A stretch of DNA of 64,000 nucleotides from an uncultured archaeon (GTDB lineage Archaea > Thermoproteota > EX4484-205 > JAAOZP01). Each line of letters starts with the position of its first letter. Positions within the stretch are counted from its first letter, which is position 1. The position numbers and the translations under genes are program-made. Below, one piece after another: positions 1 to 64,000 of this stretch. The stretch is from positions 1 through 64,000 of the forward strand of contig CALIBN010000012.1 of assembly GCA_938045545.1 (NCBI GenBank). The letters run 5' to 3'. The notes below the pieces were generated by a model that saw nothing but the letters and a program-made list of their open reading frames with translations, was not told where the DNA came from and did not search any database.

Positions 1-1
1 T

Positions 2-196
2 ACTGAGCCGGTTTCAATGGACACCCTCTATGATGCTTACTATAGGCCAAATTGGTATGAGGAGATTGAGGTTTCATTAACAACAAGCGTAGAGTATTCG
101 GGCGATATCGTAGGCTTCGTTTCTAAAGTTGTTGAAACTGCAGGAAAACTAGACGAGATGAAGAACAGGTTTGAACAGCTTCTCAGAGGTATGTGA
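2..196 (+). CDS. 3' end of hypothetical protein (truncated by window edge)
   Basis: Open frame from base 2 (TEPVSMDTLY...FEQLLRGM) ending in TGA at 194-196. Confidence 0.5.
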   Translation, partial: TEPVSMDTLYDAYYRPNWYEEIEVSLTTSVEYSGDIVGFVSKVVETAGKLDEMKNRFEQLLRGM

Positions 197-332
197 AAAA
201 TTTGATGACCAACGGAAACGCTGAGAAGATACTAGGAGCACGCATGCGCTTTAACGCACACTTCTCCATTTTTCCTAATCCGACTTAAAAATATCGGGAC
301 CTAGTTCATCAAAATACTTATTTATTCCATAA

Positions 333-716
333 AACGGATTAGGATACCCCGATGATCTTTATTGGAAGTTCATTGTTGCCGCGGAACTCGACACAATTCC
401 ACTTTTCATAGTTCACTGGCTAAACCCTGAACAAGTACCACTAATAAGAGAACTCGGCGGCGAATACATTATCTTTAAAGAAGCACTATACCCTAAAACG
501 TATGAACCGTTGGTTAAAGAATGTAGAGATATGCTCGGAATGCCTATTGTAGCCCTAGATGAAATCGACGATGACTACTTTAATCGCAAGGTAAATGATA
601 TACATCAGAGAACTAGACTCAGCTACCAAGATAAAAGAGACCGAATTAAAGAATTTCTATCTGCAGGAAAAACTGATCCTAGAGTAAGGAGAACCTTAGG
701 AGATAAAACAACATAG
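333..716 (+). pseudogene. gene remnant, hypothetical protein
   Basis: The frame of ORF 510-716 stays open upstream to a TAA at 330-332 with no good start. Codons lean towards A/C endings. Confidence 0.35.
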
Positions 717-968
717 CTGGCAAGACGATAGACGGTAAAAGATCTAGACGGTGCTTAATATTTTTGCCTTTTAAGGCGAAAAAGAACAAAAACAGGAAGA
801 TTATGTCTTAAACAGCCCGGAAAAATACCAATTTAAACCCATTAGCCGCAAGTTTGCTACATATTTAATTTGGTGAACACAGTGTCATAAGATTGTTTTT
901 ATCAGCTCCAGAGCGTACTCCAATTGCTCTTTGTCATTAATCCTAAATTCTTTAGCCACGCTATAGAT

Positions 969-1140
969 CCCGAAGGCTCTGTGCAAAGGAGACGATGCTG
1001 CTGAGCTTGATGTAAAGACGACATGCACCTTCAAACTAGATTTCAGAGATCCTGGAAGCCCGGAGGTCATTAAACTCATCCCATCATGGCTGTCCCAATG
1101 CCTCACAGTGTAATAAGGCGCGCGCTTAAAAGAATCATGA
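969..1140 (+). repeat. degenerate copy of the 3' part of ORF 4323-4817
   Basis: Aligns by eye with ~4625-4793 (gatgctg..gagcttgatgt.aagacgacatg...ccatcatggctg.cccaatgcctcac...ttaaaagaatcatg) and carries a premature stop. Confidence 0.85.
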
Positions 1141-1399
1141 TTGAAGACATGAAGGGATATTGAAGCCTATATAATCGTAGTAATTAAAGTAGATCTGGAA
1201 ACGGGCTTGTTGAATATAGAGAGAACCAAGGAGGTTTCAAAGGATTGAGTGAGGAGGAATTTTTGGAAAAGTTGAAAGAATATCTGACCAACCGTTATAA
1301 TAGAGAGGAGTTTGTAAAGGAACGAGGAACCTGCTGGTTCAGTATTGAGAGGAACCTTCAGCTAAAAATCTCTTGAGGAAACTAGCTTGAAATGGCGAA

Positions 1400-1859
1400 T
1401 AAGCGGTAATGGAACTTACCCCGAAATAGAAGAGGATTCCGAAATGAACCGCTTAACATCGTCAGTTATCCAAGAAGAAAGACTAACCTGATCAACCCTT
1501 AATGCAGCTACATTAGCCTTTTGGCTAGCACTTCTAATACCGCCATTCCAGACATCATCGAACTCTCAACTAAAAGGCATTATCAAAGACACGATTCCTT
1601 GAGTTTTCAAACTTCTTGACCGCGTTCTCCTTCTTATCTTCAGATTTCTTTGCTCTTAAAACTTCCAGTCTTTCTATCTGGTCTCTCAGCCATTCAACCT
1701 CGGCTTCCAACACAGCTACACGTTCTTTATAAAACCTTAATTGCTCTTCGTATTTAACCCTGTATAAAATACGAAAAAGTCATCATCCACGATAACATCT
1801 TTCGCTATTTCAGAAAATCGATCTAATAACTTGAATGAACTATCACCAGCTAATGACAT
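1400..1859 (-). pseudogene. coiled-coil plus TIR/nucleoside-deoxyribosyltransferase-like domain, frameshifted
   Basis: Joined frames read ...LIMPFS*EFDDVWNGGIRSASQKANVAALRVDQVSLSSWITDDVKRFISES, matching the IMPF..FDDVY..I..A......RADE pattern of defence-associated TIR/NDT-like domains. ATG at 1859; left end approximate. Confidence 0.55.
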
Positions 1860-2115
1860 AAAAATAATAAGCACCGAATATAAAGGTTAAGTCCCTTTGA
1901 GTTAATCCGTGGAGGTTAGCGCGCGTTAGAGAGATATTCAGCCCTGGAAGAGCAGAGCTATGCGGCCTAATAGCTTCAGACAGTACTATTTGTAAATATG
2001 AAAGGACGTATGAAGTTTCTTTAAAAACGAGGATAGTGCACTAGCAAGTTAAAATTGATGGTGTTAGCGCATTATTCTTAAATATTACGTAAGTGGTCTT
2101 ATTTTAGAGGGCATT

Positions 2116-3717
2116 ATGAAAGAGGAGCAACTCTCTGAGGAGGAATTACATGTGCTTGATATAATTACTAATCTGGCACCCTTATCGCAATATGAGCTAT
2201 CTGGATTCTGGATAACAAAGGATCGATCTTTCACACCGGATGCGTTAAAGGAGATTATAGATAAACTCCTACTATTAGGATTAATTTTAGTTGAGAAGGT
2301 CGGATATCAAACGAATATTTCGATGACTACCAATATGAGGGAAAAAGCCGTCCAGATACTAACTGAATTTTGGCAGCATAAGAATGTTAAGGATGAGATG
2401 CTCAGGACTATAGCTGAACAGAATTATGTTGGAGTGCTAAGATTCCTTGAACTAATATCATCGTATGCCGATAAGCCACGTGTTACATTCTCGGATTATT
2501 ACTTTGATTCCGAAGCGCATCATCTTTGCTTAGAGTTGTTAAGCAGTCGCATGGTGTTTAAGCACACATCGTCGAGTAGAAAACACTCTTATGAGGACTA
2601 TTATATCCGCAGGATTCCGATTGATGCGCAAGCATTTTTACAGACTTTTCTCTTGAGCAAACTTAATCCAGAAAGACTAGACCTTGAAAGCGATTGGAAA
2701 GTTTTAATAATTCCTCTATTTTCAGAAAAAAATGTAAAAATTTCAGATATCAGGCTTAACTTTCCAGCTTTGACGCAATATGAGATTGATGAGATTTTAG
2801 CCAGATTGGAGAAGAGGGGGATGATGGTAAAAGAGGGAGAGGAAATAAAGTTTCCTAAGGCCACTAAAGATATTATGAAACAATATTTTGCTGCAAAATG
2901 TTGGAGAGCATTTAAAGCTATGTTAATGCAAGATTTAAGAAGAAGAATAAGTGAAAGAAGCTCTAACTTGTTTTTCTTAGGACTAATAAAGAGATTGCTA
3001 ATTTCCGCGAAAGTTCAAAAACCGTTGGAACTGTTTTTTATTATCAGAAGAGATGAAGTGAAGAATGTTAACGAGGATGATCTTAAAGAAGCTGTTAAGC
3101 TTGGTGTTATTTTCCTAACGGAAAATGAAATTTTAATACCTCATGAAGTCCTTACTGATATAGAAGCTATACTCAGTTCTTCAATTTCAGATAAGGCCAT
3201 CATTAGAATACCTGCAGGTGACATATTTGCAGCGGTTAACAATTGGAGAAAAATCTTCAGTGAATGTAGGGACTATATTAAGATTCAGGACGAATGGGTG
3301 AATGAAGAAACTCTCCAAATAGTCCAGAGTTATTCGCCAATTGAAGTGGAGATCATAATTCTAACTGGTATAGAAAAAGCTAGAGACGTAGATATAGAGG
3401 AAATGAAACAAAGATTAGATGCGATAAGAAATTCGGGGAGAAAGATAGAATTGTTCTTCATTGGCTATGAATCGGGGAAAGCGCCTTTTCATTATAGGTA
3501 TATAATTGGTAAAGATGTTTGCTATTCTATCTCTACATCGATAAAGGATGTGGGAAAGTCTAAAGAAGCCGATTTCATACGCATTTCTAAAGAGGAAAAG
3601 GAGGGCCTTATAGAGCCAGCGTTTGACTACTGGATAGGTCTACCAAGGGAGAGGCTTAAGGAGAAGGGTATCAAGAGAATGAGTTTTGATCAATGGCTAG
3701 CATGTGCGCACTACTAG
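2116..3717 (+). CDS. 533 aa protein with C-terminal PLD-like domain, possibly defence-related
   Basis: C-terminal YIKIQDEWV...FHYRYII...YSISTSIKDVGK resembles the HDRFII..Y..G.S.KD.GK PLD-like motif. Low GC. Possible winged-helix segments upstream. Confidence 0.6.
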   Translation: MKEEQLSEEELHVLDIITNLAPLSQYELSGFWITKDRSFTPDALKEIIDKLLLLGLILVEKVGYQTNISMTTNMREKAVQILTEFWQHKNVKDEMLRTIAEQNYVGVLRFLELISSYADKPRVTFSDYYFDSEAHHLCLELLSSRMVFKHTSSSRKHSYEDYYIRRIPIDAQAFLQTFLLSKLNPERLDLESDWKVLIIPLFSEKNVKISDIRLNFPALTQYEIDEILARLEKRGMMVKEGEEIKFPKATKDIMKQYFAAKCWRAFKAMLMQDLRRRISERSSNLFFLGLIKRLLISAKVQKPLELFFIIRRDEVKNVNEDDLKEAVKLGVIFLTENEILIPHEVLTDIEAILSSSISDKAIIRIPAGDIFAAVNNWRKIFSECRDYIKIQDEWVNEETLQIVQSYSPIEVEIIILTGIEKARDVDIEEMKQRLDAIRNSGRKIELFFIGYESGKAPFHYRYIIGKDVCYSISTSIKDVGKSKEADFIRISKEEKEGLIEPAFDYWIGLPRERLKEKGIKRMSFDQWLACAHY

Positions 3718-3931
3718 GGAGATTTTCATCACCTTCGTTAATAATTCTTCCACAGTTTAGGGTCTTGACAATCGTTCTTATACGATTAAGATGGAAATAA
3801 AGGGCATCGCACGCTTAAAAAGCATGCTCCTGATGGTAACCCTCTTTATGTCATAAATCCTCAAAACATTGTTAGAGTGGTCGATGTTCCTAAAAAGCTG
3901 AAAGCTAAACTACCAGAAACTACTTCTAAAC

Positions 3932-4318
3932 TTGTATAGAGAGCGTGCGAAAGGCTACAAGCGAGTGAGTTTTGAAGTATCCTTAGAGGGGATAGAAGCG
4001 GAATTTTCTTCTGAAGAAGGAACATTGAGGATAATGTATGGAAGACGACCTATATTCATAAAGTTCAAGAACACGAAACATATGTACGAGTTCAAAAAGA
4101 CCCTTTCATACCTCGTTTACGAGATTCAACACCGTCCTAGGGAAGTCGTTCAATATAACATAGTTGTAAAGTTTAGCATAGACAAAGATGGAACGATATC
4201 CGTGCAGTGCCCACATTGCGGCGCCTCAGCCCCGCTACGCATTAAGGAGAGCGAAGTAACCTGTAAGTATTGCGGAAAACAGTATATTATTCCCAAGAAA
4301 CTCTTGGACTTAATCTGA
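3932..4318 (+). CDS. hypothetical protein with C-terminal zinc ribbon (possibly 5'-truncated)
   Basis: CPHCGA...CKYCG. Confidence 0.6.
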   Translation: MYRERAKGYKRVSFEVSLEGIEAEFSSEEGTLRIMYGRRPIFIKFKNTKHMYEFKKTLSYLVYEIQHRPREVVQYNIVVKFSIDKDGTISVQCPHCGASAPLRIKESEVTCKYCGKQYIIPKKLLDLI

Positions 4319-4322
4319 ACAC

Positions 4323-4817
4323 GTGCCAAGCCACATAATGTCAGGAGATTTAGGAATCCAAGGAGATGATGTGACAGATAAATCTGAAGGGAAAGAAGTA
4401 ATTAGGAGACCTCTAAGTAAGCCTAAGGAGTTGAGGATGAACTTGCTGAACTACTTTACTGACAGAAGGAACCTTAAAGACATAGGAGCCGTTAGCCCAT
4501 CGCTTGCTGAAACGTTGGAAAGACTGATAAACTATTTCGAGAGAAAGCGAATGGAAGGATTTGTGAACGTGGCTCTTCACCCAATTGGATACAGTGATTC
4601 ACCGCCGCTGATTTGGAGAATGAATCCTGAAGACAATGTGTGCGAGGAAGATGATGCTGTAGAGCTTGATGTTAAGACGACATGTGCTGTGAGACTGGAT
4701 TTCCGAGACCCCGGAAGCCCTGAGGTCGTTAAACTCGTTCCATCATGGCTGCCCCAATGCCTCACGGAGTATAAGGACGTTAAAAGAATCATGCTCGGAG
4801 GGTATAAACAAGACTGA
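4323..4817 (+). CDS. hypothetical protein
   Basis: 164 aa ORF; a diverged paralogous fragment lies at 969-1140. Confidence 0.6.
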   Translation: MPSHIMSGDLGIQGDDVTDKSEGKEVIRRPLSKPKELRMNLLNYFTDRRNLKDIGAVSPSLAETLERLINYFERKRMEGFVNVALHPIGYSDSPPLIWRMNPEDNVCEEDDAVELDVKTTCAVRLDFRDPGSPEVVKLVPSWLPQCLTEYKDVKRIMLGGYKQD

Positions 4818-5044
4818 GCCTCCTTATCTCAGGTATTTCACAGTAGAATGGCCGCCTAATACCGGTAGCCCTGAGAAGCGTATGCTAATCATAAGGTGTA
4901 CATACTGAGAGACTGCTCGAAATTAAAAAGGGGAGATAGCACTGAAGAGAAGCGCGCGTTATTTTTATATTCTTCTGTTAATCAGGAATATGTCTGGCAA
5001 TTGGCTACGTTAGATTTTTAAGCCTACAGGTCTAAACATTCCCA

Positions 5045-5407
5045 TTATGCTTGGGGAACGGATAAAAACGACCCTGGGGTGGGCTGGGGCTTCTGGGACA
5101 GTAAATGGCTCATTCTTCCTGTCATGTCAGCATAAAAATAGGGCTTTCCAAAGTCCAAATCAACATCCCATTCGGGTTTTGATAATAATCGTTTAATGGA
5201 GTATTTAGAAGCCGAGGTCATCACGCTGAAGGTAAATAAGTCGGTGTAAGCATGTTTATATGAACGTGCGACGATAATCCAATCCTTAGACTCCGTCTCC
5301 TTTTTAGCAAACCAGTCTCTGAATGATAAGAATGATAAAACGTCTAGCGTCTCAGGTTGTTCTTCAAAATCACGTACAACACTCGGGATTCTATTATTTT
5401 GACTCAT
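5045..5407 (-). pseudogene. N-terminal fragment of a hypothetical protein
   Basis: ATG start and protein-like first ~95 residues, then an apparent off-frame tail. Bounded by GCGC motifs at 4952 and 5430. Confidence 0.4.
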
Positions 5408-5591
5408 AATTATGCAAAATATGCCGGAACGCGCTTATTAACGTTTATGCTACAGCATTTCTTGATCCTAATTGCCGGCATTCCCTCTTTAAGATGCTAG
5501 ATTGCGTACTACGCAGGCTTCCATTTTATGTCTTCAGTCTTTAAATTTATAAAAAGGAAAAAGCGTTGAATATGGAGGCGATACATAAAGG

Positions 5592-7514
5592 ATGGATACA
5601 GCAGATTACAGTAAGAAGGCCGTGACAAAATCTATAGATATGATTTTCTCTTTCATAAATGTGTTGAAAATTGCTTCTGAAACCCATGAGTTTCGAAGAT
5701 GGCTTAAAAACTATCATAAGATAGAGAATGATGAAGATATCTTTGAGGGGTATAGGTTCTTTTTAATGATTTCTTTGAAGTGTCTTATTGAATCGATAGT
5801 TGATGACAGTGCATTAGAACTGGAAGAAGATGATGTCTTTTTTAGAGCAACAGCTGTTGGAATAGCATTAGAAGATATACCGAATACATGCGAAAAAATA
5901 ATTTTTATAAAAAACATTTGGAACCTAGCTAGGGGGATTCGGAAATCTAAAAACTGGGAGCAGCTTGAAGTCGACTTAAAAATCTTAGAGAAGCTATTTT
6001 TAGTATTTGATAGAATTCATGATAACATAATCCTCACAAGAAATATAAGTAAGGATGATGCCTTTCGAATAATTACAGAAGCTTACATTCATATTTTCTT
6101 AAATGATACGCAACGTATTTATCCACTCGGCAACATTTTATCATCAACCACTAAGAAATACCCGAAAAGATATTTAGATGCAAAAAATGTATTCAAAGGA
6201 TACGTATATTCTCTACAATATTTGTGGTTCATTTTATTAGGAGCAAATAGATTTGAAGAATCCTGCATAAAGAACTTACATAGAGCACCAGAAATCTATT
6301 CTGAAGAAATTGAAGACCAAGAACTTCGTAAGTTTTTTGCGGAATTCGAACAGATTTCCGAAAAGGGTTTAAAGAAAACAGGTAAAGAAAAACTATCACA
6401 AATAAAGGAATGGCTTGCCTTAGATAAATTCTTTTGGAAAATCGAAATGGAAATTATGGCACCAATAGAAAAAGAAATTAGAATGAAACTTACAATTGAT
6501 CCATTGCTATTACTTGAAAAAGTTGATAAATCCATTTATAGGGAACTTCTATCTAGGGATAATATAGAGGATCCTGAGTACCTACACAAAAATGACAAAA
6601 AATCGATCAAAAAACAACTTGACTACAATCTATTATGGTATGAGGTAAATACCCTCGATATCAAAGGAGTGACTATTTTTAGCGGCGTACCTGCCTTCAT
6701 TAACACTTTATTAGGCGCCATAGGATTAAAGGAATACTATGGTATTGACGAAAAAGTCTTAGTTAGAATTTTCAGGCACCCTACACCAGAAAGGGGAAAG
6801 TATGATTATAGTTTTGGTATAATTATAGGAGCCTATAGCGAAATTTCTGACTATTCTGGATGGTTGATATTCTTTAATTGTGCAACAGACTATTCTGGAT
6901 TTGGCGGCTCACTGTACAGGAGGACTGAACACTTCATAAGGAAATTTAGTGAAAAAGGATTAATAGAAGTAAAGGAATTTTTAATCGATAAAAACGTATT
7001 TAGAGAGTACCTAGCTGAAAGAGGTATATCCTCGGTTTATCAATTGAGTTTACCACTAATCAGGAATTATATAAGTAATTTTAAAGGGAGGTTCTTTGAG
7101 TATGTTTTTCATAAATGGATTAATGAAAGCGGCAAATACAATAGTACCAGGTGTGATTTTTATCTAGCTGGAGAAGAGATTGATTGTATTGGTATAACAG
7201 AAAACGAGATCGAAGTTTTTGAGTGTAAACTGGACTTACATATGAACGAAATTGATAAAACTATTGAACAGATAAGAAGGAAAACAGAAGTTATCAGGAA
7301 AGAAATGAAAAAGGATAATGTTAAACCAAATTTAGTGGTTTTTTACGATATACGTCCGAATTTGGAGTTAAAATTTAGAGGAGAAGGAATAAATGTTATA
7401 AAGAACTTCCGAGACAAGGTTAAAGATGACAGGATTTTTAATGGGGTAAGAAAAGAACTTTTAGAACTCTTGGACTACGGATTTATTAAAAACATTAGCA
7501 GATACAAAGCCTGA
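5592..7514 (+). CDS. 640 aa protein with C-terminal PD-(D/E)xK nuclease domain
   Basis: KGRFFEYVF...EEIDCIG...EVFECK motif; very low GC. Confidence 0.7.
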   Translation: MDTADYSKKAVTKSIDMIFSFINVLKIASETHEFRRWLKNYHKIENDEDIFEGYRFFLMISLKCLIESIVDDSALELEEDDVFFRATAVGIALEDIPNTCEKIIFIKNIWNLARGIRKSKNWEQLEVDLKILEKLFLVFDRIHDNIILTRNISKDDAFRIITEAYIHIFLNDTQRIYPLGNILSSTTKKYPKRYLDAKNVFKGYVYSLQYLWFILLGANRFEESCIKNLHRAPEIYSEEIEDQELRKFFAEFEQISEKGLKKTGKEKLSQIKEWLALDKFFWKIEMEIMAPIEKEIRMKLTIDPLLLLEKVDKSIYRELLSRDNIEDPEYLHKNDKKSIKKQLDYNLLWYEVNTLDIKGVTIFSGVPAFINTLLGAIGLKEYYGIDEKVLVRIFRHPTPERGKYDYSFGIIIGAYSEISDYSGWLIFFNCATDYSGFGGSLYRRTEHFIRKFSEKGLIEVKEFLIDKNVFREYLAERGISSVYQLSLPLIRNYISNFKGRFFEYVFHKWINESGKYNSTRCDFYLAGEEIDCIGITENEIEVFECKLDLHMNEIDKTIEQIRRKTEVIRKEMKKDNVKPNLVVFYDIRPNLELKFRGEGINVIKNFRDKVKDDRIFNGVRKELLELLDYGFIKNISRYKA

Positions 7515-7530
7515 GTCCTATTTTTCAAGA

Positions 7531-8106
7531 TTACCTAATCAATAATCCCTTCTGAATCAACTCGTTCATGAGTTTCTCAGCGGCATCATAAACCATCTTC
7601 TCGTTAACAGCACCAGTACATACAAGTTTCCCAGAAGCAAATAAAAGTATAACTACATCTGGATCATGCATTCTATATATAAGGCCCGGGAACTGCTCTG
7701 GTTCATACATTGTTCTTTCTAGTGTGGTGACTGCGTGTTCGAGGTCTATTTTTCCGGGTAGTGTTGCTGATGCTACGATGTTTTGTACGGTGATTTGTGG
7801 TTTTGTTTTTCCTATTATTTTTTTGTTTCTGAGTTCTCTTACGATTTTGTGTACTGCTTCGTGTGCTTGTTTTTCGCTTTTTGCTCCTGTTGACACCATT
7901 TTTCCTGAGCTGAAGATTAGTGTTGCGGTTTTTGGTTTTTCTAGTCTGAATACTAGGCCGGGGAATTGGTCTGGTTTGTATTCTACGTTTTCGAAGTTTC
8001 TGACTATCATGTTTAGGTCTATTCTTTGGTCTAGGATTACTGATGCTACTACGTTTTGGATTTCTACTATTGGTTTTTCCTCGGTTTTTTTGGTTTCCTC
8101 GGACAA
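7531..8106 (-). CDS. tbp: TATA-box binding protein
   Basis: Two TBP repeats (NVVAS...YKPDQFPGLVFR...LIFSSGKMVSTGAK and NIVAS...YEPEQFPGLIYR...LLFASGKLVCTGA); TTG start. Confidence 0.98.
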   Translation of the reverse strand: MSEETKKTEEKPIVEIQNVVASVILDQRIDLNMIVRNFENVEYKPDQFPGLVFRLEKPKTATLIFSSGKMVSTGAKSEKQAHEAVHKIVRELRNKKIIGKTKPQITVQNIVASATLPGKIDLEHAVTTLERTMYEPEQFPGLIYRMHDPDVVILLFASGKLVCTGAVNEKMVYDAAEKLMNELIQKGLLIR

Positions 8107-8490
8107 TGCTCTGTTTATAAAGGGGGTTTTGACTATTTAAATATTGGTTTAGGATGGTTTGTTGGTATGTTTTCGCCTTTTTAACGGGTTTTTCCGGGTT
8201 TTCTCGGGCTTTGTTTTTTCCTCGGCTTCATGGTGGTTGACGTGGGGAAATGCTTGCAAACTTTTTTCAAATTGATTCAGAAGTGTTTTTTGTTAGATTT
8301 TTAATTAATTAGTGTTGTCATTTCGGGTCTTGCGGGGTGGGTGGAATATTTGGGTTTTAAGGGTTTTAGAGTCTTGTTGGAAAGGGTTAGGCTGGGTTTA
8401 AGGATGGTTCTGGCTGGTGTTGTCTCCTGCTTCTGGGGCTTAGGCGTGAGGTCACGTTTTTAAGCCTTTATTTTTTCTGGAATTAAGAGT

Positions 8491-8892
8491 ATGGATGGAT
8501 ATGGGGAAATAACTGTTAGAGGCAGGGTTTCTAGTGGGGAAGGTAAGGGGGGCTTTTTCGTCAGCAGACCTTGGGTAATGAGACAGATTGTGGAGAAGCT
8601 TGGTTTCGAACCATATCCTGGGACGCTCAACATCAGACTGCCGCCGGAATACGTTTTCGCCAGAAGGAGGCTGGATAGTCATCGTGGAGTTAAAATAGTG
8701 CCTAATGAGGGCTTCTATCCCGGTAAGTGTTTTAAAGCAATAATAGCTGGAAGAATCGACGGGGCCATTGTGATTCCTGAAACTCCCCTTTATCCTGAAG
8801 ACTTGCTGGAAGTAATAGCTTCCTTCAATCTGCGTAAGGAACTGAAAACCAAGGATGGGGACGAGGTAGAGATTACGATACTACTTGAATAA
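8491..8892 (+). CDS. ribK: archaeal CTP-dependent riboflavin kinase
   Basis: GRVSSGEGKG, LGFEPYPGTLN, EVIASFNLRKEL..KDGD. Confidence 0.92.
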   Translation: MDGYGEITVRGRVSSGEGKGGFFVSRPWVMRQIVEKLGFEPYPGTLNIRLPPEYVFARRRLDSHRGVKIVPNEGFYPGKCFKAIIAGRIDGAIVIPETPLYPEDLLEVIASFNLRKELKTKDGDEVEITILLE

Positions 8893-9261
8893 AACGATTA
8901 CTGTTTGAAATATCTAGAGTAATTCTAAGCAATATGACGTTTATTACAGCTGTGGCTATGAAGATATGGCTGCTAGAACAACTGTAATGAATGCTTTTCA
9001 ACCATCCGAGTCTAGAAATGTTTTATTAATGCCAACCAAATTATGAAAGGAGTCGAAGTCTCAATCAAACCATGTAGGAAATATCCTAAAGCTACATCTA
9101 GAATATCCTTCCAAGGGCTGTCTCTTCGGTTTTAACTATTCCACAGTAGCGCGCCCTGGATCGTTGTTCTTGGAGTAATTCCGTGAATTCTAGCCAATTT
9201 GGATGTGTACATGTAAAATTTTAAATACTTCCATTAGCTTCTATTTTATTGGTGGAATGGT

Positions 9262-9471
9262 TTGCCGTTGGTTCAGGTTTCTGTTTGGGCTGGCATAAGC
9301 CTAGAAAGTAAACGGAGGATCGTTCAAGGAATTACTAAAGTGTTTGAGGATATAGGGGTCCCCAAAGAAGCTGTAGAAATAATCATCTACGAAGCGCCTA
9401 AAACGAATTGGGCAACAGGCGGACAACTTCATTCAGAATCAGAGAAGCTTGCAAAGACAAAAATACCATAA
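9262..9471 (+). CDS. 4-oxalocrotonate tautomerase family protein
   Basis: N-terminal catalytic Pro, 69 aa, KRRIVQGIT and NWATGG. Confidence 0.9.
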   Translation: MPLVQVSVWAGISLESKRRIVQGITKVFEDIGVPKEAVEIIIYEAPKTNWATGGQLHSESEKLAKTKIP

Positions 9472-9497
9472 CTACGCATAAAAACACGGTGCGCGCT

Positions 9498-9532
9498 ATT
9501 TCTACTATTGGTTTTTCTGCTTCTGCTTGCAT
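9498..9532 (-). pseudogene. orphan 5' fragment of a tbp allele (MQAEAEKPIVE)
   Basis: 20 bp identical to tbp 8060-8079; 34/35 identical to 11199-11233. Confidence 0.8.
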
Positions 9533-9567
9533 TTTGAAATAAGCTTATATACAGCCATTCTGTACAA

Positions 9568-9807
9568 ATGTGTAAACGATGGTTTTCTGAAGCGTTAAGC
9601 ATCAGGATAAGGAGGGATGTTAAGAGGAGGATGAGGGAGTTGAGGGATGTGGATTGGAGGAGGGAGATAGAGGGTTTCATTGAGATGAAGATAAGGGAGA
9701 GGGAGTTGTTGAAGGCTCTCGGTATGATCGATGCGGCCCTCTCCGGGGTTCAGGCCTCGAAGGAGGCTGCTTGGCAGACTGTCAGGGAGTTCAGGGAGAA
9801 GAGGTAG
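9568..9807 (+). CDS. RHH/VapB-type antitoxin
   Basis: SEALSIRIRRDVKRRM...VDWRREI; lies upstream of a PIN gene. Confidence 0.75.
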   Translation: MCKRWFSEALSIRIRRDVKRRMRELRDVDWRREIEGFIEMKIRERELLKALGMIDAALSGVQASKEAAWQTVREFREKR

Positions 9808-10238
9808 GGGTCTTGCAGGTTCTTGATTCGAGCATTTTCGCCAGCATAGTGGTGAAAGACGAGTATTATGATGAGGCTGTTAGTTTTATTAAGAAACACC
9901 TGAGGCGGGAGAATGCTACGCTTGAGCTGGCCTTCATAGAGACTGCTAATGTTTTGTGGAAGCATGTCTCCGTGTTTAAGAGGATGCCTGAAGACAGTTT
10001 TGAAACGTTGAAGAGCAGTATAAAGCCTTTGATGAACAACGCGGCGCAGTTTTACAGCAGCCTGGATGTTTTAGAGGATGCCCTGGATAATTCGGTTAAA
10101 TACGGGTTCTCCGTGTATGCTTCCCTGTATGCTACGCTGGCCTTGAGTTAAAAAATGTAGTTAATGAGCTTCGATGAAAGGCTGAAGAATATGCTTGTTG
10201 AAAGGGGCTTGGAAAGCGTTTTAGCGTCTGACGCGTGA
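9804..10238 (+). pseudogene. VapC PIN toxin, inactivated
   Basis: VLDSS..E..N motif present. The conserved YD is YA. In-frame TAA at 10149-10151 and a nearby TAG precede the LMSFDERL tail. Confidence 0.75.
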
Positions 10239-10465
10239 AAGACACGTTGATGGGCAGCTTCGAATTCAAAACAGTGAAAATAGCCTGTTGGTAAAATCTT
10301 CCTAAATCCTCTTTTTTTCTCCGTAAAAACCCGTATTAATTATTATTTTTGTTACCTAATAAACGGAGAATTTATATCCTCTTTATAAATACCCCGCTTG
10401 AATATTTAAAATATTGGTTTTCTAGACTTTATGGTTTAGGGGTGTTTTATTAGGGTTGAGAGGAA

Positions 10466-10505
10466 TTAGTGCGCACTAAGAAAATTTTTAAACACATGTG
10501 TGCAC
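10466..10505 (+). promoter_or_regulatory. palindromes around the TATA box of vapBC
   Basis: Perfect TTAGTGCGCACTAA at 10466-10479, TTTTTAAA box, then ACACATGTGT and GTGCAC just before ATG 10515. Confidence 0.55.
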
Positions 10506-10514
10506 TTATAAATT

Positions 10515-10730
10515 ATGGTTAAGACTATCACTATAAACGACGAGGCCTACAGGGCTTTGGCCGAGCTTAAGGGAGAGGGTGAGAGCTTTAGCGAGGTTAT
10601 AATCAGGATTCTTAAGGGGAGGAGGGTTAATCTGGGGGATTTCTACGGAGTGTTTCGCGATAATGCGGATCTCTGGCTGAGGATTGAGAGGGAGATTCTG
10701 GAGGGTAGGAGGAGGGCTTCTTTGCGATGA
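10515..10730 (+). CDS. vapB: VapB antitoxin (DUF217-like)
   Basis: KTITINDEAYRALAELKGEGESFSEVIIR. Confidence 0.9.
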   Translation: MVKTITINDEAYRALAELKGEGESFSEVIIRILKGRRVNLGDFYGVFRDNADLWLRIEREILEGRRRASLR

Positions 10731-11134
10731 GGCTGCTGGATACTTCGGCTATAATTAGTGTTCTGAGGGGGGATGCTGAGGCTAAGAGTATTCTGGGGAA
10801 GCCTGCTGAGGAGGGGCTTTGCACGACGACGATAACGCGTTTCGAGCTTTTCTCCAGAATATACCATAGGGGGCTTCTAAGGGAGGGGAGGGTGGTTAGG
10901 AGGCTGGTTAAGGGCCTGGTTCTCTTGCCGTTTGACGAGGAGTCTTCGGAGAAGGCTGCTGAAATCATGGGGTTCTTGCTTAGGGCGGGCAAGGCTGTCA
11001 ACGTTATTGATGTTTTGATCGCCGGCATCGCTGTGGCTAACGGCGTTGAAGAGATAGTGACGAGGGACAGGGATTTCAAGACTATTGAAGATATTTACGG
11101 CCATATGAAAGTAGTTTTGCTTGCTGGAGACTAA
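10727..11134 (+). CDS. vapC: VapC PIN-domain toxin
   Basis: LLDTS, E, DVLIAGIA, TRDRDF; ATGA overlap with the antitoxin. Confidence 0.92.
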   Translation: MRLLDTSAIISVLRGDAEAKSILGKPAEEGLCTTTITRFELFSRIYHRGLLREGRVVRRLVKGLVLLPFDEESSEKAAEIMGFLLRAGKAVNVIDVLIAGIAVANGVEEIVTRDRDFKTIEDIYGHMKVVLLAGD

Positions 11135-11160
11135 TTCTTCTTTGAAGAGAATGCGTACGC

Positions 11161-11233
11161 TATTTTTGGCTAGGATAACTGATGCTACTACGTTTAGGAT
11201 TTCTACTATTGGTTTTTCCGCTTCTGCTTGCAT
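11161..11233 (-). pseudogene. orphan 5' fragment of a tbp allele (MQAEAEKPIVEILNVVASVIL)
   Basis: 11170-11219 matches tbp 8031-8080 at 48/50 nt. Confidence 0.85.
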
Positions 11234-11308
11234 GCCAAGCGCGAATCGAAAGGTTCGTGATCACCGGCACGGGTAAAAATTTATATAAAAGATAAGGGTT
11301 ATTCACAT

Positions 11309-13609
11309 ATGAGAAAAGTAGTCTTATTCTACTTTCTTCTCTTTACTATCGGCTTCACTGGTTGCGTTTTCCTGTATTCTTCTCCAGGGCCTGGTCTCTG
11401 CACGGCCAGCCTCCAGCCAGTGGCGGATACATATGCTGCGCAAAATAATCCGAATGTGAACTACGGGTCTGAAACGTCGCTCATAGTTTCTCCGGGCTTA
11501 AAGGCTGTTTGCAGGACGTTGGTCAGGTTTGACTTGGCGCAAATACCGCCTGGCTCGAAGCTTGCCGGTGCTCAGCTTAAGCTCTACGTGGCCCGAACCG
11601 GGTATGCGGCTGGCAGGGGGACGTATGAATGCTACTTGCTGGATAGGGACTGGGCTGAAAGAACTGTGACTTGGAATAGTCAACCCGGCTCTGTCTCCGG
11701 GTTCGCCGTCTATTCAACAGTCCCAGCTGCCGGCAGCTGGATGACGTGGAACGTTGCATCATCAGTCAGCCAAATCCTAGCGGGAACCAGGTCCAACTTC
11801 GGATGGGGCGTAAGAGACCAGGCTGAGGATATGCGTGCTGAAATTGTTCCTTCAACCGTCTTCCCCTCCAAGGAAAACCCGACTAACAAGCCTATTCTTG
11901 AAATCTCGTTCTACCCGCCTAAGCTGGCAATATCCGGGCCTGCCTCAGGCTTTGTCGAAACATGGGTTAAGCTAACGGTTGAAAGAAGGGATGCTGACAA
12001 CCAGCCAATAACCCGGGGTGATCTCAGGGTTCAGCTTTCGTCCAGCTCAGCCTCAGCAAGGTTTGCGCTGTCTGAAGGAGGCTCGCAGATAACAGAGCTG
12101 ACCATTCCTAACGGGGCTTCGAAGAAAGACTTCTACTATTACGACACTAAGGTTGGTTCAGCCACGATAACCGCTGACACTAACCAGTATAGGGCTGATT
12201 ACTATGAGGAGGGCCGCTTCAGCATCACTCTTGGGGCTAGGGATGTTGAGGGGCCTAAGGTAACCATAAGGGCTATTCCGGAGAAAGTAAAAGACAAGGA
12301 GAGCGTGAGGGTGGTCGTCGATGCCTCGGACCCGAGCGGAATAAAAAAAGTCATGGTCATACAGCGGGGGATCGCGTTGGGCGGAAGCCCATGGGAGCAG
12401 CCCCTATTCATGGAGGCTTACACAGACCCTCTACAGGCAAGCTTCCATAGGGAGGTTGAGTCCGGACCGTTCCCCGGCATGCGGATGGTAGAGTTCGAAG
12501 CTGAGGCAATGGACAAGTATGGAAACATAGGGAGGAGTTCAACGAGCGTCACTATAATTCATCCCCCTCCGAAGAGGACCTGTGGATGCAGGATAAGCTA
12601 TTCGTTGAAAACGAAGGACGTTAAGGTTTGGACCCAGTGGGACTCAATCGCAACCGGCGATGTGGTCGGCGATGGAAGAGACGAGGTTATCGTGGCTCAG
12701 GATGACGAGGGTGGCAGACTGTTTGTCTACACGTGGAACGCTGAGGAAAATGCTCTCGAGCCGATGAAATTCTCGGGCAAAGCATTCACTAAGGTCAGAT
12801 TCACGCATTACGACAGGATGGCGGTTGGTAACGTGATGGGCGACGAGAAGGACGAGATCCTTATCGCAATAGACGAAGATGGAAAAGCGGGAATAATAGA
12901 CATCTACCAGGTTAAGCAGGCTGCTGACGGCTGTGAGCTCACCCTTGTTTCAAGCATAGACTTAGACGCGTTTGGATGTAAATTCACGCATTTCGACGCC
13001 CTCCTCGTGGGCAACGTTTTCAACGACGATAAGCAGGATGAAATAATTCTAGTGAGGGATGATGATGACAAGCTATTCGTCTTCGACCCTACTGCAACAG
13101 GCTCTTTCACCATGCATACTTTTACAGTGCCCGCGGGCTTCGACGAGTTCAGGTATACCGGGGAAACTGATAATGAGAATGATGATGACAACGGTCATGA
13201 TGAGATAGCTGTCGCCAACCTCTTTGGAGACGATGCTGAGGAGATAGTTTATGCGCCCAACCATGAGGATAAGCTGTACGTTTTCTCCTTCAAGCAATCG
13301 GGAGGAGCATGGGTGATGGAAGTGGCGTACAGGCTCCCTGTCGAATTCACGAAATACGATGCCATGAGCGTTGGCGACGTGCTTGGAGACCCTAGGCCTG
13401 AAATACTTTTCTTCAGGGATGATGACAGGGTCGTGCTGATATACGATGTCTTCCTTGGGCCGATAAAGCTTCAATACATCTTCTACTCCAAGTATGACGG
13501 CGTCGCAACCGGGGATGTAGTAGGACTGGGTAAGGGGCAGATACTGGTTGCTACGGACGACGAGAACGATATTCGCCTAGCATACTCGGAGGAACTCTGG
13601 GAGGGTTGA
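11309..13609 (+). CDS. secreted protein: DNRLRE/CBM96-like domain, Ig-like domains, six FG-GAP-like Ca-binding repeats
   Basis: Signal peptide; ADTY...NYG...LVRFDL...VTWNSQP; repeats such as IATGDVVGDGRDEVIVAQDD. Confidence 0.8.
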   Translation: MRKVVLFYFLLFTIGFTGCVFLYSSPGPGLCTASLQPVADTYAAQNNPNVNYGSETSLIVSPGLKAVCRTLVRFDLAQIPPGSKLAGAQLKLYVARTGYAAGRGTYECYLLDRDWAERTVTWNSQPGSVSGFAVYSTVPAAGSWMTWNVASSVSQILAGTRSNFGWGVRDQAEDMRAEIVPSTVFPSKENPTNKPILEISFYPPKLAISGPASGFVETWVKLTVERRDADNQPITRGDLRVQLSSSSASARFALSEGGSQITELTIPNGASKKDFYYYDTKVGSATITADTNQYRADYYEEGRFSITLGARDVEGPKVTIRAIPEKVKDKESVRVVVDASDPSGIKKVMVIQRGIALGGSPWEQPLFMEAYTDPLQASFHREVESGPFPGMRMVEFEAEAMDKYGNIGRSSTSVTIIHPPPKRTCGCRISYSLKTKDVKVWTQWDSIATGDVVGDGRDEVIVAQDDEGGRLFVYTWNAEENALEPMKFSGKAFTKVRFTHYDRMAVGNVMGDEKDEILIAIDEDGKAGIIDIYQVKQAADGCELTLVSSIDLDAFGCKFTHFDALLVGNVFNDDKQDEIILVRDDDDKLFVFDPTATGSFTMHTFTVPAGFDEFRYTGETDNENDDDNGHDEIAVANLFGDDAEEIVYAPNHEDKLYVFSFKQSGGAWVMEVAYRLPVEFTKYDAMSVGDVLGDPRPEILFFRDDDRVVLIYDVFLGPIKLQYIFYSKYDGVATGDVVGLGKGQILVATDDENDIRLAYSEELWEG

Positions 13610-13612
13610 AAA

Positions 13613-15910
13613 ATGGAGAGTAGAAAGATATTCTCAATCATTATCCTGCTGTTGATACTGACTGCAGGCACACCCGGCTCTTCACCGGGACGAATAAGAG
13701 TATTAGGCAGCCCGGCTGGAGGTCCTGATCTGAAGGTTGACAGTGCAGTCTTCTTTCCACAACCCGTCGCCGGGCTAAGAACAAGGATGATTGTAACCGT
13801 AAGCAACAAGGGTAGTCCTGTTAAACAGCTGTTCTGGGTGTCAGTAAAATGGGGCGGATGCCAGCTTGTCAACGGTACGTATGGGCTTGACGGTGGGGCA
13901 ACAGCCAGTATTCTGTTCTATCCCCTGTTTCTACAGGCGGGGAAATACTCGCTTGAAGTGACTGTGGATCCCTACGGGGAGGTTATGGAGACGGATGAAA
14001 CGAATAACGTTCTAGTGCTTTGGCAGGAGGTTATACTTCCTAAAGCCGGGGGCGTGAAAGCTCCTCCTACTGAACTGGATTTTGAAAGCGAGGAAGCAGT
14101 ATGGGGTTATATTGGTAATCTGCCGAGTGGAGAACCATCTATGCATGCACTGCCTGACTACGTTTTAATGGGAAGGCTCGACCCCAATGATCCGAACTCG
14201 CCCTTCGAAGCGCAGGGAGAAACGAGTGCCTGCGGCACCACATCGCTGGCTGGTATACTGAGATACTTGTCCAAGAAGGATTCCAGCGTTTACAATCACA
14301 ATATCATAGATACGTGGGTCAGGGGGGGAGGTGAGATTGATGTATACAGTGAAGGTTTCTCTCTCGCAGACTACGCTAGAGGTAAAGGCTTCGAGGCGAG
14401 AGTATACGTGGATGGAACCTTCGAAGACGTAAAACGGTTTATCGACATGGGGATACCTGTGGAGATGTGTATAACGACTGACGGAAGCCACGATGAGATG
14501 AACGTTCTCAATGGCCACTGGATCGTTGCAGTATGCTACTGGGAGGATATGAACTACGGCACCATGATCGGCTACTATAATCCTTGGGGCCACTTGAGCG
14601 CGATTCCCCAGAGAAGGTTCGAACTATACTGGACAGAGCAAAACCTTCTGGGGATAACGCTGTGGAACAGGTTTTACGTCGCGATATGCAACAAACCAGC
14701 TCCCCCAGATATGCCTCCCAGCAACGCGGGTGCTCTTGAGAAATATCATGGTGCACTCGTAGAGGGTGTCAGCATTTTTTTAAACGAATTAGGCTCAAGC
14801 ATCAGGATGATAAAGTCTGGTGATGCAGGAGAAAAGATAAAGGGCTTAGGGCTCCTAATCGGGACCGTGATTTTTGGCTCCATGCTTCTTATTCCCGTCT
14901 CGCTGACGCTTGTTGCCGAATGGGTTTGGGAAGGAATAAAGGCGGCTGCTGAATTGATTTGGGAAGGGATAAAGGCTTTAGGCTGCAAGCTGTTCGGCTG
15001 GGGTTGCAAGAGTAAGAAAGAGTATTTCTACTATTTCTACTCGTCAAGTCCCTCTTGCGAATGCTCCAGTCTTTTAAACGACATGGTTAGGGTCGAGGCA
15101 GTCGGATACATATTCACCTCCCAGGTTGGAGACGCTGTTCCAGTCTACGAGTATGCTGAGGTGGATGAGCAGACCCGCGAGGTGATAAGATACTTCGTGT
15201 CGACAGACCCTAATTTGCCGGAGACTGGAGCCCCTGGTGTCAGAAGGTTCCTCTACGGGAGGCTCGGTTATCTTAATAAATCTGAGATCCAGGGGGTTCC
15301 AAACGAGAAGCTGGTTGATTATCTTAAAACGTATGGAATTGACTACGACGCATCTGTCTCAAACCTGTGGGTTTCCCAGTACTATCTGGAGGGTTCAAAA
15401 ATACTGTGGATGTTCAATATGACCAGTGAAACGTCTTGGCGCGCTTTCCTCAGCCCAGATGAAGCCGGAGGCACCAAGACTTTTCCGTACGTGGCTGTTG
15501 ACTATAAGGGGGAGAGCAGGGGGTATCACTTCACCAGGGACTACGTTGTCGGCTACGTGCATTACAACCATCTCCGGGGAACGGCGCCTCTCTACAGGTT
15601 TTACGACCCTGATAAGGAAGAGTTCTACCTCACTACTGATTTAAACGATGAGCCGAAGGAGCTCCGCCCTGTTAGGGAAATGGTTTTCTCCGGCGTGGTC
15701 GGGTATGTTTTTCTCGAGCAGAAGCCTGGTACTGTACCGCTTTACAAGTATCATGCTCATGAAAAGGGGGCGCACTACCTTTTCACCACGAAGGAGATTG
15801 AGTCTGACAAGTTCACCCGGCTCGGCGTAATCGGCTACGTGTACGAGTACGAGGAGGATTGCACCGTACCGCTCTGGCTCTTCTGCTTCAGACAGGTGAA
15901 GGAGGAGTGA
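13613..15910 (+). CDS. secreted CARDB plus C39-like cysteine peptidase plus DUF5648-like repeat protein
   Basis: Signal peptide; PDLKV...VDPYGEVMETDETNN; QGETSACG / GHW / YYNPWG catalytic pattern; PLYRFY..FYLTT..GVVGYV repeats. Confidence 0.75.
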   Translation: MESRKIFSIIILLLILTAGTPGSSPGRIRVLGSPAGGPDLKVDSAVFFPQPVAGLRTRMIVTVSNKGSPVKQLFWVSVKWGGCQLVNGTYGLDGGATASILFYPLFLQAGKYSLEVTVDPYGEVMETDETNNVLVLWQEVILPKAGGVKAPPTELDFESEEAVWGYIGNLPSGEPSMHALPDYVLMGRLDPNDPNSPFEAQGETSACGTTSLAGILRYLSKKDSSVYNHNIIDTWVRGGGEIDVYSEGFSLADYARGKGFEARVYVDGTFEDVKRFIDMGIPVEMCITTDGSHDEMNVLNGHWIVAVCYWEDMNYGTMIGYYNPWGHLSAIPQRRFELYWTEQNLLGITLWNRFYVAICNKPAPPDMPPSNAGALEKYHGALVEGVSIFLNELGSSIRMIKSGDAGEKIKGLGLLIGTVIFGSMLLIPVSLTLVAEWVWEGIKAAAELIWEGIKALGCKLFGWGCKSKKEYFYYFYSSSPSCECSSLLNDMVRVEAVGYIFTSQVGDAVPVYEYAEVDEQTREVIRYFVSTDPNLPETGAPGVRRFLYGRLGYLNKSEIQGVPNEKLVDYLKTYGIDYDASVSNLWVSQYYLEGSKILWMFNMTSETSWRAFLSPDEAGGTKTFPYVAVDYKGESRGYHFTRDYVVGYVHYNHLRGTAPLYRFYDPDKEEFYLTTDLNDEPKELRPVREMVFSGVVGYVFLEQKPGTVPLYKYHAHEKGAHYLFTTKEIESDKFTRLGVIGYVYEYEEDCTVPLWLFCFRQVKEE

Positions 15911-15928
15911 TTCCGGAGGCTGGGGAAA

Positions 15929-16369
15929 ATGGTTCGTGAGAAGTTTGCAAAGGGAACACTGGGTTTCGGAATCCTGGTTACGCTTCTATTCATAGTGGTT
16001 TCCAACATGGTGGCGATATTCCTGAGTCTCTACCTGTTGGTCTTAATCATGCCGATCCTAGCGGGGCTCGTAATAGGATTCTACGCGAAGGGGAACAGTT
16101 TGGCCAAGGGGAAAGCTGGCTTCAAGGGGGTTTTCGCCGCCACGCTCATACTACTCCTCTTGTCCGCGCCGGTCATCATAATGGCTTTTTCAGAGATAGT
16201 AGCGTTATGGACCGCCATTCCGTTGATCCTACTAGCGGTTTCTCCAATCGTGATGGGGCTTCTGGGCTTCGTCGGAGGCTTGATGAGCGGGATGTTAATA
16301 AAGCTGGCTAAGCGGCCTAAATACGCGGAGGAGCTTCCACCACCTCCACCTCAGGCTCCATCAACATAG
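15929..16369 (+). CDS. small multi-pass membrane protein with poly-Pro tail
   Basis: About 4 hydrophobic segments; PPPPPQAP end; co-oriented with the two genes upstream. Confidence 0.75.
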   Translation: MVREKFAKGTLGFGILVTLLFIVVSNMVAIFLSLYLLVLIMPILAGLVIGFYAKGNSLAKGKAGFKGVFAATLILLLLSAPVIIMAFSEIVALWTAIPLILLAVSPIVMGLLGFVGGLMSGMLIKLAKRPKYAEELPPPPPQAPST

Positions 16370-16551
16370 CTAACTAAACAATCTGGGGAAACTAGGCTTT
16401 AGAATTAGGGTTTGCGCGCCGGGTTTTACCCTCTTTTCCTAAGTTTTATTGGTTTTCTTCTCTATCGGCTTTTTCTCTAGGTTTTTTAAGCTGATTGCTT
16501 CTATCCTTCATCTTTTTCCGCTTTTCGTTCAGCTTCCGACTTGCAGCTTAG

Positions 16552-17004
16552 TTAAGGTGTTAGCTGGTCTGGCGTTATGATTGTGTCTTTCAAACCCTTC
16601 ACACGTATGAATTCCCTTAGCTCTTTATCTAATGTGAGCAGTTTCAGGTTGAAATGGGCTGAGCTTGCGTAGAGTAGGTTGTCAACCATATCTCTGTGGC
16701 CTAGTGAGTAAAGCCTTAGGGCCTCGTTGAAGACTTGAGGATCCTCCTTGACTTCCCCGTACCTGCCGCTCTCCATGATGCTTCTCAGCCCCGTGTTGAA
16801 AGCATCGTCTACGACTCCGCCTGTTAGCTTGGCTACCACCCAGAGTGCCTCTAATATGCTGAAGCGTGAGTAGAGTGTTTCTACACCAGTTTCCGCAAGC
16901 TTCTTTAAGCCTTCAACAGCCTCTCTTCCAACATCGATCCCGAGGGAGGGGAGTATGAAGGATGTATCAAGCAGGATTCTCAGTCTGTTTTGCCTGCTCC
17001 TCAA
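16552..17004 (-). CDS. vapC: VapC PIN-domain toxin
   Basis: ILLDTS, SILE, DMVDNLLYAS, LTLD. Confidence 0.88.
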   Translation of the reverse strand: MRSRQNRLRILLDTSFILPSLGIDVGREAVEGLKKLAETGVETLYSRFSILEALWVVAKLTGGVVDDAFNTGLRSIMESGRYGEVKEDPQVFNEALRLYSLGHRDMVDNLLYASSAHFNLKLLTLDKELREFIRVKGLKDTIITPDQLTP

Positions 17005-17221
17005 GGCTTATCGCCTCTACTTCCTCAGGCTTTATTGAAACGAATTTCTTCCCGACTGTGGCAAGCTCTATGGGGTCGCGGATTATTTCCAAGATTATGC
17101 TTTCTCCCGAGACTCTGAGCATCACCCTATCACCCTCCTTTATGCCGATGGCCTTTGCGACGGCCTTAGGAAGGTAGATAGCGTATTTTTTTCCGATACG
17201 CGTTTCTACAGTCAGACTCAC
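16967..17221 (-). CDS. AbrB/MazE-type antitoxin
   Basis: RIGKKYAIYLPKAVAKAIGIKEGD. Confidence 0.9.
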   Translation of the reverse strand: MSLTVETRIGKKYAIYLPKAVAKAIGIKEGDRVMLRVSGESIILEIIRDPIELATVGKKFVSIKPEEVEAISLEEQAKQTENPA

Positions 17222-17248
17222 TCGCTTTTCACCAGTTTATTTATTATG

Positions 17249-17277
17249 AATCAGATTTAAAAAGATATCTCTGATTA
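17249..17277 (-). promoter_or_regulatory. inverted repeat spanning the TATA box of abrB-vapC (putative operator)
   Basis: AATCAGA-tttaaaaagatatc-TCTGATT; partly retained in the degenerate copy near 19310-19327. Confidence 0.5.
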
Positions 17278-17439
17278 ATTCTGAAAAATCTGAAAAAAAC
17301 GGGTGTCCTTTAAAGCAGTTTTGGGCGTTTTCTCTAGGTTTTTATGTTTTTCATCGGTTTTGACTTCCTGATAGAATGTATTTTCATGGTTATCATAAAT
17401 GATAACTTTAAATATACGAAAACTGCTGCTTCGATTCTT

Positions 17440-18156
17440 GTGAGAAGCGAGAGGCTCATCAGGATGCTGCGGGATTCTAGGCTTAGTGTTTTTTCTCTAG
17501 GCGATCTGGTGAGGATTTTGAATAAGGATGAGGGTTATGTCAAGGTTTTGCTGAATAGGCTTGTGGAGAGAGGTCTTCTGGTTAGGGTTGAGAGGAACAA
17601 GTATTCGCTTCCGGGTCAGAGTGTTTTCAGCGTTGCTTCTCTTCTTGTTTTCCCTTCCTACGTTTCCTTTATTTCAGCGTATTCTTACTATGGTTTGACT
17701 GTGCAGATTCCTTCAACGGTTTTCGTCGTCTGCTTGAGGCAGAGGAAGGAGGTTTTCTATGAGGGGTGCCGGGTTAGGTTCGTTAAGTTTTCTAGGAGAA
17801 GGTTCTTCGGGTACTTGAAGGAGTATGTGGAGGGTAAGACGGTTTTTATCGCTGAGGTTGAGAAGGCTGTTCTGGATAGTCTGCTGCTGCCGAGGTATTG
17901 TCCTGTGTCTGAAACTTTTTCAGCGTTGAGGGAGGCTGGGTTGAACCGTGAGAGGCTTCTGGAGTATGCTGTGAGGCTCGGCTCGAGGGTGGTGGTAAAG
18001 AGGCTTGGATACTTGCTGGAGCTTGCCGGCCTGGATGTTTACCCTTTTTTGAAAAGCCTTGTCGATAAGAATTATGAGCTGCTTAATCCTCTTAAGCCTT
18101 CTGTTGGCGAGAGGGTTGAGAAGTGGAGGCTCATTGTTAACGAGGTGCTTGAGTAA
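17440..18156 (+). CDS. AbiEi-type (type IV TA) antitoxin / transcriptional regulator
   Basis: N-terminal wHTH, PSYVSFISAYSYYGLTVQIP, EKAVLDSL, KRLGYLLE; GTG start after TTTAAATA. Confidence 0.88.
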   Translation: MRSERLIRMLRDSRLSVFSLGDLVRILNKDEGYVKVLLNRLVERGLLVRVERNKYSLPGQSVFSVASLLVFPSYVSFISAYSYYGLTVQIPSTVFVVCLRQRKEVFYEGCRVRFVKFSRRRFFGYLKEYVEGKTVFIAEVEKAVLDSLLLPRYCPVSETFSALREAGLNRERLLEYAVRLGSRVVVKRLGYLLELAGLDVYPFLKSLVDKNYELLNPLKPSVGERVEKWRLIVNEVLE

Positions 18157-18911
18157 TGCTTGACAGGGGGAGGCTTCAGGAGTTAACCAGGGTTTCCGGC
18201 TTTAGCCTTTGGCAGACGGAGAAGGATTACCTGCAGCATGTTTTCCTCTTGTTTCTCTCGGTTGAGTCCAAGGGGGGCTTCGTGTTTAAAGGAGGCACAG
18301 CTCTGCAGAAGGTTTACGGTTTGAACAGGTTCAGCCTGGACTTGGATTTTACTTCTAGAAACAGCAATGAGGAAAGGGTTGTGAAAAGAATAGCAAGTGA
18401 TATTGAGGATTTCGGTTTTCCTGCAGAGTTTTCCAGAGTGGAGAAGTTTAGAGACATAGGTAAAACGCTGGTCTTAAGGATCCGTGGTCCTCTTTTCGAC
18501 GGTTCTGACAGGAGCATAACCCTGCTGAGGATTGAGATCAGCCTGAGGAGAGACCTTGTTTTGGAGCCGGAGGTAAAGGAGGTTGTGCCGATATATCCTG
18601 ATGTGAGGCCATACTTGTTGCAGGTGATGAGGCTGGAGGAGATTCTCGCTGAGAAAGTAAGGGCGATTTTTCACCGGGGGAGGGCTAGCGACCTTTATGA
18701 CCTCTGGTTTCTAGCTAGGAAAGGAGTGAAAATGGATTTGGAGCTGGTTAACGCTAAATTAAGCTATTATAAGATGGTTTTCAGCGGGGAGGAGTTTAGA
18801 AGAAAGGTCATGGGGATGGAGAACACATGGTTGGAGGAATTGAAACCAGTAGTAACCTTCGTTCCACATTTTAAAACGGTTATAAGAGATATCGAGGTTT
18901 TTCTTCGATGA
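18156..18911 (+). CDS. AbiEii nucleotidyltransferase toxin
   Basis: EKDY, FKGGTAL, RFSLDLDF, EEILAEKVRA, DLYDL. Confidence 0.92.
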   Translation: MLDRGRLQELTRVSGFSLWQTEKDYLQHVFLLFLSVESKGGFVFKGGTALQKVYGLNRFSLDLDFTSRNSNEERVVKRIASDIEDFGFPAEFSRVEKFRDIGKTLVLRIRGPLFDGSDRSITLLRIEISLRRDLVLEPEVKEVVPIYPDVRPYLLQVMRLEEILAEKVRAIFHRGRASDLYDLWFLARKGVKMDLELVNAKLSYYKMVFSGEEFRRKVMGMENTWLEELKPVVTFVPHFKTVIRDIEVFLR

Positions 18912-18952
18912 TATGAATGCTAATACTGGTTTACTAGGTTTAAACAGGGTTA

Positions 18953-19328
18953 GCGCGCGAGTAAAGTATTTCTGCATCGGTCTCCGCAAGCTTCCTTAAG
19001 CCGTGGACAACCTCTTTTCCAACGTCGATCCCTAGTATGGGAGTATGAGGAAGTGTCAAGCAGTATTCTTAGCTTGTTCTTCAGGGCTTATCGCCTCGAT
19101 TTCTTCCGGCTTAACCGAGGCAAACTTCTTCCGGTTAAGGCAGCTCTATTAGGTTAAGGATTACCTCTGGGATGATGTCTTCCCGCGTGACTCTGAGCAT
19201 TACTCTATCTCCCTCTTTATGCCGACTGCCTTGGCAAGTATATGGCGTGTTTTTCCCGACTGTGTCTCAACGGTCAGATTCATTAAGTTTCACCAGTTTC
19301 AATAGACTTGAAAAGTATCTCTGATTAG
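18953..19328 (-). pseudogene. degenerate copy of abrB, the 5' part of vapC and their promoter
   Basis: Aligns by eye with ~16863-17278, with many indels. Confidence 0.85.
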
Positions 19329-19343
19329 CCTATTGTTTTCACC

Positions 19344-19808
19344 CTACGTTAAGCGGCGTTCATCGGGTAGATGTTCTCGGTTAAAACGTCTATGCTCAAT
19401 CATCATGCACCTATCCATTATTACTTTTAAGCCGGTTTTCTCCGCTAATTCAGCAGCCTGCACGTTGACTACGCCTAACTGCATCCATATGAAGAGAGGC
19501 TTACCGTGTTTTTGCTTTAGACGAATCGCCTGCTCAACGATTGGAAGAACTTCTTGAGATGGTCTGAAGATGTCGACGACTTCAATGGTCTTTTGGACTT
19601 CCTCTGGGATTTCAAGCAAGTTTTTGTAACACTTCTCGCCCAAGACTTCGTCCGCAAAAGGGTTGATGGGAACGATACGGTATCCGTTTGCTTTCAGATA
19701 TTTAGCCACCTTATGGCTGTCTTTATTCGGCTCCCTTGATATTCCCACTATAACGATCGTTTTACATTCAAGGGCCGACTTTATCTTTTCATCTATCGAT
19801 GTTTCCAA
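19344..19808 (-). CDS. CoA-binding protein (YccU-like)
   Basis: IVIVGIS...VAKYL...PINP, VDIFRPS, WMQLG, DRCMMIEH. Confidence 0.9.
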   Translation of the reverse strand: METSIDEKIKSALECKTIVIVGISREPNKDSHKVAKYLKANGYRIVPINPFADEVLGEKCYKNLLEIPEEVQKTIEVVDIFRPSQEVLPIVEQAIRLKQKHGKPLFIWMQLGVVNVQAAELAEKTGLKVIMDRCMMIEHRRFNREHLPDERRLT

Positions 19809-19978
19809 TAATACCCCCTCTTACGATTAAGAGTTAATCCGGCATATTGCATGTTATTAACATTTTCTTTATTCACCTCTTGGCTTTTTTGTGTTGGAAG
19901 AAGTAGTGCCTGAATGAATCATCAGGATGCTGTTTCAACACGTGTTCCCATCCCTTGGTTTTTCGTTTCTAGTTTAAC

Positions 19979-22114
19979 TTACGGGAGGATCCCCTTTTTC
20001 CTATACTTTTCCGGGTTTTTCCTGAATTCGTCCTCGCAATGCTTGGAGCAGAAGTAAACGGTTTGCCCACCGTACTCCAGCCTGCTGTAAGCTGTTTCAG
20101 GCTCTATTTTCATCCCGCACACGGGGTCGGTAACCATTCTTCTCCTCTCCATCTGCATCCCCTCCGGCTCGTATTTTCTCAGGGTCTGAGTATTTAAAGC
20201 AACTATGACTGTGCTCAGCGACATGACTAGCGCGCCCAGCCAAGGCGGAAGGATAACGCCGAGATCATGTAGTACGCCAGCGGCAAGTGGTATGGTTAAA
20301 ACGTTGTAGCCGGTTGCCCACCAGAGGTTTTGAACCATCTTAGAATATGTTTTTCGCGAAAGCTCAATAATCTTTGGAACATCTCTCGGGTCGTTTCTAA
20401 CAAGGATTATGTCCGCGCTCTCTATCGCTACATCCGTGCCCGCGCCTATCGCTATGCCGACGTCAGCCGTGGCTAGGGCGGGCGCGTCGTTAACACCGTC
20501 CCCGACCATAGCAACCCTGAAGCCCTTCTCCTTCAGAAGCCTGATCTTCTCCGCTTTCTCATGCGGCAGGACCTGCGCGAAATAATCGTCCACCCCTAGT
20601 TCTTCCGCAACCCATTTCGCAACTTCCTGCGAATCGCCGGTAAGCATGTAAACCCTTATTCCCATCTTTCTAAGCTTCTCAACCGCTTCATACGATTCCT
20701 TTCTAACGGTGTCCGAGAGGGCGAAAACGCCTGCAAGCCTGCTGTCGACCAGCGTGAAAACCATGGTTTTACCCTGCTTCATCAGCTCGCCCATCTTCTC
20801 GTTTTCAACGCTTATCTTAATATCGTTCAGGAGGCTTACTCCACCGACGTAGACCTCTTTGCCGTCAACCCTCCCGTAAGCCCCTTTACCGGGGATTGCT
20901 CTGAACTCTTTTGCCTCAAGGAGTTCCACGCCCTTCCGCTTCGCATACTCAACTATCGCCCTGGCGGCAACGTGTTCTGATTTCAGCTCGACGCTTGCAG
21001 CCAGTTTTAAAAGCTCTTCCTCCGGGATCAGCGGGATAGTGTCGCTCACGCCGAAGCCGCCGAGGGTTAACGTGCCGGTCTTGTCGAAAACAACAGCGCT
21101 CACATTCCTAACAGTTTCAAATGCCTTCCTATCCCTGATCAGTATCCCGCTCTTCGCAGTTATCGAGGTTGAGATGGCGACTACCAGTGGTATCGCTAAG
21201 CCGAGGGCATGCGGGCAGGAGACGACCAATACTGCAACCATGCTTTCAAGAGCCTGCTCCGGCTTCCCGTAGGCGAGCCACGTGACGTAGGCAGCTATTG
21301 AAACGGTCAGCGCGACGTAGAAAAGCAGGGCTGCAGCCCTGTTCGCCAAGTCCTGGGTCCTAGTTCGGCTTTCCTGAGCCTGCTTAACCAGTTTTAATAC
21401 TTGAGCCAAATATGTGTCCTCACCTGTCTTTTCGATGAGAACCTTCAGGAACCCTTCGCCGTTTATCGAGCCCCCTATTACTCTTGACCCCTCCTGCTTG
21501 CCAACTGGTTTCGACTCGCCTGTTAGAAGAGCCTCGTTCACAAAGGAATCGCCCTCTAAAACAGTACCATCAGACGGGATTTTCTCTCCGGGCTTGACGA
21601 CAACAACATCCCCTGGCTTAAGCTTTGAGACCGGAACGTCGACTGTTTCACCGTTCTTTAAAACGTGGGCTGTAGTCGGCATTATTCTCACAAGCTCCTC
21701 CAATGCTGTTGAGGCTCCGAGAACGCTCTTCGCCTCAATCCAGTGTCCGAGAAGCATCACATCTATCAAGGTGGCGAGCTCCCAGAAGAGCTCCATTCCG
21801 AGTGGGATGAAAACTGTTGCGGCAGAATATGTGAACGCAACAGTTATGGCTGTGCCGATGAGCGTCATCATGCCTGGCAGCCTGTTTTCCAACTCGTTCA
21901 CCAACCCTCTTAGGAAGGGCCACCCTCCGTAAACATAGATGGATGCAGATAGGATTAGCAATGCGTATTCCTGCATAGGGAAAACTATTGCTTTACCTCC
22001 AAGGATCATCGTTTGAAAAGTTTCTGAGAAAAGCAGGATAGGGACTGTAAGGATCAGGCTGGCAATAAGCCTGTTTTTAAACTCGGCTATGTGGTGCGCA
22101 TGATGCTCGTGCAA
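19979..22114 (-). CDS. copB: copper P1B-type ATPase (CPH, CopB-like) with C-terminal YHS/TRASH domain
   Basis: His-rich N-terminus, TGES, CPHALGLA, DKTGT, GDGVND, DPVCGM...YFCS..C; likely TTG start at 22114. Confidence 0.88.
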   Translation of the reverse strand: MHEHHAHHIAEFKNRLIASLILTVPILLFSETFQTMILGGKAIVFPMQEYALLILSASIYVYGGWPFLRGLVNELENRLPGMMTLIGTAITVAFTYSAATVFIPLGMELFWELATLIDVMLLGHWIEAKSVLGASTALEELVRIMPTTAHVLKNGETVDVPVSKLKPGDVVVVKPGEKIPSDGTVLEGDSFVNEALLTGESKPVGKQEGSRVIGGSINGEGFLKVLIEKTGEDTYLAQVLKLVKQAQESRTRTQDLANRAAALLFYVALTVSIAAYVTWLAYGKPEQALESMVAVLVVSCPHALGLAIPLVVAISTSITAKSGILIRDRKAFETVRNVSAVVFDKTGTLTLGGFGVSDTIPLIPEEELLKLAASVELKSEHVAARAIVEYAKRKGVELLEAKEFRAIPGKGAYGRVDGKEVYVGGVSLLNDIKISVENEKMGELMKQGKTMVFTLVDSRLAGVFALSDTVRKESYEAVEKLRKMGIRVYMLTGDSQEVAKWVAEELGVDDYFAQVLPHEKAEKIRLLKEKGFRVAMVGDGVNDAPALATADVGIAIGAGTDVAIESADIILVRNDPRDVPKIIELSRKTYSKMVQNLWWATGYNVLTIPLAAGVLHDLGVILPPWLGALVMSLSTVIVALNTQTLRKYEPEGMQMERRRMVTDPVCGMKIEPETAYSRLEYGGQTVYFCSKHCEDEFRKNPEKYRKKGILP

Positions 22115-22559
22115 CCCCTTATCTTCGAGAAGGAATAGTTTTGAAACCTTACATAAGGCTTTAACGAAAAAACTTTTCCCCGTGCAGATGACGGTTGGAA
22201 ATGTCCGATGCGTGGGGTACGCTACGCTTATATATTCTTTTTTAGCGTTGAGGCAGAGCAAACGGCAAAGGTAGTTTTAACCGGCTGGGGTTATGCATAG
22301 CGTTAAAAGTTGTTCGTAAACTGGTTTTCCCTTGGCATAAGCATCTTATCCAGATGGCCGCGAAAAACGGGTTTGAAGCTTCTCACGGCCACGTTTAACC
22401 CGGCGGCTTTCAATATTTAACCGGTAGTGTTGCAGCGTTTATCTCGAGGAAAACCGGGATTTCCGACGCCTTGGTTAAGCAGTCCCCAATCATTCTGGAG
22501 GCTGAGTGAAAGTATCTGGCTTAGGCGAGGCAGGTATGCTGGAATTCTTGGAAGACTTG

Positions 22560-22740
22560 TGACAAACGCGCGCAACCTGCCTCAAGGGTCTTTTAAGCAC
22601 TCCACTCAGTTTTATCGAAGAATCCTGAAAAAGCATTCTCCTCCCCCTTGAACCAGCTTCTCAGCGATGTTTGTAACCGTGTTCCGGGTCTTTCCCGCGC
22701 CGCACAATTCTTGCGTGCCCCACTAGGATGAACGGGTTCT
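22560..22740 (-). pseudogene. possible HerA/DUF87-like ATPase remnant
   Basis: Broken frames give GAGKT.NTVTNIAEKL...IFDKTE. Confidence 0.3.
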
Positions 22741-22790
22741 CCAGCAACTAATAGCTATTACGGCGATTAAGCAAGTGGACAGCGCCCTGC

Positions 22791-23903
22791 TCATTTAATT
22801 TCAGGATATGGTAATTCCTCGTTTCTACCTATGATCTTCCTCTTGGCCTTCAGATAGTACACGTAGTTGCTCAGCGACACGTCTGGAGGAACCCTGTGGT
22901 CAACCATGGGTATGTAGCCACCCTCTTTAACTAGCTGCGAAAGGCTTTCAAGCTCCCTGTCTATCGCCTTAGGCCCCTCGATCAAAGCCAGCTTGTTAAC
23001 CCCGCCCATTAGGAGGATCTTATTATCGTATTGCTCCCTAAGCTTCACTGGGCTTGTGTACTTCGCCTCTATGGGGAACATGCAGTTTATTCCCGCTTTC
23101 AACCATCCTGGGACAAGATCATCTATCTTCCCGTCGCAGTCTAGAATGTTTATTTCAACACCGTACTCCTTCAACACGTCCGTCACCTTCTTATACCTTG
23201 GAACCATGAATTCTTCGAAAAGCTTCACTGAGATTAGTGGCCCCATGTTGTAAGCCATGTCCTCCCACCATGTCGCGAAGTCAACACGGATGTTTCTTAA
23301 AGCTCTCCTAATCATTTTTATCCAGAGGTTTACCAGTGTGTCCATCATTTCAGCCATCCAGTCGGGATCCCTGTAGAAGGCTATTGAGATCCCTTGGACG
23401 CCCATCAGGTTCCTCAGCCAGCCGTAGAGGCTTCCAACGCTTATGCCTAGAGGATAATCCCTCTCACTGTATATCTTTATTATCTCATCATAGCTTAACG
23501 GCATTCTCCCAGGGGTATCAGGGTCGAAGAACGGCTTTATTTTCTCCCAGTCCTCTCTGCTTCTAATAGGGTACCTTAAGTACTGGGGAATCGTAGAGGT
23601 CCATTTCTTGGTTATGTAGACTCCTCCTAAACCATCGTCAATAACCTCCTTATCGTCGAACTCCCTGATCCTTCTCGAAGGCGGCGGTGGCCATAGGCCG
23701 GTGTTCACGGGAAGCATGTCTATCGTGTCCCAGCCTTCAAGCATGAAAAAGTCCTCAACGTCCCGGATGCTGTGGAGATGCAGGGGCAGGCCTTCAGCAT
23801 GCCAGCGGTCGATTGTTTCATTCCAGTAGCCGAACTCGTAGTCCGGAACCCTGTCAACCTCTTTAAACTGCAGTGTTCTAAGCAGCCTCTCCCTCTCGTC
23901 CAT
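22791..23903 (-). CDS. uroporphyrinogen decarboxylase / MtaA-like family protein
   Basis: WEDMAY..GPLIS, DCDG, GGVNK, GGYIP..DH.VPPDVS; start placed at MDERER. Confidence 0.85.
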   Translation of the reverse strand: MDERERLLRTLQFKEVDRVPDYEFGYWNETIDRWHAEGLPLHLHSIRDVEDFFMLEGWDTIDMLPVNTGLWPPPPSRRIREFDDKEVIDDGLGGVYITKKWTSTIPQYLRYPIRSREDWEKIKPFFDPDTPGRMPLSYDEIIKIYSERDYPLGISVGSLYGWLRNLMGVQGISIAFYRDPDWMAEMMDTLVNLWIKMIRRALRNIRVDFATWWEDMAYNMGPLISVKLFEEFMVPRYKKVTDVLKEYGVEINILDCDGKIDDLVPGWLKAGINCMFPIEAKYTSPVKLREQYDNKILLMGGVNKLALIEGPKAIDRELESLSQLVKEGGYIPMVDHRVPPDVSLSNYVYYLKAKRKIIGRNEELPYPEIK

Positions 23904-24012
23904 CACGGGGGCTACACTGATGTTGAAAATAAATTTTTCTTCGATCCTGCTCACCGTGGAAACTTCCAGATTTCGCAACGTTTTTAACTCGCCAGCACGG
24001 TCTTGAGACATC

Positions 24013-25284
24013 ATGAGTAGTGAATTCCTAGGGGAGGATGCTTACGACTTCCTAAAGGGCTTAGCCTCTTATGAAAGGCTTGCTGGAACCGTGGGTGAGG
24101 AGGAGGCTCGGAGATACATTGTAAGCGTCATGGAGAAAGCAGGCTATAAGACGCTGCTTGAAGAGTTCACCGTTAAAACCTTCCGGATTCTGAGAAACGA
24201 GTTTCACGTTTTAGAACCTTGGAACGAGGAGATTGACTGCCGGGGTGTCGGATTCAGCGGTTCAACCCCTGAAGAAGGCGTCGTAGCTCCCTTACGGTAC
24301 GTTGAGACCGGTGACCCGCTGCTGCTACCTCGGACGAAGGGAGAGATACTGCTTCTCTCAGAGCCGCCGCCGACTGTTGAAAAGCTGTTCGAGCTCTCCA
24401 AGTATGAGCCTTCCGGAATCGTTTTAAGCGAGGGTACTCCTTTCAGGAAGCCCTCTCAGGTAGACAGGCTTTTCGAAGTGAGTAGGAGGTTCAGGGTGCC
24501 GACGGTCTTCATAAGTTTTGAAGACGCGTTTAGGCTCGTTACGAATAATGCTTCCAAGTCTAGGCTGGTTCTCACGCAGCAGGAGTTCGACGCTGACACT
24601 TGCAACATCGTGGTGGAGAAGAAGGGTGTTAAATACCCTGAGGAGATAATAGTCGTCGGAGCGCATTACGATACTGTTTATGGTGTGAAGGGGGGTGTTG
24701 ACAACGCTGGCGGGGTGGCTCTGCTCATGGAGCTAGCTAAATCTATGAGCAGCCTTGATTTGAAGAGAACGGTTAGGTTTGTTTTCTTCACGGGCGAGGA
24801 GCTTGGGCTCAGGGGTTCTTTCAACTACGTGGAGAAGCATGAGGATGAGGTTGAGAAAGTAATGATGATGGTCAACCTTGATGTGAACGGGGGTGCGATA
24901 GGCGGGTGTAACGCCGTGGTAACTGGACCCCAAGAGGTGAAGACTTATCTGGAAGCCATGTCGAAGGAGCTTGGCGTAAACCTCTCTGTGTCTCAGGACG
25001 TGTATAGCTCTGACAGCATTCCCTTCTCCAACAGAGGAGTGCCGTCTGTAAGCTTCTACAGGAGGAGCGGCGCCGGTGTGCATATTCACACTCCTGAGGA
25101 TGACTCGAGGTTTACAGCACCCATCGGCTTCAAGATGGTTGGGATCATTGTCCGCGAGTTTCTCCTGCGGATGGCTAACGCGGAGAGCTTCCCTTTTAAA
25201 CGGGAGATCCCTGAGGACGTTAAGAAGAAGGTTCAGGAATACCTTAAGAACAGGGGTTTTGAAATGCCGAGTGTAAACGTCTAA
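24013..25284 (+). CDS. M28 family aminopeptidase
   Basis: GAHYD, DNAGG, GEELGLRGS, NLD, SDS, IHTPED. Confidence 0.9.
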   Translation: MSSEFLGEDAYDFLKGLASYERLAGTVGEEEARRYIVSVMEKAGYKTLLEEFTVKTFRILRNEFHVLEPWNEEIDCRGVGFSGSTPEEGVVAPLRYVETGDPLLLPRTKGEILLLSEPPPTVEKLFELSKYEPSGIVLSEGTPFRKPSQVDRLFEVSRRFRVPTVFISFEDAFRLVTNNASKSRLVLTQQEFDADTCNIVVEKKGVKYPEEIIVVGAHYDTVYGVKGGVDNAGGVALLMELAKSMSSLDLKRTVRFVFFTGEELGLRGSFNYVEKHEDEVEKVMMMVNLDVNGGAIGGCNAVVTGPQEVKTYLEAMSKELGVNLSVSQDVYSSDSIPFSNRGVPSVSFYRRSGAGVHIHTPEDDSRFTAPIGFKMVGIIVREFLLRMANAESFPFKREIPEDVKKKVQEYLKNRGFEMPSVNV

Positions 25285-25324
25285 TTGAAACGCTCCTGCC
25301 TATGCTTAGGGTGGTCCGGGTGAG

Positions 25325-26428
25325 ATGGGGATAGAACGCGTCGAGGTTTACTCCGTGACCCTAAGGTTTTTCGAACCCTTCCGGATTGCCCCGGGTGCGA
25401 GCGAGAAAAGTCGCAACGTTGTGGTGAAGATAGTCACGGACTACGGTGTTGAAGGCTGGGGGGAAGCGTCTCCGTCTAGAAGAGTCACCGGGGAGACTGT
25501 GGAAACCGTTTTAGAAGCATTGTCCAAGATCGCGCCCAAGCTTATCGGCATGTGTCCTCTTCGGATAGAGCAGAACGTGGAGACAATGGACAGGGTTATC
25601 GGGGGGAACCCTGCTGCGAAGGCTGCTGTTGACACTGCTCTGCACGATATTCTCGGGAAGACCACTGGGAAACCGCTTTTCATGCTTCTCGGAGGCTACC
25701 GGACGCAGGTCTTAACCGATTTCACGTTGAGCATTAAGACTCCGAGGGAGATGGCTGCTGACGCTGTTAAGGCTGTGGAGAAAGGCTTCAGGGCTCTTAA
25801 GGTTAAGGTTGGTGTAAACCCTTCTGAGGATGTTGAGAGGATAAGGCTTGTCCGCGAGGCCGTGGGGGAGGATGTTGAAATAAGGGTTGACGCGAACGGG
25901 GGTTGGAGCCCGGAGCAGGCGGTTGAAGTTTTAAACAGGGTGGAGAAGTTTAAAATACGGTTTGTCGAGCAGCCGGTGCCCGCTCACGATGTGAAGGGCA
26001 TGGCTAAGGTTAGGAGGGAGTCTCCAATACCTGTTATGGCTGATGAAAGCGTGCATTCACCCTCCGACGCGCTGAGGCTCATCCGGGAGGAGGCTGTTGA
26101 CCTGATAAACATTAAGCTTGCGAAGAGCGGTGGAATATTGAAGGCGAGGAAAATATCCGATGTGGCTGAGGCTGCTGGAGTATCCTGCATGATCGGATGC
26201 ATGAGCGAGTCTGAAATAGGTATTGCTGCAGGAGCACATTTCGCAGCAGGAGTTAGAAACGTGAGCTATGCGGACTTGGACTGCGACCTGCTTCACGCCG
26301 ACAAGCTTGTTAAGAAGGGAGGGACAAGGGTTGAAAACTCTATGAGGCTGTTCTCTAGGGAAAGCGGATTGGGAGTAGTTGAGCTGGATACTGGACTGCT
26401 TGGCAAGCCTCTAGCCGTTTACAAGTGA
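25325..26428 (+). CDS. dipeptide (L-Ala-D/L-Glu) epimerase, enolase superfamily
   Basis: KVKVG, DANGGW, EQP, DES, NIKLAKSGG, GCMSE, DLD. Confidence 0.9.
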   Translation: MGIERVEVYSVTLRFFEPFRIAPGASEKSRNVVVKIVTDYGVEGWGEASPSRRVTGETVETVLEALSKIAPKLIGMCPLRIEQNVETMDRVIGGNPAAKAAVDTALHDILGKTTGKPLFMLLGGYRTQVLTDFTLSIKTPREMAADAVKAVEKGFRALKVKVGVNPSEDVERIRLVREAVGEDVEIRVDANGGWSPEQAVEVLNRVEKFKIRFVEQPVPAHDVKGMAKVRRESPIPVMADESVHSPSDALRLIREEAVDLINIKLAKSGGILKARKISDVAEAAGVSCMIGCMSESEIGIAAGAHFAAGVRNVSYADLDCDLLHADKLVKKGGTRVENSMRLFSRESGLGVVELDTGLLGKPLAVYK

Positions 26429-26465
26429 TTTTTAAAGGGTTAGCTGTTCCATACGTCGGCTACGG

Positions 26466-26906
26466 TTATAGTTGGCCGAGGCTCAACCCGATTCCCCTAG
26501 AGGGAGCCTCCCCCCTCACTATTCTATCAACCAGGTTCCTAACCATTTTTTCAATCCTGCTCACGACTTTACGAGCATCCTCCAGGCTCATTTCAGCAGG
26601 ATCCTCGATGCCCCAGTTCTCAACATGCTTCACGTTCACCACCGGGCATTCTGAGCCGCTGCATACTATTACCGCGATATCCGCCTCAGCCTCCATCTCC
26701 CTGGTTAGCTTCTTTGGCCTCTTACAAGAGATATCTATCCCCCTTTCCTTCATTAGTTGAACAGCCTTAGGGTTTACGCTTTCAGCGGGCTTTGGGCCGG
26801 CGCTAACCGCGACCCACCCGGCTGGAGGGTTTGAGTTGAAGAACGCTTCCGCAACCTGGCTTCTGAAACTGTTTTGCACGCATATGAATAACACTTTCCT
26901 AACCAT
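26466..26906 (-). CDS. arsC: arsenate reductase / LMW phosphatase family
   Basis: CVQNSFRSQVAE, SAG, WGIEDP. Confidence 0.85.
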   Translation of the reverse strand: MVRKVLFICVQNSFRSQVAEAFFNSNPPAGWVAVSAGPKPAESVNPKAVQLMKERGIDISCKRPKKLTREMEAEADIAVIVCSGSECPVVNVKHVENWGIEDPAEMSLEDARKVVSRIEKMVRNLVDRIVRGEAPSRGIGLSLGQL

Positions 26907-26963
26907 TTTAACGAAAGTTGCACCCCGCAAGGGCTTTTAAAGTATTCTGCAAGTAGAAACTGC

Positions 26964-27239
26964 TTAATGCCTTATGGTGAAGCCTTTGAACTCCCCCTTG
27001 TACTCTTCCCACTCCACGCTTACCCCGGTAACCCTGGCTCCAGGCGGCCCCCTTCTGCAGAACTCTATCATTTTTCTCACGAGCATCTCCTCCCCTTCGA
27101 AAACCGCCTCGACTCTTCCGTCTGGAAGGTTTCTCACCCATCCTCCGACTCCGAGCGCTTGCGCGAGCCTCCTAGTTTCATGCCTGAAGAAAACTCCTTG
27201 AACAAAGCCGCTTATATACACGTGGGCCCTAACCATCAA
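26964..27239 (-). CDS. acyP: acylphosphatase
   Basis: [28 protein letters not shown]. Confidence 0.95.
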
Positions 27240-27282
27240 CTTGAACAGTCTTTTTCACCATGAAGGTTTTTTAAAGTTGTTT

Positions 27283-28383
27283 TCAACCAGAGGCTAAGCT
27301 TGAAGCCAGGCTGTTTAGAAACACCCTGTAGGCTTCCACGCCCTGCATGAACTCTTCAACCGTGATGCTTTCCAGGGAGCTGTGCGCCAGAGAGGGGTCG
27401 CCCGGGCCCCAGGCTAGTTGCGGCCTGCCCCATTTCAGGCCGGTGTAGTTGAAATCGGACGTCCCGAGCTTCCTAATCAGCAGCAACTCCCTCCCAAGGG
27501 TTTTTCTAACAGCCTCTCTGACAGCGTTGATCAAAACCTGGTCCTTGGCTGAAGCGTAGCCGTCTAAATGGTCTAGAAACTCATAATCCGTTTTCATGGC
27601 TCCACCCATGTTCTCTACATACTCGTTCAAGACCGTGGAGAACATTCTGGAAAGCTTTTCAAACCCTATGGGTGGAGGGTAGCGAAGGTTCAGGCGTGCC
27701 TCACAGGAGTCAGGTATTCTGGAGTCACCGTAGCCACCTTTAATCATGGTGATGGAGACACCTATGTTTGAGAAAAGGTCTTTAGAAAAGGTCATTCTCG
27801 TCTTAACGTGTTCAACAAGCCTCATTGTTTGAACGATAGCATTGAAATCATCCATAGGGGATGATGAATGCCCGCCCTGGGTTGAAACCCTTATGCTGAC
27901 TGTTGCGCTACCCCTGTATGCTACTGCCGCAGCCCTAATCCCGGTTGGTTCGCCTATGATCACGTAGTCTGGAGCCGGGATTTCTTCGAGAAGCCTCCTA
28001 ACCCCCTTGCTGTCCGATTCCTCCCCGACGACTGACGAATAGAGTAGTCTGAGACTCCTGCCACCGTAGTTTGACGCGGCCAGCGCCATTGCTACGAGAG
28101 AAGCCTTAGCGTCAACAGCACCCCTGCCGAATATTCTTCCTGATTCAAGCTTGACTTCAATAAGCCCGGGCACAGTATCTACGTGGGAGCAGAAAAGCAG
28201 CGTCCTGCCCCCGTCCCCCTTCTCCCCTAGAACGTTGCCAGCAGGATCCCTCCTGACGTTTTCAAAACCGTTCGCGAGCAGTAGGGAGAAGACTTCCTGC
28301 TGAGCCTCTTCCTCATCCCCGCTTGGCGAATACTTGGAGAGGAGTTTAACCAGCGGTTGAACTGCTTCCAAGCCTCGACTCAT
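27283..28383 (-). CDS. lysK: [LysW]-lysine/ornithine hydrolase
   Basis: M20 motifs SHVDTVPG, GRGAVDAK, GEE, GEP; lysW cluster context. Confidence 0.88.
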   Translation of the reverse strand: MSRGLEAVQPLVKLLSKYSPSGDEEEAQQEVFSLLLANGFENVRRDPAGNVLGEKGDGGRTLLFCSHVDTVPGLIEVKLESGRIFGRGAVDAKASLVAMALAASNYGGRSLRLLYSSVVGEESDSKGVRRLLEEIPAPDYVIIGEPTGIRAAAVAYRGSATVSIRVSTQGGHSSSPMDDFNAIVQTMRLVEHVKTRMTFSKDLFSNIGVSITMIKGGYGDSRIPDSCEARLNLRYPPPIGFEKLSRMFSTVLNEYVENMGGAMKTDYEFLDHLDGYASAKDQVLINAVREAVRKTLGRELLLIRKLGTSDFNYTGLKWGRPQLAWGPGDPSLAHSSLESITVEEFMQGVEAYRVFLNSLASSLASG

Positions 28384-29566
28384 AGCTCCTCATCGCTTCG
28401 AAAATAATGCTACACGCTTCCTCGACGAGGTTTAACGGTATGTTGAGCGACGGTAGTAGGCGCACCACAGTTGGGCCGGCTGTTAAAACCAGGACGCCTT
28501 TCTCCGCAAGCAGGTCGACGAGAGGCTTAGACCTGACTTTCAGCTCAATGCCTATCATGAGGCCGCTTATCCTTATCTCCCTGATGATCCTGAGGTTTCT
28601 TAATGCTTCAAGTCCCTCTCTGAAAACCCTAGACCTTTCCTCCACAGTCTCTCTGGTGACTGTTTCCCTAAGGAGCCTCATGGTTGCAGCACCCGCGGCG
28701 CAGGCCAAAGGGTTTCCGCCGTATGTTGAAGTGTGGAAGCCGGGTTCAGCCACTGTCGACGCTTCCTCGCTGAAAAACGTGACTCCAACCGGGATCCCCC
28801 CGGCTACCCCCTTAGCCAAGAGAGCAATATCCGGCGCAACATCTTCTTTTTCAAACGCGAAAAAGGTTCCAGTCCTCCTCAATCCTGTTTGAATCTCATC
28901 CAGTATGAGTAGTGCCCCCTTGTCGGAGGCTATTTCCCTTGCTGCTTTCAAGTAGCCTGTTGGAGGAATCCTGACTCCGCCTTCTCCTTGAACAGGCTCA
29001 AGAATAACCGCGGCGGTCTCCTCGTCAACCTTGCTTTTCAAATCCTCTTCGTCGCCGTACTCTGCAAATACAACCCTTTCACCTAAAACGTGTTCCAAGC
29101 CCTTCTTGTACTCCGGGTTCCACGTGGCGCTGAGGGCTCCCAGCGTCTTACCGTGGAAGCTTCTTTTGGCTGCAACAATCCTGCTTCTCCCTGTTTTCCT
29201 GAATGCTGTTTTAACGGCGAGGTCAACGGCTTCCGCGCCACTGTTCACGAGAAGCATCTTAGGGAAGAAACGCGACGTGAAGCGGGACGTCTCCTCCAAG
29301 AATTCTGCCCTAGCATCATTGTAGAACGAGCCGTGGCAGGAAGATATTTTCTTCAACTGGTTCACGATCGCTTCGACAATCACAGGGTTCGAGTGGCCAA
29401 GTATTGCAACACCATAGGCTGAAGTCAGGTCGATGAACCTCCGACCCTTATCGTCGAAAACCTCCGACCCTTTCCCGCTTATTATTGCTATACTTCTCTT
29501 AACGTAGGTTTTAAGCAGAAGCCTGTCCTCAACCTCATAGGGGTTAACCATTTTAAGCATCCTCAT
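28346..29566 (-). CDS. lysJ: [LysW]-aminoadipate/glutamate semialdehyde aminotransferase
   Basis: NSGAEA, FHGKTLG, EPVQGEGG, DEIQTG, AKG. Confidence 0.9.
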   Translation of the reverse strand: MRMLKMVNPYEVEDRLLLKTYVKRSIAIISGKGSEVFDDKGRRFIDLTSAYGVAILGHSNPVIVEAIVNQLKKISSCHGSFYNDARAEFLEETSRFTSRFFPKMLLVNSGAEAVDLAVKTAFRKTGRSRIVAAKRSFHGKTLGALSATWNPEYKKGLEHVLGERVVFAEYGDEEDLKSKVDEETAAVILEPVQGEGGVRIPPTGYLKAAREIASDKGALLILDEIQTGLRRTGTFFAFEKEDVAPDIALLAKGVAGGIPVGVTFFSEEASTVAEPGFHTSTYGGNPLACAAGAATMRLLRETVTRETVEERSRVFREGLEALRNLRIIREIRISGLMIGIELKVRSKPLVDLLAEKGVLVLTAGPTVVRLLPSLNIPLNLVEEACSIIFEAMRSYESRLGSSSTAG

Positions 29567-30360
29567 TTAAATATGAGCGTCCCAAGTTTTTTCTCCAGCG
29601 CGCTTGAAACAGGCTTATCGACGAGCCCGGAGGATATTCTCACTGAAGCAGCCCCTTCTTGAAGCGCCTCCACGGCTGACTGCACCTTCCTCATCATTCC
29701 GTGGCCTATGCTTGGAAGAAGAACCGAGGCTTCAGCCATCGTCAGCGACTCGACGAGCTTACCGTCTACGAGAAGACCATCAACGTTCGTAAGGTATAGC
29801 AGGCTGCTCCCCAGTGCTGAAGCAACCTTGGCTGCGAAGGCGTCGCTGTCGACGTTGAGAGGCTCAAACTCCTTGCCTAAGGCTATTGGTGCTAGAACCG
29901 GCAGAATGCCGTTGTCAAGGAGCAGTTTCAAAAGGGCTACGTTAATCCTGTCAATCTTCCCCGTAAACCCGCCGTCCATGAGTATTCTCCTACCGTCCTC
30001 CCTTTTGACAAGTATCTTTTCCTTTCTGTTGGCGCTTGCCAGAGCCCCGTCTACACCGGTTAAGCCGACAGCGTTAACATTCATCCTGAGAAATTTGGAG
30101 ACCACGAGCTTGTTGAGCCTTCCCATAGTCATAAGGTAAACCTGCATCGTCTCCCAGTCGGTCACCCTGCTCCTCATCCCGCTGGCGGAGACAACGAACC
30201 TCGGTTCAATACCCATCCTCCTACAGGTCTCCGTCACTTCCGCTCCTCCCCCGTGGACGAAAACGACCTTCTCTCTTCTAGAGTATTCAGCCACGTCCGC
30301 AACTATCTTCTCAAGAGGACCCTCTTCAAGCAGGGCTCCTCCTGCTTTAACCACTATCAT
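29563..30360 (-). CDS. lysZ: [LysW]-aminoadipate/glutamate kinase
   Basis: VVKAGG, VHGGG, LNVDSD, GMMRK. Confidence 0.9.
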   Translation of the reverse strand: MIVVKAGGALLEEGPLEKIVADVAEYSRREKVVFVHGGGAEVTETCRRMGIEPRFVVSASGMRSRVTDWETMQVYLMTMGRLNKLVVSKFLRMNVNAVGLTGVDGALASANRKEKILVKREDGRRILMDGGFTGKIDRINVALLKLLLDNGILPVLAPIALGKEFEPLNVDSDAFAAKVASALGSSLLYLTNVDGLLVDGKLVESLTMAEASVLLPSIGHGMMRKVQSAVEALQEGAASVRISSGLVDKPVSSALEKKLGTLIFK

Positions 30361-30370
30361 CTTCGAACAC

Positions 30371-31426
30371 TCACGCCGGGTGTAGACCTGGGAAGGTTAA
30401 GCCTTCCCTCTCATCGAAACCGAAGATAATGTTGAAGCACTGGACAGCGTTTCCAGCAGCCCCCTTAACCAGGTTGTCTATGGCTGCGAACAGGATTACC
30501 CTGTTAGAGTCAGCGTCTATTTCGAAACCTATGTCGGCGAAGTTCGAGCCCATCAGGTACTTTGGATCAGGCAGGCCGTGCACCATCGTCGGATCCCTGA
30601 CGAGCCTTATAAACGGCTCCTTGTCGTAAGCCTGCCTGTAGCACCTCCACAGGTCTGGAAAGGACGGAAGCCTTCCGGATGGACGTGCGTGAACGGTTAC
30701 AAGTATCCCCCTCACAATGTTTACAGAATGCGGTGAGAAACCTATGACTATCCCTCCGCCAGCAGCGTTCGAAACCTCTTGAACTATCTCGGCAACATGC
30801 CTGTGCCCAGCCGGCTTATATGGCCTAACCACGTTATACCTCTCCGGATGGTATCCTTCTAAGGTTGGCGAGGAGCCGGCTCCCGACGAGCCTATTTTAG
30901 CATCTATGAATATCTGGCTCCTGTTTACCAGACCGTTCTTAACAGGGGGTACGAGTGCCAGTATGCTCGCCGAAGCCATGCAGCCCGGTACTGCTATCAG
31001 ACTAGCGGTCCTTATCTCGTCTCTGTGAAGCTCCGGCAGGCCGTAGACAGCCTTCTCCAGAAGCTCAGGGTAGGGATGTTTAAAACCGTACCATTTCTCG
31101 TAGGCAGAAGGATCTTTAAGCCTGAAATCCGCTCCCAAGTCTATCACCTTCAAACCCCTGTCGAGAAGCGTTTTAACCACGTGTGTAGACTGGCCATGTG
31201 GAAGTGCTGTGAAGACAACTTCAGCATTAGCCACGTTCTCAACCTTAGGCTCCACGAAGCTCATCTGGCAAACCTTCCTAAGGTTTGGATGAACCTTGTG
31301 AACAGGCATGCCGCTGAACCTCTTAGAAGTGGCCGCTGTGATTTCCACCCTACTATGTGATAGAAGTATTCTAAGCAGCTCTCCTCCGACATACCCGCTT
31401 GCCCCGTACACCGCTACTTTAACCAA
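30371..31426 (-). CDS. lysY: [LysW]-phosphate reductase (ArgC family)
   Basis: GASGYVG, DLGADFR, YGLPE, PGC, DNLVKGAAG. Confidence 0.92.
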   Translation of the reverse strand: MVKVAVYGASGYVGGELLRILLSHSRVEITAATSKRFSGMPVHKVHPNLRKVCQMSFVEPKVENVANAEVVFTALPHGQSTHVVKTLLDRGLKVIDLGADFRLKDPSAYEKWYGFKHPYPELLEKAVYGLPELHRDEIRTASLIAVPGCMASASILALVPPVKNGLVNRSQIFIDAKIGSSGAGSSPTLEGYHPERYNVVRPYKPAGHRHVAEIVQEVSNAAGGGIVIGFSPHSVNIVRGILVTVHARPSGRLPSFPDLWRCYRQAYDKEPFIRLVRDPTMVHGLPDPKYLMGSNFADIGFEIDADSNRVILFAAIDNLVKGAAGNAVQCFNIIFGFDEREGLTFPGLHPA

Positions 31427-31728
31427 CCTTACCTCCTAATCCTCCAAACTAGGTGTTTAAGAATCTTTTTCTCCTCCGTCGCACAGTAGGACATATTTTC
31501 TCCAGCGTGCTATAGGCTTCTCCGGGTTTAACAAGAGTCAGACGCGTGCTAGACTCAACCAATGGTTGTTTCACAACCTTTTCGGATTAGACACGCAAGC
31601 CATCCGCGTAGCGCAAGCTAAAACGGGATTCTAGTGGAGTGAGCAGAAGCTTTTGCTAGACTATATTCAAACATTGGTCACTCCCTATCTTCATGAAATG
31701 TAAACAGTGAATATGGATAGGGGAACAT

Positions 31729-32133
31729 TTAGAATGGACACTTAGCTTGATTCAATCCCAAGTACACGTAAACCTCATCGTATCCCACGTCAACATCATT
31801 AATTTTAAGCTCCTCAATGCTCCCCCGCAACTCGTAGCCGACAACCCCTTCAGCAATACCCCTCTTTATGATTTCACAAACCAAGGATTTGACGTAATCC
31901 CTCAGAACCTCGAAGCCGAGGTCGCAAATCGCCTCTATAATCACCTTGTTCGCTGGTTTAGATTTGAGCTCGCACAGCAAGCGGGTCTCTGGGACGAATA
32001 CAACCTCTTTGCCTTTAGCCACGCTACTTACTCTCGGATCGTTAATGAACCTGCTGGCAATAGCCTCTTCACGTTTCTTAAACTCTTCCTCTATTTCCTC
32101 GATGGGCTTGTGGTGCTGCACGGCTTGCGACAC
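31729..32133 (-). CDS. hypothetical protein
   Basis: 134 aa protein-like ORF. Confidence 0.5.
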   Translation of the reverse strand: MSQAVQHHKPIEEIEEEFKKREEAIASRFINDPRVSSVAKGKEVVFVPETRLLCELKSKPANKVIIEAICDLGFEVLRDYVKSLVCEIIKRGIAEGVVGYELRGSIEELKINDVDVGYDEVYVYLGLNQAKCPF

Positions 32134-32442
32134 GACATCATCATGCAGCGCGATTGTGACGAAGTCAACCTTAGTTTCTCTTCAGCTAAGTGCTACTTGA
32201 AATAGGCCCTCAGCCAAGCTTCCAACGCTTTTAGGGTCGCTCGTATATGCATCGATGAAATAAAAAATCCACTTATTTCTCTCTCGCGCCATGACTCCAA
32301 TACAGCACTCTTTCGTATTCTCCGTCCACCTTCTGGCTACATATTTTTTCGCAATTAGTCCTAACGTCTTCAATTTTTTCACCCCAACCCCATACCCTTG
32401 CCGATTTGCTCATTTCCTATATCTTCCCTCTCTGCTTCCCTT

Positions 32443-33383
32443 TTAATCTTCCCTCTCCTTCTTCTTTCTTTTCTCTTCATAAATTTGTTTCATAAGCTCA
32501 AACTTTTCCTGATGGCTTGGCTTTTCAGATCCTATCTCCTCTAGGAATCTTAAGTGTTCCTCTTCAGGGATTCTAAAATAGTAATAGGTTCTATCATCCT
32601 TATGATACTCGTGGATTTCAAGGGGATGAAAACCTAAATCTTCGAGAAGGTTCCTTATCTCCTCTAATCCCTCCTTGTACTTAGAGTCAAAACGTATCCT
32701 ATTCTGAGTCCTATCATACTCCATAGCAACACCATCATCTCCCGTGAAAAAGCCCCTGAGATAGGCCCTCGCGCCCTTTAAGTCCAAGTGTTCTTTTTGC
32801 ACATGGAACTCATAAGGTGACGGTCCCTTAATTCCGAGACTCCATAGGTCAAAATATATACTCCTGTCCTCTATTTCTTCAGAGTAGTGAGGGATTAGGG
32901 TGGTTCATACCTGTATCCATGTGGTCTCATGATAAATTTCCTCAAATAGTTCTTCATAATGCTTGGCCACTTCTTCGTCTGCTGAGGAGAGATATACACG
33001 GTAGTGGCGGTAGTTTTCATTCATATGGAGACCACCATCCGACGCTATTAAGCCACAGAGTTCCGCTTTTTCAGGAGCAAGTATTTCTCTAATGCCCCCT
33101 TCGGATACCTCTAGATATATCTCCTGCTTAACTCAAAGAGGATTCTGTCATCTTGAATTATGGATTCCTTAAATACTCCTATAACTTCCTCCCCTGTAAG
33201 CAGCTCACGTCCTTTCTCTGTTCCTTGTACTTCATATTCTTCAAAGGTTGCAATAATGTGAGAAACATCATTTTCATCTTCTCTGCATTGAAGTTCAGCT
33301 CCCTCTTCAAATGCTCCTTCATACTCTATCTCGCCCACGAAAAACCTTTCTTTCCATTGCCCTACTCTTGTTCCACCGCCCAT
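32443..33383 (-). pseudogene. N-terminal domain plus double LAGLIDADG endonuclease, frameshifted
   Basis: PEKAELCGLIASDG (~33030-33075) and RAYLRGFFTGDDG (~32730-32770) are separated by frameshifts and stops. Confidence 0.75.
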
Positions 33384-34386
33384 TACTTTCTCTTCAACCT
33401 CTCTTTTTGAAAGGTCCTCTGCATATCTAACAGGTTGTGAAGGACCAGTATCCTAAAACCTGCTTCCTTATGGTTGAACATAAGATCAATAATCTCCTGA
33501 GGCATCATCCCCTTACAGACTTCACAATTGCATTCTTCAAACCTAACCTCTGAATCATTAAGCATTAATGGTATCCCGTTCCTAAAATAGAGCCCGTGCT
33601 TTGCGTCTAGAAACCATGAAAGATTACTGTAACTCAATGGTTCATATTTTAGCTTCCTACTCACTCCGTATATGATTAGCTCAAAATTAGTCCTAAGCCT
33701 TCTTGAAGCCCTCTTTAGACTCCATAGGGCGTTCTCAACGGGATTGTTGGAAAAGAAGAGCTTAGTTGACCTTCTCTAAAAAGCTCCCTCGCGGGCATGG
33801 CGAATGAAACATAACCCATTTCCATCTGCTTCCTAACTACTAAATCTATTTGCAGAGCATTAGCACCCTTAACCAGACCTATTAGAGGTATATCCAGTTT
33901 AAGGAAGTCGTTTGCAAAGGATATGAGACGGAAGGTTTGCGACCAAGATAGGAACAAGGGGTCGTCACTATAAGTATAGTTGTCCGGGATCATGGTAGCA
34001 TCGGGCCTAAGATCCTCGATTAGCTTAAGGTAATCTTTAGTGGATAGCTTATCGATGAGCTCGTCAGGCATAACCAAGGATAGAAAGATTCTTCCATTGA
34101 ACCCTAACTAATCATGTAGCCCCCTTAAAGCCTCATTCGATACCTTTTTGTGAAGTAGAATCTCTCCAAAAGAGACGAAAATCGCTGGGAATTCAATACC
34201 GTGCTTCCAGAACCAAGATCTGGAATCGGTAATATCAATTCTTGGAACAAACTCTCGAAAGCCAACTATAGTCATGGGTTTTCTACCCAGATGCGGAAGC
34301 TGAACCGGAGTCCTATCACTGGTCCTAAACGGACAGTAGGTCTTAAGCCTACAGAAGATCTTGGAGAAGTTATTCCACTATAACAT
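33383..34386 (-). pseudogene. tRNA-guanine transglycosylase (TGT)-fold protein, disrupted
   Basis: GLHD*LGFNGRIFLS, PDNYTYSDDP, IGLVKG, CNCEVC...LHNL zinc site; internal TAG and a frameshift near 33730. Confidence 0.65.
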
Positions 34387-34396
34387 ATGCCTCTTT

Positions 34397-34501
34397 TTAC
34401 ACGAGAGCGCAAGACAACCGGCTGAGACCGTGACAAAGATCCTTAGCGAAGTAGAAACAGTTTTTACAGTCGAGCCCGCATGGCGCCCTCCTCTTCATCA
34501 T
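34397..34501 (-). pseudogene. Cys-rich DUF3795-like N-terminal fragment
   Basis: MMKRRAPCGLDCKNCFYFAKDLCHG, truncated beside GCGC at 34407. Confidence 0.5.
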
Positions 34502-34561
34502 CTTCCTTCTGAAATAATGCTCGTCTTGCTTTAAAAGATGAACTGTAATTCTGTGACAGGC

Positions 34562-35416
34562 TCATTTTCTCATTTTGGACACAAGGTACTTGAGAATCTT
34601 CTCTGGAATGTTAATGCCGGTGGCCTCCATGCTTCCCCTGAACTCAGGCGTAGGATTAACCTCGTTAACAACATAGCCCTCTTTAGGGCTTTCCATCACG
34701 TCGATCCCTACTATTTCTCCACCTACCGCTTTGGATGCTTTAAGCACTACTTCGGAAAGCTCGTCGGTGACCTCTGCCTTCTCGCTTTTTCCGCCTATAG
34801 CTATGTTTGTCTTCCACTGGTCTGGTGGGGAAACCCTGTATATTGCGGAAACAACCTCGTCCCCTATTACCGTGGCCCTAATATCTCGGCCAGGCTTCTC
34901 AACATACTCCTGGACGTAGAACACCTGGTAGAGCGGAAACATGTATAAACGGTCTTCAAGCACTGCTTCAGCAGTATACCTGTCCTTTATAAGGGAGATT
35001 AGTCTTCCCCAGCTTCCTATGACGGGTTTCAACACCGCCGGGTAGCCTGTCTTGCTGAAGGAGTCTAGGGCAGACTGGTAGGAGAAGGAAACTACCGTGA
35101 AAGGGGTTTTCACGTTGTTCTTAATGAGCTCAACCGTTGTGAAGAGCTTGTTGCCAGCTATCTGCAGTGTTTTGAAGGAGCTTACCGACGTTATTCCAAT
35201 CCCTTCAAGGTAGCTTGAGAAATGGAGCGATTTAAAGTAGGATACGCATCTCAGGAGGGCCGTGTCAACATCCTGGAGCTCAGGAACCCTCCTGCCGAGT
35301 GTGAATGAATACTCGTCGACGTTTAGCTTTTTGAATGGTATTGAAAGGTTTTCAGCGACTTTGAAAAGCTCCTTCTCTTCAAACCTTATCTGGTCATAAA
35401 AAATGCTTAAAGGCAA
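34562..35416 (-). CDS. lysX: LysX/ArgX ATP-grasp ligase
   Basis: KPVIGSWGR, YVQEYV, RDIR, WKTNIAIGG, NEVN..PEF. Confidence 0.93.
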   Translation of the reverse strand: MPLSIFYDQIRFEEKELFKVAENLSIPFKKLNVDEYSFTLGRRVPELQDVDTALLRCVSYFKSLHFSSYLEGIGITSVSSFKTLQIAGNKLFTTVELIKNNVKTPFTVVSFSYQSALDSFSKTGYPAVLKPVIGSWGRLISLIKDRYTAEAVLEDRLYMFPLYQVFYVQEYVEKPGRDIRATVIGDEVVSAIYRVSPPDQWKTNIAIGGKSEKAEVTDELSEVVLKASKAVGGEIVGIDVMESPKEGYVVNEVNPTPEFRGSMEATGINIPEKILKYLVSKMRK

Positions 35417-35425
35417 TTTCTACGC

Positions 35426-35617
35426 CTACTCGCCCCAGTCTTCGCCTGAGAGCTGAATCTTCCTCGTCTTAACCGTGCCGCCGCTTATCTCTATTATCTC
35501 AAGGTCTGACCCGCACTCTGGGCAGGTCACTACTTCACCCACTATCGCGTCATCAGGGACTTCGAACACCGCTAAGCATTCCTCGCATTCCGTCTTCATG
35601 AGTGTTGAAGATTCCAC
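35426..35617 (-). CDS. lysW: amino-group carrier protein LysW
   Basis: CEEC...CPECG zinc site and C-terminal EDWGE. Confidence 0.97.
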   Translation of the reverse strand: MESSTLMKTECEECLAVFEVPDDAIVGEVVTCPECGSDLEIIEISGGTVKTRKIQLSGEDWGE

Positions 35618-35635
35618 ATGTTCCTGCTTATAAAT

Positions 35636-36835
35636 TTAGCTTTTACGATAACGCACCTCGTTCGCCCTCACGGTTGAAAGACCCCAGAGCTGTATGAAAC
35701 CGTCCGCCAAGGTCTGGTCGAACCTTGACAGTGACGAGTAGGTTGCTCTCTTCTCATCGTAGAGCGATTTCGCAGAGCGTCTCCCAACGATTAACGCCTC
35801 ACCTTTAAACAGTTTAACCCTAACCTCGCCATCAACATTCTCCTGCGTGAAGTCTATGAATGCTTCAATAGCCCTTCTTAAAGGCTCGAACCACAGCCCT
35901 GAGTAGACGAGCCAAGCCCATGTCGCTTCAAGCCTCCTCTTCTCCTCCAGCTCAAGCCTTGTTAACACGAGTTTCTCAAGATCCTGATGCGCCCTTATTA
36001 TGGTTAACGCTGCAGGAGCCTCATAGACTTCTCTGGACTTTATTCCAACCACGCGATCCTCCATGTGGTCTATCCTGCCGAAGCCGTGTGACCCAGCCAC
36101 CCTGTTAACCCGGAGTATTAATTCAACAGGGTCAAGCTTCTCCCCGTTCAGTCTTGTCGGAACACCCTTGTTGAACTCAAGAATCAAGTACTCCGGCTCA
36201 CCCGGGGCCTCAGATACCGGTCTGCTCCAGACGAATGCCTCCTCAGGGGGCTCAACCCACGGGTCCTCAAGCTCACCGCCCTCAATGGACCTGCTCCAAA
36301 GATTGTCGTCTATGCTGAACCTGCTTTTCCCACGGTCCATTTTAACACCCTTCTTCTCCAAGTATTCAACCTCTCCATCTCTGCTTAATCCCCATTCCCT
36401 GACGGGCGCGAGGATTCTAAGCCTAGGGTTCAGCGACCTTATTGACACTTCGAACCTAACCTGGTCGTTACCCTTCCCGGTGCAGCCGTGGGCAACTGTT
36501 GAAGCACCTTTTTTCTCAGCCACCTCGACGATCTTTGATGCTATCAGGGGTCTTGAAAGAGAAGTGCCCATTGGATAAACACCCTCGTATAGGCCGTTAG
36601 CCTTAATAGCTCTTAAAACATATTGTTCAACAAACTCTCTCCTAGCGTCTATTTTAACAACCTCTGCTGCGCCAAGCCTCTCAGCCCTTTCAACAGCGGC
36701 CTCAAAATCCTCTTTCTGGCCGACGTCGACGAGGACGGCGATAACATCCATGCCGTATTTCTCCCCTATCCAAGGTATCATGACTGAAGTGTCTAAACCT
36801 CCTGAATACGCCAGCACGCATGTCTCTTTCAACAC
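35636..36835 (-). CDS. argG: argininosuccinate synthase
   Basis: LAYSGGLDTS, HGCTGKGNDQVRF, GIKSREVYEAPA. Confidence 0.97.
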   Translation of the reverse strand: MLKETCVLAYSGGLDTSVMIPWIGEKYGMDVIAVLVDVGQKEDFEAAVERAERLGAAEVVKIDARREFVEQYVLRAIKANGLYEGVYPMGTSLSRPLIASKIVEVAEKKGASTVAHGCTGKGNDQVRFEVSIRSLNPRLRILAPVREWGLSRDGEVEYLEKKGVKMDRGKSRFSIDDNLWSRSIEGGELEDPWVEPPEEAFVWSRPVSEAPGEPEYLILEFNKGVPTRLNGEKLDPVELILRVNRVAGSHGFGRIDHMEDRVVGIKSREVYEAPAALTIIRAHQDLEKLVLTRLELEEKRRLEATWAWLVYSGLWFEPLRRAIEAFIDFTQENVDGEVRVKLFKGEALIVGRRSAKSLYDEKRATYSSLSRFDQTLADGFIQLWGLSTVRANEVRYRKS

Positions 36836-36895
36836 GAACCACTGTTTTCCGGCTGCAAAAAAATCTTTTTAAGAGTTTCCCTACGCGTAGGAGTT

Positions 36896-38716
36896 ATGAA
36901 GAGGCTTAGGGGAGCAGTTGCAAGCAGCGCGACGATACTGCTTATAATCATGCTTGTTGCAGCTGTATACTTGCCTCTACGGGTTTCAGCCGAGCCGGAG
37001 CTAAGCATCCCGCTTTACAGGAGCCCGAGGATAGACGGGGTTGTTTCAGCAGGCGAGTATCCTGTTGAACAGCTCAGCCTACCATGGGGGAAGGCGTATA
37101 CTGTCCATAATGAAAGCTACCTGTTTTTCGCACTAGTTTTGAACAACGCTTGCAGGACGGTTGACCTCCTTTTTAACGCTGGTGTTTTAAACAGCACTGT
37201 CCTCACGGTCAGCACGACGAGATATGCTGTGAACAGGTCGGGCGTGTTAAGATACTTCTACGGGCACGGGGAGGATTGGCTTGAGGAGGCTGCGGGCAAC
37301 ATAGTCCTAAGGGTTGTTAACGGAACTGTTTCCTGGACTATTGAACTGGCCATACCGTTATCGAAGCTGGACGTTTATCCTAACACGCCTAGAACACTAG
37401 GGTTCGCCCTGATCGCCTCCGGAGTAGGGGTTAACTATTCTTGGCCTGCTGGCGCTCTTCTCAGCAACCCGTCCAGCTGGGGCGTTGCCTCCTCTCCTGA
37501 CAACTGGGCGACTAGGTGCGACGTCGCGCTTGAAGGAGTCTACCTGGATAAGAAGAGCCTCATCGCAGGCTCCAACTTGACTCTCATCCTGGTTTTAAGA
37601 AACAAGGGGGACGCGGCTATTCCGGACTATTTGATAACCATCATGCTTGACGATGCTTTGATCGCAAACAATACTGGCAGCCAGCTTGGGCTCAAAACCC
37701 CTATGGTTGAATCAGACTGGGTGCGCTTTGAGAGGATTATCTCCAACGTTACCGAGGGCAGCCACGTTGTAAAAGTATGGGTTAAAGCGCTTAACGTGTT
37801 TCACGACTCGGATGAAGATAATAATTTCGACCAGGCTAGTTTCACAGCCAGGCTTGCCAAGATAAGCGTGTTCAGCACGCCCGGTGTGACGGTTGAGCTG
37901 GATGGTGAAAGCCAGATAATAACAGATGAAAACGGGGTGGTTTTCTACACTACGTATGGCGTCAAGACCCTTAGGGCACAGGAAATACATCGTCCTACTG
38001 AAGGTGTTAGATACGTGTTCACCGGATGGAAGCAGGAAGGCTCAAAAACTTTTTCTCCACAGCTAGCATTGACTGTTGAAGGAGACCTTAAGCTGACAGC
38101 AGAGTATAGGAAGGAATACCTGGTTAACCTGAGCTTCGTTGATAAGGATAATGCTCCGCTACAACCATCATTCTACCTTTGCACGCTTCCTAACAACACT
38201 GTTTACAACGGGACTTTAAGAGGCTTCTGGGTAACAGGGGGAGACCTTAGGCTGACGATGGTTAAATACGCAGGGTTGAACGTTCTCGACGAGGCTATGA
38301 TAGTCTATGTTAATGAGCCTAAGGAGATCAGGGTTTCGTGCAATGTTGTAAGCGGATCCGTGAAAGTGGTCGACCCCTTTTCAATGCCCATAGAGGGTGC
38401 TGAGGTGAAGGTGGTCTTCACGAATAATACTCAGGCCAAGTATGTCACCGGGTCGGGCGGCACCGTTAACATAAGCAGGGTTGCCGGTGGGGAGCTGACG
38501 CTCACAGTAACCAACCTGGGATACTCGGCGACTGTTAAGGTAAGCTTCCTGACGGAGAGAGAGGTAACCATAAGGATACCCATGTCGCTGAACGTGGTTC
38601 TCATAATAATCGGAGCCTTTTTAATAGTGGTTATAATCATAGTGTTTAAAATTCTTCGCACGAGAGAAAGGCTGGCTCCGAGGAAGCCTGAAGAATACGA
38701 GTTTGAAGAACTATAG
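36896..38716 (+). CDS. membrane-anchored surface protein (CBM9/DOMON-like, CARDB-like and beta-sandwich domains)
   Basis: Signal peptide, PRIDGVVSAGEY, WTIELAIPL, DSDEDNN, C-terminal TM helix. Confidence 0.7.
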   Translation: MKRLRGAVASSATILLIIMLVAAVYLPLRVSAEPELSIPLYRSPRIDGVVSAGEYPVEQLSLPWGKAYTVHNESYLFFALVLNNACRTVDLLFNAGVLNSTVLTVSTTRYAVNRSGVLRYFYGHGEDWLEEAAGNIVLRVVNGTVSWTIELAIPLSKLDVYPNTPRTLGFALIASGVGVNYSWPAGALLSNPSSWGVASSPDNWATRCDVALEGVYLDKKSLIAGSNLTLILVLRNKGDAAIPDYLITIMLDDALIANNTGSQLGLKTPMVESDWVRFERIISNVTEGSHVVKVWVKALNVFHDSDEDNNFDQASFTARLAKISVFSTPGVTVELDGESQIITDENGVVFYTTYGVKTLRAQEIHRPTEGVRYVFTGWKQEGSKTFSPQLALTVEGDLKLTAEYRKEYLVNLSFVDKDNAPLQPSFYLCTLPNNTVYNGTLRGFWVTGGDLRLTMVKYAGLNVLDEAMIVYVNEPKEIRVSCNVVSGSVKVVDPFSMPIEGAEVKVVFTNNTQAKYVTGSGGTVNISRVAGGELTLTVTNLGYSATVKVSFLTEREVTIRIPMSLNVVLIIIGAFLIVVIIIVFKILRTRERLAPRKPEEYEFEEL

Positions 38717-38732
38717 TGTCAAGCCGCTGTCT

Positions 38733-38993
38733 TCACTCCTCCTTCAAACCATCGGAGGAGCCTAGCGTCTCTTCGAAGAACCTGCGGAGGTCTTCAAGCG
38801 GCGTCAGCTCAAGCGAGCCTTCAAGGGGAGGCTCGCCGGTAATAATCTGGCCCCCAGCTTGGTCATACGTTAGCCTAAGGGTTTCAAGGTTTTTCAGATC
38901 TGTTTCACCCGTAATAGTCAGGTATGCGAGCCTCACCAGGACCTCGGCGTCTAGAAGTATGCGAGACTGCTTACGCGGCAACCTGTTTTTCAA
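38733..38993 (-). CDS. hypothetical protein
   Basis: 86 aa ORF only. Confidence 0.35.
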   Translation of the reverse strand: MKNRLPRKQSRILLDAEVLVRLAYLTITGETDLKNLETLRLTYDQAGGQIITGEPPLEGSLELTPLEDLRRFFEETLGSSDGLKEE

Positions 38994-39168
38994 AGCTCCT
39001 GAAAACGTATAAAAATCTTTTATTCTCCAGTTCTCCCATCTCGCCTTTCAAGTATGAAGGGTTTAAAGTAGTTATTACGAGTATAAAATACGATTGCAGA
39101 GAAGTACTATTCATGTCGCGAAGAGTTATTAAGAAGAGTTTGAAAACAATAAGAGACAGCATATAAAA

Positions 39169-40680
39169 ATGAGTTTAGTTCTCACGATCGATGTCGGCAG
39201 TACTAATATGAAAGGCCTTGTTATAAATAATGATGGAAAAGTTGTTGAGAGGAGAATTCATGAGTTAACGCTTCACTTGGAAAACAGGTTTGCCGGGCAC
39301 GAGCCGAAAGAACTTTTAGAGTCTTTCACCTACATGCTGGATTATTTTGGCAAAAAGTATGGGAGAAGCATTGAAGCAATATCAGTTACGACTTACAATC
39401 ATAGCATGCTGCTCGCAGACAAGGATGGGACACCCTTAACTAAAGTGATAACGCACCACGATACTAGGGCAGCAGAGGTTGAAAAAGAGATACTGGAAAA
39501 AGCTAATCCTTATGAACTATACGAGGAAACCGGGGCTCCTCCAATATTTGTATTCATGCCGTACAAGCTTTATTGGTTCATCAAAAAGGAACCTAGTGTT
39601 TTTAAAGAAGCCAAATATCTTTTGTTTTGCAAGGATTACTTATTATGGAAGACTGGTTTAATAACGGAGCCGTATATAGATCTTGCCACAGCCAGTGGGG
39701 GCGGGGTCGTTAACCTCAGGAAACTTAAGTACAGTGAGAAAGTGCTTAACTTACTCGGTATAGATGAAAACAGGTTTCCAAGGCTTTGCGAAGGTGGAAG
39801 AATCTTCGACACCATCCCGTCTAAAGTTTGTGGAGAATACGGGTTTAATCCGGATGTGAAAATCGTCTTTGCAACGTTTGACGGCGCAGCACAGAATTTC
39901 GGCCTAGGCTTAACTGAAAAAGGCACTGTTTTAAACATCGGGAGCACTGGCGTTATTAGAAAGCTTTCTAGTAAAGTGGTTCTAGACAAGAGTTTGGAAA
40001 TGCGGCTCTTTACTTATTATGCGGCAAATGGGCTCTACGCCGTGGGAGGCGCTTCGAATAGTGGCGGAGACTGTTTAAGATGGTTCAGAGACAATTTCGG
40101 TCAGATGGAAACTCTAATCGGCAGCAGCATTGGCAAAGACCCTTACAGTATTCTCGACTTAGAAGCAGAAAAAGCATTTCCCGGTTCAGAGGGCCTTATC
40201 TTTCTACCTTTTCTCACTGGTGAAAGGTTTCCCTATAGAGACCCAAATTTAACAGGTGCTTTCCTCGGCATCTCCAGAAGATGCAGTAGAGCTCATTTTA
40301 TAAGGGCGATAATGGAGGGAGTAGGGTATGTCATTAGAGCGATCGCCGATGCGCTTTCGGAAAACTCGATATGCCTAGATGAAGTATACTTGGTGGGGGG
40401 AGGTTCAAAATCTAAATTGTGGGCGCAAATCCTTTCAGATGTTCTCGGTTGCGAGATTAACGTTGTAGCGACAGGCGAAGACGCTACCAATTACGGTGCA
40501 GCAGCATTAGCCTTTAACGCTTTAACTCTCTCCAGCATAGAGGAGTTTTCAAATAAATGGGTTAAAGTTAGGGAAAAAGTTGTGCCCATAGAGAAGAATA
40601 GAATTGTTTATGAAGAAAACTATGCTACTTTCCTTAAACTAGTTAAGCTGTTGAGAAGCGTTGGAAGAAAAGACTCTTGA
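39169..40680 (+). CDS. FGGY-family sugar kinase (gluconokinase-like)
   Basis: IDVGST, DGAA, GSTG, LPFLTGER, RAIMEGV, GGGSKS. Confidence 0.88.
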   Translation: MSLVLTIDVGSTNMKGLVINNDGKVVERRIHELTLHLENRFAGHEPKELLESFTYMLDYFGKKYGRSIEAISVTTYNHSMLLADKDGTPLTKVITHHDTRAAEVEKEILEKANPYELYEETGAPPIFVFMPYKLYWFIKKEPSVFKEAKYLLFCKDYLLWKTGLITEPYIDLATASGGGVVNLRKLKYSEKVLNLLGIDENRFPRLCEGGRIFDTIPSKVCGEYGFNPDVKIVFATFDGAAQNFGLGLTEKGTVLNIGSTGVIRKLSSKVVLDKSLEMRLFTYYAANGLYAVGGASNSGGDCLRWFRDNFGQMETLIGSSIGKDPYSILDLEAEKAFPGSEGLIFLPFLTGERFPYRDPNLTGAFLGISRRCSRAHFIRAIMEGVGYVIRAIADALSENSICLDEVYLVGGGSKSKLWAQILSDVLGCEINVVATGEDATNYGAAALAFNALTLSSIEEFSNKWVKVREKVVPIEKNRIVYEENYATFLKLVKLLRSVGRKDS

Positions 40681-40734
40681 AAAATAAAGATAAAACTTAT
40701 ATAGTTTAGATTTTTACTTGGTAAGGGCATAATC

Positions 40735-41643
40735 ATGCATCCTGAGGGCATTGTTACAGCGATAATAACTCCACTTAAAGATGGTGTTGAAGTCGACGAA
40801 GATGGGGTCTCCTCACTAATAAACTTTCTGATTGAGAAAGGGGTTAAAGGCTTTTTTGTCCTTGGGACTTACGGTGAAGGAATACTCGTAAGCAAAGATG
40901 AACGTGAAAGAATGCTTGAAAAAGTAGTTGAAACCGTTCCAGATAAAACCAGCGTGATTGCTCACGTTGGCGCGACAGACGTAAAGACTGCTCTTGAGCT
41001 GGCGAAGCATGCGGCAAACCTGGGAATCGGAGCAATCAGTTCCGTAGGCCCAATCTATCATAAACCAGGCAAGGAGGGGTTGATTTCATACTACAGCTAT
41101 CTTTCAAAGGCTGGCGCTCCATTAATGGTGTACAACAATAAGGGTAGACAGGGATATAATATTTCGCCGAACGATTTTGAATCTATAGTTAGAGAGGTCC
41201 CAAGTGTAATAGGTATAAAGGATACGAGTTACGATGTTGAACAGCTTCAAAATTACATTGATACGTTTGGGAAGACTCATTATGTCGCAGGAGCCGGGGA
41301 CTCGCTAATAGCGGTGACCTTTTTAATTGGAGCTAAAGCCCATGTTTGCGGTATAGCCAACGCGTTTCCAGAAATTCCTTTATCGATTTACTCCGCCGTG
41401 AAAAACGGGGATGTTAAAAAAGCTTTCGAGCTTCAAGGCGTTGTAAACAGAATTAGGAGAGAATTAAGTAAATTTGGGGTTGAAACCCAGGTTGTCCTAA
41501 GGGAAATACTTAGGCTCAGGGGGGTTGACGTCGGTTCGTCACCAATACAGTTGAGGAGGCTCACCGAGGAGGAAAAGTTAGAGGTTAAAAGGTTCTCCGA
41601 GCCTTATATCGAATATGCGGAAAGCTTAGGGTTAGAAAGATGA
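40735..41643 (+). CDS. DapA/NAL-family aldolase
   Basis: GTYGE, AHVGA, YN, GIKDT Schiff-base Lys. Confidence 0.88.
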   Translation: MHPEGIVTAIITPLKDGVEVDEDGVSSLINFLIEKGVKGFFVLGTYGEGILVSKDERERMLEKVVETVPDKTSVIAHVGATDVKTALELAKHAANLGIGAISSVGPIYHKPGKEGLISYYSYLSKAGAPLMVYNNKGRQGYNISPNDFESIVREVPSVIGIKDTSYDVEQLQNYIDTFGKTHYVAGAGDSLIAVTFLIGAKAHVCGIANAFPEIPLSIYSAVKNGDVKKAFELQGVVNRIRRELSKFGVETQVVLREILRLRGVDVGSSPIQLRRLTEEEKLEVKRFSEPYIEYAESLGLER

Positions 41644-42647
41644 GGCCCCGCGTAGCGATTGTGAACTCTAAATCTTTCGGGAGATTTACTGACGCTATAA
41701 GTAGGCTCGCATCAAGATGCATTGTGGATCAAATCGAAGTCTCGAAGAATGTGTCGGGGAAGGAATTGGCTGAGAAGCTCTCCGGATACCATTTTGTTGT
41801 AGCAAGCGTGACACCACGATATGGGGAAGAGTTCTTTAAAAGTAACGCAGACGTTGTCATGATTTTGAGGCATGGCATAGGCCTCGACAATGTTGATTTA
41901 AAGGCTGCGGAAGAGAATGGTGTGAAAATCGTTGCCGTACCTGGATATAAAGAAAGAGAGGCTGTTGCGGAACATACTGTAGCTTTAATGCTTTCCGCAC
42001 TGAGACGCGTCGCAGAAGCGAACGACGCCGTGAGAAAAGGCGGATGGCAAGAGCGCGCTAAATTCGTAAGTAGGAATATAAGTAGCCTCACAGTCGGTAT
42101 TGTAGGCTTCGGTAATATTGGCTCCAAGGTAGCTGAGATCCTTAGAAAAGGATTCGGCTCCAAAGTAATCGCCTACGATCCCTATGTGCAACAGGAGAAG
42201 ATGATGACTCTCGGGGTTGCACAGGTTAGCAGCATGATTGAACTTATGGCTAAAAGCGATATAGTTACTCTCCATACGAATCTCACTCCTGAAACATATC
42301 ATATCATTAGCAGGGAAACGCTAATGGGTGCGAGGAGAGGAATTATAGTGGTTAATACTGCGAGAGGAGAACTCATAGACCAAGATGCTCTCGTTGAAGC
42401 CATAGAGAAAGGCATTGTGGGTGCAGCAGCGTTGGATGTTGTTGAGAATGAGCCTATAGGTCTTGAGCACCCGCTTCTGAAATATAGTAATGTCGTGATC
42501 ACACCCCATATAGCAGCATATACTCGGGAATCGCTGGCAGCCATGGATGAGACGATTGTTGAAGCGATCTTCAACTATTTAGAAAAGAAACCGATTGAGG
42601 GTATTGTTGTAGACCCTATGAAATGCAGAAACTTAACACTTAGATAG
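41640..42647 (+). CDS. D-isomer-specific 2-hydroxyacid dehydrogenase
   Basis: GIGLDNVD, GFGNIG, NTARG, LDV..NEP, TPHIA. Confidence 0.92.
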   Translation: MRPRVAIVNSKSFGRFTDAISRLASRCIVDQIEVSKNVSGKELAEKLSGYHFVVASVTPRYGEEFFKSNADVVMILRHGIGLDNVDLKAAEENGVKIVAVPGYKEREAVAEHTVALMLSALRRVAEANDAVRKGGWQERAKFVSRNISSLTVGIVGFGNIGSKVAEILRKGFGSKVIAYDPYVQQEKMMTLGVAQVSSMIELMAKSDIVTLHTNLTPETYHIISRETLMGARRGIIVVNTARGELIDQDALVEAIEKGIVGAAALDVVENEPIGLEHPLLKYSNVVITPHIAAYTRESLAAMDETIVEAIFNYLEKKPIEGIVVDPMKCRNLTLR

Positions 42648-42798
42648 TTTCGTTGCCTAGCGGTGGGACAGTATTATTACTAAAGCGCGAATTTCGGGTA
42701 ACGAATATGTTTGAAACCAGTAAATGTATTAACATAGGTATGCACATTGCACAAGTAATTTTAAGGACGAAAAGCTTTTAAATTTCAACTGGTCTTTC

Positions 42799-43383
42799 TT
42801 GTACATGAGTCTTATGGGAAAGAACGTAGTTATAATTGTAGCCAACGAGTTTGAGGATGTTGAGTTGCTATATCCTTTACTGCGTTTGAGCGAAGAAGGA
42901 GCTAAGATCACAGTTGTGCCAGTTAAGAGCGGGCTGCATCCAAGGCCTTCCGCTGAGAAGCCTGTATCCGGCAGATATGGAACGCCGGTGCCCCTTGAAG
43001 TCATGGCTCCAGGTAAGCGTTACATTATAAAAACGCTTGAAGAGATAAAACCCGAGGAAGTGGATTGCCTTCTTTTCCCCGGCGGATTCTCCCCAGATGC
43101 CTTGCGGACCAATGGGAAGGTCATTGAGCTGGTTAAGAGAGCGAATCAGCTTGGAAAGCTGATAGCAGCCATCTGCCACGGTCCTCAAGTGCTGATTTCG
43201 GCGGACATAGTTAGGGGCAAGAGGGTCACAGCATACAAGGCTGTTCGAGACGACCTGATTAACGCGGGCGCGGTTTTCGAAGATGTTCCAGCCATTAGGG
43301 ATGGGAACATAATAACGGGAAGGGTTCCAGATGATCTTCCCGAGTTCTGCCGGGAAATAATCTCCTTCCTCTCTAAACAGTGA
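42799..43383 (+). CDS. PfpI/DJ-1 family protein
   Basis: FEDVE, PGGFSPDALR, AICHGP. Confidence 0.92.
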   Translation: MYMSLMGKNVVIIVANEFEDVELLYPLLRLSEEGAKITVVPVKSGLHPRPSAEKPVSGRYGTPVPLEVMAPGKRYIIKTLEEIKPEEVDCLLFPGGFSPDALRTNGKVIELVKRANQLGKLIAAICHGPQVLISADIVRGKRVTAYKAVRDDLINAGAVFEDVPAIRDGNIITGRVPDDLPEFCREIISFLSKQ

Positions 43384-43455
43384 AGCCGCGACTAAACGTC
43401 ATGATGGAAAGACAGTACGCTTCCAACCTTTAGACTAGCCTAAATCAAGCCGCCA

Positions 43456-44295
43456 TTATTTAAACCGGGTCAGCATCCTCTTCATTTTCAACGCGTCAAC
43501 CTCTAACAGGGGGGATTCACATATTATGATGAACGAGTATCCTTTTTCAACTATTATTTCTGCGAGCTTTCTGAAGTCAGGCCCGTAGTCGCTTCCAAGA
43601 GGATGATGCCGCTTCTCCCCGTAACCCTTCGAAGTCGTCTCAACCTCTGAGAAATGAACCACCAAGTTTCTCATTCTCTCGCTTCCAAGCGTTTTCTCCA
43701 CCGTGTCGAGAATCTTCTCGTAGTCTCCGCGGCTTTTAATAGAGCCTCCCGTCCTAGCGTGAACATGGGCAAAATCAAGAGTAAGCCTAACGTTTTCAAA
43801 GGTGTTTGAAAGCTCGATCAATTCTTCAAGCGTTCCAAACTGGTCCGGCTTGCCCGTTGTCTCAGGCCCCAGCTCCACACTAATCCTTTTCTCATCCATC
43901 TTCTCCAACACATTTTTAAAAGCCTCCTTCTGCGCCTGCATCGCAAGCTCCCTAGGAAGCCCGCTGTAGTAGCCCGGGTGGAAAGTCACATGGAAGGCTC
44001 CCATCCACGAGGCTATTTCAGCGGACTTGACTAGTCTCCGGATGCTCTGCCTTCTAACAAGCTTCCTGTCTGAGGAAAGGTTTATCGCATAGGGGCCGTG
44101 GAGAGTCAGGAGAATATCGTTCTCCGACGCGGTTGAGCCGAGCTCGACGGCAGGCTTCCTGCTTATCCTAAGGCTTCTCACAGCCTGGTATTCCATCGCG
44201 TTGAGCCCTATCTTCCTCAGGTAGGGCATCGCGTCTGTCCCATGCGGACCTTTTAACGGGAACCCGGCTGGCCCGATTCTACACTGGGGCGGCAA
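43456..44295 (-). CDS. nfo: endonuclease IV (AP endonuclease family 2)
   Basis: HGPYAINL, FHPG, PETTGK..QFG, DFAHVHA, ICESP. Confidence 0.9.
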   Translation of the reverse strand: MPPQCRIGPAGFPLKGPHGTDAMPYLRKIGLNAMEYQAVRSLRISRKPAVELGSTASENDILLTLHGPYAINLSSDRKLVRRQSIRRLVKSAEIASWMGAFHVTFHPGYYSGLPRELAMQAQKEAFKNVLEKMDEKRISVELGPETTGKPDQFGTLEELIELSNTFENVRLTLDFAHVHARTGGSIKSRGDYEKILDTVEKTLGSERMRNLVVHFSEVETTSKGYGEKRHHPLGSDYGPDFRKLAEIIVEKGYSFIIICESPLLEVDALKMKRMLTRFK

Positions 44296-44384
44296 TGCTG
44301 AAGAAAGTGTAGAAGTGTTTTTTAAACATTAAGCCGAGCGGATTCAACCCTAGGGGAAGATTCCTACCGCAGTTAACCCATAGA

Positions 44385-44852
44385 CTAGGTTTGCGCAGTC
44401 CTAGCCTTCTTTTCCGCAAGCAGCTTCCCGTAGTATTCAACCCAGCTGTCGTCGACTGGTCTAAACTTGAAGCCGTAGCTTATTATCCCTCCATCTTCCT
44501 GCTCGAAAAGCTTTCGGAAGCAGACTTCAACCTCCATCCCTATGTGCACGTCTTCAGGCTTGCAGTCCACTATTTGCGAGAGGACCCTTGGACCCTCCTG
44601 AAGCTCGATCAGCCCTATGACGTATGGGGCATACTCGTCGAATGTTTTAGAGCCGACATGGATCACCGTGTAGCTGAAAACCCTGCCTCTGCCTGAGAAC
44701 TCGACCTCCCTAGTCCTGCCTTTTCTCCGGCACTTCGGGCAGATCTTCCTACGTGGGAAGAAGCTTGTCCCACAGTTCTCGCAGTATGTGCCGAGAAGCC
44801 TGTATCTTTCCCTTTGACTCCTCCAGTGTCTAGGCACTCCGGAGACACTCAC
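44385..44852 (-). CDS. DUF35 Zn-ribbon/OB-fold scaffold of the thiolase-HMGCS complex
   Basis: CENCG..FFP...CPKC, YGFKFRP. Confidence 0.93.
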   Translation of the reverse strand: MSVSGVPRHWRSQRERYRLLGTYCENCGTSFFPRRKICPKCRRKGRTREVEFSGRGRVFSYTVIHVGSKTFDEYAPYVIGLIELQEGPRVLSQIVDCKPEDVHIGMEVEVCFRKLFEQEDGGIISYGFKFRPVDDSWVEYYGKLLAEKKARTAQT

Positions 44853-44858
44853 GCTGTT

Positions 44859-46025
44859 TCACCTCCTTGAAAGTATGGTTACGACAGCGGTGGCGCCCGA
44901 CCCGCCTACGTTGTGCGCTAAGCCGATCTCAGCCTCGTCTACCTGCCTGCCCCCCTCCGCCTCTCCCCTCAGCTGCTTCACGATCTCAACTAGCTGTTTT
45001 ACTCCGGTTGCGCCGACCGCGTGTCCGCCTGCCTTCAGCCCCCCGTCGGTGTTCACCGGCAACCTGCCTCCAACATAGGTCTCCCCCTCCTCGTAAAGCT
45101 TGAACGCCTCCCCCTTGGCGCAGAAGCCAAGGTCCTCTAGAGCCAGTATCTCCGCTATCGTGAAACAGTCATGCACCTCAACCAAGTCGACATCCCTCCT
45201 GGCGAGCTTAGCCATCGCGAAAGCCTTCTCCGCAGCTTGCACCGTCGCGTTCAGGGTGCATATGTCCCTCCTTTCAAGGAGGCTGAGCGTGTCTGATGCT
45301 TGCGCCACACCCTTAACGATTATCGGCGTGTCCGTGTATTTATGCGCCTCATCCAGCGGTGCAAGCAGCACGCAGGCAGCACCGTCTGAAACAGGGCAGC
45401 AGTCATTCCTCCTTAACGGATGGGCTACGATGGGGGAGGAGAGCACGTCCTCCACAGTCATCCTGTTCCTGAAGTGTGCAAGCGGGTTCATGCTTCCATG
45501 GTAATGGTTTTTAACAGCTACTTTGGCAAGCGTCTCCGGCTTAAGGCCGTAATCATGCATATATCTGGTTGCCATCAGCGCGTAAACACCTGGGAAAGTG
45601 GCACCGAAGTATGCTTCCCACTCATAGTCCATTGCTGCTGAAAGAATCTCAGTAGCCTGTCCTGGTTCAACGTCAGTCATCTTCTCAACCCCGCCGACAG
45701 CCACAAGGTCATACATGCCTGACGCTACAGCCAAGTAGCCTTGGAAGAAAGCCACCCCGCCGGAGGCACATGCAGCCTCAACCCTTGTAGCTGGCACAGG
45801 GTTCAACCCCAGGAAGTCCGCCACAAGGGCTCCAACATGCTCCTGCCCTTCGAACATTCCTCCAGACATGTTTCCGAAGACGATGTACTGAATATCTTTT
45901 CCGCTTATGCCTGCTTCTTCAACAGCCTGGACCCCTGCTTCCCACGCCAAGTCCTTAAGACCCTTGCTCCAGTGTTCCCCGAACCTTGTTGCGCCAACAG
46001 CCACTATCGCAACCTCTCTCTTCAA
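44859..46025 (-). CDS. acetoacetyl-CoA thiolase
   Basis: [29 protein letters not shown]. Confidence 0.93.
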
Positions 46026-46032
46026 ACCATGG

Positions 46033-47082
46033 TCACCTCTCTTTGAAAAGCCTCCTGTACCTCGCATAGGTCGAGTAATCTATGTATTCACGCTTATCCA
46101 GGTAGTATATCACAGGCGGGGCCAGCTTCCTCTTGGAATCTATGGCTGCCGTCACCCTTATGCTGAAAGAGTCTGAGCCGGCTCCAGAACCATATGAGGT
46201 TAGCAGAATCCTTTCCCCGGGGCTTGCAACATCCAAGACTGCTGCCAGGCCGAGTAGAGAGGAGCCTGAGTAAGTGTTTCCGAGGCGGTTGACCAGGAGA
46301 CCAGGATGGAGCTTCTTATCCTCGAAGCCGAGCTCCCTGGCGGCTTTCAACGGGAACTTCGAGTTAGGCTGGTGGAACACTACGTAATCGTAATCCCGAG
46401 GTGTTGTCCCAGTTTTCTCCAACAGGATCCTCGTGCAGTTTATAACGTGCTCGAAGTACGCGGGCTCGCCTGTGAATCTTCCAGCGTGTCTAGGGTAGCT
46501 GTCGCCATCCCTCCTCCAGAAGTCAGGGACATCCTGCGTGTAGGAATATGTTGCCTCAACCTCGGCGATCACACCTTCTCCCGCGCCTATTACGTAAGCG
46601 GCTCCGCCTGCTGCAGCAGTATACTCGAGCGCATCCCTAGGTGCTCCCTGAGCTGTGTCAGCCCCTATCGAGATACCGTACCTTATGTATCCTGCCTTAA
46701 CCATCCCTAAGCATGCTTGGATTGCTGTTGTAGCAGCCTTGCAGGCGAACTCTGTGTCTGCCGCGGTTAGGCTTGGCGTTAAGCCCAGGGCTTCTGCGAC
46801 GGTTGCTGCCGTCGGCTTAACAACATACGGGTGGGATTCTGAGCCCACGAACAGGGCGCCGACCTCGCTCGGCTTAACCTCCCGCGCCCGCCTCATAGCG
46901 TTTCTCGCAGCCTCAACGGCTATCGTCGCGGTATCCTCGTCTAGCGACGGAACAGACTTCTCCTCTATTCCAAGCCCCTCCCTGTAGGAGTTGGCATCAT
47001 GCCCCCAGACTCTCGCTATCTCTTCAACCCTGATTCTCAGCCTAGGCACGTATGCTCCGTAGCCAACTATCCCAACCCTCAT
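46033..47082 (-). CDS. archaeal hydroxymethylglutaryl-CoA synthase
   Basis: [33 protein letters not shown]. Confidence 0.95.
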
Positions 47083-47233
47083 GCTTGAATCCAATGTTTG
47101 CGCTTCTTCGGGAAACCGGTATTTAACCTTACCATTAGATGTTCAGAAAACATCCGTCTAAAGTCGACTGATTTTCAACCGTAAAAACGTGTTCGCAGGT
47201 TACATCAACCGGAACATAGAAAAGGAGTGAGCT

Positions 47234-48868
47234 TCATCGATAAGGCTTTTGGAGAAGAGTGTTAAGCCGGGTTACTACATGTTCCCTGCCCAGTGTCGCA
47301 AGCAGGTAGCCGAGCCTTGGGCCACTTCCTCTTCCTGTGAAAACCATGTAAAGCTTCTCGAAGAAGCTTGACGAGGGGATGCCGTGCCTACGGGCAGTGG
47401 AGTAAATAATGTTCTGTATTTCCTCGCCGTTAAACTCTTTAAGCGACGACAACTCTTCCACAAGCTCCTTTAAGGCCTGTTTGAAGCCGCTTAAATCCAC
47501 TTCCACGGGTTCCCTCTTCAAAACGTACTTGCTGGCATCCGCGAACGTCGAAAGCCAGTTTCCAGCAAGCCTAAGTCTCCGGAGCACCCTCTCCCTGTCT
47601 TCTTCACACGCCTCCTCTTTTACGACGCCTGCCCTAACCAGGCTTCTGTAAGCCTCCTCAACCGGGTAGAACTGGACGACGTAGCTTGCAAGCAGGTAGC
47701 TTACTCTCAACGGCTTTTTCGCAGGGACTTTTCCAACTATCGCAGGATATATTCTCGCAGCCTCCTCCGAGTCCCCTTTGAAAAAGCTCTCCTCAAACCT
47801 GTCGAACTCCTCAACTAGGAGGTGTAGATTCTTCAAGTCGATATTCCTCTGCATCATTGGCCTCTTAGTGTAGAGGTACTTTATCACCTCGGGCTCAAGA
47901 ACCTTCAGCAGGTCGTGCAGTATGTACGCGTTACCCTTTCTACTCGACATTTTCTCGCCGTTAACAAGGAAGAACTCGTAGACGAGGCTTGCCGGCGGCT
48001 CTATCCCGTAGACTTCCCTGGCCAATGCTTGACCAGACTTCCAGGAGCCCTCGTAATGATCCTTTCCGAAGGGCTCCGCGTTAACCTGGAAAACCCTCCA
48101 CTGTGCAACCCATTCTAGACGCCAGGGAAGCTTACCCTCTTTAAGCGTTGAAAAACCCCTGTGTCCACAGCCCTTTATCACGTATTTCCCGGCTAGAACC
48201 CTCCCTTTACACTCGTACTCAACAGTCTCGCTGCCAAGGTCGAAGCTTAGAGCCGTCGTCGTTATTTTCCCACAGTTGTCGCAGACAGGGTGGAAAGGTA
48301 TCCAGTTTTTCTCAACGTTTCTCTGAAACCTGCTTAAAACCTCCCTTACGAGCATCGTCTTAGAGAGGGTCAGCCTAGTGGCTTCGAGAAACCTTCCGCT
48401 CGCGTAAGACTCGCTGTTATCATAGTTCTCCACGACTATTCCTATTCTGCTCAACCCGTCTTGAATCACGGAGTTGAAATGCTCCCCCCAAGACCTGTGG
48501 CATCCGAAGACATCCGGTATACGGCTGTACGGCCAGCCTAAGTGTTTTTCAAGCGTCGCAAGCTCCTGCTCCGTGAAAACGTGCCACTCCCCGTCCCCGT
48601 CGGGCGCGGAAGGCGGAATAGTTCTGAGAGGATCCATGTCGTCGTTAGTGTAGAGCAGCCTTGCGCGAACACCCTTCCTGGTTAAAGCATCATGTATGAA
48701 GAAGGCGCGTATCTGGTCGTTCAGATTGCCTATGTGTTTCCCTCCTGAAGGAGAGCCGCCGCTCTTAACGGTCACGATGGACATGTTGTTTCTCCTAGCA
48801 TGCTCAATCGCCGCATCGGCCACCGCATCAGCCCAGAACACGAACCTGCCCTTATTCCTGTTCTCCAT
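47234..48868 (-). CDS. lysS: class I lysyl-tRNA synthetase
   Basis: PSGGKHIGN, GKLPWRLEW, EPFGKDH, KMSSRKGN, GPRLG. Confidence 0.95.
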   Translation of the reverse strand: MENRNKGRFVFWADAVADAAIEHARRNNMSIVTVKSGGSPSGGKHIGNLNDQIRAFFIHDALTRKGVRARLLYTNDDMDPLRTIPPSAPDGDGEWHVFTEQELATLEKHLGWPYSRIPDVFGCHRSWGEHFNSVIQDGLSRIGIVVENYDNSESYASGRFLEATRLTLSKTMLVREVLSRFQRNVEKNWIPFHPVCDNCGKITTTALSFDLGSETVEYECKGRVLAGKYVIKGCGHRGFSTLKEGKLPWRLEWVAQWRVFQVNAEPFGKDHYEGSWKSGQALAREVYGIEPPASLVYEFFLVNGEKMSSRKGNAYILHDLLKVLEPEVIKYLYTKRPMMQRNIDLKNLHLLVEEFDRFEESFFKGDSEEAARIYPAIVGKVPAKKPLRVSYLLASYVVQFYPVEEAYRSLVRAGVVKEEACEEDRERVLRRLRLAGNWLSTFADASKYVLKREPVEVDLSGFKQALKELVEELSSLKEFNGEEIQNIIYSTARRHGIPSSSFFEKLYMVFTGRGSGPRLGYLLATLGREHVVTRLNTLLQKPYR

Positions 48869-48919
48869 GCTTGGTTGAGGCGAATTAGGTTTAAAAGCCT
48901 ATGTAAATAAAGTTTAACA

Positions 48920-49013
48920 GGGCCCGTGGCCAAGCCAGGATAAAGGCGTCGAGAGGATTGCTCGCGCAGGCCTCCGGAGCCGGAGAACCTGGGTTCAAAT
49001 CCCAGCGGGCCCG
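48920..49013 (+). tRNA. tRNA-Arg(CCG) with an ~18 nt non-canonical intron in the 5' anticodon stem
   Basis: GGGCCCG/CGGGCCC acceptor; CTGGG-TTCAAAT-CCCAG T-arm; removing ~48951-48968 gives TCGGC-CT CCG GA-GCCGG. Confidence 0.88.
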
Positions 49014-49119
49014 CTGCCCCAGGTTTGACGCGTTAAAAGGGTACGAACATGCTCGGGGAAAGTTTGTGTTTTTGTCCTGGAAAAAAGGTTTCCAGACGAT
49101 GCTGGTTAACGGCTTAGCT

Positions 49120-50172
49120 TTAAACTCTTCTAGGCCTCCTGTCCAGCGCCTTCGGCAGGGGTGGGAATTTCTTATGGGGCTCAGACTGATACCAGTATGC
49201 TACGCTCGAATAATCGTTACCCTGGTCGTTAGCATGCCCGTGTTCAATAGTCACCCTGATTGACTTCGTGAACCGAACCGGGTCTTCTATGTGAAACCTG
49301 TAGACGCTCCATTTTCCAGACCACTCTACAGTGTCTCCGGCAAGTGAGACGCCGTGATACGGCCCCGAGTACTCCCCGCATGGGAAGCCCCACGCAGCTA
49401 AGAAGTAGTCCTCAGTGCCGGTGCCATGGATGCTGGGAGGCCATTTTTCCCCGTCTACGAAAATCATGTCGTCACCCTCTCCGAACCACGTGTACTTCTG
49501 GTGGAAAGCGTTGAAATTGTCCACGTGGAGAACGCATCCCACATAGTGGCCTACGCCCTCCGCGTAAAGTATTAAATAGTTGTCTTCACCAGTAGTGTTT
49601 AAGCCCTCCCCGCTGTGTTCAACCGGGGTGCACGGATTCTCCCTGTTCCACCAGCAGTGGAACCTGCCGTAGTCGTCAGGTATTTCGTCAAACTGCTCGT
49701 AGTCTATGTGGAAGTAAAGTATAACCTCGTCGTCCTTCTCGTTCTCAACCTCTATCCTAGCCCCGTTTGAGAACGGCATTGGAAAGTAGCAGTTCATCCC
49801 CGCGTTGACCCCTCTGCCGGGTCCCCTCACCATGCTTAACGGAAGCGAAACGAAATGATTTGCAACACCGTGACCGACCCCAAAAAAGTCTCCGAGAGGT
49901 GTTTCAACGCTAGCATCCTGCTCACCATCCCAGTACATTCTCAACACGGCGTCTCTAAGGCAGAGCTTGTTGAGGGAGCTCACCGTGAACCATATGTGTC
50001 TTATTATTCCCGCGCCCTTGATTCCAGCAATATTAACTTTTTCACGTGAACCTATAATCCAGTAATCCTTGTTGCCACCAGTCTTGTCGAAGGAGGAGAG
50101 CCTTCTGGTTTTAGCGTGAACTATCCTAGGCAGGTTTGAAAGCGGCCCGTTTAGAAAGTTTAACCCGTTCAT
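49120..50172 (-). CDS. DUF2961 / GH172-family glycoside hydrolase
   Basis: PLGDFFG.GH, NCYFPMPF, WFGEGD, GTGTEDYF, YRFHIEDP, EHGHAN. Confidence 0.88.
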   Translation of the reverse strand: MNGLNFLNGPLSNLPRIVHAKTRRLSSFDKTGGNKDYWIIGSREKVNIAGIKGAGIIRHIWFTVSSLNKLCLRDAVLRMYWDGEQDASVETPLGDFFGVGHGVANHFVSLPLSMVRGPGRGVNAGMNCYFPMPFSNGARIEVENEKDDEVILYFHIDYEQFDEIPDDYGRFHCWWNRENPCTPVEHSGEGLNTTGEDNYLILYAEGVGHYVGCVLHVDNFNAFHQKYTWFGEGDDMIFVDGEKWPPSIHGTGTEDYFLAAWGFPCGEYSGPYHGVSLAGDTVEWSGKWSVYRFHIEDPVRFTKSIRVTIEHGHANDQGNDYSSVAYWYQSEPHKKFPPLPKALDRRPRRV

Positions 50173-50232
50173 GAAGCGGGTGGGAACGTTTGCTTTTTAA
50201 AGGTTTCCCAGTGAAACCTGTTTTTAAGGCTT

Positions 50233-51099
50233 TTAGAAAACCACTTCCTCGAAAAGCCTTAGAAACCTGTCGACGTCAACATTCAAACACACAGATGAAT
50301 TAGGAGTGCCGTTGGTTGGAACGGTGAAGCCGCGCGTATACTCTCCTTTAAGCTCAACCTCAACCCTGGTTTTCTCAGCATTAACAACCTTGCCGTCCAC
50401 CAGCGTGGCTAAAGCCAGAGGGTCGTGTAAAACCGGCTGCCTGAGACCGGTGCTCCCAGTCCAAGCGTCAAGCATTGCTGAAACAAGCCTGTGCTCAGGC
50501 TTCCCGCTGGACTTTAATTTCTCAACCATGTTCACAGGCATTACGCATTTCATCGTGACATCCAACCCGACTAGAAGAGGATTCAAACCTGACTTCAGAA
50601 CAAGGCTTAAAGCCTCAGGGTCGCATTTAACATTGTATTCAGCGCCAGAACCCTTGAAGACCCCTGCCATCGAGGTTAGTCTAACCCTCTTCTCGATACC
50701 GTGGTTAAAGAGTAGTGTTAAAGCAATGTTCGTCATCGGGCCTATGCTGACAAGGTTAAGCCCATCAACTTCACAGGCTTTCTCAGAAATAATTTTCCAA
50801 GCCGGCGTCTCCAGAATGTTTGGAAAAGCCTCACCCTCCTTTAAAACCTCTGCTTGACAGGGCTTCCATCCGGGTTTAAACCCAAGGAGGCTCTGGGGTG
50901 AGCCTTGGGCCACGGGTGTTTTCAAGCCTAGTGTTGATATGAGCTTGGAGGCCAGCCTGGCCCTCGTCTCAACGTCGCCCCAGACGACAGTAACCGCCTC
51001 AAGCTCCAGCTCGCTGCACTTCAGCGCGAACAACAGTGCAAAAGCATCATCTATGTCGTCACCTATATCAGTATCCAGAATTATCGGCTTAACCGTCAT
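50233..51099 (-). CDS. inosine-uridine nucleoside hydrolase family
   Basis: DTDIGDDIDD, GPMTN, EYNVKCDPEA, GLDVT, LHDPLA. Confidence 0.92.
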   Translation of the reverse strand: MTVKPIILDTDIGDDIDDAFALLFALKCSELELEAVTVVWGDVETRARLASKLISTLGLKTPVAQGSPQSLLGFKPGWKPCQAEVLKEGEAFPNILETPAWKIISEKACEVDGLNLVSIGPMTNIALTLLFNHGIEKRVRLTSMAGVFKGSGAEYNVKCDPEALSLVLKSGLNPLLVGLDVTMKCVMPVNMVEKLKSSGKPEHRLVSAMLDAWTGSTGLRQPVLHDPLALATLVDGKVVNAEKTRVEVELKGEYTRGFTVPTNGTPNSSVCLNVDVDRFLRLFEEVVF

Positions 51100-51189
51100 G
51101 CTAAGCCTAGAGAAATGTTTTCTCGGGTTAATAAAGAATGCTTTTCAAAGTTGGATGGATTAAAAATCTTAAAAACGGGTAATGTTTAA

Positions 51190-52082
51190 ATGAAACAGCC
51201 GTTTAATGCTAACTGCATGCATAGATCAAAAGCCGTTTTAATATTAGGTTACGTAAAGTTAACCCGCCCTTTGGGCTCTTTTCTAATAGGCTTAGCTGCC
51301 TTTCTGGGCCAAGTGGTTGCCCTGGAGGGTTTACCATCTTTGCCCCTTGCTGTTTTCCCGTTTTTAGCCTCATTTTTCATTACCGCTTCATCTTTTGCTT
51401 TCAACGACTATTTTTGACTTTGAGATTGACAGGATCAACAGGCCGAGTCGGCCGATTCCATCGGGAATTGTTTCAAGAGGATCCGCGCTTGTTTCAAGTT
51501 TAATATTTGCTTTACTAGGTTTTTCATCGCTTTAACGACGAATATTCAAGCATTTGTAGTATTTTCAATCGCATTCTTCCTATCGGTTGTTTACAGCATA
51601 TATGGTAAGGCTTACGGCCTTCTAGGGAACATGATGGTTGCCTTCTGCGTCTCCACGCCCTTCGTATTTGGAGCTCTTTCAGCCACTGCTTCCATAAGTT
51701 ATGTTGTTTTTTCGTTTTTCATACTCAGCTTCTTTTCTAACCTTGGCAGGGAAATAGTTCAAAGCATTCATGACATGGAGGGAGACAGTTGAAGAAAATA
51801 AGGAGTGTTGCAATTGTTCACGGCCCTCTGGTTGCCGCCATCCTAGGATCAGCGTGCTACGCCGTAACGGTTTTTCTAGGACCATTATTGTTTCTAAACA
51901 TATTTGAAAAAACAGAGCTTTTTCCCCTACTAATCGTTATTGCTTCGGAAATAGGTTTCCTTGTCTCAATATTTTACCTTTTAAAGAATCCCTCGAAAGA
52001 AAGGGCGTTAAAAACCATAAGGCAAGTAAACCTCTGGATGTTTTTAATTCTAATCGGTTCCATCATGGCTGCCAGTCTTTGA
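51190..52082 (+). pseudogene. UbiA / DGGGP-synthase-like prenyltransferase, frameshifted
   Basis: KLTRP, ND.FD.EIDRINRPSRPIPSG, GLLGN, GREIVQSIHDMEGD split over several frames. Confidence 0.8.
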
Positions 52083-52120
52083 ATAAAGGTTATTGGAAAT
52101 AGATGTGAAAAATCTTGCTG

Positions 52121-53509
52121 CTAGTAAAATTGCAACTTTCGAATATACTTCCCAACATCAAACTTTCTTTTCAAGCCGTTTTCACTCATATATCTGACCT
52201 TTCCGTAAACCGGTCTTTCTTTCCAAGGACGGTCATGTTTGCCGAAGCACCATGCTACTCCGGCGAAACTATTCGGATCCCTGCCGTCAAGCTCATACTT
52301 ATTGTTAAGGTATAGCGCTAACCGGAAGGCCTCCACAGGGCTTTCAACCCATTCAATGAGCTTCTTAGCCCAATACATCCGCATATAGCCGTGCATTTTT
52401 CCAGTTTTGGCCATTTCCTGTTGAGCCGCGTTCCAGACTGGGTCATGGGTTTCTCCGTTCTCAAGCTCCTCCAAACCATACTTGAAGGGCCGCCGGTCCT
52501 TACGATGCGCCATAAGAGTGTTTTTCGCCCATCCGGGTAGACAGTCGAAAGAATCGTATTTCTCGTTGTAGAAAACGAAGTTCATGCTCAACTCTCTTCT
52601 CACAATGAGTTCCTCCAGATAGGCTTCTCTGCCTGGGCTTTCTGTTTTCAAAATCTCTAAAGCTATGTATACTGGAGAAATCTGTCCGAAATGCAAGTAT
52701 GGACTCATATTTGAAACAAAGTCTAACGTAGGGTCGTTTCTAAGCTCGGGATAGTCATCCAGCTTACGCTTTATGAAAACCCTTAGGTGCTTCTTAGCCT
52801 CGCTCGTCCCGCCTCTGAAGCTTTCAACTCTCTTCACAGTCCTATCGACATTAAGCCCGTCGATCAAGCGTTCAGGGTTTTCAAGCTCGACGGATTCAAA
52901 CTCCAGATCCAGAGAATGAACCCTTAGGCTACTCTCTCTTAAAGGAGCCAAGTATTTTTCGAGAACCCTCGTGAGTTTAGGCCTAAGGGTTGCTGCAGAG
53001 TACTCTTCTTTAGAAGATGCTGTTTCAACAGGGACTACAACATTGGTTTCAACCTGAATAAAGGGGCAGGGTGCTTTTTCAGCTACATACTGATACCATT
53101 TCTTCTGAATCCGTAAGTATCCCCTGTCGCCCACTAGGAGCGACGCGTCTCTAGACAACTCCAGAATACCCTTCTCCGGAGACTTGCCCCAAACAACCAA
53201 CTGTATTCCACGTTCCTCAAGGGACTTCTTGGCTTCGAGAAGGCCTTCGAGCATAAACCAGTAGCTCCTTTCATTAGCCTCGGGAAAATTGCCTGTAATT
53301 CCGAAGAAAGCGACGAGAGGCCTGTTTAATTCATTAGCTTTTTCGACAGCGTATTCGAGAGCATGATTATACTCGATTCTTGGGGAGGCCTGCATCCAGT
53401 AGAGCACGTAGCTGCCATTCCTCAGACTCGCCTCATTAAGCTGCTTTATTCTTTCTTTTTGAATAGGCCCGGGTTTAAACCCGTGGCCGGTTGACATACA
53501 GGTATTCAA
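52121..53509 (-). CDS. phr: class II CPD photolyase
   Basis: YVLYWM, SPYLHFGQIS, EELIVRREL, MHGYMRMYWAK, DGRDPN. Confidence 0.95.
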   Translation of the reverse strand: MNTCMSTGHGFKPGPIQKERIKQLNEASLRNGSYVLYWMQASPRIEYNHALEYAVEKANELNRPLVAFFGITGNFPEANERSYWFMLEGLLEAKKSLEERGIQLVVWGKSPEKGILELSRDASLLVGDRGYLRIQKKWYQYVAEKAPCPFIQVETNVVVPVETASSKEEYSAATLRPKLTRVLEKYLAPLRESSLRVHSLDLEFESVELENPERLIDGLNVDRTVKRVESFRGGTSEAKKHLRVFIKRKLDDYPELRNDPTLDFVSNMSPYLHFGQISPVYIALEILKTESPGREAYLEELIVRRELSMNFVFYNEKYDSFDCLPGWAKNTLMAHRKDRRPFKYGLEELENGETHDPVWNAAQQEMAKTGKMHGYMRMYWAKKLIEWVESPVEAFRLALYLNNKYELDGRDPNSFAGVAWCFGKHDRPWKERPVYGKVRYMSENGLKRKFDVGKYIRKLQFY

Positions 53510-53877
53510 TAGCTGGAGGAAAAATCATTAAGCTAGATAAAAAACTTCTTCTAATGACATTAGAAATTTATCGGACCTCAGGGAACTTTTTATAAGCAGC
53601 CTCATCCGGTGGCTTTTCATTTCGGAATGAAATACTCCAAGACCAGATCACCCGAGACCGTTTTCGTTATAGGCAGACGGATCAACCTGAATGGAGAACA
53701 GATTCGCTTTCGACGACAACGGTTTAGTAGAGTGGAAAACGGTACTTTATGAGGAGATTTTCTACAGGAGATGGATGGTTCCTCCGTAGGGAATCAGTAG
53801 GATAAACTTGAGCCAGCCTGAATAAGCATGTTGGAAAAACCGTTTAAACGGGTGGGAACAGCCTAATGAAAATTTTT

Positions 53878-55779
53878 TTACAGGCTTTCAGAGGTCTCAG
53901 CCTCCCGGGTCTCAACCGGATGCCTTAGGTCTATCAGAACCTCGTAGACCCCGTCCTCCACCCTGTACCTCATAGTGTAACCGCACTTTCTGAAGAGATG
54001 CATCATCCTAGTGTTTTCAACCAGAACCCAAGCCTTTAAACCAGTAAAGCCCCTTGCCTTAGCCAGCTCAATAAGGTATTTGAGGAGCTCTGTCCCAATC
54101 CCCTTTCCCTGCCAGTCGTCCCTGACTACGAGGGCTACTTCAGCCAGCTCGGTACCGGGTATTCCGGAGTAGCTGCCAATGCCAACCATGCTTTCAAAAC
54201 CTTCTTCGCTCACCACGGCCACTAGAACCATCTCGTTCTGATAGTCAACTATCACGTACGGCCAAACCCTGTCCCAAGGTAGAGACTTCAACGGTCCCAA
54301 GTATCTTTTCATCACGCTATCTTTAGAGAGCGCGTAGAACAAGTGTTGCTTCATGGTTGCGTCTGAAGGCTTTATCGGCCTTATGAGCAGCCTAGTGCCG
54401 TCCTCTAGGGTAACGTATCGCTTCAACTCCTCAGGATACTCCACCTCTGGGAAGGGCAATACTTCCTCCGGCACATACTTGTGAGACTTAGCCCATTCGA
54501 GAAGCTGGTTTCTAAACTTCGGGTGGGCAACGCCTATGAGAGCCAGCGCCCTCTCCTTTATCGTCTTCCCGGTGAGGCGTGCAACACCATACTCCGTCAC
54601 AACATAGTCAACGTCACCTCTGGTTAGCACTACGCCGGCGCCCTCACTGAGCACCGACTTTATCCTTGAGACTGCACCCTCTTTAGCCGTGGAGGGTATG
54701 ACGGTTATGGCCCTGCCTCCTTCGGAGAGCCTCGCACCCCTTACGAAGTCCGCTTGGCCCCCTAAGCCACTGTAGAAAACATATCCAAGCGAGTCTGCGC
54801 AAACCTGCCCCGTAAGATCGACTTCCAGAGCCTGGTTTATCGCAACCATCTTCCTGTTTTGGGCGATTACAAGCGGGTTGTTAACGTAGTTAGACTCGTA
54901 GAACTCCACCATCGGGTTATTGTCTATGAAGTCGTAAAGGCGCCTAGTACCCATTGCGAATGAAGCAATTATCTTCCCCCTGTGAAGGGTCTTCTTAGCG
55001 CATGTTATGACTCCTGCTTCAACAAGGTCAACGACGCTCTCAGTAAGGAGCTCAGTATGGATCCCGAGGTCCTTCTTATCCTCAAGGGAGCTTAGCACCG
55101 CGTCAGGTATGCTTCCTATCCCTATCTGGAGAGTCGACTCGTCCTCAACCAGCTCGGAAACGTATCTCGCTATCCTGTCTGAAACAACATCCCTAGGTGG
55201 CTGCGGTGCCTCGAGAATCGGCTCATCATGCTCAACAATCACGTCTATATCGTTAACATGAATGAAGCTGTCCCCTAGGACGCGCGGCATGAAACGGTTT
55301 ACTTGAGCTATCACGAGCCTAGCCTTCTCCGCAGCAGTCTTAGTTATCTCAACCGAGACACCTAGGCTGCAGAAACCATGCTCATCCGGCGGCGTCACCT
55401 GTATCAGCGCTACGTCTATCGGCACCATTCCCCTTGATATCAGCTTCGGCAGGTCGGAGAGGAAAACAGGAGTGTAGTCCGCCCTTCCCTCGGCAACCGC
55501 CTCCCTGGTGTTCACGCCTACGAAGAAAGCGTTTAGGCGGAACCTGTCCGAGTAGATCGGCTTTGCGTATGGCGCGACGCCAAGCGTGTGAACATGGAGA
55601 ATCTCGTTGTCAGCCAGGTGCTTAGCCTTCTCGACAAGCCCGTGCACAAGGTACTGAGGCTCCCCGCAGGCTGAGCCTATGAAAATATGATCCCCCGTCT
55701 TAATGTAGCTTAAAGCCTCCTCGAGACCAGCCTTCTTCTCATCGTAAGGCCTTTCTCGCAAACTATCTTTCCTAGGCAT
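53878..55779 (-). CDS. acetyl-CoA hydrolase/transferase fused to a C-terminal GNAT domain
   Basis: LQIGIG.IP, GIHTE, GGQADF, VVTEYG, then VRDDWQGKGIG; start moved to MPRK to avoid overlap with the divergent gene. Confidence 0.88.
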   Translation of the reverse strand: MPRKDSLRERPYDEKKAGLEEALSYIKTGDHIFIGSACGEPQYLVHGLVEKAKHLADNEILHVHTLGVAPYAKPIYSDRFRLNAFFVGVNTREAVAEGRADYTPVFLSDLPKLISRGMVPIDVALIQVTPPDEHGFCSLGVSVEITKTAAEKARLVIAQVNRFMPRVLGDSFIHVNDIDVIVEHDEPILEAPQPPRDVVSDRIARYVSELVEDESTLQIGIGSIPDAVLSSLEDKKDLGIHTELLTESVVDLVEAGVITCAKKTLHRGKIIASFAMGTRRLYDFIDNNPMVEFYESNYVNNPLVIAQNRKMVAINQALEVDLTGQVCADSLGYVFYSGLGGQADFVRGARLSEGGRAITVIPSTAKEGAVSRIKSVLSEGAGVVLTRGDVDYVVTEYGVARLTGKTIKERALALIGVAHPKFRNQLLEWAKSHKYVPEEVLPFPEVEYPEELKRYVTLEDGTRLLIRPIKPSDATMKQHLFYALSKDSVMKRYLGPLKSLPWDRVWPYVIVDYQNEMVLVAVVSEEGFESMVGIGSYSGIPGTELAEVALVVRDDWQGKGIGTELLKYLIELAKARGFTGLKAWVLVENTRMMHLFRKCGYTMRYRVEDGVYEVLIDLRHPVETREAETSESL

Positions 55780-55852
55780 CCGGAGCATTCTTAAGGCCGC
55801 AAGTTTATAAACATAGGTGGAGGGCCGTAGGGACAGTCTGAACCGATGATGC

Positions 55853-57976
55853 ATGATGAGGCTTGAGGCGTTCTTTAACCCGAAATCGGTCGCGGTGATA
55901 GGGGCCAGCAGAGAGGCTGGGAAAGTGGGCCATAGAGTATTCCGGAACATGGTTGACTCAGGCTTCAAAGGGAGGCTTTACCCGGTGAACCCGAACGCTC
56001 AGGAAATACTTGGCTACAGGTGTTACCGGAGCATTAGGGATGTTGAAGATGATGTTGACCTGGCTGTTATCGCGGTTCCCGCTAAGGTTGTTCTCAGCGT
56101 TGCTGAAGAATGTGGTAGAAAAGGCGTCAAGGGGTTGATTGTGATATCCGCGGGCTTCAGTGAAACCGGCAGGGAGGGAACTCTGCTCGAAAGAGACCTT
56201 GTCGCCAAATGCAGGGAGTACGGTATGAGGATGCAGGGGCCGAACTGCTTCGGGTTCATAAGCTCTAGAAACGGTATGAACGCCTCCTTCGCCTCAACCA
56301 TGCCGGTGCCCGGAAACGTTTCAATCGTTTCTCAAAGCGGGGCTCTTGGAAGCGCGATACTGAACTGGTCAAGATTCAACGGAATGGGCCTCGCGAACTT
56401 CATAAGCGTCGGCAACGAGGCTGACCTCACTACGGCTGACTTTCTCGAAGCGCTGATCGACGAGGAGAACACTAAGGTCGTCGGGATATATATTGAAGGC
56501 GTGAAGAACGGTGAGCGGTTCATCAACGTTGCCCGGAGGCTCTCGAGGAGGAAGCCGGTGGTCGTGTTGAAAGCCGGCACCACCGAGGTCGGTGTTAGGG
56601 CGGTATCCTCTCACACTGGGTCGCTGGCAGGGTCTGACACTGCTTTCTCCGCTGCTTTCAGGAAGGCAGGGGTCCTGAGGGCAAGCACGATGAAGGAGCT
56701 GTTCGACCTGCTTTCAGCTTTCGAGGGCCAGCCGTTGCCCAGGGGAAGCGGCGTCATGGTTGTTACGAACGGCGGCGGCCCAGGAATCCTTGCCGTAGAC
56801 GCTTGCGAGAAAATGGGTTTAAACCTGCCTCTTCTGGAGCAGGATCTTTGGGAGAAGCTTAGCAGCCTGCTTCCACCTCATGCAAGCATCAACAATCCTC
56901 TGGACGTGCTTGGAGACGCTGATGAGAAGCGCTACAGGATTGCGCTTGAAGCTGCTTTAAGCAGTAGTAACGTGCACAGTGTGATCGTCATACTGACGCC
57001 GCAGGCAATGACCCCTTCCGAAGAGGTTGCGCGCGTCGTTGTGGAGATGGGAAGAAGGTTTGAGAAGCCTGTGGCAGCGGTTTTCATGGGGTTTGACAAC
57101 GAGTCTCCGGCGATAAGGATCCTGAGAGAGGGAAAGATGCCTAACTACGATTTCCCTGAGCCCGCGGCTTTCGCGCTTAGAGGAATGTATGACTACAGCC
57201 TGATGCTCAGCCGGCCTGAGGAGCAGGCTGTAAACCTGACTGACGTTGACGACGACGCTGTGGCAAGGGTGATAGCCAGGGTTGAGGCTGAGGGCAGGAT
57301 CAACCTTTCCTCAGAGGAGGCTTTCGAAATAGCTTCCGCATATGGGATTCCTGTTCCGGAGGCAAGGATAGCCAGGAACGCTGCCGAGGCCCGTGAAATA
57401 GCTGAATCCATAGGCTGCCCAGTTGCGGTGAAAATCGTCTCCCCGGATATTCTGCACAAGACTGATTTGGGCTGCGTAATCCTGAACGTTGAAACGCCTG
57501 AAGAGGCAAGTGGGGCTTACGAGCTGGTAATGAGAAGGGCTAAGGCAGCAATGCCCCAGGCGAAAATACTTGGCGCATTAATCCAGAAAATGGCTCCTCC
57601 CGGTAGGGAAGTCATAGTTGGCTCAGTAAGAGACCCGCAGTTCGGCCCCCTGATAATGTTCGGTCTAGGGGGAATATACGTCAACTTCCTAAAGGATGTT
57701 TCATACAGGCTGGCGCCGCTCACTTTCTCAGAAGCCATGGAGATGATTTCTGAAACTAAAGCGTACACTCTGCTTAAAGGAGTTAGGGGCGAGCCTCCGT
57801 CAGACTTAGAGTCAGTCGTAAACGTGGTGGCGAGGCTTTCCCAGTTAATGTGCCGCTTCAAGAAGCTGGTAGAAATGGAAATAAACCCCCTGTTCGCCTA
57901 CGAGGAGGGGAAGGGGTGCATGGCAGTAGATATAAGAGGAACGCTTTCCAAGCCTAAAGGAGAGACTGAGACATGA
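55853..57976 (+). CDS. ADP-forming acyl-CoA synthetase (fused alpha-beta)
   Basis: GPNCFG, SQSG, SHTGSLAG, NPLD, HKTD, FGLGG, EINPL. Confidence 0.92.
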   Translation: MMRLEAFFNPKSVAVIGASREAGKVGHRVFRNMVDSGFKGRLYPVNPNAQEILGYRCYRSIRDVEDDVDLAVIAVPAKVVLSVAEECGRKGVKGLIVISAGFSETGREGTLLERDLVAKCREYGMRMQGPNCFGFISSRNGMNASFASTMPVPGNVSIVSQSGALGSAILNWSRFNGMGLANFISVGNEADLTTADFLEALIDEENTKVVGIYIEGVKNGERFINVARRLSRRKPVVVLKAGTTEVGVRAVSSHTGSLAGSDTAFSAAFRKAGVLRASTMKELFDLLSAFEGQPLPRGSGVMVVTNGGGPGILAVDACEKMGLNLPLLEQDLWEKLSSLLPPHASINNPLDVLGDADEKRYRIALEAALSSSNVHSVIVILTPQAMTPSEEVARVVVEMGRRFEKPVAAVFMGFDNESPAIRILREGKMPNYDFPEPAAFALRGMYDYSLMLSRPEEQAVNLTDVDDDAVARVIARVEAEGRINLSSEEAFEIASAYGIPVPEARIARNAAEAREIAESIGCPVAVKIVSPDILHKTDLGCVILNVETPEEASGAYELVMRRAKAAMPQAKILGALIQKMAPPGREVIVGSVRDPQFGPLIMFGLGGIYVNFLKDVSYRLAPLTFSEAMEMISETKAYTLLKGVRGEPPSDLESVVNVVARLSQLMCRFKKLVEMEINPLFAYEEGKGCMAVDIRGTLSKPKGETET

Positions 57977-59043
57977 GGAGACAAGCAGTATACGTGGCTT
58001 CGCCGAGCAGGCTGGCGGGGAAGAGCGTGCTAATAATCTCCCTGGCGCAGCTGGCTGCGGAGAAAGGGATGCGAGTAGGTTATTTCAAGCCGATCAGCGG
58101 TTTCTGCGTGCCGAACCCCAAGGGAGAGCTTGTGGACGAGGATTCTGAAACCATGAGGGAAATCCTTGGGCTTAAGACAAGCCTAGAGGTCTGCCCTTTC
58201 AGAATATGCGGGGGAAGCTTTCTCGACTACTTCTGGGGTGAAGATCCCTCGCGGTTTAGAAATATCATTCTAGAGTCTTATGAGGAGGCCTCTGCTGAAA
58301 AGGATCTGATGCTGATCGAGGGAGCTCAAACGCTTTCAACAGGCTCCTTCCTAGGCTGTCAGGCTCCGCGGCTGGCCTCACTTTTCAACGCGGAACTCAT
58401 CCTAGTTTTAAAATACGAGAGTGATTTCGTCGTCGACGAGGCGCTTCAGGCGAGGGACTACTGCGAACGCTGGGGAGTCAAGGTGTCAGGAGTCGTTCTC
58501 AACCATGTTGAAGAAAACAGGTTCAAGTTTGCAAGGGAGGTTGTGAAACCCATGCTTGAAAAAGAAGGGTTGAGAATACTGGGGATCATGCCTGAGGACC
58601 GGGTGCTCAGCTCCCTCACCTTCAGAGAGGTTTATGAGTCCATAGGTGGAGACCTCATCGCTGGAAAAGGAGGGCTTGAGAAACCGGTTGAGACCGTTCT
58701 AATAGGGGCTATGACTCCTGAAAGCGCCATACAGTACTTCAGAAGGGTTAGGAACGAGCTTATAGTAACCGGGGGCGATAGGACCGACATAGTGCTGGCG
58801 GCGCTTGAAGCAGGAGCCTCCGGCATAATACTGACCGGGAACCTGCGCCCAAGCGTTAAAGTACTGCCCAGGGCGGATGAGCTTAAGATTCCGATGCTTG
58901 TAGTGCCTCAGGATACTTACACAACCCTGCAGATGATTCAGAAGATAGTTGGAAAAATAAGGCCTAGGGACAGGACGCGCATAGCCGCGGCTCGGAAGCT
59001 GGTTCAGGAGAATGTGGACTGGGAGAAGATCCTGAACTTTTAA
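57973..59043 (+). CDS. BioD-like/DRTGG protein (Pta N-terminal-like)
   Basis: GKS, YFKPI, IEG, IGAM, TGGDRTD. Confidence 0.88.
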   Translation: MRRQAVYVASPSRLAGKSVLIISLAQLAAEKGMRVGYFKPISGFCVPNPKGELVDEDSETMREILGLKTSLEVCPFRICGGSFLDYFWGEDPSRFRNIILESYEEASAEKDLMLIEGAQTLSTGSFLGCQAPRLASLFNAELILVLKYESDFVVDEALQARDYCERWGVKVSGVVLNHVEENRFKFAREVVKPMLEKEGLRILGIMPEDRVLSSLTFREVYESIGGDLIAGKGGLEKPVETVLIGAMTPESAIQYFRRVRNELIVTGGDRTDIVLAALEAGASGIILTGNLRPSVKVLPRADELKIPMLVVPQDTYTTLQMIQKIVGKIRPRDRTRIAAARKLVQENVDWEKILNF

Positions 59044-59225
59044 CTTCCAGTGGTATTTTTAGGAGGAACTGTTTAAACGGTTTTTAAGCGAAAGTTTTTC
59101 TCCACGGAAATGCTGTTTAAACCGCTGGCTGGGGAAGAAAGGGTTTGGATCAGACGGAACTAGGAGAAAACTCGATGCAAATCGTGGTTATCTCATTAGC
59201 TTTCCTATAACCATATTTCACAACG

Positions 59226-61994
59226 TCATTGCGCTTCTTTCTTCAACTTGCTTCTAACGAGCTTCCTCACTTCGTCAGCTATGAACACTGTGCCCGAAAC
59301 AAGAATTATGATTACCCAGTCCCATACTGTGAGTGGTTTAGTTTGAAGAGCAACTTGAAAGAAAGGCAGTATTGTCGCCAACACCTGCAGGGAGACTGAT
59401 GATACGATAGCGGCGAAAAGATACTTGTTCGTGAAAAACCCTATTTTGAAAACTGACTTGGTTCTAGAACGGCAGTTCAACGCGTTGAAAACCTGAAACA
59501 TTGACATAACTGTGAAGCCTATTGCCCGCGCCCTCGTTAAATCCCCGTTCATCCACTCAGTCTTGAAAATCCAGAGAGTCCCTATAGCCATGAACGTTGA
59601 AACGTAGAGGGTGTTAATCAGAATATCCCTGTTAATTATCTTCTCGTCAGGCTTCCTCGGAGGCTGATCCATAACATCCTCCTCTTTAGGCTCCATGGCT
59701 AGGGTCACGTCCAGCAGCCCGTCGGTTACAAGGTTAACCCAGAGGATTTGGACTGGAGTAAACAGGATGGGCGCATCAGGTAGTAGAAACAGGGCGGCGA
59801 ATATAGTGACTATTTCCCCAAGATTCGTGGAAACCAGGAATTTCACAACCTTCCTAATGTTTTCAAAAACCACCCGGCCCTCCTCCACAGCGTTAACAAT
59901 GCTGGCGAAATTATCATCAGTCAAAACCATGTCGGCGGTCTCCTTCGTAACGTCAGTACCAGTAATGCCCATTGCGACACCAACCTCCGCCGTCTTTAAG
60001 GCTGGGGCATCGTTAACCCCGTCTCCAGTCATAGCCACCACGTGTCCCCTGCGCCTCAGCGCTTGGACAATCCTATGCTTATGCAGGGGTGAAACCCTTG
60101 CGAAAACCGCGACATCCTCAACCACAGCATCCAGCTCCTCGTCACTCATCTGGTCGAGCTCCACGCCAGTCAGGACTTTCAAGCCCGGCTTCAGGATCCC
60201 TAACTCGCTCGCAATAGCCTGTGCCGTAAGCCTGTGGTCCCCAGTTATCATAACGACCTTGATGCCTGCTCTCTGGCAAAGCTGCACCGCGGTTTTCGCC
60301 TCAGGTCTTGGAGGGTCGATCATTCCAACTAGACCGATAAACACCATGCTGGGTTTAACGCGAATACTTGCCTTGAACTCTTTCAACTTTCCATCATCCA
60401 TCTCCCAGTAGGCTACTGCGAGCACCCTCAAGGCTCTGCCGGCCATGCTCCGGGCAACCTCAAGAACCTCCTCCTTTTTCTCCTCCGACAGCTTTTTCTT
60501 CTCCCCGTTCTCCAAGTATTCTGAACACATCTCTAGTATGGTTTCAGGCGCACCCTTAGCGAAAACCGTTACGCCTCCTGACGGCGCCCTGTGGAAAGTA
60601 GCCATATATCTCTCACCGGGGTCGAACGGGATCTCGTCTACACGCGGATAAAGCTCTTCCAACTCCTCCTTTCCCATACCCGCCTTGGCTGCTGCAACAA
60701 CGAGAGCACCCTCAGTCGGGTCGCCGTGGATCTCCCACCTGAACGCGCCGTCAACCTCATGCTGTATTAAACGAGCATCGTTGCAGAGTGCACCGGCTTG
60801 GAGGAGGAGCTTCAGAGGCTCGAAACCCAACGGGTCAACCGGCTTATCCTCCAGCATGAACTGTCCCTCAGGAGTGAAGCCGGACCCAGTAACCCTCACC
60901 GTCCTACTGGCTACGAAGACCTCTTGCACCGTCATCTGGTTTGTTGTAAGCGTTCCAGTCTTGTCTGTGCATATGGCTGTAACTGAGCCGAGAGTGTCAA
61001 CAGCCTGAAGCTTCCTGATTATAGCGTTGCGCTTAGCCATCCTGTTAACCCCAACGGCGAGGGTTATCGTCATCACCGCCGGCAGCCCCTCGGGAATGGC
61101 GGAAACAGCGCTCGCAAGCGCGAAGAGAAACATCTCAAAAAACTCGAAGCCTCTTAAAAGACCTATTACAACCATCAGGCTGCTCGACGCCAAGGCTAGA
61201 AAACCGAGCTTCTTAGAAAGATCAGAGGTACGCCTCTGAATCGGCGTTTCAACCCTCTCGGTCTCTCTAATCAGCCGCGCTATTTTACCGATCTCCGTCC
61301 TCATCCCGGTGGCGAACACAACAGCCTTACCCCTGCCCCTGGTTACGATCGTCCCGGCGAAAGCAATATTCCTACGCTCCGCCACGGGAAGATCCTTCTC
61401 AAGCTTCTCAACAGTCTTCACAACCGGAATAGACTCGCCTGTCAGCATGGACTCATCTATCTCAAGGTTGAAAGCCTCAAAGATCCTAGCGTCCGCAGGA
61501 ACCCTGTCACCAGCCTCAAGGAGAATCACGTCGCCGGGGACAATCTCCCTCGCTTTAACCCGCATCCCCACGCAGCCACCCTCCTCAGGACAGTCACGAA
61601 TAACATCAGCCTCCGGCGCCGCAAGCCTCTTCAAAGCCTGCAGAGCCTTCTCAGCCCTAAACTCCTGCGTGAAACCTATGGCAGTGTTGAAAGCTATAAC
61701 CACGCCTATCACAGCAGTGTCAACAATCTCCCCGATGAAGAGGGAAATCAGCATTGCCGCAACCAGCACCAGTATCAAGGGGCTCCTCAACTGGTCGATG
61801 ACAAGGGTCAGAACACTGATCTTCTCCTCCTCTTCCAGCTCGTTCGGCCCATACTCCCTGAGCCTCCTCTCAGCCTCCCGGCTGCTCAAACCCCTGGCAC
61901 TAGTCTCCAGCCTCTCAAACACTTCCCGCAGCTCAAGAGCATGAAAAGCATTCTCCTTCTCGCTCCCCATTTTCCCCGCCAGTTCAGAAACCAA
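59226..61994 (-). CDS. P2A-type Ca2+-transporting ATPase
   Basis: TGES, IPEGLP, DKTGTLT, KGAPE, TGDGVNDAP, QILWVNLVTD. Confidence 0.93.
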   Translation of the reverse strand: MVSELAGKMGSEKENAFHALELREVFERLETSARGLSSREAERRLREYGPNELEEEEKISVLTLVIDQLRSPLILVLVAAMLISLFIGEIVDTAVIGVVIAFNTAIGFTQEFRAEKALQALKRLAAPEADVIRDCPEEGGCVGMRVKAREIVPGDVILLEAGDRVPADARIFEAFNLEIDESMLTGESIPVVKTVEKLEKDLPVAERRNIAFAGTIVTRGRGKAVVFATGMRTEIGKIARLIRETERVETPIQRRTSDLSKKLGFLALASSSLMVVIGLLRGFEFFEMFLFALASAVSAIPEGLPAVMTITLAVGVNRMAKRNAIIRKLQAVDTLGSVTAICTDKTGTLTTNQMTVQEVFVASRTVRVTGSGFTPEGQFMLEDKPVDPLGFEPLKLLLQAGALCNDARLIQHEVDGAFRWEIHGDPTEGALVVAAAKAGMGKEELEELYPRVDEIPFDPGERYMATFHRAPSGGVTVFAKGAPETILEMCSEYLENGEKKKLSEEKKEEVLEVARSMAGRALRVLAVAYWEMDDGKLKEFKASIRVKPSMVFIGLVGMIDPPRPEAKTAVQLCQRAGIKVVMITGDHRLTAQAIASELGILKPGLKVLTGVELDQMSDEELDAVVEDVAVFARVSPLHKHRIVQALRRRGHVVAMTGDGVNDAPALKTAEVGVAMGITGTDVTKETADMVLTDDNFASIVNAVEEGRVVFENIRKVVKFLVSTNLGEIVTIFAALFLLPDAPILFTPVQILWVNLVTDGLLDVTLAMEPKEEDVMDQPPRKPDEKIINRDILINTLYVSTFMAIGTLWIFKTEWMNGDLTRARAIGFTVMSMFQVFNALNCRSRTKSVFKIGFFTNKYLFAAIVSSVSLQVLATILPFFQVALQTKPLTVWDWVIIILVSGTVFIADEVRKLVRSKLKKEAQ

Positions 61995-62125
61995 GGTTTA
62001 TAAATCTTCAACTCATATTGAATAAAAACTATCTATTACAATAAACACACTGGAGAATTGAAGAAAACAACTGAACACGCAACCTCGAAAAATTAATATA
62101 GTTCACAACAACCATACGCTCCGGC

Positions 62126-62243
62126 AGCCCGGTCGTCTAGCGGTCAATGGGAGTAAGGCTTAGATCCCGACTAGGGATGGCGGGCTCTGGATCCCGCGTG
62201 GAGAAGAAACCCGTTGACGAGAGTTCGAATCTCTCCCGGGCTA
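62126..62243 (+). tRNA. tRNA-Gln(CTG) with two introns (D-loop and 37/38)
   Basis: AGCCCGG/CCGGGCT acceptor; GAGAG-TTCGAAT-CTCTC T-arm; removing ~62148-62174 and ~62191-62208 leaves a 73-nt cloverleaf. Confidence 0.85.
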
Positions 62244-62316
62244 CTACTTTTTCTCCCGTGTTCCCAAACTTAAAAACATGTTTAGGCTTAAAAGCCTAGT
62301 CTACGTAGCTATAGTG

Positions 62317-62993
62317 ATGAATCCAGAGCTCAGGAAAAGGTTCGTGGATTCCCTTGATTATCTTAGAAAGATGGATTTCTTCAAGGATTACTCCAATTTA
62401 ACATCCGAGGAGATTCTCGAGAAGATCTTTAACGGGTAAATCAATTATGCATATTGGTTGAATGAAAATGAAGGAAAGAGTATAGTAACGTTAGATTCGA
62501 AGCCATACGGATATTATTTAAAGGAATCAATAGAGAAAGATGAAGAGTACAGGATGAAGGAGGGCATTGCTAAAATAGACAATAAAATTTTCGTTTTTGA
62601 TACTAAGAGAGTCATAGTTGAGAAAGTGAGACGATGGTGTATAACGGACTTGGTCAATCCGTCTTAAAAAGATTGGCAAGGATTTCAATAGGGTTTTACA
62701 ACCGCAAACATTAGAGAGGAATGTATAAAGAGTAGAAGAAAAGGAAGAATGCGGAACATATTTAAGGTTTACTTCACTTTTAGAGGGAAAGAGCATTGTA
62801 CGAGATACTTTTAGACGGTGATTACTTTGATAGCCTTGGCATAAGTGAGATAAATAAGCTGATTGAAGATACAGGATACCAATATTATCATATATTTGGT
62901 GAAGACATAGTCATTGTTATGTTGACGGAAAATGAAGTAAATAAATTAGAACGCGAAAGAGGATGGAGGCTGATATTGCCTCAAGGCTCATAG
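62317..62993 (+). pseudogene. disrupted hypothetical gene
   Basis: ATG 62317 is in frame with ORF 62458 across a TAA; coding-like sequence continues via frameshifts to 62993. Confidence 0.5.
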
Positions 62994-63125
62994 TTAGGAT
63001 TCTCAATTATTTTCTTTGGATCTATCACGGGCTCAACTCCACTTGAAAAATTAGATGCAAGAATCTCGTCTAAATCTTTAAGCAGCATGACAATAGGAAT
63101 GCCGTATAGAAGTATTGGGTAAAGA

Positions 63126-63323
63126 ATGGTCGAGTCTTTCCTCGAAAGGATTGAGGTCGATGTGGAGAAGCTGGGTGGAAAACCGGTTATTAAGGGTACC
63201 AGAATCCAGGTGGCCTTAATACTCGAGCTTGTAGCAAACGACATGAAGACTGAGGAAATAGTTAAAGAGTGCCCCGAGCTTCCCCCGAAGGACATTAAGG
63301 CCGCCTTTATGCAGCTAGTCTGA
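63126..63323 (+). CDS. DUF433 antitoxin
   Basis: LGGKPVIKGTRI.V..ILE...EEI. Confidence 0.85.
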   Translation: MVESFLERIEVDVEKLGGKPVIKGTRIQVALILELVANDMKTEEIVKECPELPPKDIKAAFMQLV

Positions 63324-63341
63324 CGGAGAAAGAGATACTGC

Positions 63342-63557
63342 TTGCACTCGAATAACCCTGCTTTCCTTATTGGCGAAAACCTTCCAGTATCGCTTAGAGA
63401 CGCTATTAGGCTTGCGGGATTTACCGCCTACAGGCCTGGCGACATGGGGCTTAAAGGAGCAAAGGATAGCGTCGTGGCCAAGTATGCATTAAATGAAAAG
63501 CTTATCCTAATTACGCTTGATAAGGCGCACGGCGGTAGCGGCGACGCCACCTCCTGA
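63342..63557 (+). pseudogene. DUF5615 PIN-like toxin, truncated
   Basis: FLIGENLP (conserved D is G), GAKD, ILITLDK, then homology stops at GCGCAC 63525. Confidence 0.7.
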
Positions 63558-63684
63558 AGGAACTTTATCAACTCTGACTTGAGCGGAAAGGCATCGTAGA
63601 AATCGCCGGCGCGCGCTTTATAGTTTGTCGGAGAAAGCTATTTATACGATGCTTATGATAAAGACTTAGAGGTGAGGGTGCATT

Positions 63685-64000
63685 TTAAGCTGGAACTTTG
63701 AAAGTAGTAGACCTAGAGTAAAGTATCCTAAGCTTCTACTGCTTATTTTAAGCTATGTAATAGCGTTTGCCTTGTTCGCGGAAAGATCTTATGCTCCTCT
63801 TCACGAGATGTTGATCAGCTTGGGATATTTCGGAACCTTTTTAGCAGGGTTTCTCTATGCTTACGCCTTCACGGCTGCGCCGGCAGCCTCAATACTGCTA
63901 ATACTTGCTGAAGAACACAGCATGTTTTTCGCTGGGCTCACTGCTGGTTTCGGCGCCTTGTTAGGCGACCTCATCATATTTTACTTTGTAAGAAATGTTT
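63685..64000 (+). CDS. membrane protein (DedA/VTT-like), runs off the window; start unclear
   Basis: KYPKLLLLILSY...GYFGTFLAGFLY..FTAAPA...GALLGDLIIF. Confidence 0.5.

Follow-up and report, generated by a model that had tools for sequence, protein, structure and literature searches.

In the non-coding DNA of genome G000, an 8-bp palindrome, GCGCGCGC, was strongly over-represented and coincided with places at which homology between accessory sequences breaks off. We consider this signal real, with about an even chance that it represents a joining scar rather than a cassette recombination site. A sequence-only reading of the window (the whole stretch of 64,000 nt analyzed here) had proposed that GCGCGC-like palindromes are sites or scars of a system that captures and stacks cassettes. 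What stood of this proposal is a scar at joints in the accessory genome, among them places where genes are truncated; a role as the target of a cassette-moving recombinase was not supported.

Over-representation of an 8-bp palindrome

Coding and non-coding DNA were separated with our own rough heuristic gene calls (1799 genes covering 82.6% of the 2.03 Mb), on which the split rests. The enrichment analysis suggested with the sequence-only reading, comparing intergenic and coding DNA against a Markov background, showed that GCGCGC was 7.5 times denser in non-coding DNA. Genome-wide, 161 non-coding occurrences were found (43.8–56.3 expected, Markov orders 0–3) and 99 coding ones (91.6 expected, order 3). 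Among all hexamers in non-coding DNA, GCGCGC ranked first by order-3 z-score (13.9), and it also ranked first by ratio of non-coding to coding density (7.55). Other dinucleotide-repeat hexamers were not enriched (0.82–1.41), and GCGC was mildly depleted genome-wide (4043 vs 4908 expected, order 2).

Maximal alternating G/C stretches in non-coding DNA identified GCGCGCGC as the primary motif: at length 8, 28 stretches started with G (2.1 expected) and 4 with C (1.5 expected). At length 6, 53 were in G phase and 19 in C phase (32 and 29 expected), while 35 stretches had length 7 (15.6 expected); coding DNA showed no excess by length and phase. Erosion of an octamer by single changes would give such a pattern. 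Motif-rich relatives (127 kb) had 18 stretches of length 8 in G phase and none in C phase (0.8 expected for each). CGCGCGCG showed no excess. The octamer was flanked by A...T on 55% of sides and by TA...TA on 28%, and neither conserved flanks longer than 2 nt nor flanking inverted repeats or arms were found at octamers or GC runs.

Since the genomes are metagenome bins, and in the likely source run the depth over the window's first 7.3 kb was about one quarter of that over the rest, chance, composition or an assembly artefact was considered as the origin of the signal. This reading, already disfavoured, is extremely improbable: it was controlled for in four ways (Markov models, shuffles, shifts and the reversed word), and orthologous octamers carried lineage-specific substitutions in genomes 5–16% apart.

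Homology break-points at the runs

That the palindromes lie where homology breaks had been claimed from individual cases and was borne out statistically. When distances of break-points to the motif were determined, as had been suggested, breaks between genomes and between paralogues concentrated at runs, with 5–15 times the coincidence seen in shift controls; for breaks no more than 2 bp from a run the excess was 5–8-fold. Of the 1322 match ends from self-BLAST of G000, 18 were this close to a run, whereas local shifts gave 2.6 ± 1.5 and never more than 6 in 100 shifts. In loci of relatives, 11 of 313 match ends lay at runs (2.2 ± 1.4 in the shift control). In the 127 kb, taken from G016, G008 and G002, match ends abutted 15 of 55 runs, with 21 ends at −2 to +3 of the near edge (1.4 expected) and no enrichment at far edges (2 vs ~1.5 expected). 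Perfect octamers accounted for 10 ends at 38 sites (0.67 expected) and 15 ends at 28 sites (1.96 expected). Octamer variants with one or two transitions outside (GC)3 runs were not enriched at G000 match ends (0 vs 0.96 and 4 vs 4.57, respectively).

Truncation of paralogue protein matches within 3 bp was seen at 8 of 121 runs, as compared to 12 of 968 control places; matches passed through 2 of 121 runs and 102 of 968 controls. Because matches almost never spanned a run to its far edge, the modules themselves are devoid of the motif. In each of the 15 G000 joints examined, the partner paralogue continued without the motif, which indicates that it was added at the joint.

Capture, the earlier proposal in its strongest version, offers an unlikely alternative, in which an integrase inserts arbitrary DNA into an octamer and duplicates it, much as Cas1-Cas2 and casposases duplicate their target, so that each insertion yields one more octamer and the pieces are octamer-bounded. 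Runs did cluster in islands and in pairs 100–800 bp apart, one 250-bp PIN-gene fragment in G016 had perfect octamers at both ends, and a palindromic target would suit a symmetric integrase. However, of the match-defined fragments that stop at a run on one side, none of 24 in G000 also stopped at a run or decayed run on the other. In rich loci 4 of 21 did so, three of the four being the same fragment, and the far-edge break-points that capture predicts at resident flanks were not enriched. The lack of a far-edge excess, of flanks beyond 2 nt and of flanking inverted repeats also argued against a recombinase site in general, as did the occurrence of a MazE/PIN cassette in six genomes without a run at a fixed place.

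Motif sites in the window

Nine of the 17 palindrome positions listed by the sequence-only reading hold GCGCGC (1118, 1919, 4952, 9149, 9491, 16414, 18953, 22567/8, and 63609); the other eight (3704, 5430, 10471, 11153, 11239, 31542, 34407, and 63525) are degenerate purine-pyrimidine words only. The extended strings said to be shared were present: GGTTAGCGCGCG at 1914 and 18948, AGCGCGCGTTA at 1918 and 4951, and GGCGCGCGCTT at 1117 and 63608. Its gene labels (TBP, tautomerase, VapB/PIN, MazE/PIN, AbiEi/AbiEii, and DUF433/DUF5615) held, as did its caveat that GCGCGC also occurs inside some genes. Counted with overlaps, the window contains 16 GCGCGC matches at 14 places, five of which are in genes (15439–15444, 20230, 29598, 42053, and 57029). 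These are chance-level coding occurrences, with coding density at expectation; those at 20230 and 29598 are kept as coding sequence in G006, G008, and G016. Motif sites are given here without strand.

Homology broke at runs at 1925, 18955, and 63610. The first GCGCGCG run (1919–1925) abuts an orphan piece, 78–95 bp long, of a LAGLIDADG-type gene. In self-BLAST, matches to C11 and C42 begin at 1925/1926, their partners extending upstream without the motif, and a contig of run X8 matches 1925–2019 only, within an intact gene that extends on both sides. A second GCGCGCG run (18953–18959) marks where truncation has left a relic MazE/PIN cassette (18955–19235), whose self match to 16864–17158 begins at 18955; the intact copy continues without a run, and synteny with G006 stops at 18929, 23 bp ahead of the run. 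At the third, a perfect octamer (63609–63616) lies at the truncation point of a DUF5615 gene fragment (63342–63557 and on), of which the Pfam match covers positions 3–56 of a 110-position profile. The match to C22 stops at 63610, and the partner continues as GGC-AGGAGG.

Two of the degenerate sites are consistent with decayed octamers, each at a true end of homology. The vapBC cassette (10515–11134) has at its left edge GTGCGCAC (10469–10476), which corresponds to GCGCGTGC in G010, and matches to G010, G022, and G008 start at 10481/10482. Beyond the cassette, GCGTACGC (11153–11160), a likely decayed octamer, precedes an orphan TBP N-terminal fragment (11160–11219) that matches 8019–8080; matches to G010 and G022 stop at 11151/11152, and G010 goes on differently, without the word.

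The perfect octamer at 1118–1125 lies in the spacer after ORF 885–1106, where a permissive alignment to G004 (74% identity, low-identity support only) has GGATA----TT in its place. The GCGCGCG run at 4952–4958, between ORFs 4323–4817 and 5045–5407, is not an exact joint, since matches to C8 and G006 stop at 4878, 74 bp off. GCGCGC occurs 108 bp upstream (9149–9154) and 20 bp downstream (9491–9496) of the tautomerase gene (9262–9471), and in the module after the latter site matches to relatives start at 9534–9584. The GCGCGC at 16414–16419, after gene 15929–16369, is identical in G006, and a cassette absent from G006 (16486–17323) begins 66 bp beyond it. A core spacer holds ACGCGCGC (22566–22573), an octamer with one change. 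The decayed octamer GCGCAAGC (31611–31618) lies at the edge of a variable island (31.4–34.6 kb) filled by a decayed copy of a multi-copy three-gene module (TGT-like, LAGLIDADG_3, and unknown; 31729–34275, minus strand). At this edge, G006 and G008 have GCGCGCGC, and G016 loses synteny without a run.

The TBP gene at 7531–8106 (minus strand) is the only complete one of the assembly, which also has three C-terminal fragments on C8. Its last 155 bp (7532–7686) recur elsewhere as orphan direct repeats, with seven direct copies on contig C26 of G003. These repeats are a system separate from the motif and occur in motif-poor genomes too.

Insertions, deletions and joints

An octamer written at joining should mark clean small insertions, deletions, and joints of unrelated or truncated accessory fragments. 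A clean insertion was found in G002, which reads AAATA-GCGCGCGC-TAGAC where G008, G000, and G010 read TG-TA, with collinear flanks; 7 nt were added, and the G already there was absorbed into the octamer. It was the sole clean insertion to pass strict criteria; a second candidate (G016 L013:5464) failed in multiple alignment. A 164-bp loss had the motif at its joint (C16:33414–33421), as did an out-of-frame chimera in G016 of two PIN genes that are in tandem in G000, and in G016 the remnant of a 760-aa gene stops at a run. Absorbed microhomology yields the exact octamer at C16:33414, C16:90509, and C12:63609. Not all joints fit an exact octamer: (GC)5 was found at C17:124098 and 6- or 7-mers at C8:4468, C27:1998, and C30:33391. 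Some indel edges were 20–25 bp away from a run, and a 590-bp deletion in G006 had no run whatsoever. No fresh event was caught between G000 and G006 (93–96% identical), which had all seven compared runs in common.

A 67-bp deletion in G000 (C43:29907) begins 3 bp from a run common to G000 and G006 and, being beside a run already in both genomes, fits a hot spot better than filler. Pre-existing GCGCGCGC tracts might be cut, by a restriction-like nuclease for GCGC/GCGCGC or as non-B DNA, or stall replication, with rearrangements starting there. The strict phase (G start, C end) resembles restriction sites, and the mild depletion of GCGC and the presence of N4/N6 methyltransferase genes are in line with such fragility. 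As a general explanation it is nevertheless distinctly unlikely: partner copies lacked any run at the break-points, far-edge ends were at null level, and the origin and multiplication of the tracts, as well as the clean G002 insertion, are left unexplained. Moreover, the methyltransferase family PF01555 was present throughout the 17 genomes of the genus, even the motif-poor ones, and no C5 methylase was found in the five genomes searched. The G002 insertion, at a place without a prior octamer, also argues against capture.

A palindromic scar of fixed size could alternatively be the footprint of a cut-and-paste transposon with GCGC as the last 4 nt of each end, precise excision leaving GCGC+GCGC and imprecise excision causing deletions. 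The clean insertion in collinear DNA and the deletions adjoining runs agree with this; the T/A flanks recall TA-targeting elements, with a possible parallel in Tc1/mariner footprints. Yet TA on both sides occurred at 5 of 126 runs, as expected for independent sides, and a footprint would not be expected to absorb a prior G or GC so as to form an exact octamer. G000 contained neither a repeat family above ~87% identity nor any element ending in GCGC, DDE_3 and Y1_Tnp were absent from all five genomes searched, and TnpB was absent from motif-rich G002, G009, and G012, although missing transposons are weak evidence because MAG assembly often loses insertion sequences. We regard the footprint as quite improbable.

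Decay of orthologous runs

Orthologous runs were mismatched in 37 of 232 columns (15.9%), as compared to 11.7% in flanks. In one orthologous pair, ACGCGCGC in G000 and GCACGTGC in G006 are both transition derivatives of GCGCGCGC; further decay pairs were GCGCAAGC/GCGCGCGC and GCGCGCGC/GCGCGTGC. Transition variants of GCGCGC were enriched in non-coding DNA (886 vs 562 expected, 1.58-fold), whereas transversion variants were not (0.92-fold). As judged from these sequences, the shorter and GTGCGC-like forms are consistent with mutational decay of GCGCGCGC.

Such decay does not suit a recombinase site. It also weighs against a selected signal, be it a HIP1-like iterated palindrome, a protein-binding or methylation site, or an RNA-processing or insulator element between transcription units. 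Extreme over-representation and intergenic location would suit selection; in addition, 7 of 28 G000 octamers were followed by TAA, four of these with ATG 1–2 nt further on, and the G002 insertion lies 5 nt ahead of a start codon. However, no intergenic type was favoured (22/30/28/38 observed vs 19.6/30.1/33.5/34.8 expected), the distance to genes was not fixed, sister species lacked the motif, and exact coincidence with truncated genes remains unexplained by selection, which we therefore hold to be highly improbable. The HIP1-like, methylation-directed process proposed earlier disagreed with the lack of a C5 methyltransferase in the five genomes searched and with the enrichment, rather than depletion, of one-step transition variants.

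Distribution among lineages and search for an enzyme

Octamer counts within the genus ranged from 0 to 339, with 0–3 in six genomes of sister species (G003, G004, G005, G011, G014, and G015). High counts were confined to 2.0–2.3 Mb genomes and counts were low in those of 1.2–1.8 Mb, a distribution in line with capture. Other families of the phylum (G138 and G105) showed an octamer excess as well: the 10-mer AGCGCGCGCT occurred 118 times in G016 (control word 1), 30 times in G138 (0), and 22 times in G105 (0).

Genes for integrases, TnpB, and Cas1 did not track motif richness, contrary to a recombinase or transposase acting in trans. Against capture, Cas1 was missing from motif-rich G000, G002, G007, and G012 and present in motif-poor G011 and G005, and G016, the richest genome, gave no integrase matches. 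The search yielded no enzyme that could be held responsible for the scar: Ku, PrimPol, and RVT_1 were absent from the five genomes searched (all 92–94% complete MAGs), in which PolX palm matches were below cut-off.

A proposed joining mechanism

For the octamer as a scar, written when two DNA ends joined and part of neither flanking piece, the case for and against is evenly poised; the specific tailing-and-annealing mechanism outlined here is tentative and somewhat doubtful. Double-strand breaks would be the trigger, each 3' end being extended until a palindrome ends it. One of the many existing copies might serve as template, as happens in synthesis-dependent microhomology-mediated end joining; alternatively, the ends might be completed by a dedicated enzyme. 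A G or GC present at the DNA end would be counted into the octamer. As the tail is self-complementary and purely G+C, any two tailed ends could anneal stably at high temperature, after which they would be sealed. After joining, the octamer would be neutral and, chiefly through C-to-T and G-to-A substitutions, decay into (GC)3 runs and words resembling GTGCGC or GCACGC. If existing copies served as template, the scar would reinforce itself, which fits the explosive, lineage-specific octamer numbers. In this hot-spring archaeon, such a scar suggests that broken DNA is mended or rearranged by a route not described before.

Over-representation and form of the palindrome

The genome under study (G000) is a metagenome-derived bin of 2.03 Mb in 51 contigs with a G+C content of 48%; the window comprises the initial 64 kb of its contig C12. 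Rough heuristic gene calls from codon usage assigned 82.6% of it to 1799 genes, so that the remaining "non-coding" DNA (357,708 bp) includes missed small genes and pseudogenes. In this non-coding fraction GCGCGC occurred 161 times, against 43.8-56.3 copies expected under Markov models of orders 0-3, while coding DNA held 99 copies against 91.6 expected (order 3). The motif is thus present in excess of a Markov background, as the sequence-only reading had anticipated. When all hexamers were ranked in G000, GCGCGC was first in non-coding DNA by order-3 z-score (13.9) and also by the ratio of non-coding to coding density (7.55), with TATA-like words next. Hexamers of AT, AC, and AG repeats remained at 0.82-1.41 of expectation in the same non-coding DNA, which ruled out general dinucleotide-repeat slippage. 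Spacers that held runs (alternating G/C tracts containing GCGCGC) were long, with a median of 501 bp compared with 108 bp over all spacers of G000. Runs in this genome were not biased toward divergent, convergent, or tandem spacers, nor toward a particular distance, and a position in promoters or terminators was therefore discarded.

The 8-bp palindrome GCGCGCGC (the octamer) was found 38 times in the whole of G000, where 4.8-22 copies were expected. To resolve its form, the length distribution of maximal alternating G/C stretches was compared with that in an order-3 simulation of non-coding DNA. Stretches of length 8 that started with G, corresponding to GCGCGCGC, numbered 28 in the non-coding DNA of G000 (2.1 expected), and those that started with C numbered 4 (1.5 expected). 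At length 6, the G-phase was represented by 53 stretches (32 expected) and the C-phase by 19 (29 expected); 35 stretches had length 7 (15.6 expected) and a single G-phase stretch had length 10 (0.1 expected). Coding DNA of G000 showed no excess of such stretches, with 3 octamers against 1.6 expected. In 127 kb from three motif-rich relatives, length-8 stretches were again of the G-phase (18 vs 0.8 expected) and never of the C-phase (0 vs 0.8).

Flanks were analyzed for 64 distinct octamers from all genomes examined. The base next to the octamer was T on 55% of sides and the second base was A on 47%, with TA directly following on 36 of 128 sides; beyond the second position, base composition was at background and no k-mer was enriched. 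Only 11 of 126 runs showed at least 2 nt of further palindromy, and the best arms of flanking inverted repeats averaged 4.53, as compared with 4.52 in controls. A hairpin or extended palindrome and a conserved flank motif were both excluded by these results.

Distribution among genomes

Within the genus, GCGCGCGC was counted 339 times in G016, 229 in G008, 145 in G002, 63 in G009, 56 in G007, 38 in both G000 and G006, 37 in G010, and 22 in G012. These motif-rich genomes are mostly 2.0-2.3 Mb in size, G012 being a 1.2-Mb genome that is 70% complete. Motif-poor members of the genus (0.6-1.8 Mb) held 9 copies (G013), 1-3 copies each (G003, G004, G005, G011, and G015), or none (G014 and G001). The reversed word CGCGCGCG was 2.5-5 times rarer than the octamer in the rich genomes. 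In 87.9 kb of islands from poor genomes GCGCGC was absent, and a search for a different junction palindrome in the same DNA yielded none, the best candidate being GTTAAC with a z-score of 3.1.

Across the phylum (301 genomes), the octamer clearly outnumbered its reversed word in this subclade and a few others; outside the subclade, the respective counts were 95 and 34 in G138, 39 and 7 in G105, and 39 and 9 in G085. The 10-mer AGCGCGCGCT likewise outnumbered its own reversed word (118 vs 1 in G016, 30 vs 0 in G138, and 22 vs 0 in G105). In a 9.5-kb piece of G138, octamers were situated between ORFs and GCGCGC occurred 7 times, compared with 1.24 in shuffled sequences.

Runs at homology break-points

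In paralogous DNA of G000, 18 of 1322 self-BLAST match ends lay within 2 bp of a run, whereas shifting every match end by 60-600 bp in 100 trials gave 2.6 ± 1.5 such ends (maximum 6). The proposal of the sequence-only reading that homology breaks at the motif rather than at random places was thereby supported. Comparisons with relatives, which covered about 0.6 Mb of DNA, all from bins and from kin that are not independent, gave the same picture: 11 of 313 ends coincided with runs in 86.8 kb of relatives' loci (2.2 ± 1.4 expected), and 21 ends fell between -2 and +3 relative to the near edge of a run when 127 kb of G016, G008, and G002 were matched to other genomes (1.4 expected). Of the 55 runs in these 127 kb, 15 were abutted and 10 were spanned by matches. 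When only perfect octamers were considered, 10 ends were found at 38 sites (0.67 expected) and 15 ends at 28 sites (1.96 expected).

Truncation was also evident at the protein level, in windows spanning each of 121 non-coding runs and 968 control places. Protein matches to paralogues broke off within 3 bp of 8 of the 121 runs and lacked 20 or more residues there, as compared with 12 of the 968 controls, and crossed 2 of the runs, as compared with 102 of the control places. Joints at runs within the window comprised an orphan piece of a LAGLIDADG-type gene (1925), a relic MazE/PIN cassette (18955), and a truncated DUF5615 gene (63610). Some indel edges were located 20-25 bp away from a run rather than at it.

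Nine of the 17 window positions at which the sequence-only reading had placed the palindrome contained GCGCGC, and the remaining eight had nothing but degenerate purine-pyrimidine words; the three longer strings that it reported as shared between two places were confirmed. Two of the degenerate words, at 10469 and 11153, were sited at real homology ends, consistent with octamer erosion. As a class, decayed octamers were rejected as break-point markers, since they were not enriched at match ends in G000 (0 vs 0.96 and 4 vs 4.57 expected); the corresponding values in rich loci were 3 vs 0.52 and 2 vs 1.42.

Genes and other repeats in the window and related contigs

Gene labels assigned from the sequence alone were correct for TBP (7531-8106, minus strand), tautomerase (9262-9471), VapB/PIN (10515-11134), MazE/PIN (16552-17221), AbiEi/AbiEii (17344-18911), and DUF433/DUF5615 (63126-63557). 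The 3' end of TBP, the only complete gene of its kind (window 7532-7686, approximately 155 bp), recurred as orphan direct repeats of 77-89% identity at a spacing of 0.9-4.9 kb. Seven copies were located on a 16.8-kb contig of G003 (C26; L068 336-16758), three to four on contig C8 of G000 (6921-9655), with several more in contig sequences from G004, G010, and G011. These repeats occurred also in genomes without the GCGCGCGC motif, and no integrase was found in G003. The arrangement looks like serial site-specific integration at the 3' end of tbp, analogous to the use of tRNA genes by integrative elements. The AbiEi/AbiEii cassette (17324-18929) was 97% identical to that of G006, with adjoining core DNA at about 90%; G006 lacked the neighboring MazE/PIN cassette (16486-17323) and carried 2.5 kb of extra DNA after 18929.

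A three-gene module was present in at least five copies with 65-76% DNA identity. The window contained a decayed copy (31729-34275) and a fragment (1925-2019), and intact copies were found elsewhere in G000 (C40:10058-12404, C11:31066-33741, C42:45193-47819, and C18:36338-39143). Its genes encode a Cys-rich protein of approximately 340-370 aa with a weak match to TGT (queuine tRNA-ribosyltransferase; E 7.7e-4, below cut-off), a LAGLIDADG_3 protein of approximately 305 aa (E 6.6e-19), and a protein of approximately 225 aa without family match. The module may be a selfish or DNA-modifying element. Another repeated unit of approximately 4.5 kb, consisting of a TnpB-like gene and a gene for a 731-aa HerA/DUF87-type ATPase, was located at C24:12733-15850, C24:20447-24967, and C4:776-3503, and a truncated copy begins exactly at the octamer at C24:26186.

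ARAGORN predicted a tRNA-Asn of unusual length (95 nt) and anticodon (ATT) at 48920-49014, which may contain an intron; near-identical copies of 97-102 bp were present on C17 (97.9%) and C18 (92.2%). In Logan contigs of the likely source run, the depth over window positions 1-7.3 kb was 1-13 (about 9), and a single 24.5-kb contig over 9330-20000 had a depth of 34. The first 7.3 kb may stem from a subpopulation of cells, or the contig may be a mis-join of strains; the genome-wide statistics, being independent of this part, are left untouched.

The run belongs to neither of the joined pieces

At all 15 joints of G000 that were checked base by base, the partner copies continued with their own sequence and contained no run. 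Match ends at the far edge, where the whole run is included and homology stops behind it, numbered 2 against about 1.5 expected, which indicates that the run does not travel with modules to new places. Consistent with this, one and the same MazE/PIN cassette was accompanied in six genomes by runs at varying distances or by none. The motif is therefore part of neither DNA piece at a joint, which argues against both an attC-like site and a merely reused hot spot. These observations also lend no support to the idea, put forward from the sequence alone, of a site at which cassettes are captured.

Capture of fragments by an integrase with target duplication appeared doubtful: fragments bounded by runs on both sides were absent in G000 (0 of 24), so that the test for capture arrays by paired fragment ends was negative in this genome, and were 4 of 21 in rich loci, three of these being one fragment. 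The link to a recombinase that the sequence-only reading had considered fared no better, with no Phage_integrase match in G016 and 5 in G000, all outside the window. A pre-existing fragile site would account for a 67-bp deletion in G000 that begins 3 bp from a run common to G000 and G006; this explanation was nevertheless judged unlikely in view of the run-free partners at 15 joints. A transposon footprint is quite improbable as the origin of the palindrome, since TA stood on both sides of only 5 of 126 runs, equal to the product of the single-side rates, and no element with termini matching the octamer was found in G000. Recombination at restriction sites cut by GCGC or GCGCGC enzymes is likewise at variance with the 15 site-free partners and with a 7-nt insertion at a site-free place.

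The reading we favor, to which we give an even chance, is that the palindrome is a joining scar, created when DNA ends are joined.

Events at the joints

The 7-nt insertion occurred in G002, which reads AAATA-GCGCGCGC-TAGAC at a position 5 nt ahead of an antitoxin start codon. The same site in G008, G000, and G010 reads ...TG-TA... with collinear flanks, and G002 gained 7 nt onto the pre-existing G. A second candidate for clean insertion (G016 L013:5464) failed in a multiple alignment, and three further gap cases rest on permissive alignments at 70-77% identity.

Three deletions were associated with runs. At C16:33414-33421 the run replaces 164 bp that are found in three paralogues. G016 contains an out-of-frame chimera in which ~85 codons from the start of one PIN gene are fused via GCGCGCGC to the last ~55 of another, both genes standing in tandem in G000. 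Also in G016, the last ~330 bp remain of a gene for 760 residues, and the remnant ends at a run. Unrelated fragments were joined at runs as well (e.g., C30:33391/33398 and G006:C115:2692). A 590-bp deletion in G006 was without any run.

Where the broken end already finished in G or GC, an exact octamer was still present (C16:33414, C16:90509, C12:63609, and the G002 insertion), which suggests that ends are completed to a defined sequence and do not simply receive a fixed block. Joints that deviated from octamer length carried (GC)5 (C17:124098) or 6- or 7-mers (C8:4468, C27:1998, and C30:33391).

Decay of the octamer

Sequence identity between G006 and the window was 93-96% across 20-40 kb. 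All seven runs compared between G000 and G006 were common to both, so that none of these is very recent. Orthologous pairs in the course of erosion were ACGCGCGC and GCACGTGC, GCGCAAGC and GCGCGCGC, and GCGCGCGC and GCGCGTGC. Over all spanning alignments, 37 of 232 run columns were mismatched (15.9%), as compared with 11.7% of 2280 flank columns, and there was thus no sign of purifying selection. That the palindrome is a signal kept by selection is, in the light of these mismatches, very unlikely.

The internal transition variants GTGCGC and GCACGC were about twofold enriched in non-coding DNA, where transition variants of GCGCGC numbered 886 against 562 expected and transversion variants stood at 0.92 of expectation. 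When single positions of an octamer change, the products are 7-mers of either kind but 6-mers solely in the G-phase, as was observed.

Candidate enzymes

Profile searches covered G000, G016, G008, G003, and G014, all bins that are 92-94% complete. None of these 5 genomes yielded RVT_1, Ku, Prim-Pol, C5 DNA_methylase (PF00145), Y1_Tnp, or DDE_3, and matches to the PolX palm were below cut-off; absence of enzymes is weak evidence because all genomes are incomplete bins. PF01555 (N6_N4_Mtase) was present in 17 of 17 genomes, including motif-poor ones. N4/N6 methylases, TnpB, Phage_integrase, and Cas1 were dismissed as the responsible enzyme, none of them tracking motif richness. The match of the G016 Cas1 gene (C9:60-600) to Pfam was limited to profile positions 1-73 and 174-277, an internal part being missing, and a AGCGCGCGCT 10-mer is situated at 591-600, where this match ends.

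Comparison with known systems

The closest named relative of the octamer is HIP1 of cyanobacteria, and its behavior is closest to that of filler or templated insertions at end-joining junctions. According to PMC5861425, HIP1 (GCGATCGC) is a highly iterated octameric palindrome that is over-represented 15- to 300-fold and maintained by selection. It is discussed there as a recombination site and as a place where very small mobile repeats insert, and a methylation-linked mutational ratchet has been proposed for its origin (citing Elhai, 2015). Going by that account, both motifs are 8-bp, G+C-rich GCG-NN-CGC palindromes in huge, many-fold excess in some lineages only and of unexplained origin. 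HIP1 is found genome-wide, is abundant in genes, and is conserved beyond neutral expectation, whereas the archaeal octamer is junction-bound, decaying, and confined to non-coding DNA. Unlike HIP1, moreover, its one-step transition variants are enriched. As to a cognate methyltransferase, no C5 methylase was found in the five incomplete bins searched, and N6_N4_Mtase genes were present in all 17 genomes.

End-joining fillers, whether from synthesis-dependent MMEJ or as the N and P nucleotides of NHEJ, are of variable sequence, being copied from nearby or added randomly, and we know of no filler with a single fixed sequence. As with the extra nucleotides described in part in PMC2943611 for end-joining junctions, bases of neither partner occurred exactly at the archaeal joints, together with deletions and microhomology. 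Unlike fillers, the archaeal bases form one defined palindrome genome-wide. In the five genomes searched, which are 92-94% complete, no Ku or Prim-Pol was found and PolX remained below cut-off, unlike what Ku/LigD-dependent NHEJ would require. Among polymerases that could copy across ends (Pol theta, PolX, LigD-Pol), the searches likewise brought up no known family.

Integron attC sites are imperfect inverted repeats of 50-150 bp that travel with the cassette and are used by IntI. As in integron arrays, the archaeal motif separates small accessory genes, for the most part toxin-antitoxin pairs, whose order differs among related genomes, but it spans 8-12 bp, has no arms or folding repeats, does not move with the cassette, and has neither an adjacent IntI nor an integrase that tracks it. 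REPs are conserved hairpin units of 20-40 nt, whereas terminal inverted repeats and target duplications characterize MITEs. The octamer resembles REP/BIME (RAYT) and MITE sequences as a short intergenic palindromic repeat of many copies; unlike them, it shows no conservation beyond 10-12 bp, and hence no unit of at least 20 nt, no flanking repeats, and no Y1_Tnp match in the five genomes searched. GC clusters of yeast mitochondria have been linked to recombination and deletion end-points. As partly described in PMC4478555, they are strain-polymorphic, short G+C-rich palindromic insertions in A+T-rich spacers, a likeness to the octamer; they measure tens of bases and form sequence families, whereas the archaeal case is a single, chromosomal octamer. 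No description of GCGCGC or GCGCGCGC at archaeal junctions was found in the open-access articles searched.

Proposed mechanism and implications

If the palindrome is a joining scar, 3' ends could be completed to a self-complementary octamer of G and C alone, with copies already in the genome as templates or through a dedicated enzyme, and the completed tails would then anneal and be sealed. Such tailing would fit the types of event, the absorption of microhomology, the constant length and phase, the later neutrality, and the runaway counts in some lineages, and the end-joining pathway may depend on a dedicated end-completing enzyme. We tentatively propose that several Thermoproteota lineages (this genus and families f15 and f28) could use an undescribed form of joining, in which every broken end would be finished with (A)GCGCGCGC(T), any two ends would anneal at high temperature, and a scar would be left at every illegitimate joint.

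To our knowledge, the mending of double-strand breaks and the illegitimate uptake of foreign DNA in Ku-less archaea are poorly known. If the proposal is true, a palindromic G+C tail would be a universal sticky end for thermophiles and a mechanistic clue. Such scars would keep a readable record of how these genomes gained and lost DNA by insertion, deletion, and gene capture, and would serve as a marker with which these insertions and deletions, as well as truncated genes, could be counted and dated in uncultured archaea on the basis of sequence alone. Since close species range from 0 to 339 copies, phylogenetic profiling could find the enzyme. The octamer would be an archaeal counterpart of the long-unexplained HIP1 that behaves differently, and for annotation, GCGCGCGC in these genomes would signal pseudogene ends and chimeric genes.

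Follow-up and report, generated by a model that had tools for sequence, protein, structure and literature searches.

A sharply bounded one-strand skew tract in the TATA-binding protein gene of an archaeal genus

How can an essential gene change its nucleotide preference almost completely from one codon to the next? The question is raised by tbp, the TATA-binding protein gene (7531..8106, minus strand; 191 codons with a TTG start) in the window, i.e. the whole stretch of 64,000 nt from an uncultured hot-spring archaeon that was analysed here. Its product matches the Pfam family TBP (PF00352) in two repeats with an E-value of 9e-61. Codons 1-133 (7708..8106, minus strand) form an A/C-saturated coding strand with third positions A87 C39 G7 T0, the seven G-ending codons being the TTG start, GAG at 3 and 9, ATG at 33, 70 and 133, and GTG at 71. 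In codons 134-191 with the stop (7531..7707, minus strand), this A/C skew is lacking and the third positions (A13 C6 G16 T23) show a mild G/T excess (39/58), so that both parts differ in their proportions of G/T and A/C by Fisher test with p = 3e-19. The initial annotation had counted by hand no T-ending and seven G-ending codons in the first part and 23 T-ending codons among the last 58, which is exact.

The tract and its borders

Among 9115 segments of 133 codons, cut from 1606 ORFs, codons 1-133 of tbp are the most extreme of the genome with a third-position G+T content of 0.05 (mean 0.527, sd 0.065), and tbp alone reaches a value of ≤ 0.12. The third positions are 95% A/C, while positions 1 and 2 retain G and T. 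On the plus strand, the corresponding G/T-rich tract at 7708-8480 comprises 72% G+T with a GC skew of +0.31 and a TA skew of +0.52, the G+T content of the contig being 50.1%. Its coding part shows skews of +0.19 (GC) and +0.56 (TA), and the intergenic DNA between tbp and the divergent gene of a CTP-dependent riboflavin kinase (8107..8490) likewise holds 72% G+T, with skews of +0.44 and +0.45. In the 3' part of tbp the plus-strand skews are -0.28 and -0.06 and hence opposite in sign to those of the tract. A three-state HMM delimits the entire tract at 7710..8561 (plus strand), which ranks it, at 852 nt, second in length among the 20 that this genome contains, and in 300-nt windows its keto skew peaks at 0.47 (genome mean -0.003, sd 0.076, 40,259 windows). 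The tract thus encompasses codons 1-133 and about 380-450 nt upstream, and its previously proposed end at ~8480 was about right for a skew that fades gradually. Fading takes place in the riboflavin-kinase gene (8491..8892, plus strand; Pfam PF01982), which leans towards G/T (70%) only in its first ~20 codons. A skewing of this gene by the adjoining tbp was considered and rejected, as its first 20 codons lean only slightly (70% vs 30-60%, four relatives).

Regarding signals around the tract, a promoter-like block AACCAATATTTAAATA upstream of tbp (8134..8149, minus strand) is conserved in the eight aligned genus loci with upstream region, and TATA-like words peak genome-wide 26-35 nt before start codons. 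In antisense orientation, the TATA-like word TATATATAA (7674..7682, plus strand) lies within the codons for LIYRM, 26-34 nt before the start of the skew. A similar antisense word is also carried by unskewed tbp genes of other families and is therefore not sufficient for skew. An antisense ORF of 138 codons (7724..8140, plus strand), the third positions of which coincide with those of tbp by frame arithmetic, has no Pfam match and is best read as a by-product of the A-poor strand. Rfam searches matched no family in 7000-9000 at E ≤ 1, nor beside EF-1a at E ≤ 0.1. Taken as a whole, the tbp tract is the footprint, with sharp borders, of a process that mutates a single strand.

Conservation of the switch and mobility of the 3' part

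Orthologues of tbp with 91-95% identity are present in six genomes of the genus. This conservation is read as purifying selection removing amino-acid changes, and the amino-acid make-up of the protein shows a small shift only. All six of the other full-length genus genes switch at the same nucleotide and contain 4-20 G/T-ending codons among the 131-133 codons of their 5' parts. The switch nucleotide is identical in nine sequences of eight assemblies, namely the seven full-length genes, one identical named record and one partial gene. The proposed fixed point in tbp is thereby borne out, as the tract ends there in all examined members of the genus. Outside the genus, the third-position G+T content of tbp amounts to 35-61% (13 loci of other families). 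Skew was found in 7/7 (tbp), 13/13 (EF-1a), 13/13 (EF-2) and 10/10 (ppsA) genus loci, compared with 0/13, 0/11, 0/13 and 0/8 in other families. The tbp comparisons rest on the seven full-length genus genes. Genes truncated by a contig end (G001, G004b/c, G013) entered the 3'-part tree only, while genomes with 3'-fragment matches alone (G003, G007, G010, G011), a match of 41% identity that is interrupted by a stop (G015) or no tbp match (G005, G012, G014) were left out. These data show that the skew state of tbp is old and common to all examined species of the genus.

Upstream of tbp, only the ~100 nt adjoining the gene align across the genus, and the far end of the tract differs among species between -100 and -500. 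Between the sister species G002 and G008, 77 of 361 sites (21%) differ at the outer, non-coding edge of the tract (-450..-50), compared with 48 of 1200 (4%) in the flank (p = 4e-22). Read on the tbp sense strand, 34 of the tract changes are T>C or G>A and 8 run the opposite way; for the plus strand, the former amount to A>G and C>T. In addition, comparison by eye with copies of a repeated motif that lie outside identifies at least four of the tract changes as new T>C in G008. Both the excess and its direction argue that mutation pressure is still acting on the tract. The initial annotation had offered deamination of a single-stranded plus strand as one of two possible causes; the direction of change fits this proposal, whereas the most fully lost base is adenine rather than cytosine, and G<->T exchange is common. 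Within the tract, differences between species are mainly A<->C (306/562 summed over 21 pairs), hence G and T were kept out while the sites turned over. A raised A<->C rate inside the tract, hinted at by G002 and G008 (8/402 vs 2/1041), was dropped as a claim, since G<->T exchange per site in EF-1a is no higher than in its unskewed 5' part.

The 3' segment of tbp, from codon 141 to the stop (7532..7686, minus strand), also exists in the form of free mobile copies detected by homology searches. Five of them reside in the same genome (C8:6966-7088, 8061-8207, 9501-9655 and 16499-16636; C16:16414-16514) with 74-89% nucleotide identity, and altogether 33 copies of the segment were examined in nine stretches, where arrays are spaced at 1-3 kb. 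Together with the arrays in relatives and a displaced 5' fragment (11160..11233, minus strand), these copies sustain the earlier suggestion that tbp acts as a recombination anchor. The displaced fragment is A/C-rich, spans the start codon to about codon 25, and reads MQAEAEKPIVEI..., resembling the N-termini of relatives. Elsewhere in the genome, the tract matches only 62 nt of this fragment (11160-11219; 93.5% identity to 8019-8080) and, with 68% over 152 nt, the repeat internal to TBP. In G004, tbp on C40 is followed after about 6.2 kb by a tbp fragment. The modules of the window yield PIN/VapB matches in Pfam, and the genes of the C8 array appear toxin-antitoxin-like, as read by eye from their translations. 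A Pfam scan of four window ORFs downstream of tbp (between 2116 and 7511), each with 100 codons or more, detected no integrase. For EF-1a, EF-2 and ppsA, no fragment copies were found in this genome.

None of these 3' copies carries the skew: all 33, attached or free, exhibit a third-position G+T content of 0.45-0.75, and the 3' parts of the seven genus tbp genes range from 0.60 to 0.74, a mild G/T lean about 1-2.5 sd off the genome mean. The upstream flanks of free fragments contain 44-55% G+T in 31 of 33 cases; on the 5' side, 21 of the 33 have a co-oriented gene, 9 a divergent one and 3 none. The mostly co-oriented genes and unskewed flanks rule out that a free fragment serves as a portable antisense promoter. 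A recombinant of two alleles, put forward at the outset, does not account for the skew, which is present in 7/7 genus tbp genes, A/C skew being found in 0/33 copies of the 3' part. Its supposed junction at 7707 fares no better, given that homology to free fragments opens at the GGYCTWATWTAYAGRATGCATGATCC block (in relatives and the genome's own C8), at position 7686 and thus 21 nt past the switch. The circulating 3' fragment hence explains a seam near the switch, though not the skew.

The switch at 7707/7708 itself falls within MYEPEQFPGLIYRM, the best-conserved block of TBP. In the same block, 9 nt from the switch, G018 and G020 of a sister family contain 30-nt inserts at codon 136/137. The idea that the insert folds like a mini-intron was abandoned, as its 8-bp hairpin has no unusual fold energy (z = -1.07). 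Between two close species, divergence amounts to 11.9% in the 3' part, 3.5% in the 5' part and 4.0% in the flank, and distances of both parts are uncorrelated (Spearman 0.30, p = 0.19, 21 pairs). Separate phylogenies of codons 1-133 and 134-191 turned out to be nearly unresolved; the pair G002+G008 is supported in the 5' tree and was not recovered in the 3' tree. In a further tree of 33 rows, built from 3' parts, 19 of 30 inner branches are open. Taken together, sequence comparison supports a history of its own for the 3' part of tbp.

Further skew tracts and known systems

Each of the about twenty tracts of the genome has one strand on which G and T have taken over almost all sites that are free to change. 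The comparison shows that the skew is anchored to genes, with tbp and ppsA in one polarity and EF-1a and EF-2 in the other, whatever the neighbouring genes. Accordingly, the third-position spectra mirror each other, with A>>C>G>T~0 in tbp and ppsA and T>G>>C>A~0 in EF-1a and EF-2. The pattern is strand-specific and also covers non-coding DNA, and the mirror image in EF-1a and EF-2 eliminates the alternative that A/C-ending codons reflect the general bias of genes with high expression. On the G/T-rich strand of tbp, EF-1a and EF-2, A is the rarest base (0 to 0.3%), followed by C (3-13%). EF-1a and EF-2 possess the two highest whole-gene third-position G+T contents among real genes (0.87 and 0.75) and leave their first ~100 codons unskewed; inspection by eye revealed no motif common to the 5' borders of these two tracts and that of tbp. 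At least 10 of the 20 tracts begin close to the 5' end of a gene and have a sense strand rich in G and T. The second tract of the window (17462..18051, plus strand), in an AbiEi-type antitoxin gene, also has a G/T-rich sense strand. Conversely, rpl2 leans in the opposite direction (third-position G+T 0.31). Tracts of opposite polarity are separated by 4 kb on C19 and directly adjacent on C26, and C8:99-106 kb is skewed over genes of both orientations. In the window, a milder plus-strand G/T excess continues to about 20 kb.

Several known systems invite comparison. In vertebrate mitochondrial DNA, one strand is rich in A and C and has hardly any G at free sites, which is ascribed to deamination of single strands during replication, and cytosine is the most depleted base of the exposed strand. 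The asymmetry is of comparable strength there, yet it affects a whole replicon, whereas the genus tracts span a few hundred nucleotides, and adenine is the rarest base on the G/T-rich strand of tbp, EF-1a and EF-2. Transcription-associated asymmetry, including promoter-proximal R-loops with GC skew, entails a G+T excess of the non-template strand that begins at the transcription start and fades downstream. Many shorter tracts of this genome resemble this pattern, in contrast to the A/C-rich sense strands of tbp and ppsA and a strength near saturation; in tbp, it is the opposite strand that carries G and T, with 18 runs of T≥5. Integrative elements dock in the 3' end of a gene, as at tRNA genes, and bring a replacement 3' end. 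Likewise, direct partial copies of the tbp 3' end bound inserted DNA and occur in tandem arrays, the five own-genome copies and the 33 in nine stretches being instances thereof. Unlike the elements of tRNA genes, the target encodes a protein and the units of 1-6 kb hold mostly toxin-antitoxin-like genes. Kataegis and break-induced replication, in the portions of PMC6765108 that describe them, are similar in that strand-coordinated changes lie on a strand synthesised away from a break and span hundreds to thousands of nucleotides; they are single events in one cell line there, while the tract represents a saturated equilibrium over the life of the genus.

The closest description of the tbp tract is that of GRINS (Nivina et al. 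2021, PMC8256042), for which the relevant sections of that paper report intense GC and TA skews of the same sign, one G+T-rich strand and a mechanism that is left unexplained. They are defined there as duplicated regions (>80% identical copies) in multi-copy genes, including polyketide-synthase clusters; they are of recent origin and vary from one related cluster to the next, though the authors also mention single-copy skewed regions (PMC8256042). With GRINS as characterised there, the tbp tract shares the maximum at third positions, abrupt borders and a sub-kilobase to kilobase size, and the genus tracts share the retained coding function, a small amino-acid shift and both polarities. The GRINS length of >500 bp is exceeded by 773 nt (7708-8480) by eye or 852 nt by HMM; a mean absolute GC and TA skew >0.15 of correlated sign compares with +0.31 and +0.52 overall, and third positions of 95% A/C coincide with a full TBP protein. 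Duplication at >80% DNA identity is absent, the best matches being 62 nt at 93.5% and 152 nt at 68%. Moreover, unlike GRINS as described in those sections, the tract is single-copy, belongs to a core information-processing gene, is orthologous and stable across the genus, reaches into non-coding DNA and has an archaeal host; a word search of the paper's main text (PMC8256042) gave no hit for 'archaea'. Saturating local one-strand skew inside genes is already described for bacterial polyketide-synthase repeats; the present case offers a GRINS-like signature in single-copy, essential, orthologous archaeal genes, a border fixed to the nucleotide across the genus, both polarities, and one edge that is still moving between sister species.

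Origin of the skew

As to the process behind the tract, we give roughly even chances to an origin in recombinational repair. A break or nick at a hotspot in tbp would be the starting point, and proceeding outward from there, the plus strand would repeatedly be re-made or exposed in nascent, single-stranded form. Every round would contribute A>G and C>T on this strand, and purifying selection on the protein would leave changes retained at silent sites and in non-coding DNA. According to the pertinent part of PMC6765108, a migrating repair bubble leaves nascent single strands in its wake that are hypermutable. A hotspot is suggested by the proximity of the switch at 7707/7708, the onset of fragment homology at 7686 and the inserts of G018 and G020 at codon 136/137. 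Furthermore, the mild flip in polarity means that the strand running 5'->3' away from the switch is G/T-rich on both sides. Resected 3' tails would generate the opposite polarity, so the model needs damage to the nascent strand or polymerase error. A bolder version, which we hold to be rather unlikely, envisages that the hotspot in the most conserved block of tbp is a docking site for cassettes and starts one-strand synthesis, and that a hypermutated nascent strand may have recoded tbp, ppsA, EF-1a and EF-2 at every silent site in a recurrent, kataegis-like manner over the life of the genus.

Several observations run counter to repair synthesis. The mobile-element hotspot is documented for tbp only and not for EF-1a, EF-2 or ppsA, no polarity flip occurs at the sharp borders of EF-1a and EF-2, and free tbp fragments leave their neighbours unskewed. 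Nor was any nuclease linked to the site. G/T-rich sense strands with starts near the 5' end in at least 10/20 tracts point to transcription, and selection on the DNA or RNA sequence is compatible with the sequence data.

Transcription would account for the skew if the G/T-rich strand were the non-template strand of a transcript subject to R-loop type exposure, which for tbp demands an antisense or divergent RNA starting ~27 nt past the LIYRM TATA-like word. We consider this unlikely, notwithstanding the prevalence of sense-strand tracts just mentioned and the top-ranking G+T contents of EF-1a and EF-2, both of which are generally highly expressed genes. TATATA occurs on the plus strand at 7674 and 7676, and together with the usual spacing of 26-35 nt this places the expected RNA start at the switch. 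The upstream neighbour of tbp is divergent in 7/7 genus loci, and a TATA-like word is found at -50..-10 in 5/20 tracts vs 9.6% of random places (p = 0.036). Against such a transcript stand the 18 T≥5 runs in 783 nt of the tbp-tract plus strand, the first at nt 42, as opposed to none in the sense tracts of EF-1a and EF-2; five to six T stop archaeal RNA polymerase efficiently, as stated in the relevant part of PMC2253867. The presence of the antisense word in unskewed tbp genes, the mostly co-oriented cassette genes (21/33) with unskewed flanks, the skipped first ~100 codons of EF-1a and EF-2 and the opposite lean of rpl2 add to these objections.

Quite unlikely is a link to replication, by which the G/T-rich strand would have the leading-strand sequence, the lagging-strand template staying single-stranded for long at a pause site or local origin near 7708. 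The change of skew sign at the switch is indeed origin-like, the milder excess runs on to about 20 kb, and the skew at C8:99-106 kb disregards gene orientation. Features of an origin are nevertheless missing, given that Orc1/Cdc6 genes sit on contigs C51 and C23 only and origin-type repeats are absent from 7000-9000. In addition, polarity follows the gene despite neighbours that differ between species, opposite polarities occur in close proximity on C19 and C26, and the sharp edge is on the wrong side for a fork paused at a barrier.

A pure recombination seam, joining tbp halves of different compositional origin without any local process, is very unlikely. Exchange of the 3' part with the pool of mobile fragments, its threefold higher divergence compared with the 5' part in sister species and the uncorrelated distances would favour it. 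Yet the skewed 5' part occurs in all genus members, neither an unskewed allele nor a skewed 3' copy was seen, the non-coding edge is now changing directionally, fragments begin past the switch, and genes free of fragments show the same skew. Selection on the sequence itself, for instance for an mRNA or DNA strand that does not fold on itself or for particular codons, has a comparably slim probability. In its favour, the state is held genus-wide amid A<->C turnover, the border is identical in nine sequences, and T runs are avoided in the EF-1a and EF-2 sense tracts, the latter implying some RNA selection alongside the skew. It is opposed by the contrary polarities of equally essential genes, by the entry of the skew into non-homologous, non-coding DNA of variable length, and by the divergence of the sister species, whose 34 directional substitutions within 361 nt are hard to ascribe to selection site by site. 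Moreover, rare codons such as ATA are freely used in the skewed genes, which argues against translational selection. An assembly chimera or sequencing artefact at 7707 can practically be dismissed: the 3' part is a repeat and Logan contigs crossing 7707 extend 10-17 nt past the switch, none reaching the 31 nt of the bridging rule, but the junction recurs to the nucleotide in nine sequences of eight assemblies with an intact reading frame and a conserved protein.

With respect to enzymes, a genus-wide loss of deaminated-base repair is ruled out by the presence of Endonuclease V (15/16 genus genomes and this genome) and UDG (15/16 genus genomes; not found in this genome, which is 92% complete). 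Searches of this genome found neither a reverse transcriptase (PF00078) nor a cytidine-deaminase fold (PF00383), and it encodes one Y-family polymerase, as usual. If repair synthesis anchored at a locus were the cause, GRINS-type skew islands would be its scars, and the genus would offer orthologous, datable cases. With orthologous tracts across the genus, the origin of such tracts becomes a comparative problem with datable ends, a spectrum that can be polarised, and a polarity that can be set against replication, transcription and mobile junctions given a closed genome or RNA data. Synonymous sites of EF-1a, EF-2, tbp and similar marker genes are not neutral clocks in this lineage. Finally, contigs tend to break near skewed genes: by our own reading, a contig ends no more than about 1 kb away from about 8 of the roughly 15 tracts in one scan.

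Third-position switch within tbp

The gene for the TATA-binding protein, tbp, constitutes a complete open reading frame of 191 codons on the minus strand (7531-8106; Pfam PF00352, E 9e-61, two repeats), and among named records the nearest are MAGs carrying the labels Candidatus Brockarchaeota and Bathyarchaeia. Its third positions change abruptly between codons 133 and 134 (7707/7708): codons 1-133 end 87 times in A, 39 in C, seven in G (the TTG start codon, GAG twice, ATG three times and GTG once) and never in T, while codons 134-191 comprise A13, C6, G16 and T23 (Fisher p = 3e-19). This recount reproduces exactly the hand count of the initial annotation. Among 9115 133-codon windows taken from 1606 ORFs (mean 52.7% G+T, sd 6.5), codons 1-133, with 5%, represent the sole window at or below 12%. 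The bias continues through the 384-nt intergenic region upstream, where the plus strand reaches 72% G+T (GC skew +0.44, TA skew +0.45), and dies away over about the first 20 codons of the divergently oriented riboflavin-kinase gene; an HMM limits the tract to 7710-8561. In addition, the plus strand is mildly G/T-rich (about 56%) from 7708 as far as about 20000, and a second intense tract lies within an AbiEi-type antitoxin gene on the plus strand (17462-18051), with the sense strand being the G/T-rich one. A 21-nt inverted repeat (86% complementary) pairs the tbp 3' end (7540-7560) with the upstream intergenic tract (8272-8292), which may be due to chance.

The switch is neither an assembly artefact nor the outcome of general codon bias. 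G/T-ending codons number 4-20 among the first 131-133 in all six other full-length tbp genes of the genus, third-position G+T amounts to 35-61% in 13 loci from other families, and the switch nucleotide is identical across a nine-sequence alignment (...AGAAAGAACAATG / TATGAACC...). Since short public contigs pass 7707 by 10-17 nt only, the case against a chimera rests on these independent assemblies. The possibility that A/C endings merely typify highly expressed genes is contradicted by whole-gene third-position G+T over the 1606 ORFs, in which tbp is lowest (0.24), EF-1a highest (0.87) and EF-2 also high (0.75).

Skew tracts in the genome and genus

The genome (2.03 Mb) harbours 20 tracts detected by HMM, 7437 nt in all. 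Skew in the four strongest genes recurs in all genus members examined and in none of the outgroups: tbp is skewed at 7/7 genus and 0/13 outgroup loci (sense strand A/C-rich over codons 1-133 and upstream DNA), EF-1a at 13/13 and 0/11 (G/T-ending codons, 85-100% in closer species), EF-2 at 13/13 and 0/13 (onset sharp near codon 100, weakening toward the 3' end), and ppsA at 10/10 and 0/8 (G/T at 5-30% in a stretch that starts upstream and ends around codon 440). Their third-position spectra are mirror images, A>>C>G>T~0 in tbp and ppsA and T>G>>C>A~0 in EF-1a and EF-2, adenine being the base most completely lost from the G/T-rich strand. Polarity is tied to the gene and not to its surroundings; among species, tbp has different upstream neighbours.

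Further arrangements were observed on other contigs of the genome. At C26:4568-5017, a pair of short tracts with opposed polarity meets at 4895/4896 between divergent genes, the sense strand of each being G/T-rich. The plus strand of C8:99000-106630 is A/C-rich for about 7 kb over genes of both orientations, with its maximum in ppsA, inside which the contig ends. A conserved stretch of ~90 nt, without a match in an Rfam search, is common to the G/T-rich 3' flank of EF-1a and a G/T-rich, non-coding tract of a different contig (C35:3460-3692, C45:880-1348). Moreover, rpl2 (C16:15631-16362) leans to A/C endings (third-position G+T 0.31).

The skew probably reflects mutation rather than selection. 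Before tbp it takes in non-coding DNA that is non-homologous and varies in length (-100 to -500 nt), rare codons, ATA among them, are freely used, and amino-acid composition shifts only a little, with residues whose codon stems are A/C-only accounting for 34-36% in the genus versus 27-34% outside it. Summed over 21 species pairs, 306 of 562 third-position differences in the tbp 5' part are A<->C exchanges; for the 3' part the figure is 9 of 440. G and T thus stayed excluded during continued site turnover. The most informative pair is the sister species G002 and G008, whose tract differs at 77/361 sites in its non-coding part and whose upstream flank differs at 48/1200 (p = 4e-22). T or G in G002 faces C or A in G008 at 34 tract sites and the opposite holds at 8; at least four changes are new T>C in G008, as read by eye from copies of a repeated motif elsewhere, and in G008 changes extend into the neighbouring divergent gene at its 5' end. 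This directional excess, the new T>C changes and the spread into the neighbour argue that mutation pressure on the tract is still alive and that its edge moves.

Mobile 3' copies and a displaced 5' fragment

The last 155 nt of tbp, from codon 141 to the stop (7532-7686, minus strand), recur in five further copies in the genome (C8:6966-7088, 8061-8207, 9501-9655 and 16499-16636; C16:16414-16514), the last immediately behind rpl2 within the ribosomal-protein operon. Similar arrays occur in relatives, with 33 copies in nine stretches examined (L212-L219 among the loci); fragments are spaced by 1-3 kb, each after one or two small genes, which on C8 are toxin-antitoxin-like as judged by eye from translations. 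Of the 33 fragments, 21 have a co-oriented gene on their 5' side, and many have a conserved element-side flank in common. On contig C40 of the congeneric G004, tbp is followed after about 6.2 kb by a tbp fragment, a layout as after integration into the tbp 3' end.

In the comparison of G002 with G008, divergence is 11.9% for the 3' part, compared with 3.5% for the 5' part (p = 2e-4) and 4.0% for the flank (p = 6e-5), downstream DNA is unrelated, and in a weakly resolved tree attached 3' ends intermix with free fragments, which together point to a separate history of the 3' end. The earlier proposal that tbp is a recombinant of two alleles joined near 7707 does not account for the skew: free-fragment homology begins 21 nt past the switch, none of the 3' copies measured is A/C-skewed, and 31 of the 33 free-fragment flanks lack skew.

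A displaced tbp 5' fragment on the minus strand (11160-11233) keeps the N-terminus of relatives, with an ancestral-looking MQAEAEKP. The ~3 kb in between encode riboflavin kinase, a tautomerase and VapBC-like pairs. This layout suggests that 8081-11159 entered by a single crossover on the tbp 5' piece, an insertion that looks to have brought a new 5' end and promoter.

Candidate processes and the likeness to GRINS

A fixed point with the G/T-rich strand running 5'->3' away from it is compatible with three geometries: divergent transcription, a local origin, and outward synthesis from a break or nick. The model we favour, at modest odds, is that repair synthesis would proceed outward from a recombination hotspot in tbp. 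It is supported by junction-type features clustered within 25 nt, namely the switch, the fragment-homology start at codon 141 and 30-nt inserts in a sister family, and by the mild opposite lean of the 3' part; counting against it, comparable features were not found for EF-1a, EF-2 and ppsA. The inserts, two identical copies with an in-frame TAG in tbp of G018 and G020 (L220, L221), occupy equivalent places of both TBP repeats, after YKP in YKP..QFPG and after YEP in YEPEQFPG, one of them 9 nt from the genus switch position. Likewise, EF-2 of G020 (L185:1501-3639) carries a short insert with TAA between AH and VDHGKT, and these inserts look like mini-introns in the most conserved motifs.

Transcription fits many of the short tracts, and a TATA-like word lies 26-34 nt ahead of the switch; however, a similar word is present in unskewed outgroup tbp genes, such words precede just 5/20 tract starts (p = 0.036), and the tbp tract has 18 runs of at least five T in 783 nt on its plus strand, compared with none in the EF-1a and EF-2 sense tracts. 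A local replication origin lacks origin features nearby. As causes, searches supported neither the loss of uracil or hypoxanthine repair across the genus nor a reverse transcriptase or a cytidine-deaminase-fold enzyme; the uracil-DNA glycosylase family PF03167 was absent from a search of this 92%-complete genome and present in 15/16 genus relatives.

In a word search of PMC12999951, a 2026 survey of archaeal skews lacking both 'GRINS' and 'intense', and PMC8065059, a description of Brockarchaeota lacking both 'skew' and 'codon', no description of the tbp tract was found. Its closest description is GRINS (PMC8256042), which it matches in length, strength, sign and third-position bias while lacking the defining duplication. 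Unlike GRINS as portrayed there, the tbp tract is archaeal (archaea go unmentioned in the main text of PMC8256042), single-copy, orthologous and long-lived, and it extends into non-coding DNA.

Follow-up and report, generated by a model that had tools for sequence, protein, structure and literature searches.

The DNA analyzed here, referred to as the window, is a 64,000-nucleotide stretch from the 2.03-Mb genome of a hot-spring archaeon of a Brockarchaeota genus. On its minus strand it encodes the TATA-binding protein (tbp, nucleotides 7531–8106; 191 aa, TTG start; PF00352, E 9e-61). The protein, whose N-terminus is MSEETKKTEEKPIVE, shares 91–95% amino-acid identity with the full-length tbp of genus relatives. 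The gene is preceded by a promoter typical of the genus (CCAATATTTAAATA .. TTTATAAA; 8107–8150, minus strand), the two TATA-like boxes of which are also located 5′ of tbp in G002, G004, G006, G008, G009, G010, and G016. A foreign origin of tbp, suggested by its low GC content, was dropped, as the tbp genes of relatives are 87–93% identical and equally AT-rich. The locus proved to be a hotspot of recombination. This essential gene appears to be a landing pad for foreign DNA and stands between two piles of small imported cassettes, mostly toxin–antitoxin (TA) pairs, with remnants of the beginning or the end of the tbp coding sequence lying between the cassettes. Comparison of upstream gene content showed that the flanks of tbp are unstable, as the first-pass annotation had supposed: the interval from tbp to the CoA-binding/P-type ATPase genes was different in every relative examined.

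Upstream of tbp, three cargo blocks are found on the plus strand. The block next to tbp (block 3) includes a CTP-dependent riboflavin kinase gene (ribK, 8491–8892; PF01982, E 1e-34; NF040694) and a gene of the 4-oxalocrotonate tautomerase family (9262–9471; PF01361, NF001966). The homologues of the ribK block in the genus are found on other contigs, away from tbp, and show only 67–70% nucleotide identity to it. Block 2 (TA1, 9533–10232) encodes a VapB-family antitoxin (9568–9807; NF050799 match of 57.4 bits, below the cutoff of 60) and its partner (9771–10151), and is 88% identical to nucleotides 353–1050 of contig C9 of genome G010, 350 nt 5′ of the tbp gene of that genome. Block 1 (TA2, 10481–11151), with VapB (10515–10730, PF02697) and VapC/PIN (10727–11134, PF01850), is 92% identical to nucleotides 1334–2010 of the same G010 contig. 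The order TA1–TA2 is syntenic with G010; as it is located there beside an intact tbp with its native promoter, G010 looks like the state that preceded the last insertion. In the window, TA1–TA2 is bracketed by 35-nt direct repeats. Next comes an operon for secreted proteins (11309–16369, plus strand), with CBM96/FG-GAP and CARDB/peptidase C39-like matches in Pfam; its homologues in G016 (contig C1), G007 (C18), and G012 (C49) are not beside tbp. An Rfam scan of nucleotides 7000–12000 gave one chance-level match only.

Beside each of the three cargo blocks lies one relic of the tbp 5′ end. All three are in tbp orientation (minus strand) and derive from a single 150-nt region of tbp. Two of them are the orphan tbp starts reported by the first-pass annotation, and we find both as described there, with a common MQAEAEKPIVE N-terminus and a palindrome at each. 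Fragment 1 (9498–9532) comprises tbp codons 1–11 (35 nt) and has no promoter; 34 of its 35 nucleotides (97%) are identical to nucleotides 11199–11233, within fragment 2. Fragment 2 (11161–11233), likewise devoid of the native promoter, comprises codons 1–24 (73 nt); nucleotides 11164–11219 are 93% identical over 56 nt to tbp nucleotides 8025–8080, and the fragment then continues to an ATG at 11233. The ORFs of both fragments open with MQAEAEKPIVEI, versus MSEETKKTEEKPIVEI in the resident gene. The fragments differ in their truncated end (+35 and +73), and homology begins at most 3 nt from the ATG. Fragment 1 contains a 20-nt core that occurs in exactly three copies in the genome, all at the tbp locus and on the same strand (reversed control, 0), and it terminates exactly at the end of this core, which it has in common with resident tbp; a crossover within the core would yield such a terminus. 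The ATG of fragment 1 adjoins TA1 on the left side of that block, with an overlap of 2–4 nt; in G010, TA1 is next to the native tbp upstream region. The third relic (~10378–10440), recognized by alignment to native promoters and by motif scan, is a copy of the region upstream of tbp that is reduced to the promoter, with both TATA-like boxes and no coding part. Promoter copies were searched for with a regular-expression scan; a fixed-spacing pattern was discarded, as it missed known copies with 13-nt spacing. A partial promoter relic with GCGCGC tracts at its borders is present in the same spacer of G010.

The truncated ends of fragments 1 and 2 each adjoin a GC palindrome. The sequence GCGCGC (9491–9496) sits where the tautomerase tail meets fragment 1, with tbp homology ending at 9498, and GCGTACGC (11153–11160) sits where the vapC tail meets fragment 2, with TA2 homology ending at 11151. 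The promoter-only relic is flanked by ACGCGT (10231–10236) and GTGCGCAC (10469–10476). The homology breakpoints 9497, 10232, 10481, and 11151 are all within 12 nt of the palindromes at 9491, 10231, 10469, and 11153. Between fragment 2 and the secreted-protein operon there is a 39-nt filler (11234–11272) which contains GCGCG; homology to the promoter of this operon in G016 and G007 begins at about 11273. A further GCGCGC is found at 16414, close to the right boundary of the operon.

Such an arrangement might arise from an assembly or binning error in which DNA of separate strains was joined at repeated pieces of tbp. In relatives, tbp is a frequent break point of assemblies, and nucleotides 9330–9351 are not crossed by any one contig of run X1: the two X1 contigs that cover the region, one of 24.5 kb extending over 9330–11400 and further, the other over 7757–9351, overlap only there, at a site within the tautomerase gene at which additional variant contigs accumulate. 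Nevertheless, the 24.5-kb contig was built independently and contains both fragments internally, which shows that the arrangement is not an assembly artifact. Moreover, the genome has no second near-identical tautomerase copy that could cause a false join, and a contig of run X3, which belongs to a separate study, likewise joins fragment 2 to the secreted-protein operon. We consider an artifact highly improbable. Runs X1 and X2 gave no sign of excision at the 5′ fragments or of other joints there.

The relics were earlier attributed to a foreign tbp allele. This attribution is not supported: a start of the MQ..AEKP type is the commoner one (six of eight genus genomes and seven of eight metagenome contigs), and it is the TTG start (MSE..) of the resident gene that is the rarer type among them. 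A full-length tbp starting exactly with MQAEAEKPIVE, for which a search had been recommended, was found neither in 17 genus genomes nor in eight tbp-like loci obtained from 72 metagenome matches to the 20-nt core. The nearest full-length starts are those of G006 (MQAEAEKPGEKPIVE) and G009, each 12 nt longer; the start common to fragments 1 and 2 is, in fact, 12 nt shorter than that of every full-length tbp found. Among relatives, tbp N-termini are variable, the promoter and the 20-nt core being kept, and the variability among tbp types is confined to the short N-terminal tail. The N-terminus of the resident protein differs from that of the relics, which is compatible with the suggested displacement of N-termini by incoming DNA. 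Promoter swapping, suggested together with it, is not supported, as the intact gene keeps the genus-typical promoter and the fragments lack it. None of 16 other genus genomes and none of eight tbp-bearing metagenome contigs showed extra 5′ copies of tbp, which speaks against the 5′ end as a repeatedly used target; one other organism has fragment 2 joined to the secreted-protein operon.

The 3′ end of tbp, which the first-pass annotation overlooked, is used far more heavily than the 5′ end. The last ~156 nt of the gene (nt 421–576; 7531–7686, minus strand), delimited by fragment alignment and contig branching, are an exchangeable segment and constitute the unit of arrays of direct repeats, which separate TA and restriction-modification cassettes from one another. 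Five 3′ fragments of tbp are present in this genome, and relatives show up to 10–11 tbp matches. When 32 such fragments on 10 contigs were aligned, 21 began at nt 419–424 and 28 at nt 419–439; in runs X1 and X2, the contigs split into branches at position 7686 of the window. Array units are ~1–3 kb long, with cassette genes on either strand, and no palindromes are found at the array borders. The conserved ~360 nt that precede some of the 3′ fragments contain no convincing ORF. In the arrays, a full tbp appears to be followed by truncated 3′ copies in the same orientation with differing cargo. This linkage is indirect, as assemblies break at tbp: the cassette directly after full tbp in G004 sits after fragments in G003 and G011, and the adjacency of contigs C12 and C8, the starts of which share no 25-mer, is suggested only by orientation and shared cassettes. 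In the window, the low-GC (32–43%) variable DNA downstream of tbp (1–7530, from the GC profile, cut by the contig start) probably makes up the first block of cassettes in the 3′ array. It contains large ORFs without a Pfam family, one PDC-S05-like and one with a TnpB/Cas12f-like zinc ribbon, and nucleotides 4611–4827 are 88% identical to the array-bearing contig of G006 at its proximal end.

Coding constraint is visible in the 3′ fragments, as if they had once been working gene ends. In 24 ungapped fragments (seven gapped ones were excluded), 416 synonymous versus 63 non-synonymous codon differences were counted, distributed 92/53/435 over codon positions. The peptides encoded by the tips are nearly alike (84–98% amino-acid identity), and in six of six pairs of full genes divergence is higher in the tbp tail than in the body. 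At one site, genome G000 has three fragments and two cassettes where G006 has a single fragment, the left part of which resembles one G000 copy and the right part another. This comparison between genomes shows gain or loss of cassettes through recombination within the repeat. Two further triples are also mosaic within the repeat, with scattered switch points.

We searched for an enzyme that could account for these movements. Integrase families had no match among 121 array ORFs (E 1e-4) or among 20 window ORFs, and no intI-type integrase was found beside tbp or in the arrays. Contigs bearing tbp fragments have no PF00589 (tyrosine recombinase) match; those detected sit on other contigs. Genomes G003 and G004 (93 and 91% complete) carry arrays, with 8 and 11 tbp matches, yet show no PF00589 match anywhere. 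These results bear on site-specific integration, in which the att sites of the cassettes would copy the first or last stretch of tbp and a tyrosine, serine, or unknown recombinase would act in trans. The direct repeats in tandem arrays, the uniform left boundary of most 3′ repeats, and the 35-nt repeats around TA1–TA2 fit such a process, and there are archaeal precedents: elements in 3′-distal parts of protein genes, forming tandem arrays, as well as pTN3-like integrases that target a tRNA gene in its 5′ half, feature in published accounts (PMC6563490, PMC8371274). We nevertheless regard it as unlikely. Besides the lack of integrases in the arrays, switch points are scattered within the repeat, the 5′ fragments have unequal ends and palindromic joints, and the 3′ core was found on 0 viral contigs. 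Furthermore, integration into the 5′ coding part would leave the native promoter with the distal stub; it is instead the intact tbp that has it. Of the previous proposal that the 5′ end of tbp serves as an integration target in the way tRNA genes do, what stands is the instability of the flanks, the presence of a relic for each cargo block, and the difference in N-terminus between the resident gene and the relics. The analogy with integrase-served tRNA genes is not supported: no integrase was found, and the 5′ fragments have unequal ends with GC-palindrome joints in place of a common att boundary.

The reading that we consider best, with a probability of about one half, is a serial displacement of gene ends anchored on the conserved tbp coding sequence. 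According to it, the orphan starts would be the remains of earlier 5′ ends of the tbp gene of this same lineage. A DNA block from a related cell, terminating in a tbp 5′ region, would enter and undergo homologous recombination within the conserved coding sequence, its far end being attached by illegitimate joining, with a short GC palindrome marking the joint. The old tbp start would thereby be moved upstream and left as a dead stub, behind which the new cargo lies. There may have been three such rounds, corresponding to fragment 2/TA2, the promoter-only relic/TA1, and fragment 1/ribK–tautomerase, the present TTG N-terminus having come with the last one; this order, and homologous recombination as the engine, we infer from the layout. 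On the 3′ side, recombination between repeat copies would gain and lose TA, restriction-modification, and other cassettes. Turnover would not need a dedicated integrase. As displacement keeps the promoter on the stub, whereas fragments 1 and 2 are promoterless, two extra events of deletion or replacement are needed, and we suppose that the promoters of the two stubs were deleted later. Against displacement it also counts that 5′ stacking is found in this lineage alone, that runs X1 and X2 showed no excised or alternative form, and that the linkage of the arrays to full tbp is indirect; a site-specific enzyme would equally account for the constant left boundary of the 3′ repeat.

Taking into account their 34/35 identity and common short start, fragments 1 and 2 may be mutual copies rather than products of separate events. 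A further explanation is that a DNA-joining process associated with GC palindromes captured or duplicated nearby tbp pieces as filler, tbp itself not being targeted. The proximity of palindromes to four breakpoints, the GCGCGC tracts around the spacer relic of G010, the 39-nt filler adjoining fragment 2, the near-identity and common short allele of the two fragments, and the restriction of stacking to this lineage are all consistent with it. We regard it as unlikely in view of the derivation of three relics, in one orientation and one per cargo block, from a single 150-nt region, the copied allele being different from that of resident tbp. The 3′ arrays, in addition, show tbp ends acting in recombination at borders without palindromes.

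Serial displacement has parallels in bacteria. C-terminal displacement arrays of Rhs loci were reportedly described by Jackson in 2009. For orphan arrays of T6SS effector–immunity genes, a homologous anchor and an illegitimate joint, without integrase, have been proposed, according to the relevant part of Kirchberger 2017 (PMC5361080). The tbp arrays resemble these Rhs/T6SS arrays, but the proposed process acts on a gene for an essential transcription factor, and at either end of it. Common to both are a conserved main gene followed by orphaned 3′ copies, each with its own cargo, and growth by horizontal transfer, as that source describes it for T6SS (PMC5361080). In Rhs/T6SS systems, the main gene is a toxin, whereas tbp encodes a transcription factor of an archaeon; functionally distinct swapped tips are not seen at tbp, the 3′ ends of which encode nearly the same protein, so that the cassette, rather than the tip, is the payload. 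The tbp repeat has, in addition, a fixed boundary, and the 5′ end bears a stack in mirror image. As to archaeal integrative elements, published descriptions share with the tbp locus the direct repeats of a gene end flanking inserts, the tandem arrays, and the rebuilt target gene (PMC6563490, PMC8371274). The tbp arrays, however, consist of units of ~1–3 kb and lack an integrase in 121 ORFs, and their repeat of 156 nt, with scattered switch points, contrasts with the median att length of 45 bp given for such elements (PMC6563490).

Integrons, which a preprint reports in Archaea (10.1101/2022.02.06.479319), including the TA-rich chromosomal ones, are similar in their small promoterless or single-operon cassettes, with many TA pairs, and in the stacking of recombination sites in one orientation beside a fixed point. 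The tbp arrays differ from them in having no intI, cassette genes on either strand, and a fragment of a host coding sequence instead of an attC hairpin as spacer. Homology-facilitated illegitimate recombination, described in transformable bacteria (PMC5361080, PMC3240628), anchors one end by homology and joins the other without it, as outlined in PMC5361080, which suits the 5′ joints at tbp; these joints differ in carrying a constant kind of sequence, the GC palindromes. We know of no archaeal case of homology-facilitated illegitimate recombination within the literature consulted.

Usual insertion hotspots are tRNA genes served by integrases. At this locus, variable DNA is anchored on either side of a protein gene that is single-copy, essential, and highly conserved; no integrase is linked to the gene, and some of the genomes show none whatsoever. 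If turnover needs homology of gene ends alone, this would be a simple route for archaea to TA and defense islands without classical mobile-element enzymes, and it would also account for the assembly breaks of this group at tbp. A bolder extension, which we put forward tentatively and consider improbable, is that the terminal stretches of tbp are universal sites of an integrase-free, genus-specific exchange of cassettes. An unrecognized enzyme, possibly one that leaves palindromes, would move TA and defense cassettes, and each move would rewrite the ends of tbp, at the 5′ side the N-terminal tail. The 5′ stack indicates that traffic of this kind can replace the N-terminal tail of TBP, and the palindromic joints connect tbp with a DNA-joining process of this lineage that may not have been described before.

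The tbp gene, encoding the TATA-binding protein, is located on the minus strand at 7531–8106 of the window, which covers the initial 64 kb of contig C12 in a genome of 2.03 Mb (51 contigs); the gene has a TTG start and matches PF00352 at E 9e-61. Sequence alignment confirmed the two orphan tbp starts reported in the first-pass annotation: both are positioned upstream of the resident gene in tbp orientation, lie beside GC palindromes and share an opening peptide (MQAEAEKPIVEI) that differs from the resident one (MSEETKKTEEKPIVEI). Fragment 2 (11161–11233, minus strand) comprises 56 nt at 93% identity to tbp 8025–8080 plus 15 nt to the ATG, and fragment 1 (9498–9532, same strand) comprises 35 nt at 97% identity to fragment 2. 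The truncated end of fragment 1 adjoins GCGCGC (9491–9496) and that of fragment 2 adjoins GCGTACGC (11153–11160). A 20-nt core occurs in tbp and in both fragments and has no further site in the genome (reversed control: 0). The native promoter is present at the intact gene and absent from both fragments. To these two starts a third relic can be added, a copy of the tbp promoter devoid of coding part (~10378–10440, tbp orientation) which lies between the toxin–antitoxin (TA) pairs and keeps the native spacing of its two boxes, TTTATAAA and TATTTAAAATATTGG.

In the direction of tbp transcription, the locus runs from the secreted-operon promoter through a 39-nt filler, fragment 2, GCGTACGC, the TA2 block (vapC-vapB), GTGCGCAC, the promoter relic, ACGCGT, the TA1 block, fragment 1 and GCGCGC to the tautomerase and riboflavin kinase genes, the native promoter and tbp. 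Homology to relatives breaks at 9497, 10232, 10481 and 11151, each at most 12 nt from a mapped palindrome; with 14 such palindromes in 9 kb, coincidence by chance is unlikely (rough estimate < 1e-3). We take this arrangement to be real, and an assembly artefact is very improbable: both fragments are internal to a 24.5-kb contig assembled independently from the public run X1. A second X1 contig spans 7757–9351; its only overlap with the former is 22 nt long and falls within the tautomerase gene. Part of this gene (9263–9413) is represented in X1 by several short variant contigs, at a depth far above that of the flanks, which likely derive from close homologues in other community members; a second near-identical tautomerase copy was not found in the genome.

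Across the genus, the tbp promoter and the core are conserved while the N-terminal tail is variable: MQTQAEKPPEKP in G008 and G002, MQTQAEKPGEKP in G010, MQAEAEKPGEKP in G006, MQAETAKPGEKP in G009, MQTTAEKPEKP in G016 and MSEAVEKSEKP, with a TTG start, in G004. Eight of 72 metagenome matches to the core are tbp, each complete at its 5′ end and preceded by the native promoter; the N-terminus is of the MQ type in seven and of the TTG type (MSEAVEKHPEKP) in one. As judged from this survey, the fragments represent the common type and the resident TTG start the rare one, which lends no support to calling the fragments a foreign allele. Their allele is 12 nt shorter than the common type, the loss lying between two GAAAAACC repeats. 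The proposal that the tbp 5′ end is a repeated integration target finds partial support, in that its flanks are unstable: the interval from tbp to the CoA-binding/P-type ATPase genes contains many TA genes and is different in every relative. Repeated use of the 5′ end itself is not borne out, as additional tbp 5′ copies were found in none of the 16 other genus genomes.

A counterpart exists in G010, where a TA1–TA2 block (C9 353–2010; 88–92% identity to window 9534–11151) is found 350 nt ahead of an intact tbp that has the native promoter; the spacer of the block holds a partial promoter relic bordered by GCGCGC tracts. Neither the riboflavin kinase–tautomerase block nor the secreted operon was seen adjoining tbp in any relative, and the riboflavin kinase shows merely 67–70% identity to genus homologues. 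Within the spacer that separates riboflavin kinase from tautomerase, a non-coding segment (8933–9108) recurs at 73–83% identity on unrelated contigs of at least seven genus genomes, a conservation wider than that of the flanking genes, and has no Rfam match. In run X3, from a separate study, one contig has a tbp core joined directly to vapB, without vapC, followed by 1144 other letters, part of TA1 and sequence like the tbp far-upstream region. Another X3 contig joins the fragment 2 ATG to the secreted operon; fragment 2 therefore predates this strain. Fragment 1 and its cargo were seen in this strain only. On its own, the 5′ stack is a lineage-specific curiosity.

A protein search of the genome revealed five further tbp pieces, all from the last ~50 residues. 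Contig C8 carries four of them in a stack (6966–7088, 8061–8207, 9501–9655 and 16499–16636). The fifth (C16 16414–16514; L062 8415–8515; 81% to tbp nt 480–572) is isolated, ~50 nt past the ribosomal protein L2 gene, where the L3-L4-L23-L2 operon ends and ORFs without known family start. Tbp matches occur in 13 of the 16 other genus genomes (11 in G003, 8 each in G004 and G011, 7 in G006); outside the genus there are mostly 1–3 per genome. Among 32 fragments on 10 contigs, 21 start at tbp nt 419–424 and 28 at nt 419–439, and nearly all end at nt 555–576 of 576; nt 421 (window 7686) is the point at which contigs of runs X1 and X2 branch. Fragment spacing is ~1–3 kb, with some larger gaps. A degenerate 23-nt repeat core has 30 sites in a species-representative collection, every one on an archaeal MAG record of this kind, and none in viral contigs. 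Among the cargo are PIN/VapB, ParE/RelB, UPF0175/DUF3368, DUF4258/DUF2283, MazE/PIN and DUF5678/aspartyl protease, together with AbiE, Dnd-like genes and a DpnII-type restriction-modification system. Not all of it is TA or defence, since a block of ~4.9 kb with normal GC within the array (C8 10722–15650, L061), extra relative to G006, has a gene for a 936-aa UPF0182 membrane protein. Directly before several fragments lies a conserved ~360-nt block (C8 9141–9500, L061), with counterparts in G003, G004, G006 and G011 (83–90% between genomes); it has no convincing ORF, terminates in ..CCTTATTCT at the repeat boundary and might belong to the mobile unit.

Several genomes have cassettes in common, in differing order. 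G006 has aspartyl protease, one fragment and MazE-PIN, while the genome under study has aspartyl protease, fragment, UPF0175/DUF3368, fragment, DUF4258/DUF2283, fragment and MazE-PIN. The left part of the sole G006 fragment matches the first of these copies and its right part the third, and these two copies are identical across the central ~85 nt; hence recombination within the repeat has either added or removed two cassettes. Two further triples show a switch that is central but patchy, a pattern more in keeping with homologous exchange than with one fixed crossover. Codon comparison of 24 ungapped fragments, with 7 gapped fragments excluded, gave 416 synonymous and 63 non-synonymous differing codons (92/53/435 differences by codon position); the fragments therefore diverged while in use as gene ends. 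In six of six pairs of full-length genes, divergence is higher in the last 156 nt than in the remainder (e.g., 85.3 vs. 93.4% identity), as expected under periodic tail replacement. Two same-order genomes (G018:C145 and G020:C163; L025, L026) each have a full-length tbp that contains two in-frame TAG codons.

The arrays can be tied to tbp only indirectly, since assemblies break at this gene. The cassette behind the full tbp of G004 is the one behind fragments in G003 and G011, window 4611–4827 has its match at the proximal end of the array in G006, and the beginning of C8 corresponds to DNA found in G004 at 2 kb downstream of tbp. In both G006 and the genome under study, the array has the same DJ-1/PfpI gene at its far end. 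No array is present in the 11 kb downstream of tbp in G002. Low-GC DNA downstream of tbp (2116–4318) contains a 533-aa ORF weakly similar to the candidate defence protein PDC-S05 and a 128-aa ORF, possibly a remnant, with a terminal zinc ribbon like that of TnpB/Cas12f.

For the 3′ side we favour an integrase-free cycle, in which recombination between repeats, or between a repeat and the gene tail, would insert or remove cassette-plus-repeat units; a single founding event would be the source of the fixed left boundary. Action of a site-specific enzyme appears unlikely, as none of the 121 array ORFs matches an integrase family at E 1e-4 and the switches are patchy rather than at one fixed crossover. 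All PF00589 matches in the genus are on contigs other than those with arrays, and G003 and G004 (completeness 93 and 91%) have none.

The 5′ joints are unlike the 3′ ones, with varied end points, palindromes and filler. We read the 5′ relics as the outcome of N-terminal displacement, with a probability of about 0.5. A block ending in the tbp 5′ region would cross over within conserved coding sequence, its opposite end would be joined illegitimately, and the old tbp start would stay upstream. In the last event the crossover would have fallen in the 20-nt core, where fragment 1 stops, and G010 looks like the preceding state. Displacement would require additional steps removing the promoter from fragments 1 and 2, possibly under selection against a strong promoter antisense into cargo, and it must accept one short allele in both stubs. 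That the palindromic joints simply captured filler, tbp not being targeted, seems improbable.

The closest analogue of the tbp arrays is C-terminal displacement in Rhs and T6SS effector–immunity loci, where orphaned 3′ parts with cargo accumulate downstream of a conserved gene and the proposed mechanism combines a homologous anchor with an illegitimate joint (PMC5361080). PMC6563490 and PMC8371274 describe archaeal elements that integrate in 3′-distal parts of protein genes, tandem arrays, and pTN3-like integrases targeting 5′ halves of tRNA genes; such elements are defined by an integrase, which the tbp locus lacks. Integrons likewise stack TA cassettes, but have an integrase and attC sites; the tbp arrays lack the integrase and are spaced by coding fragments of tbp instead of attC sites. 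Among the papers listed in literature searches on tbp as an integration site and on Brockarchaeota, none describes tbp-anchored arrays in its title or abstract. We class the locus as a set of end-displacement or hotspot arrays that lacks an integrase and involves both ends of a gene for an essential archaeal transcription factor; its palindromic joints and the genus-wide 3′ arrays warrant a population-genomic study. Elsewhere in the window, ARAGORN calls a 95-nt tRNA-Asn with anticodon ATT (48920–49014), whose length and anticodon suggest a misread intron-containing tRNA.
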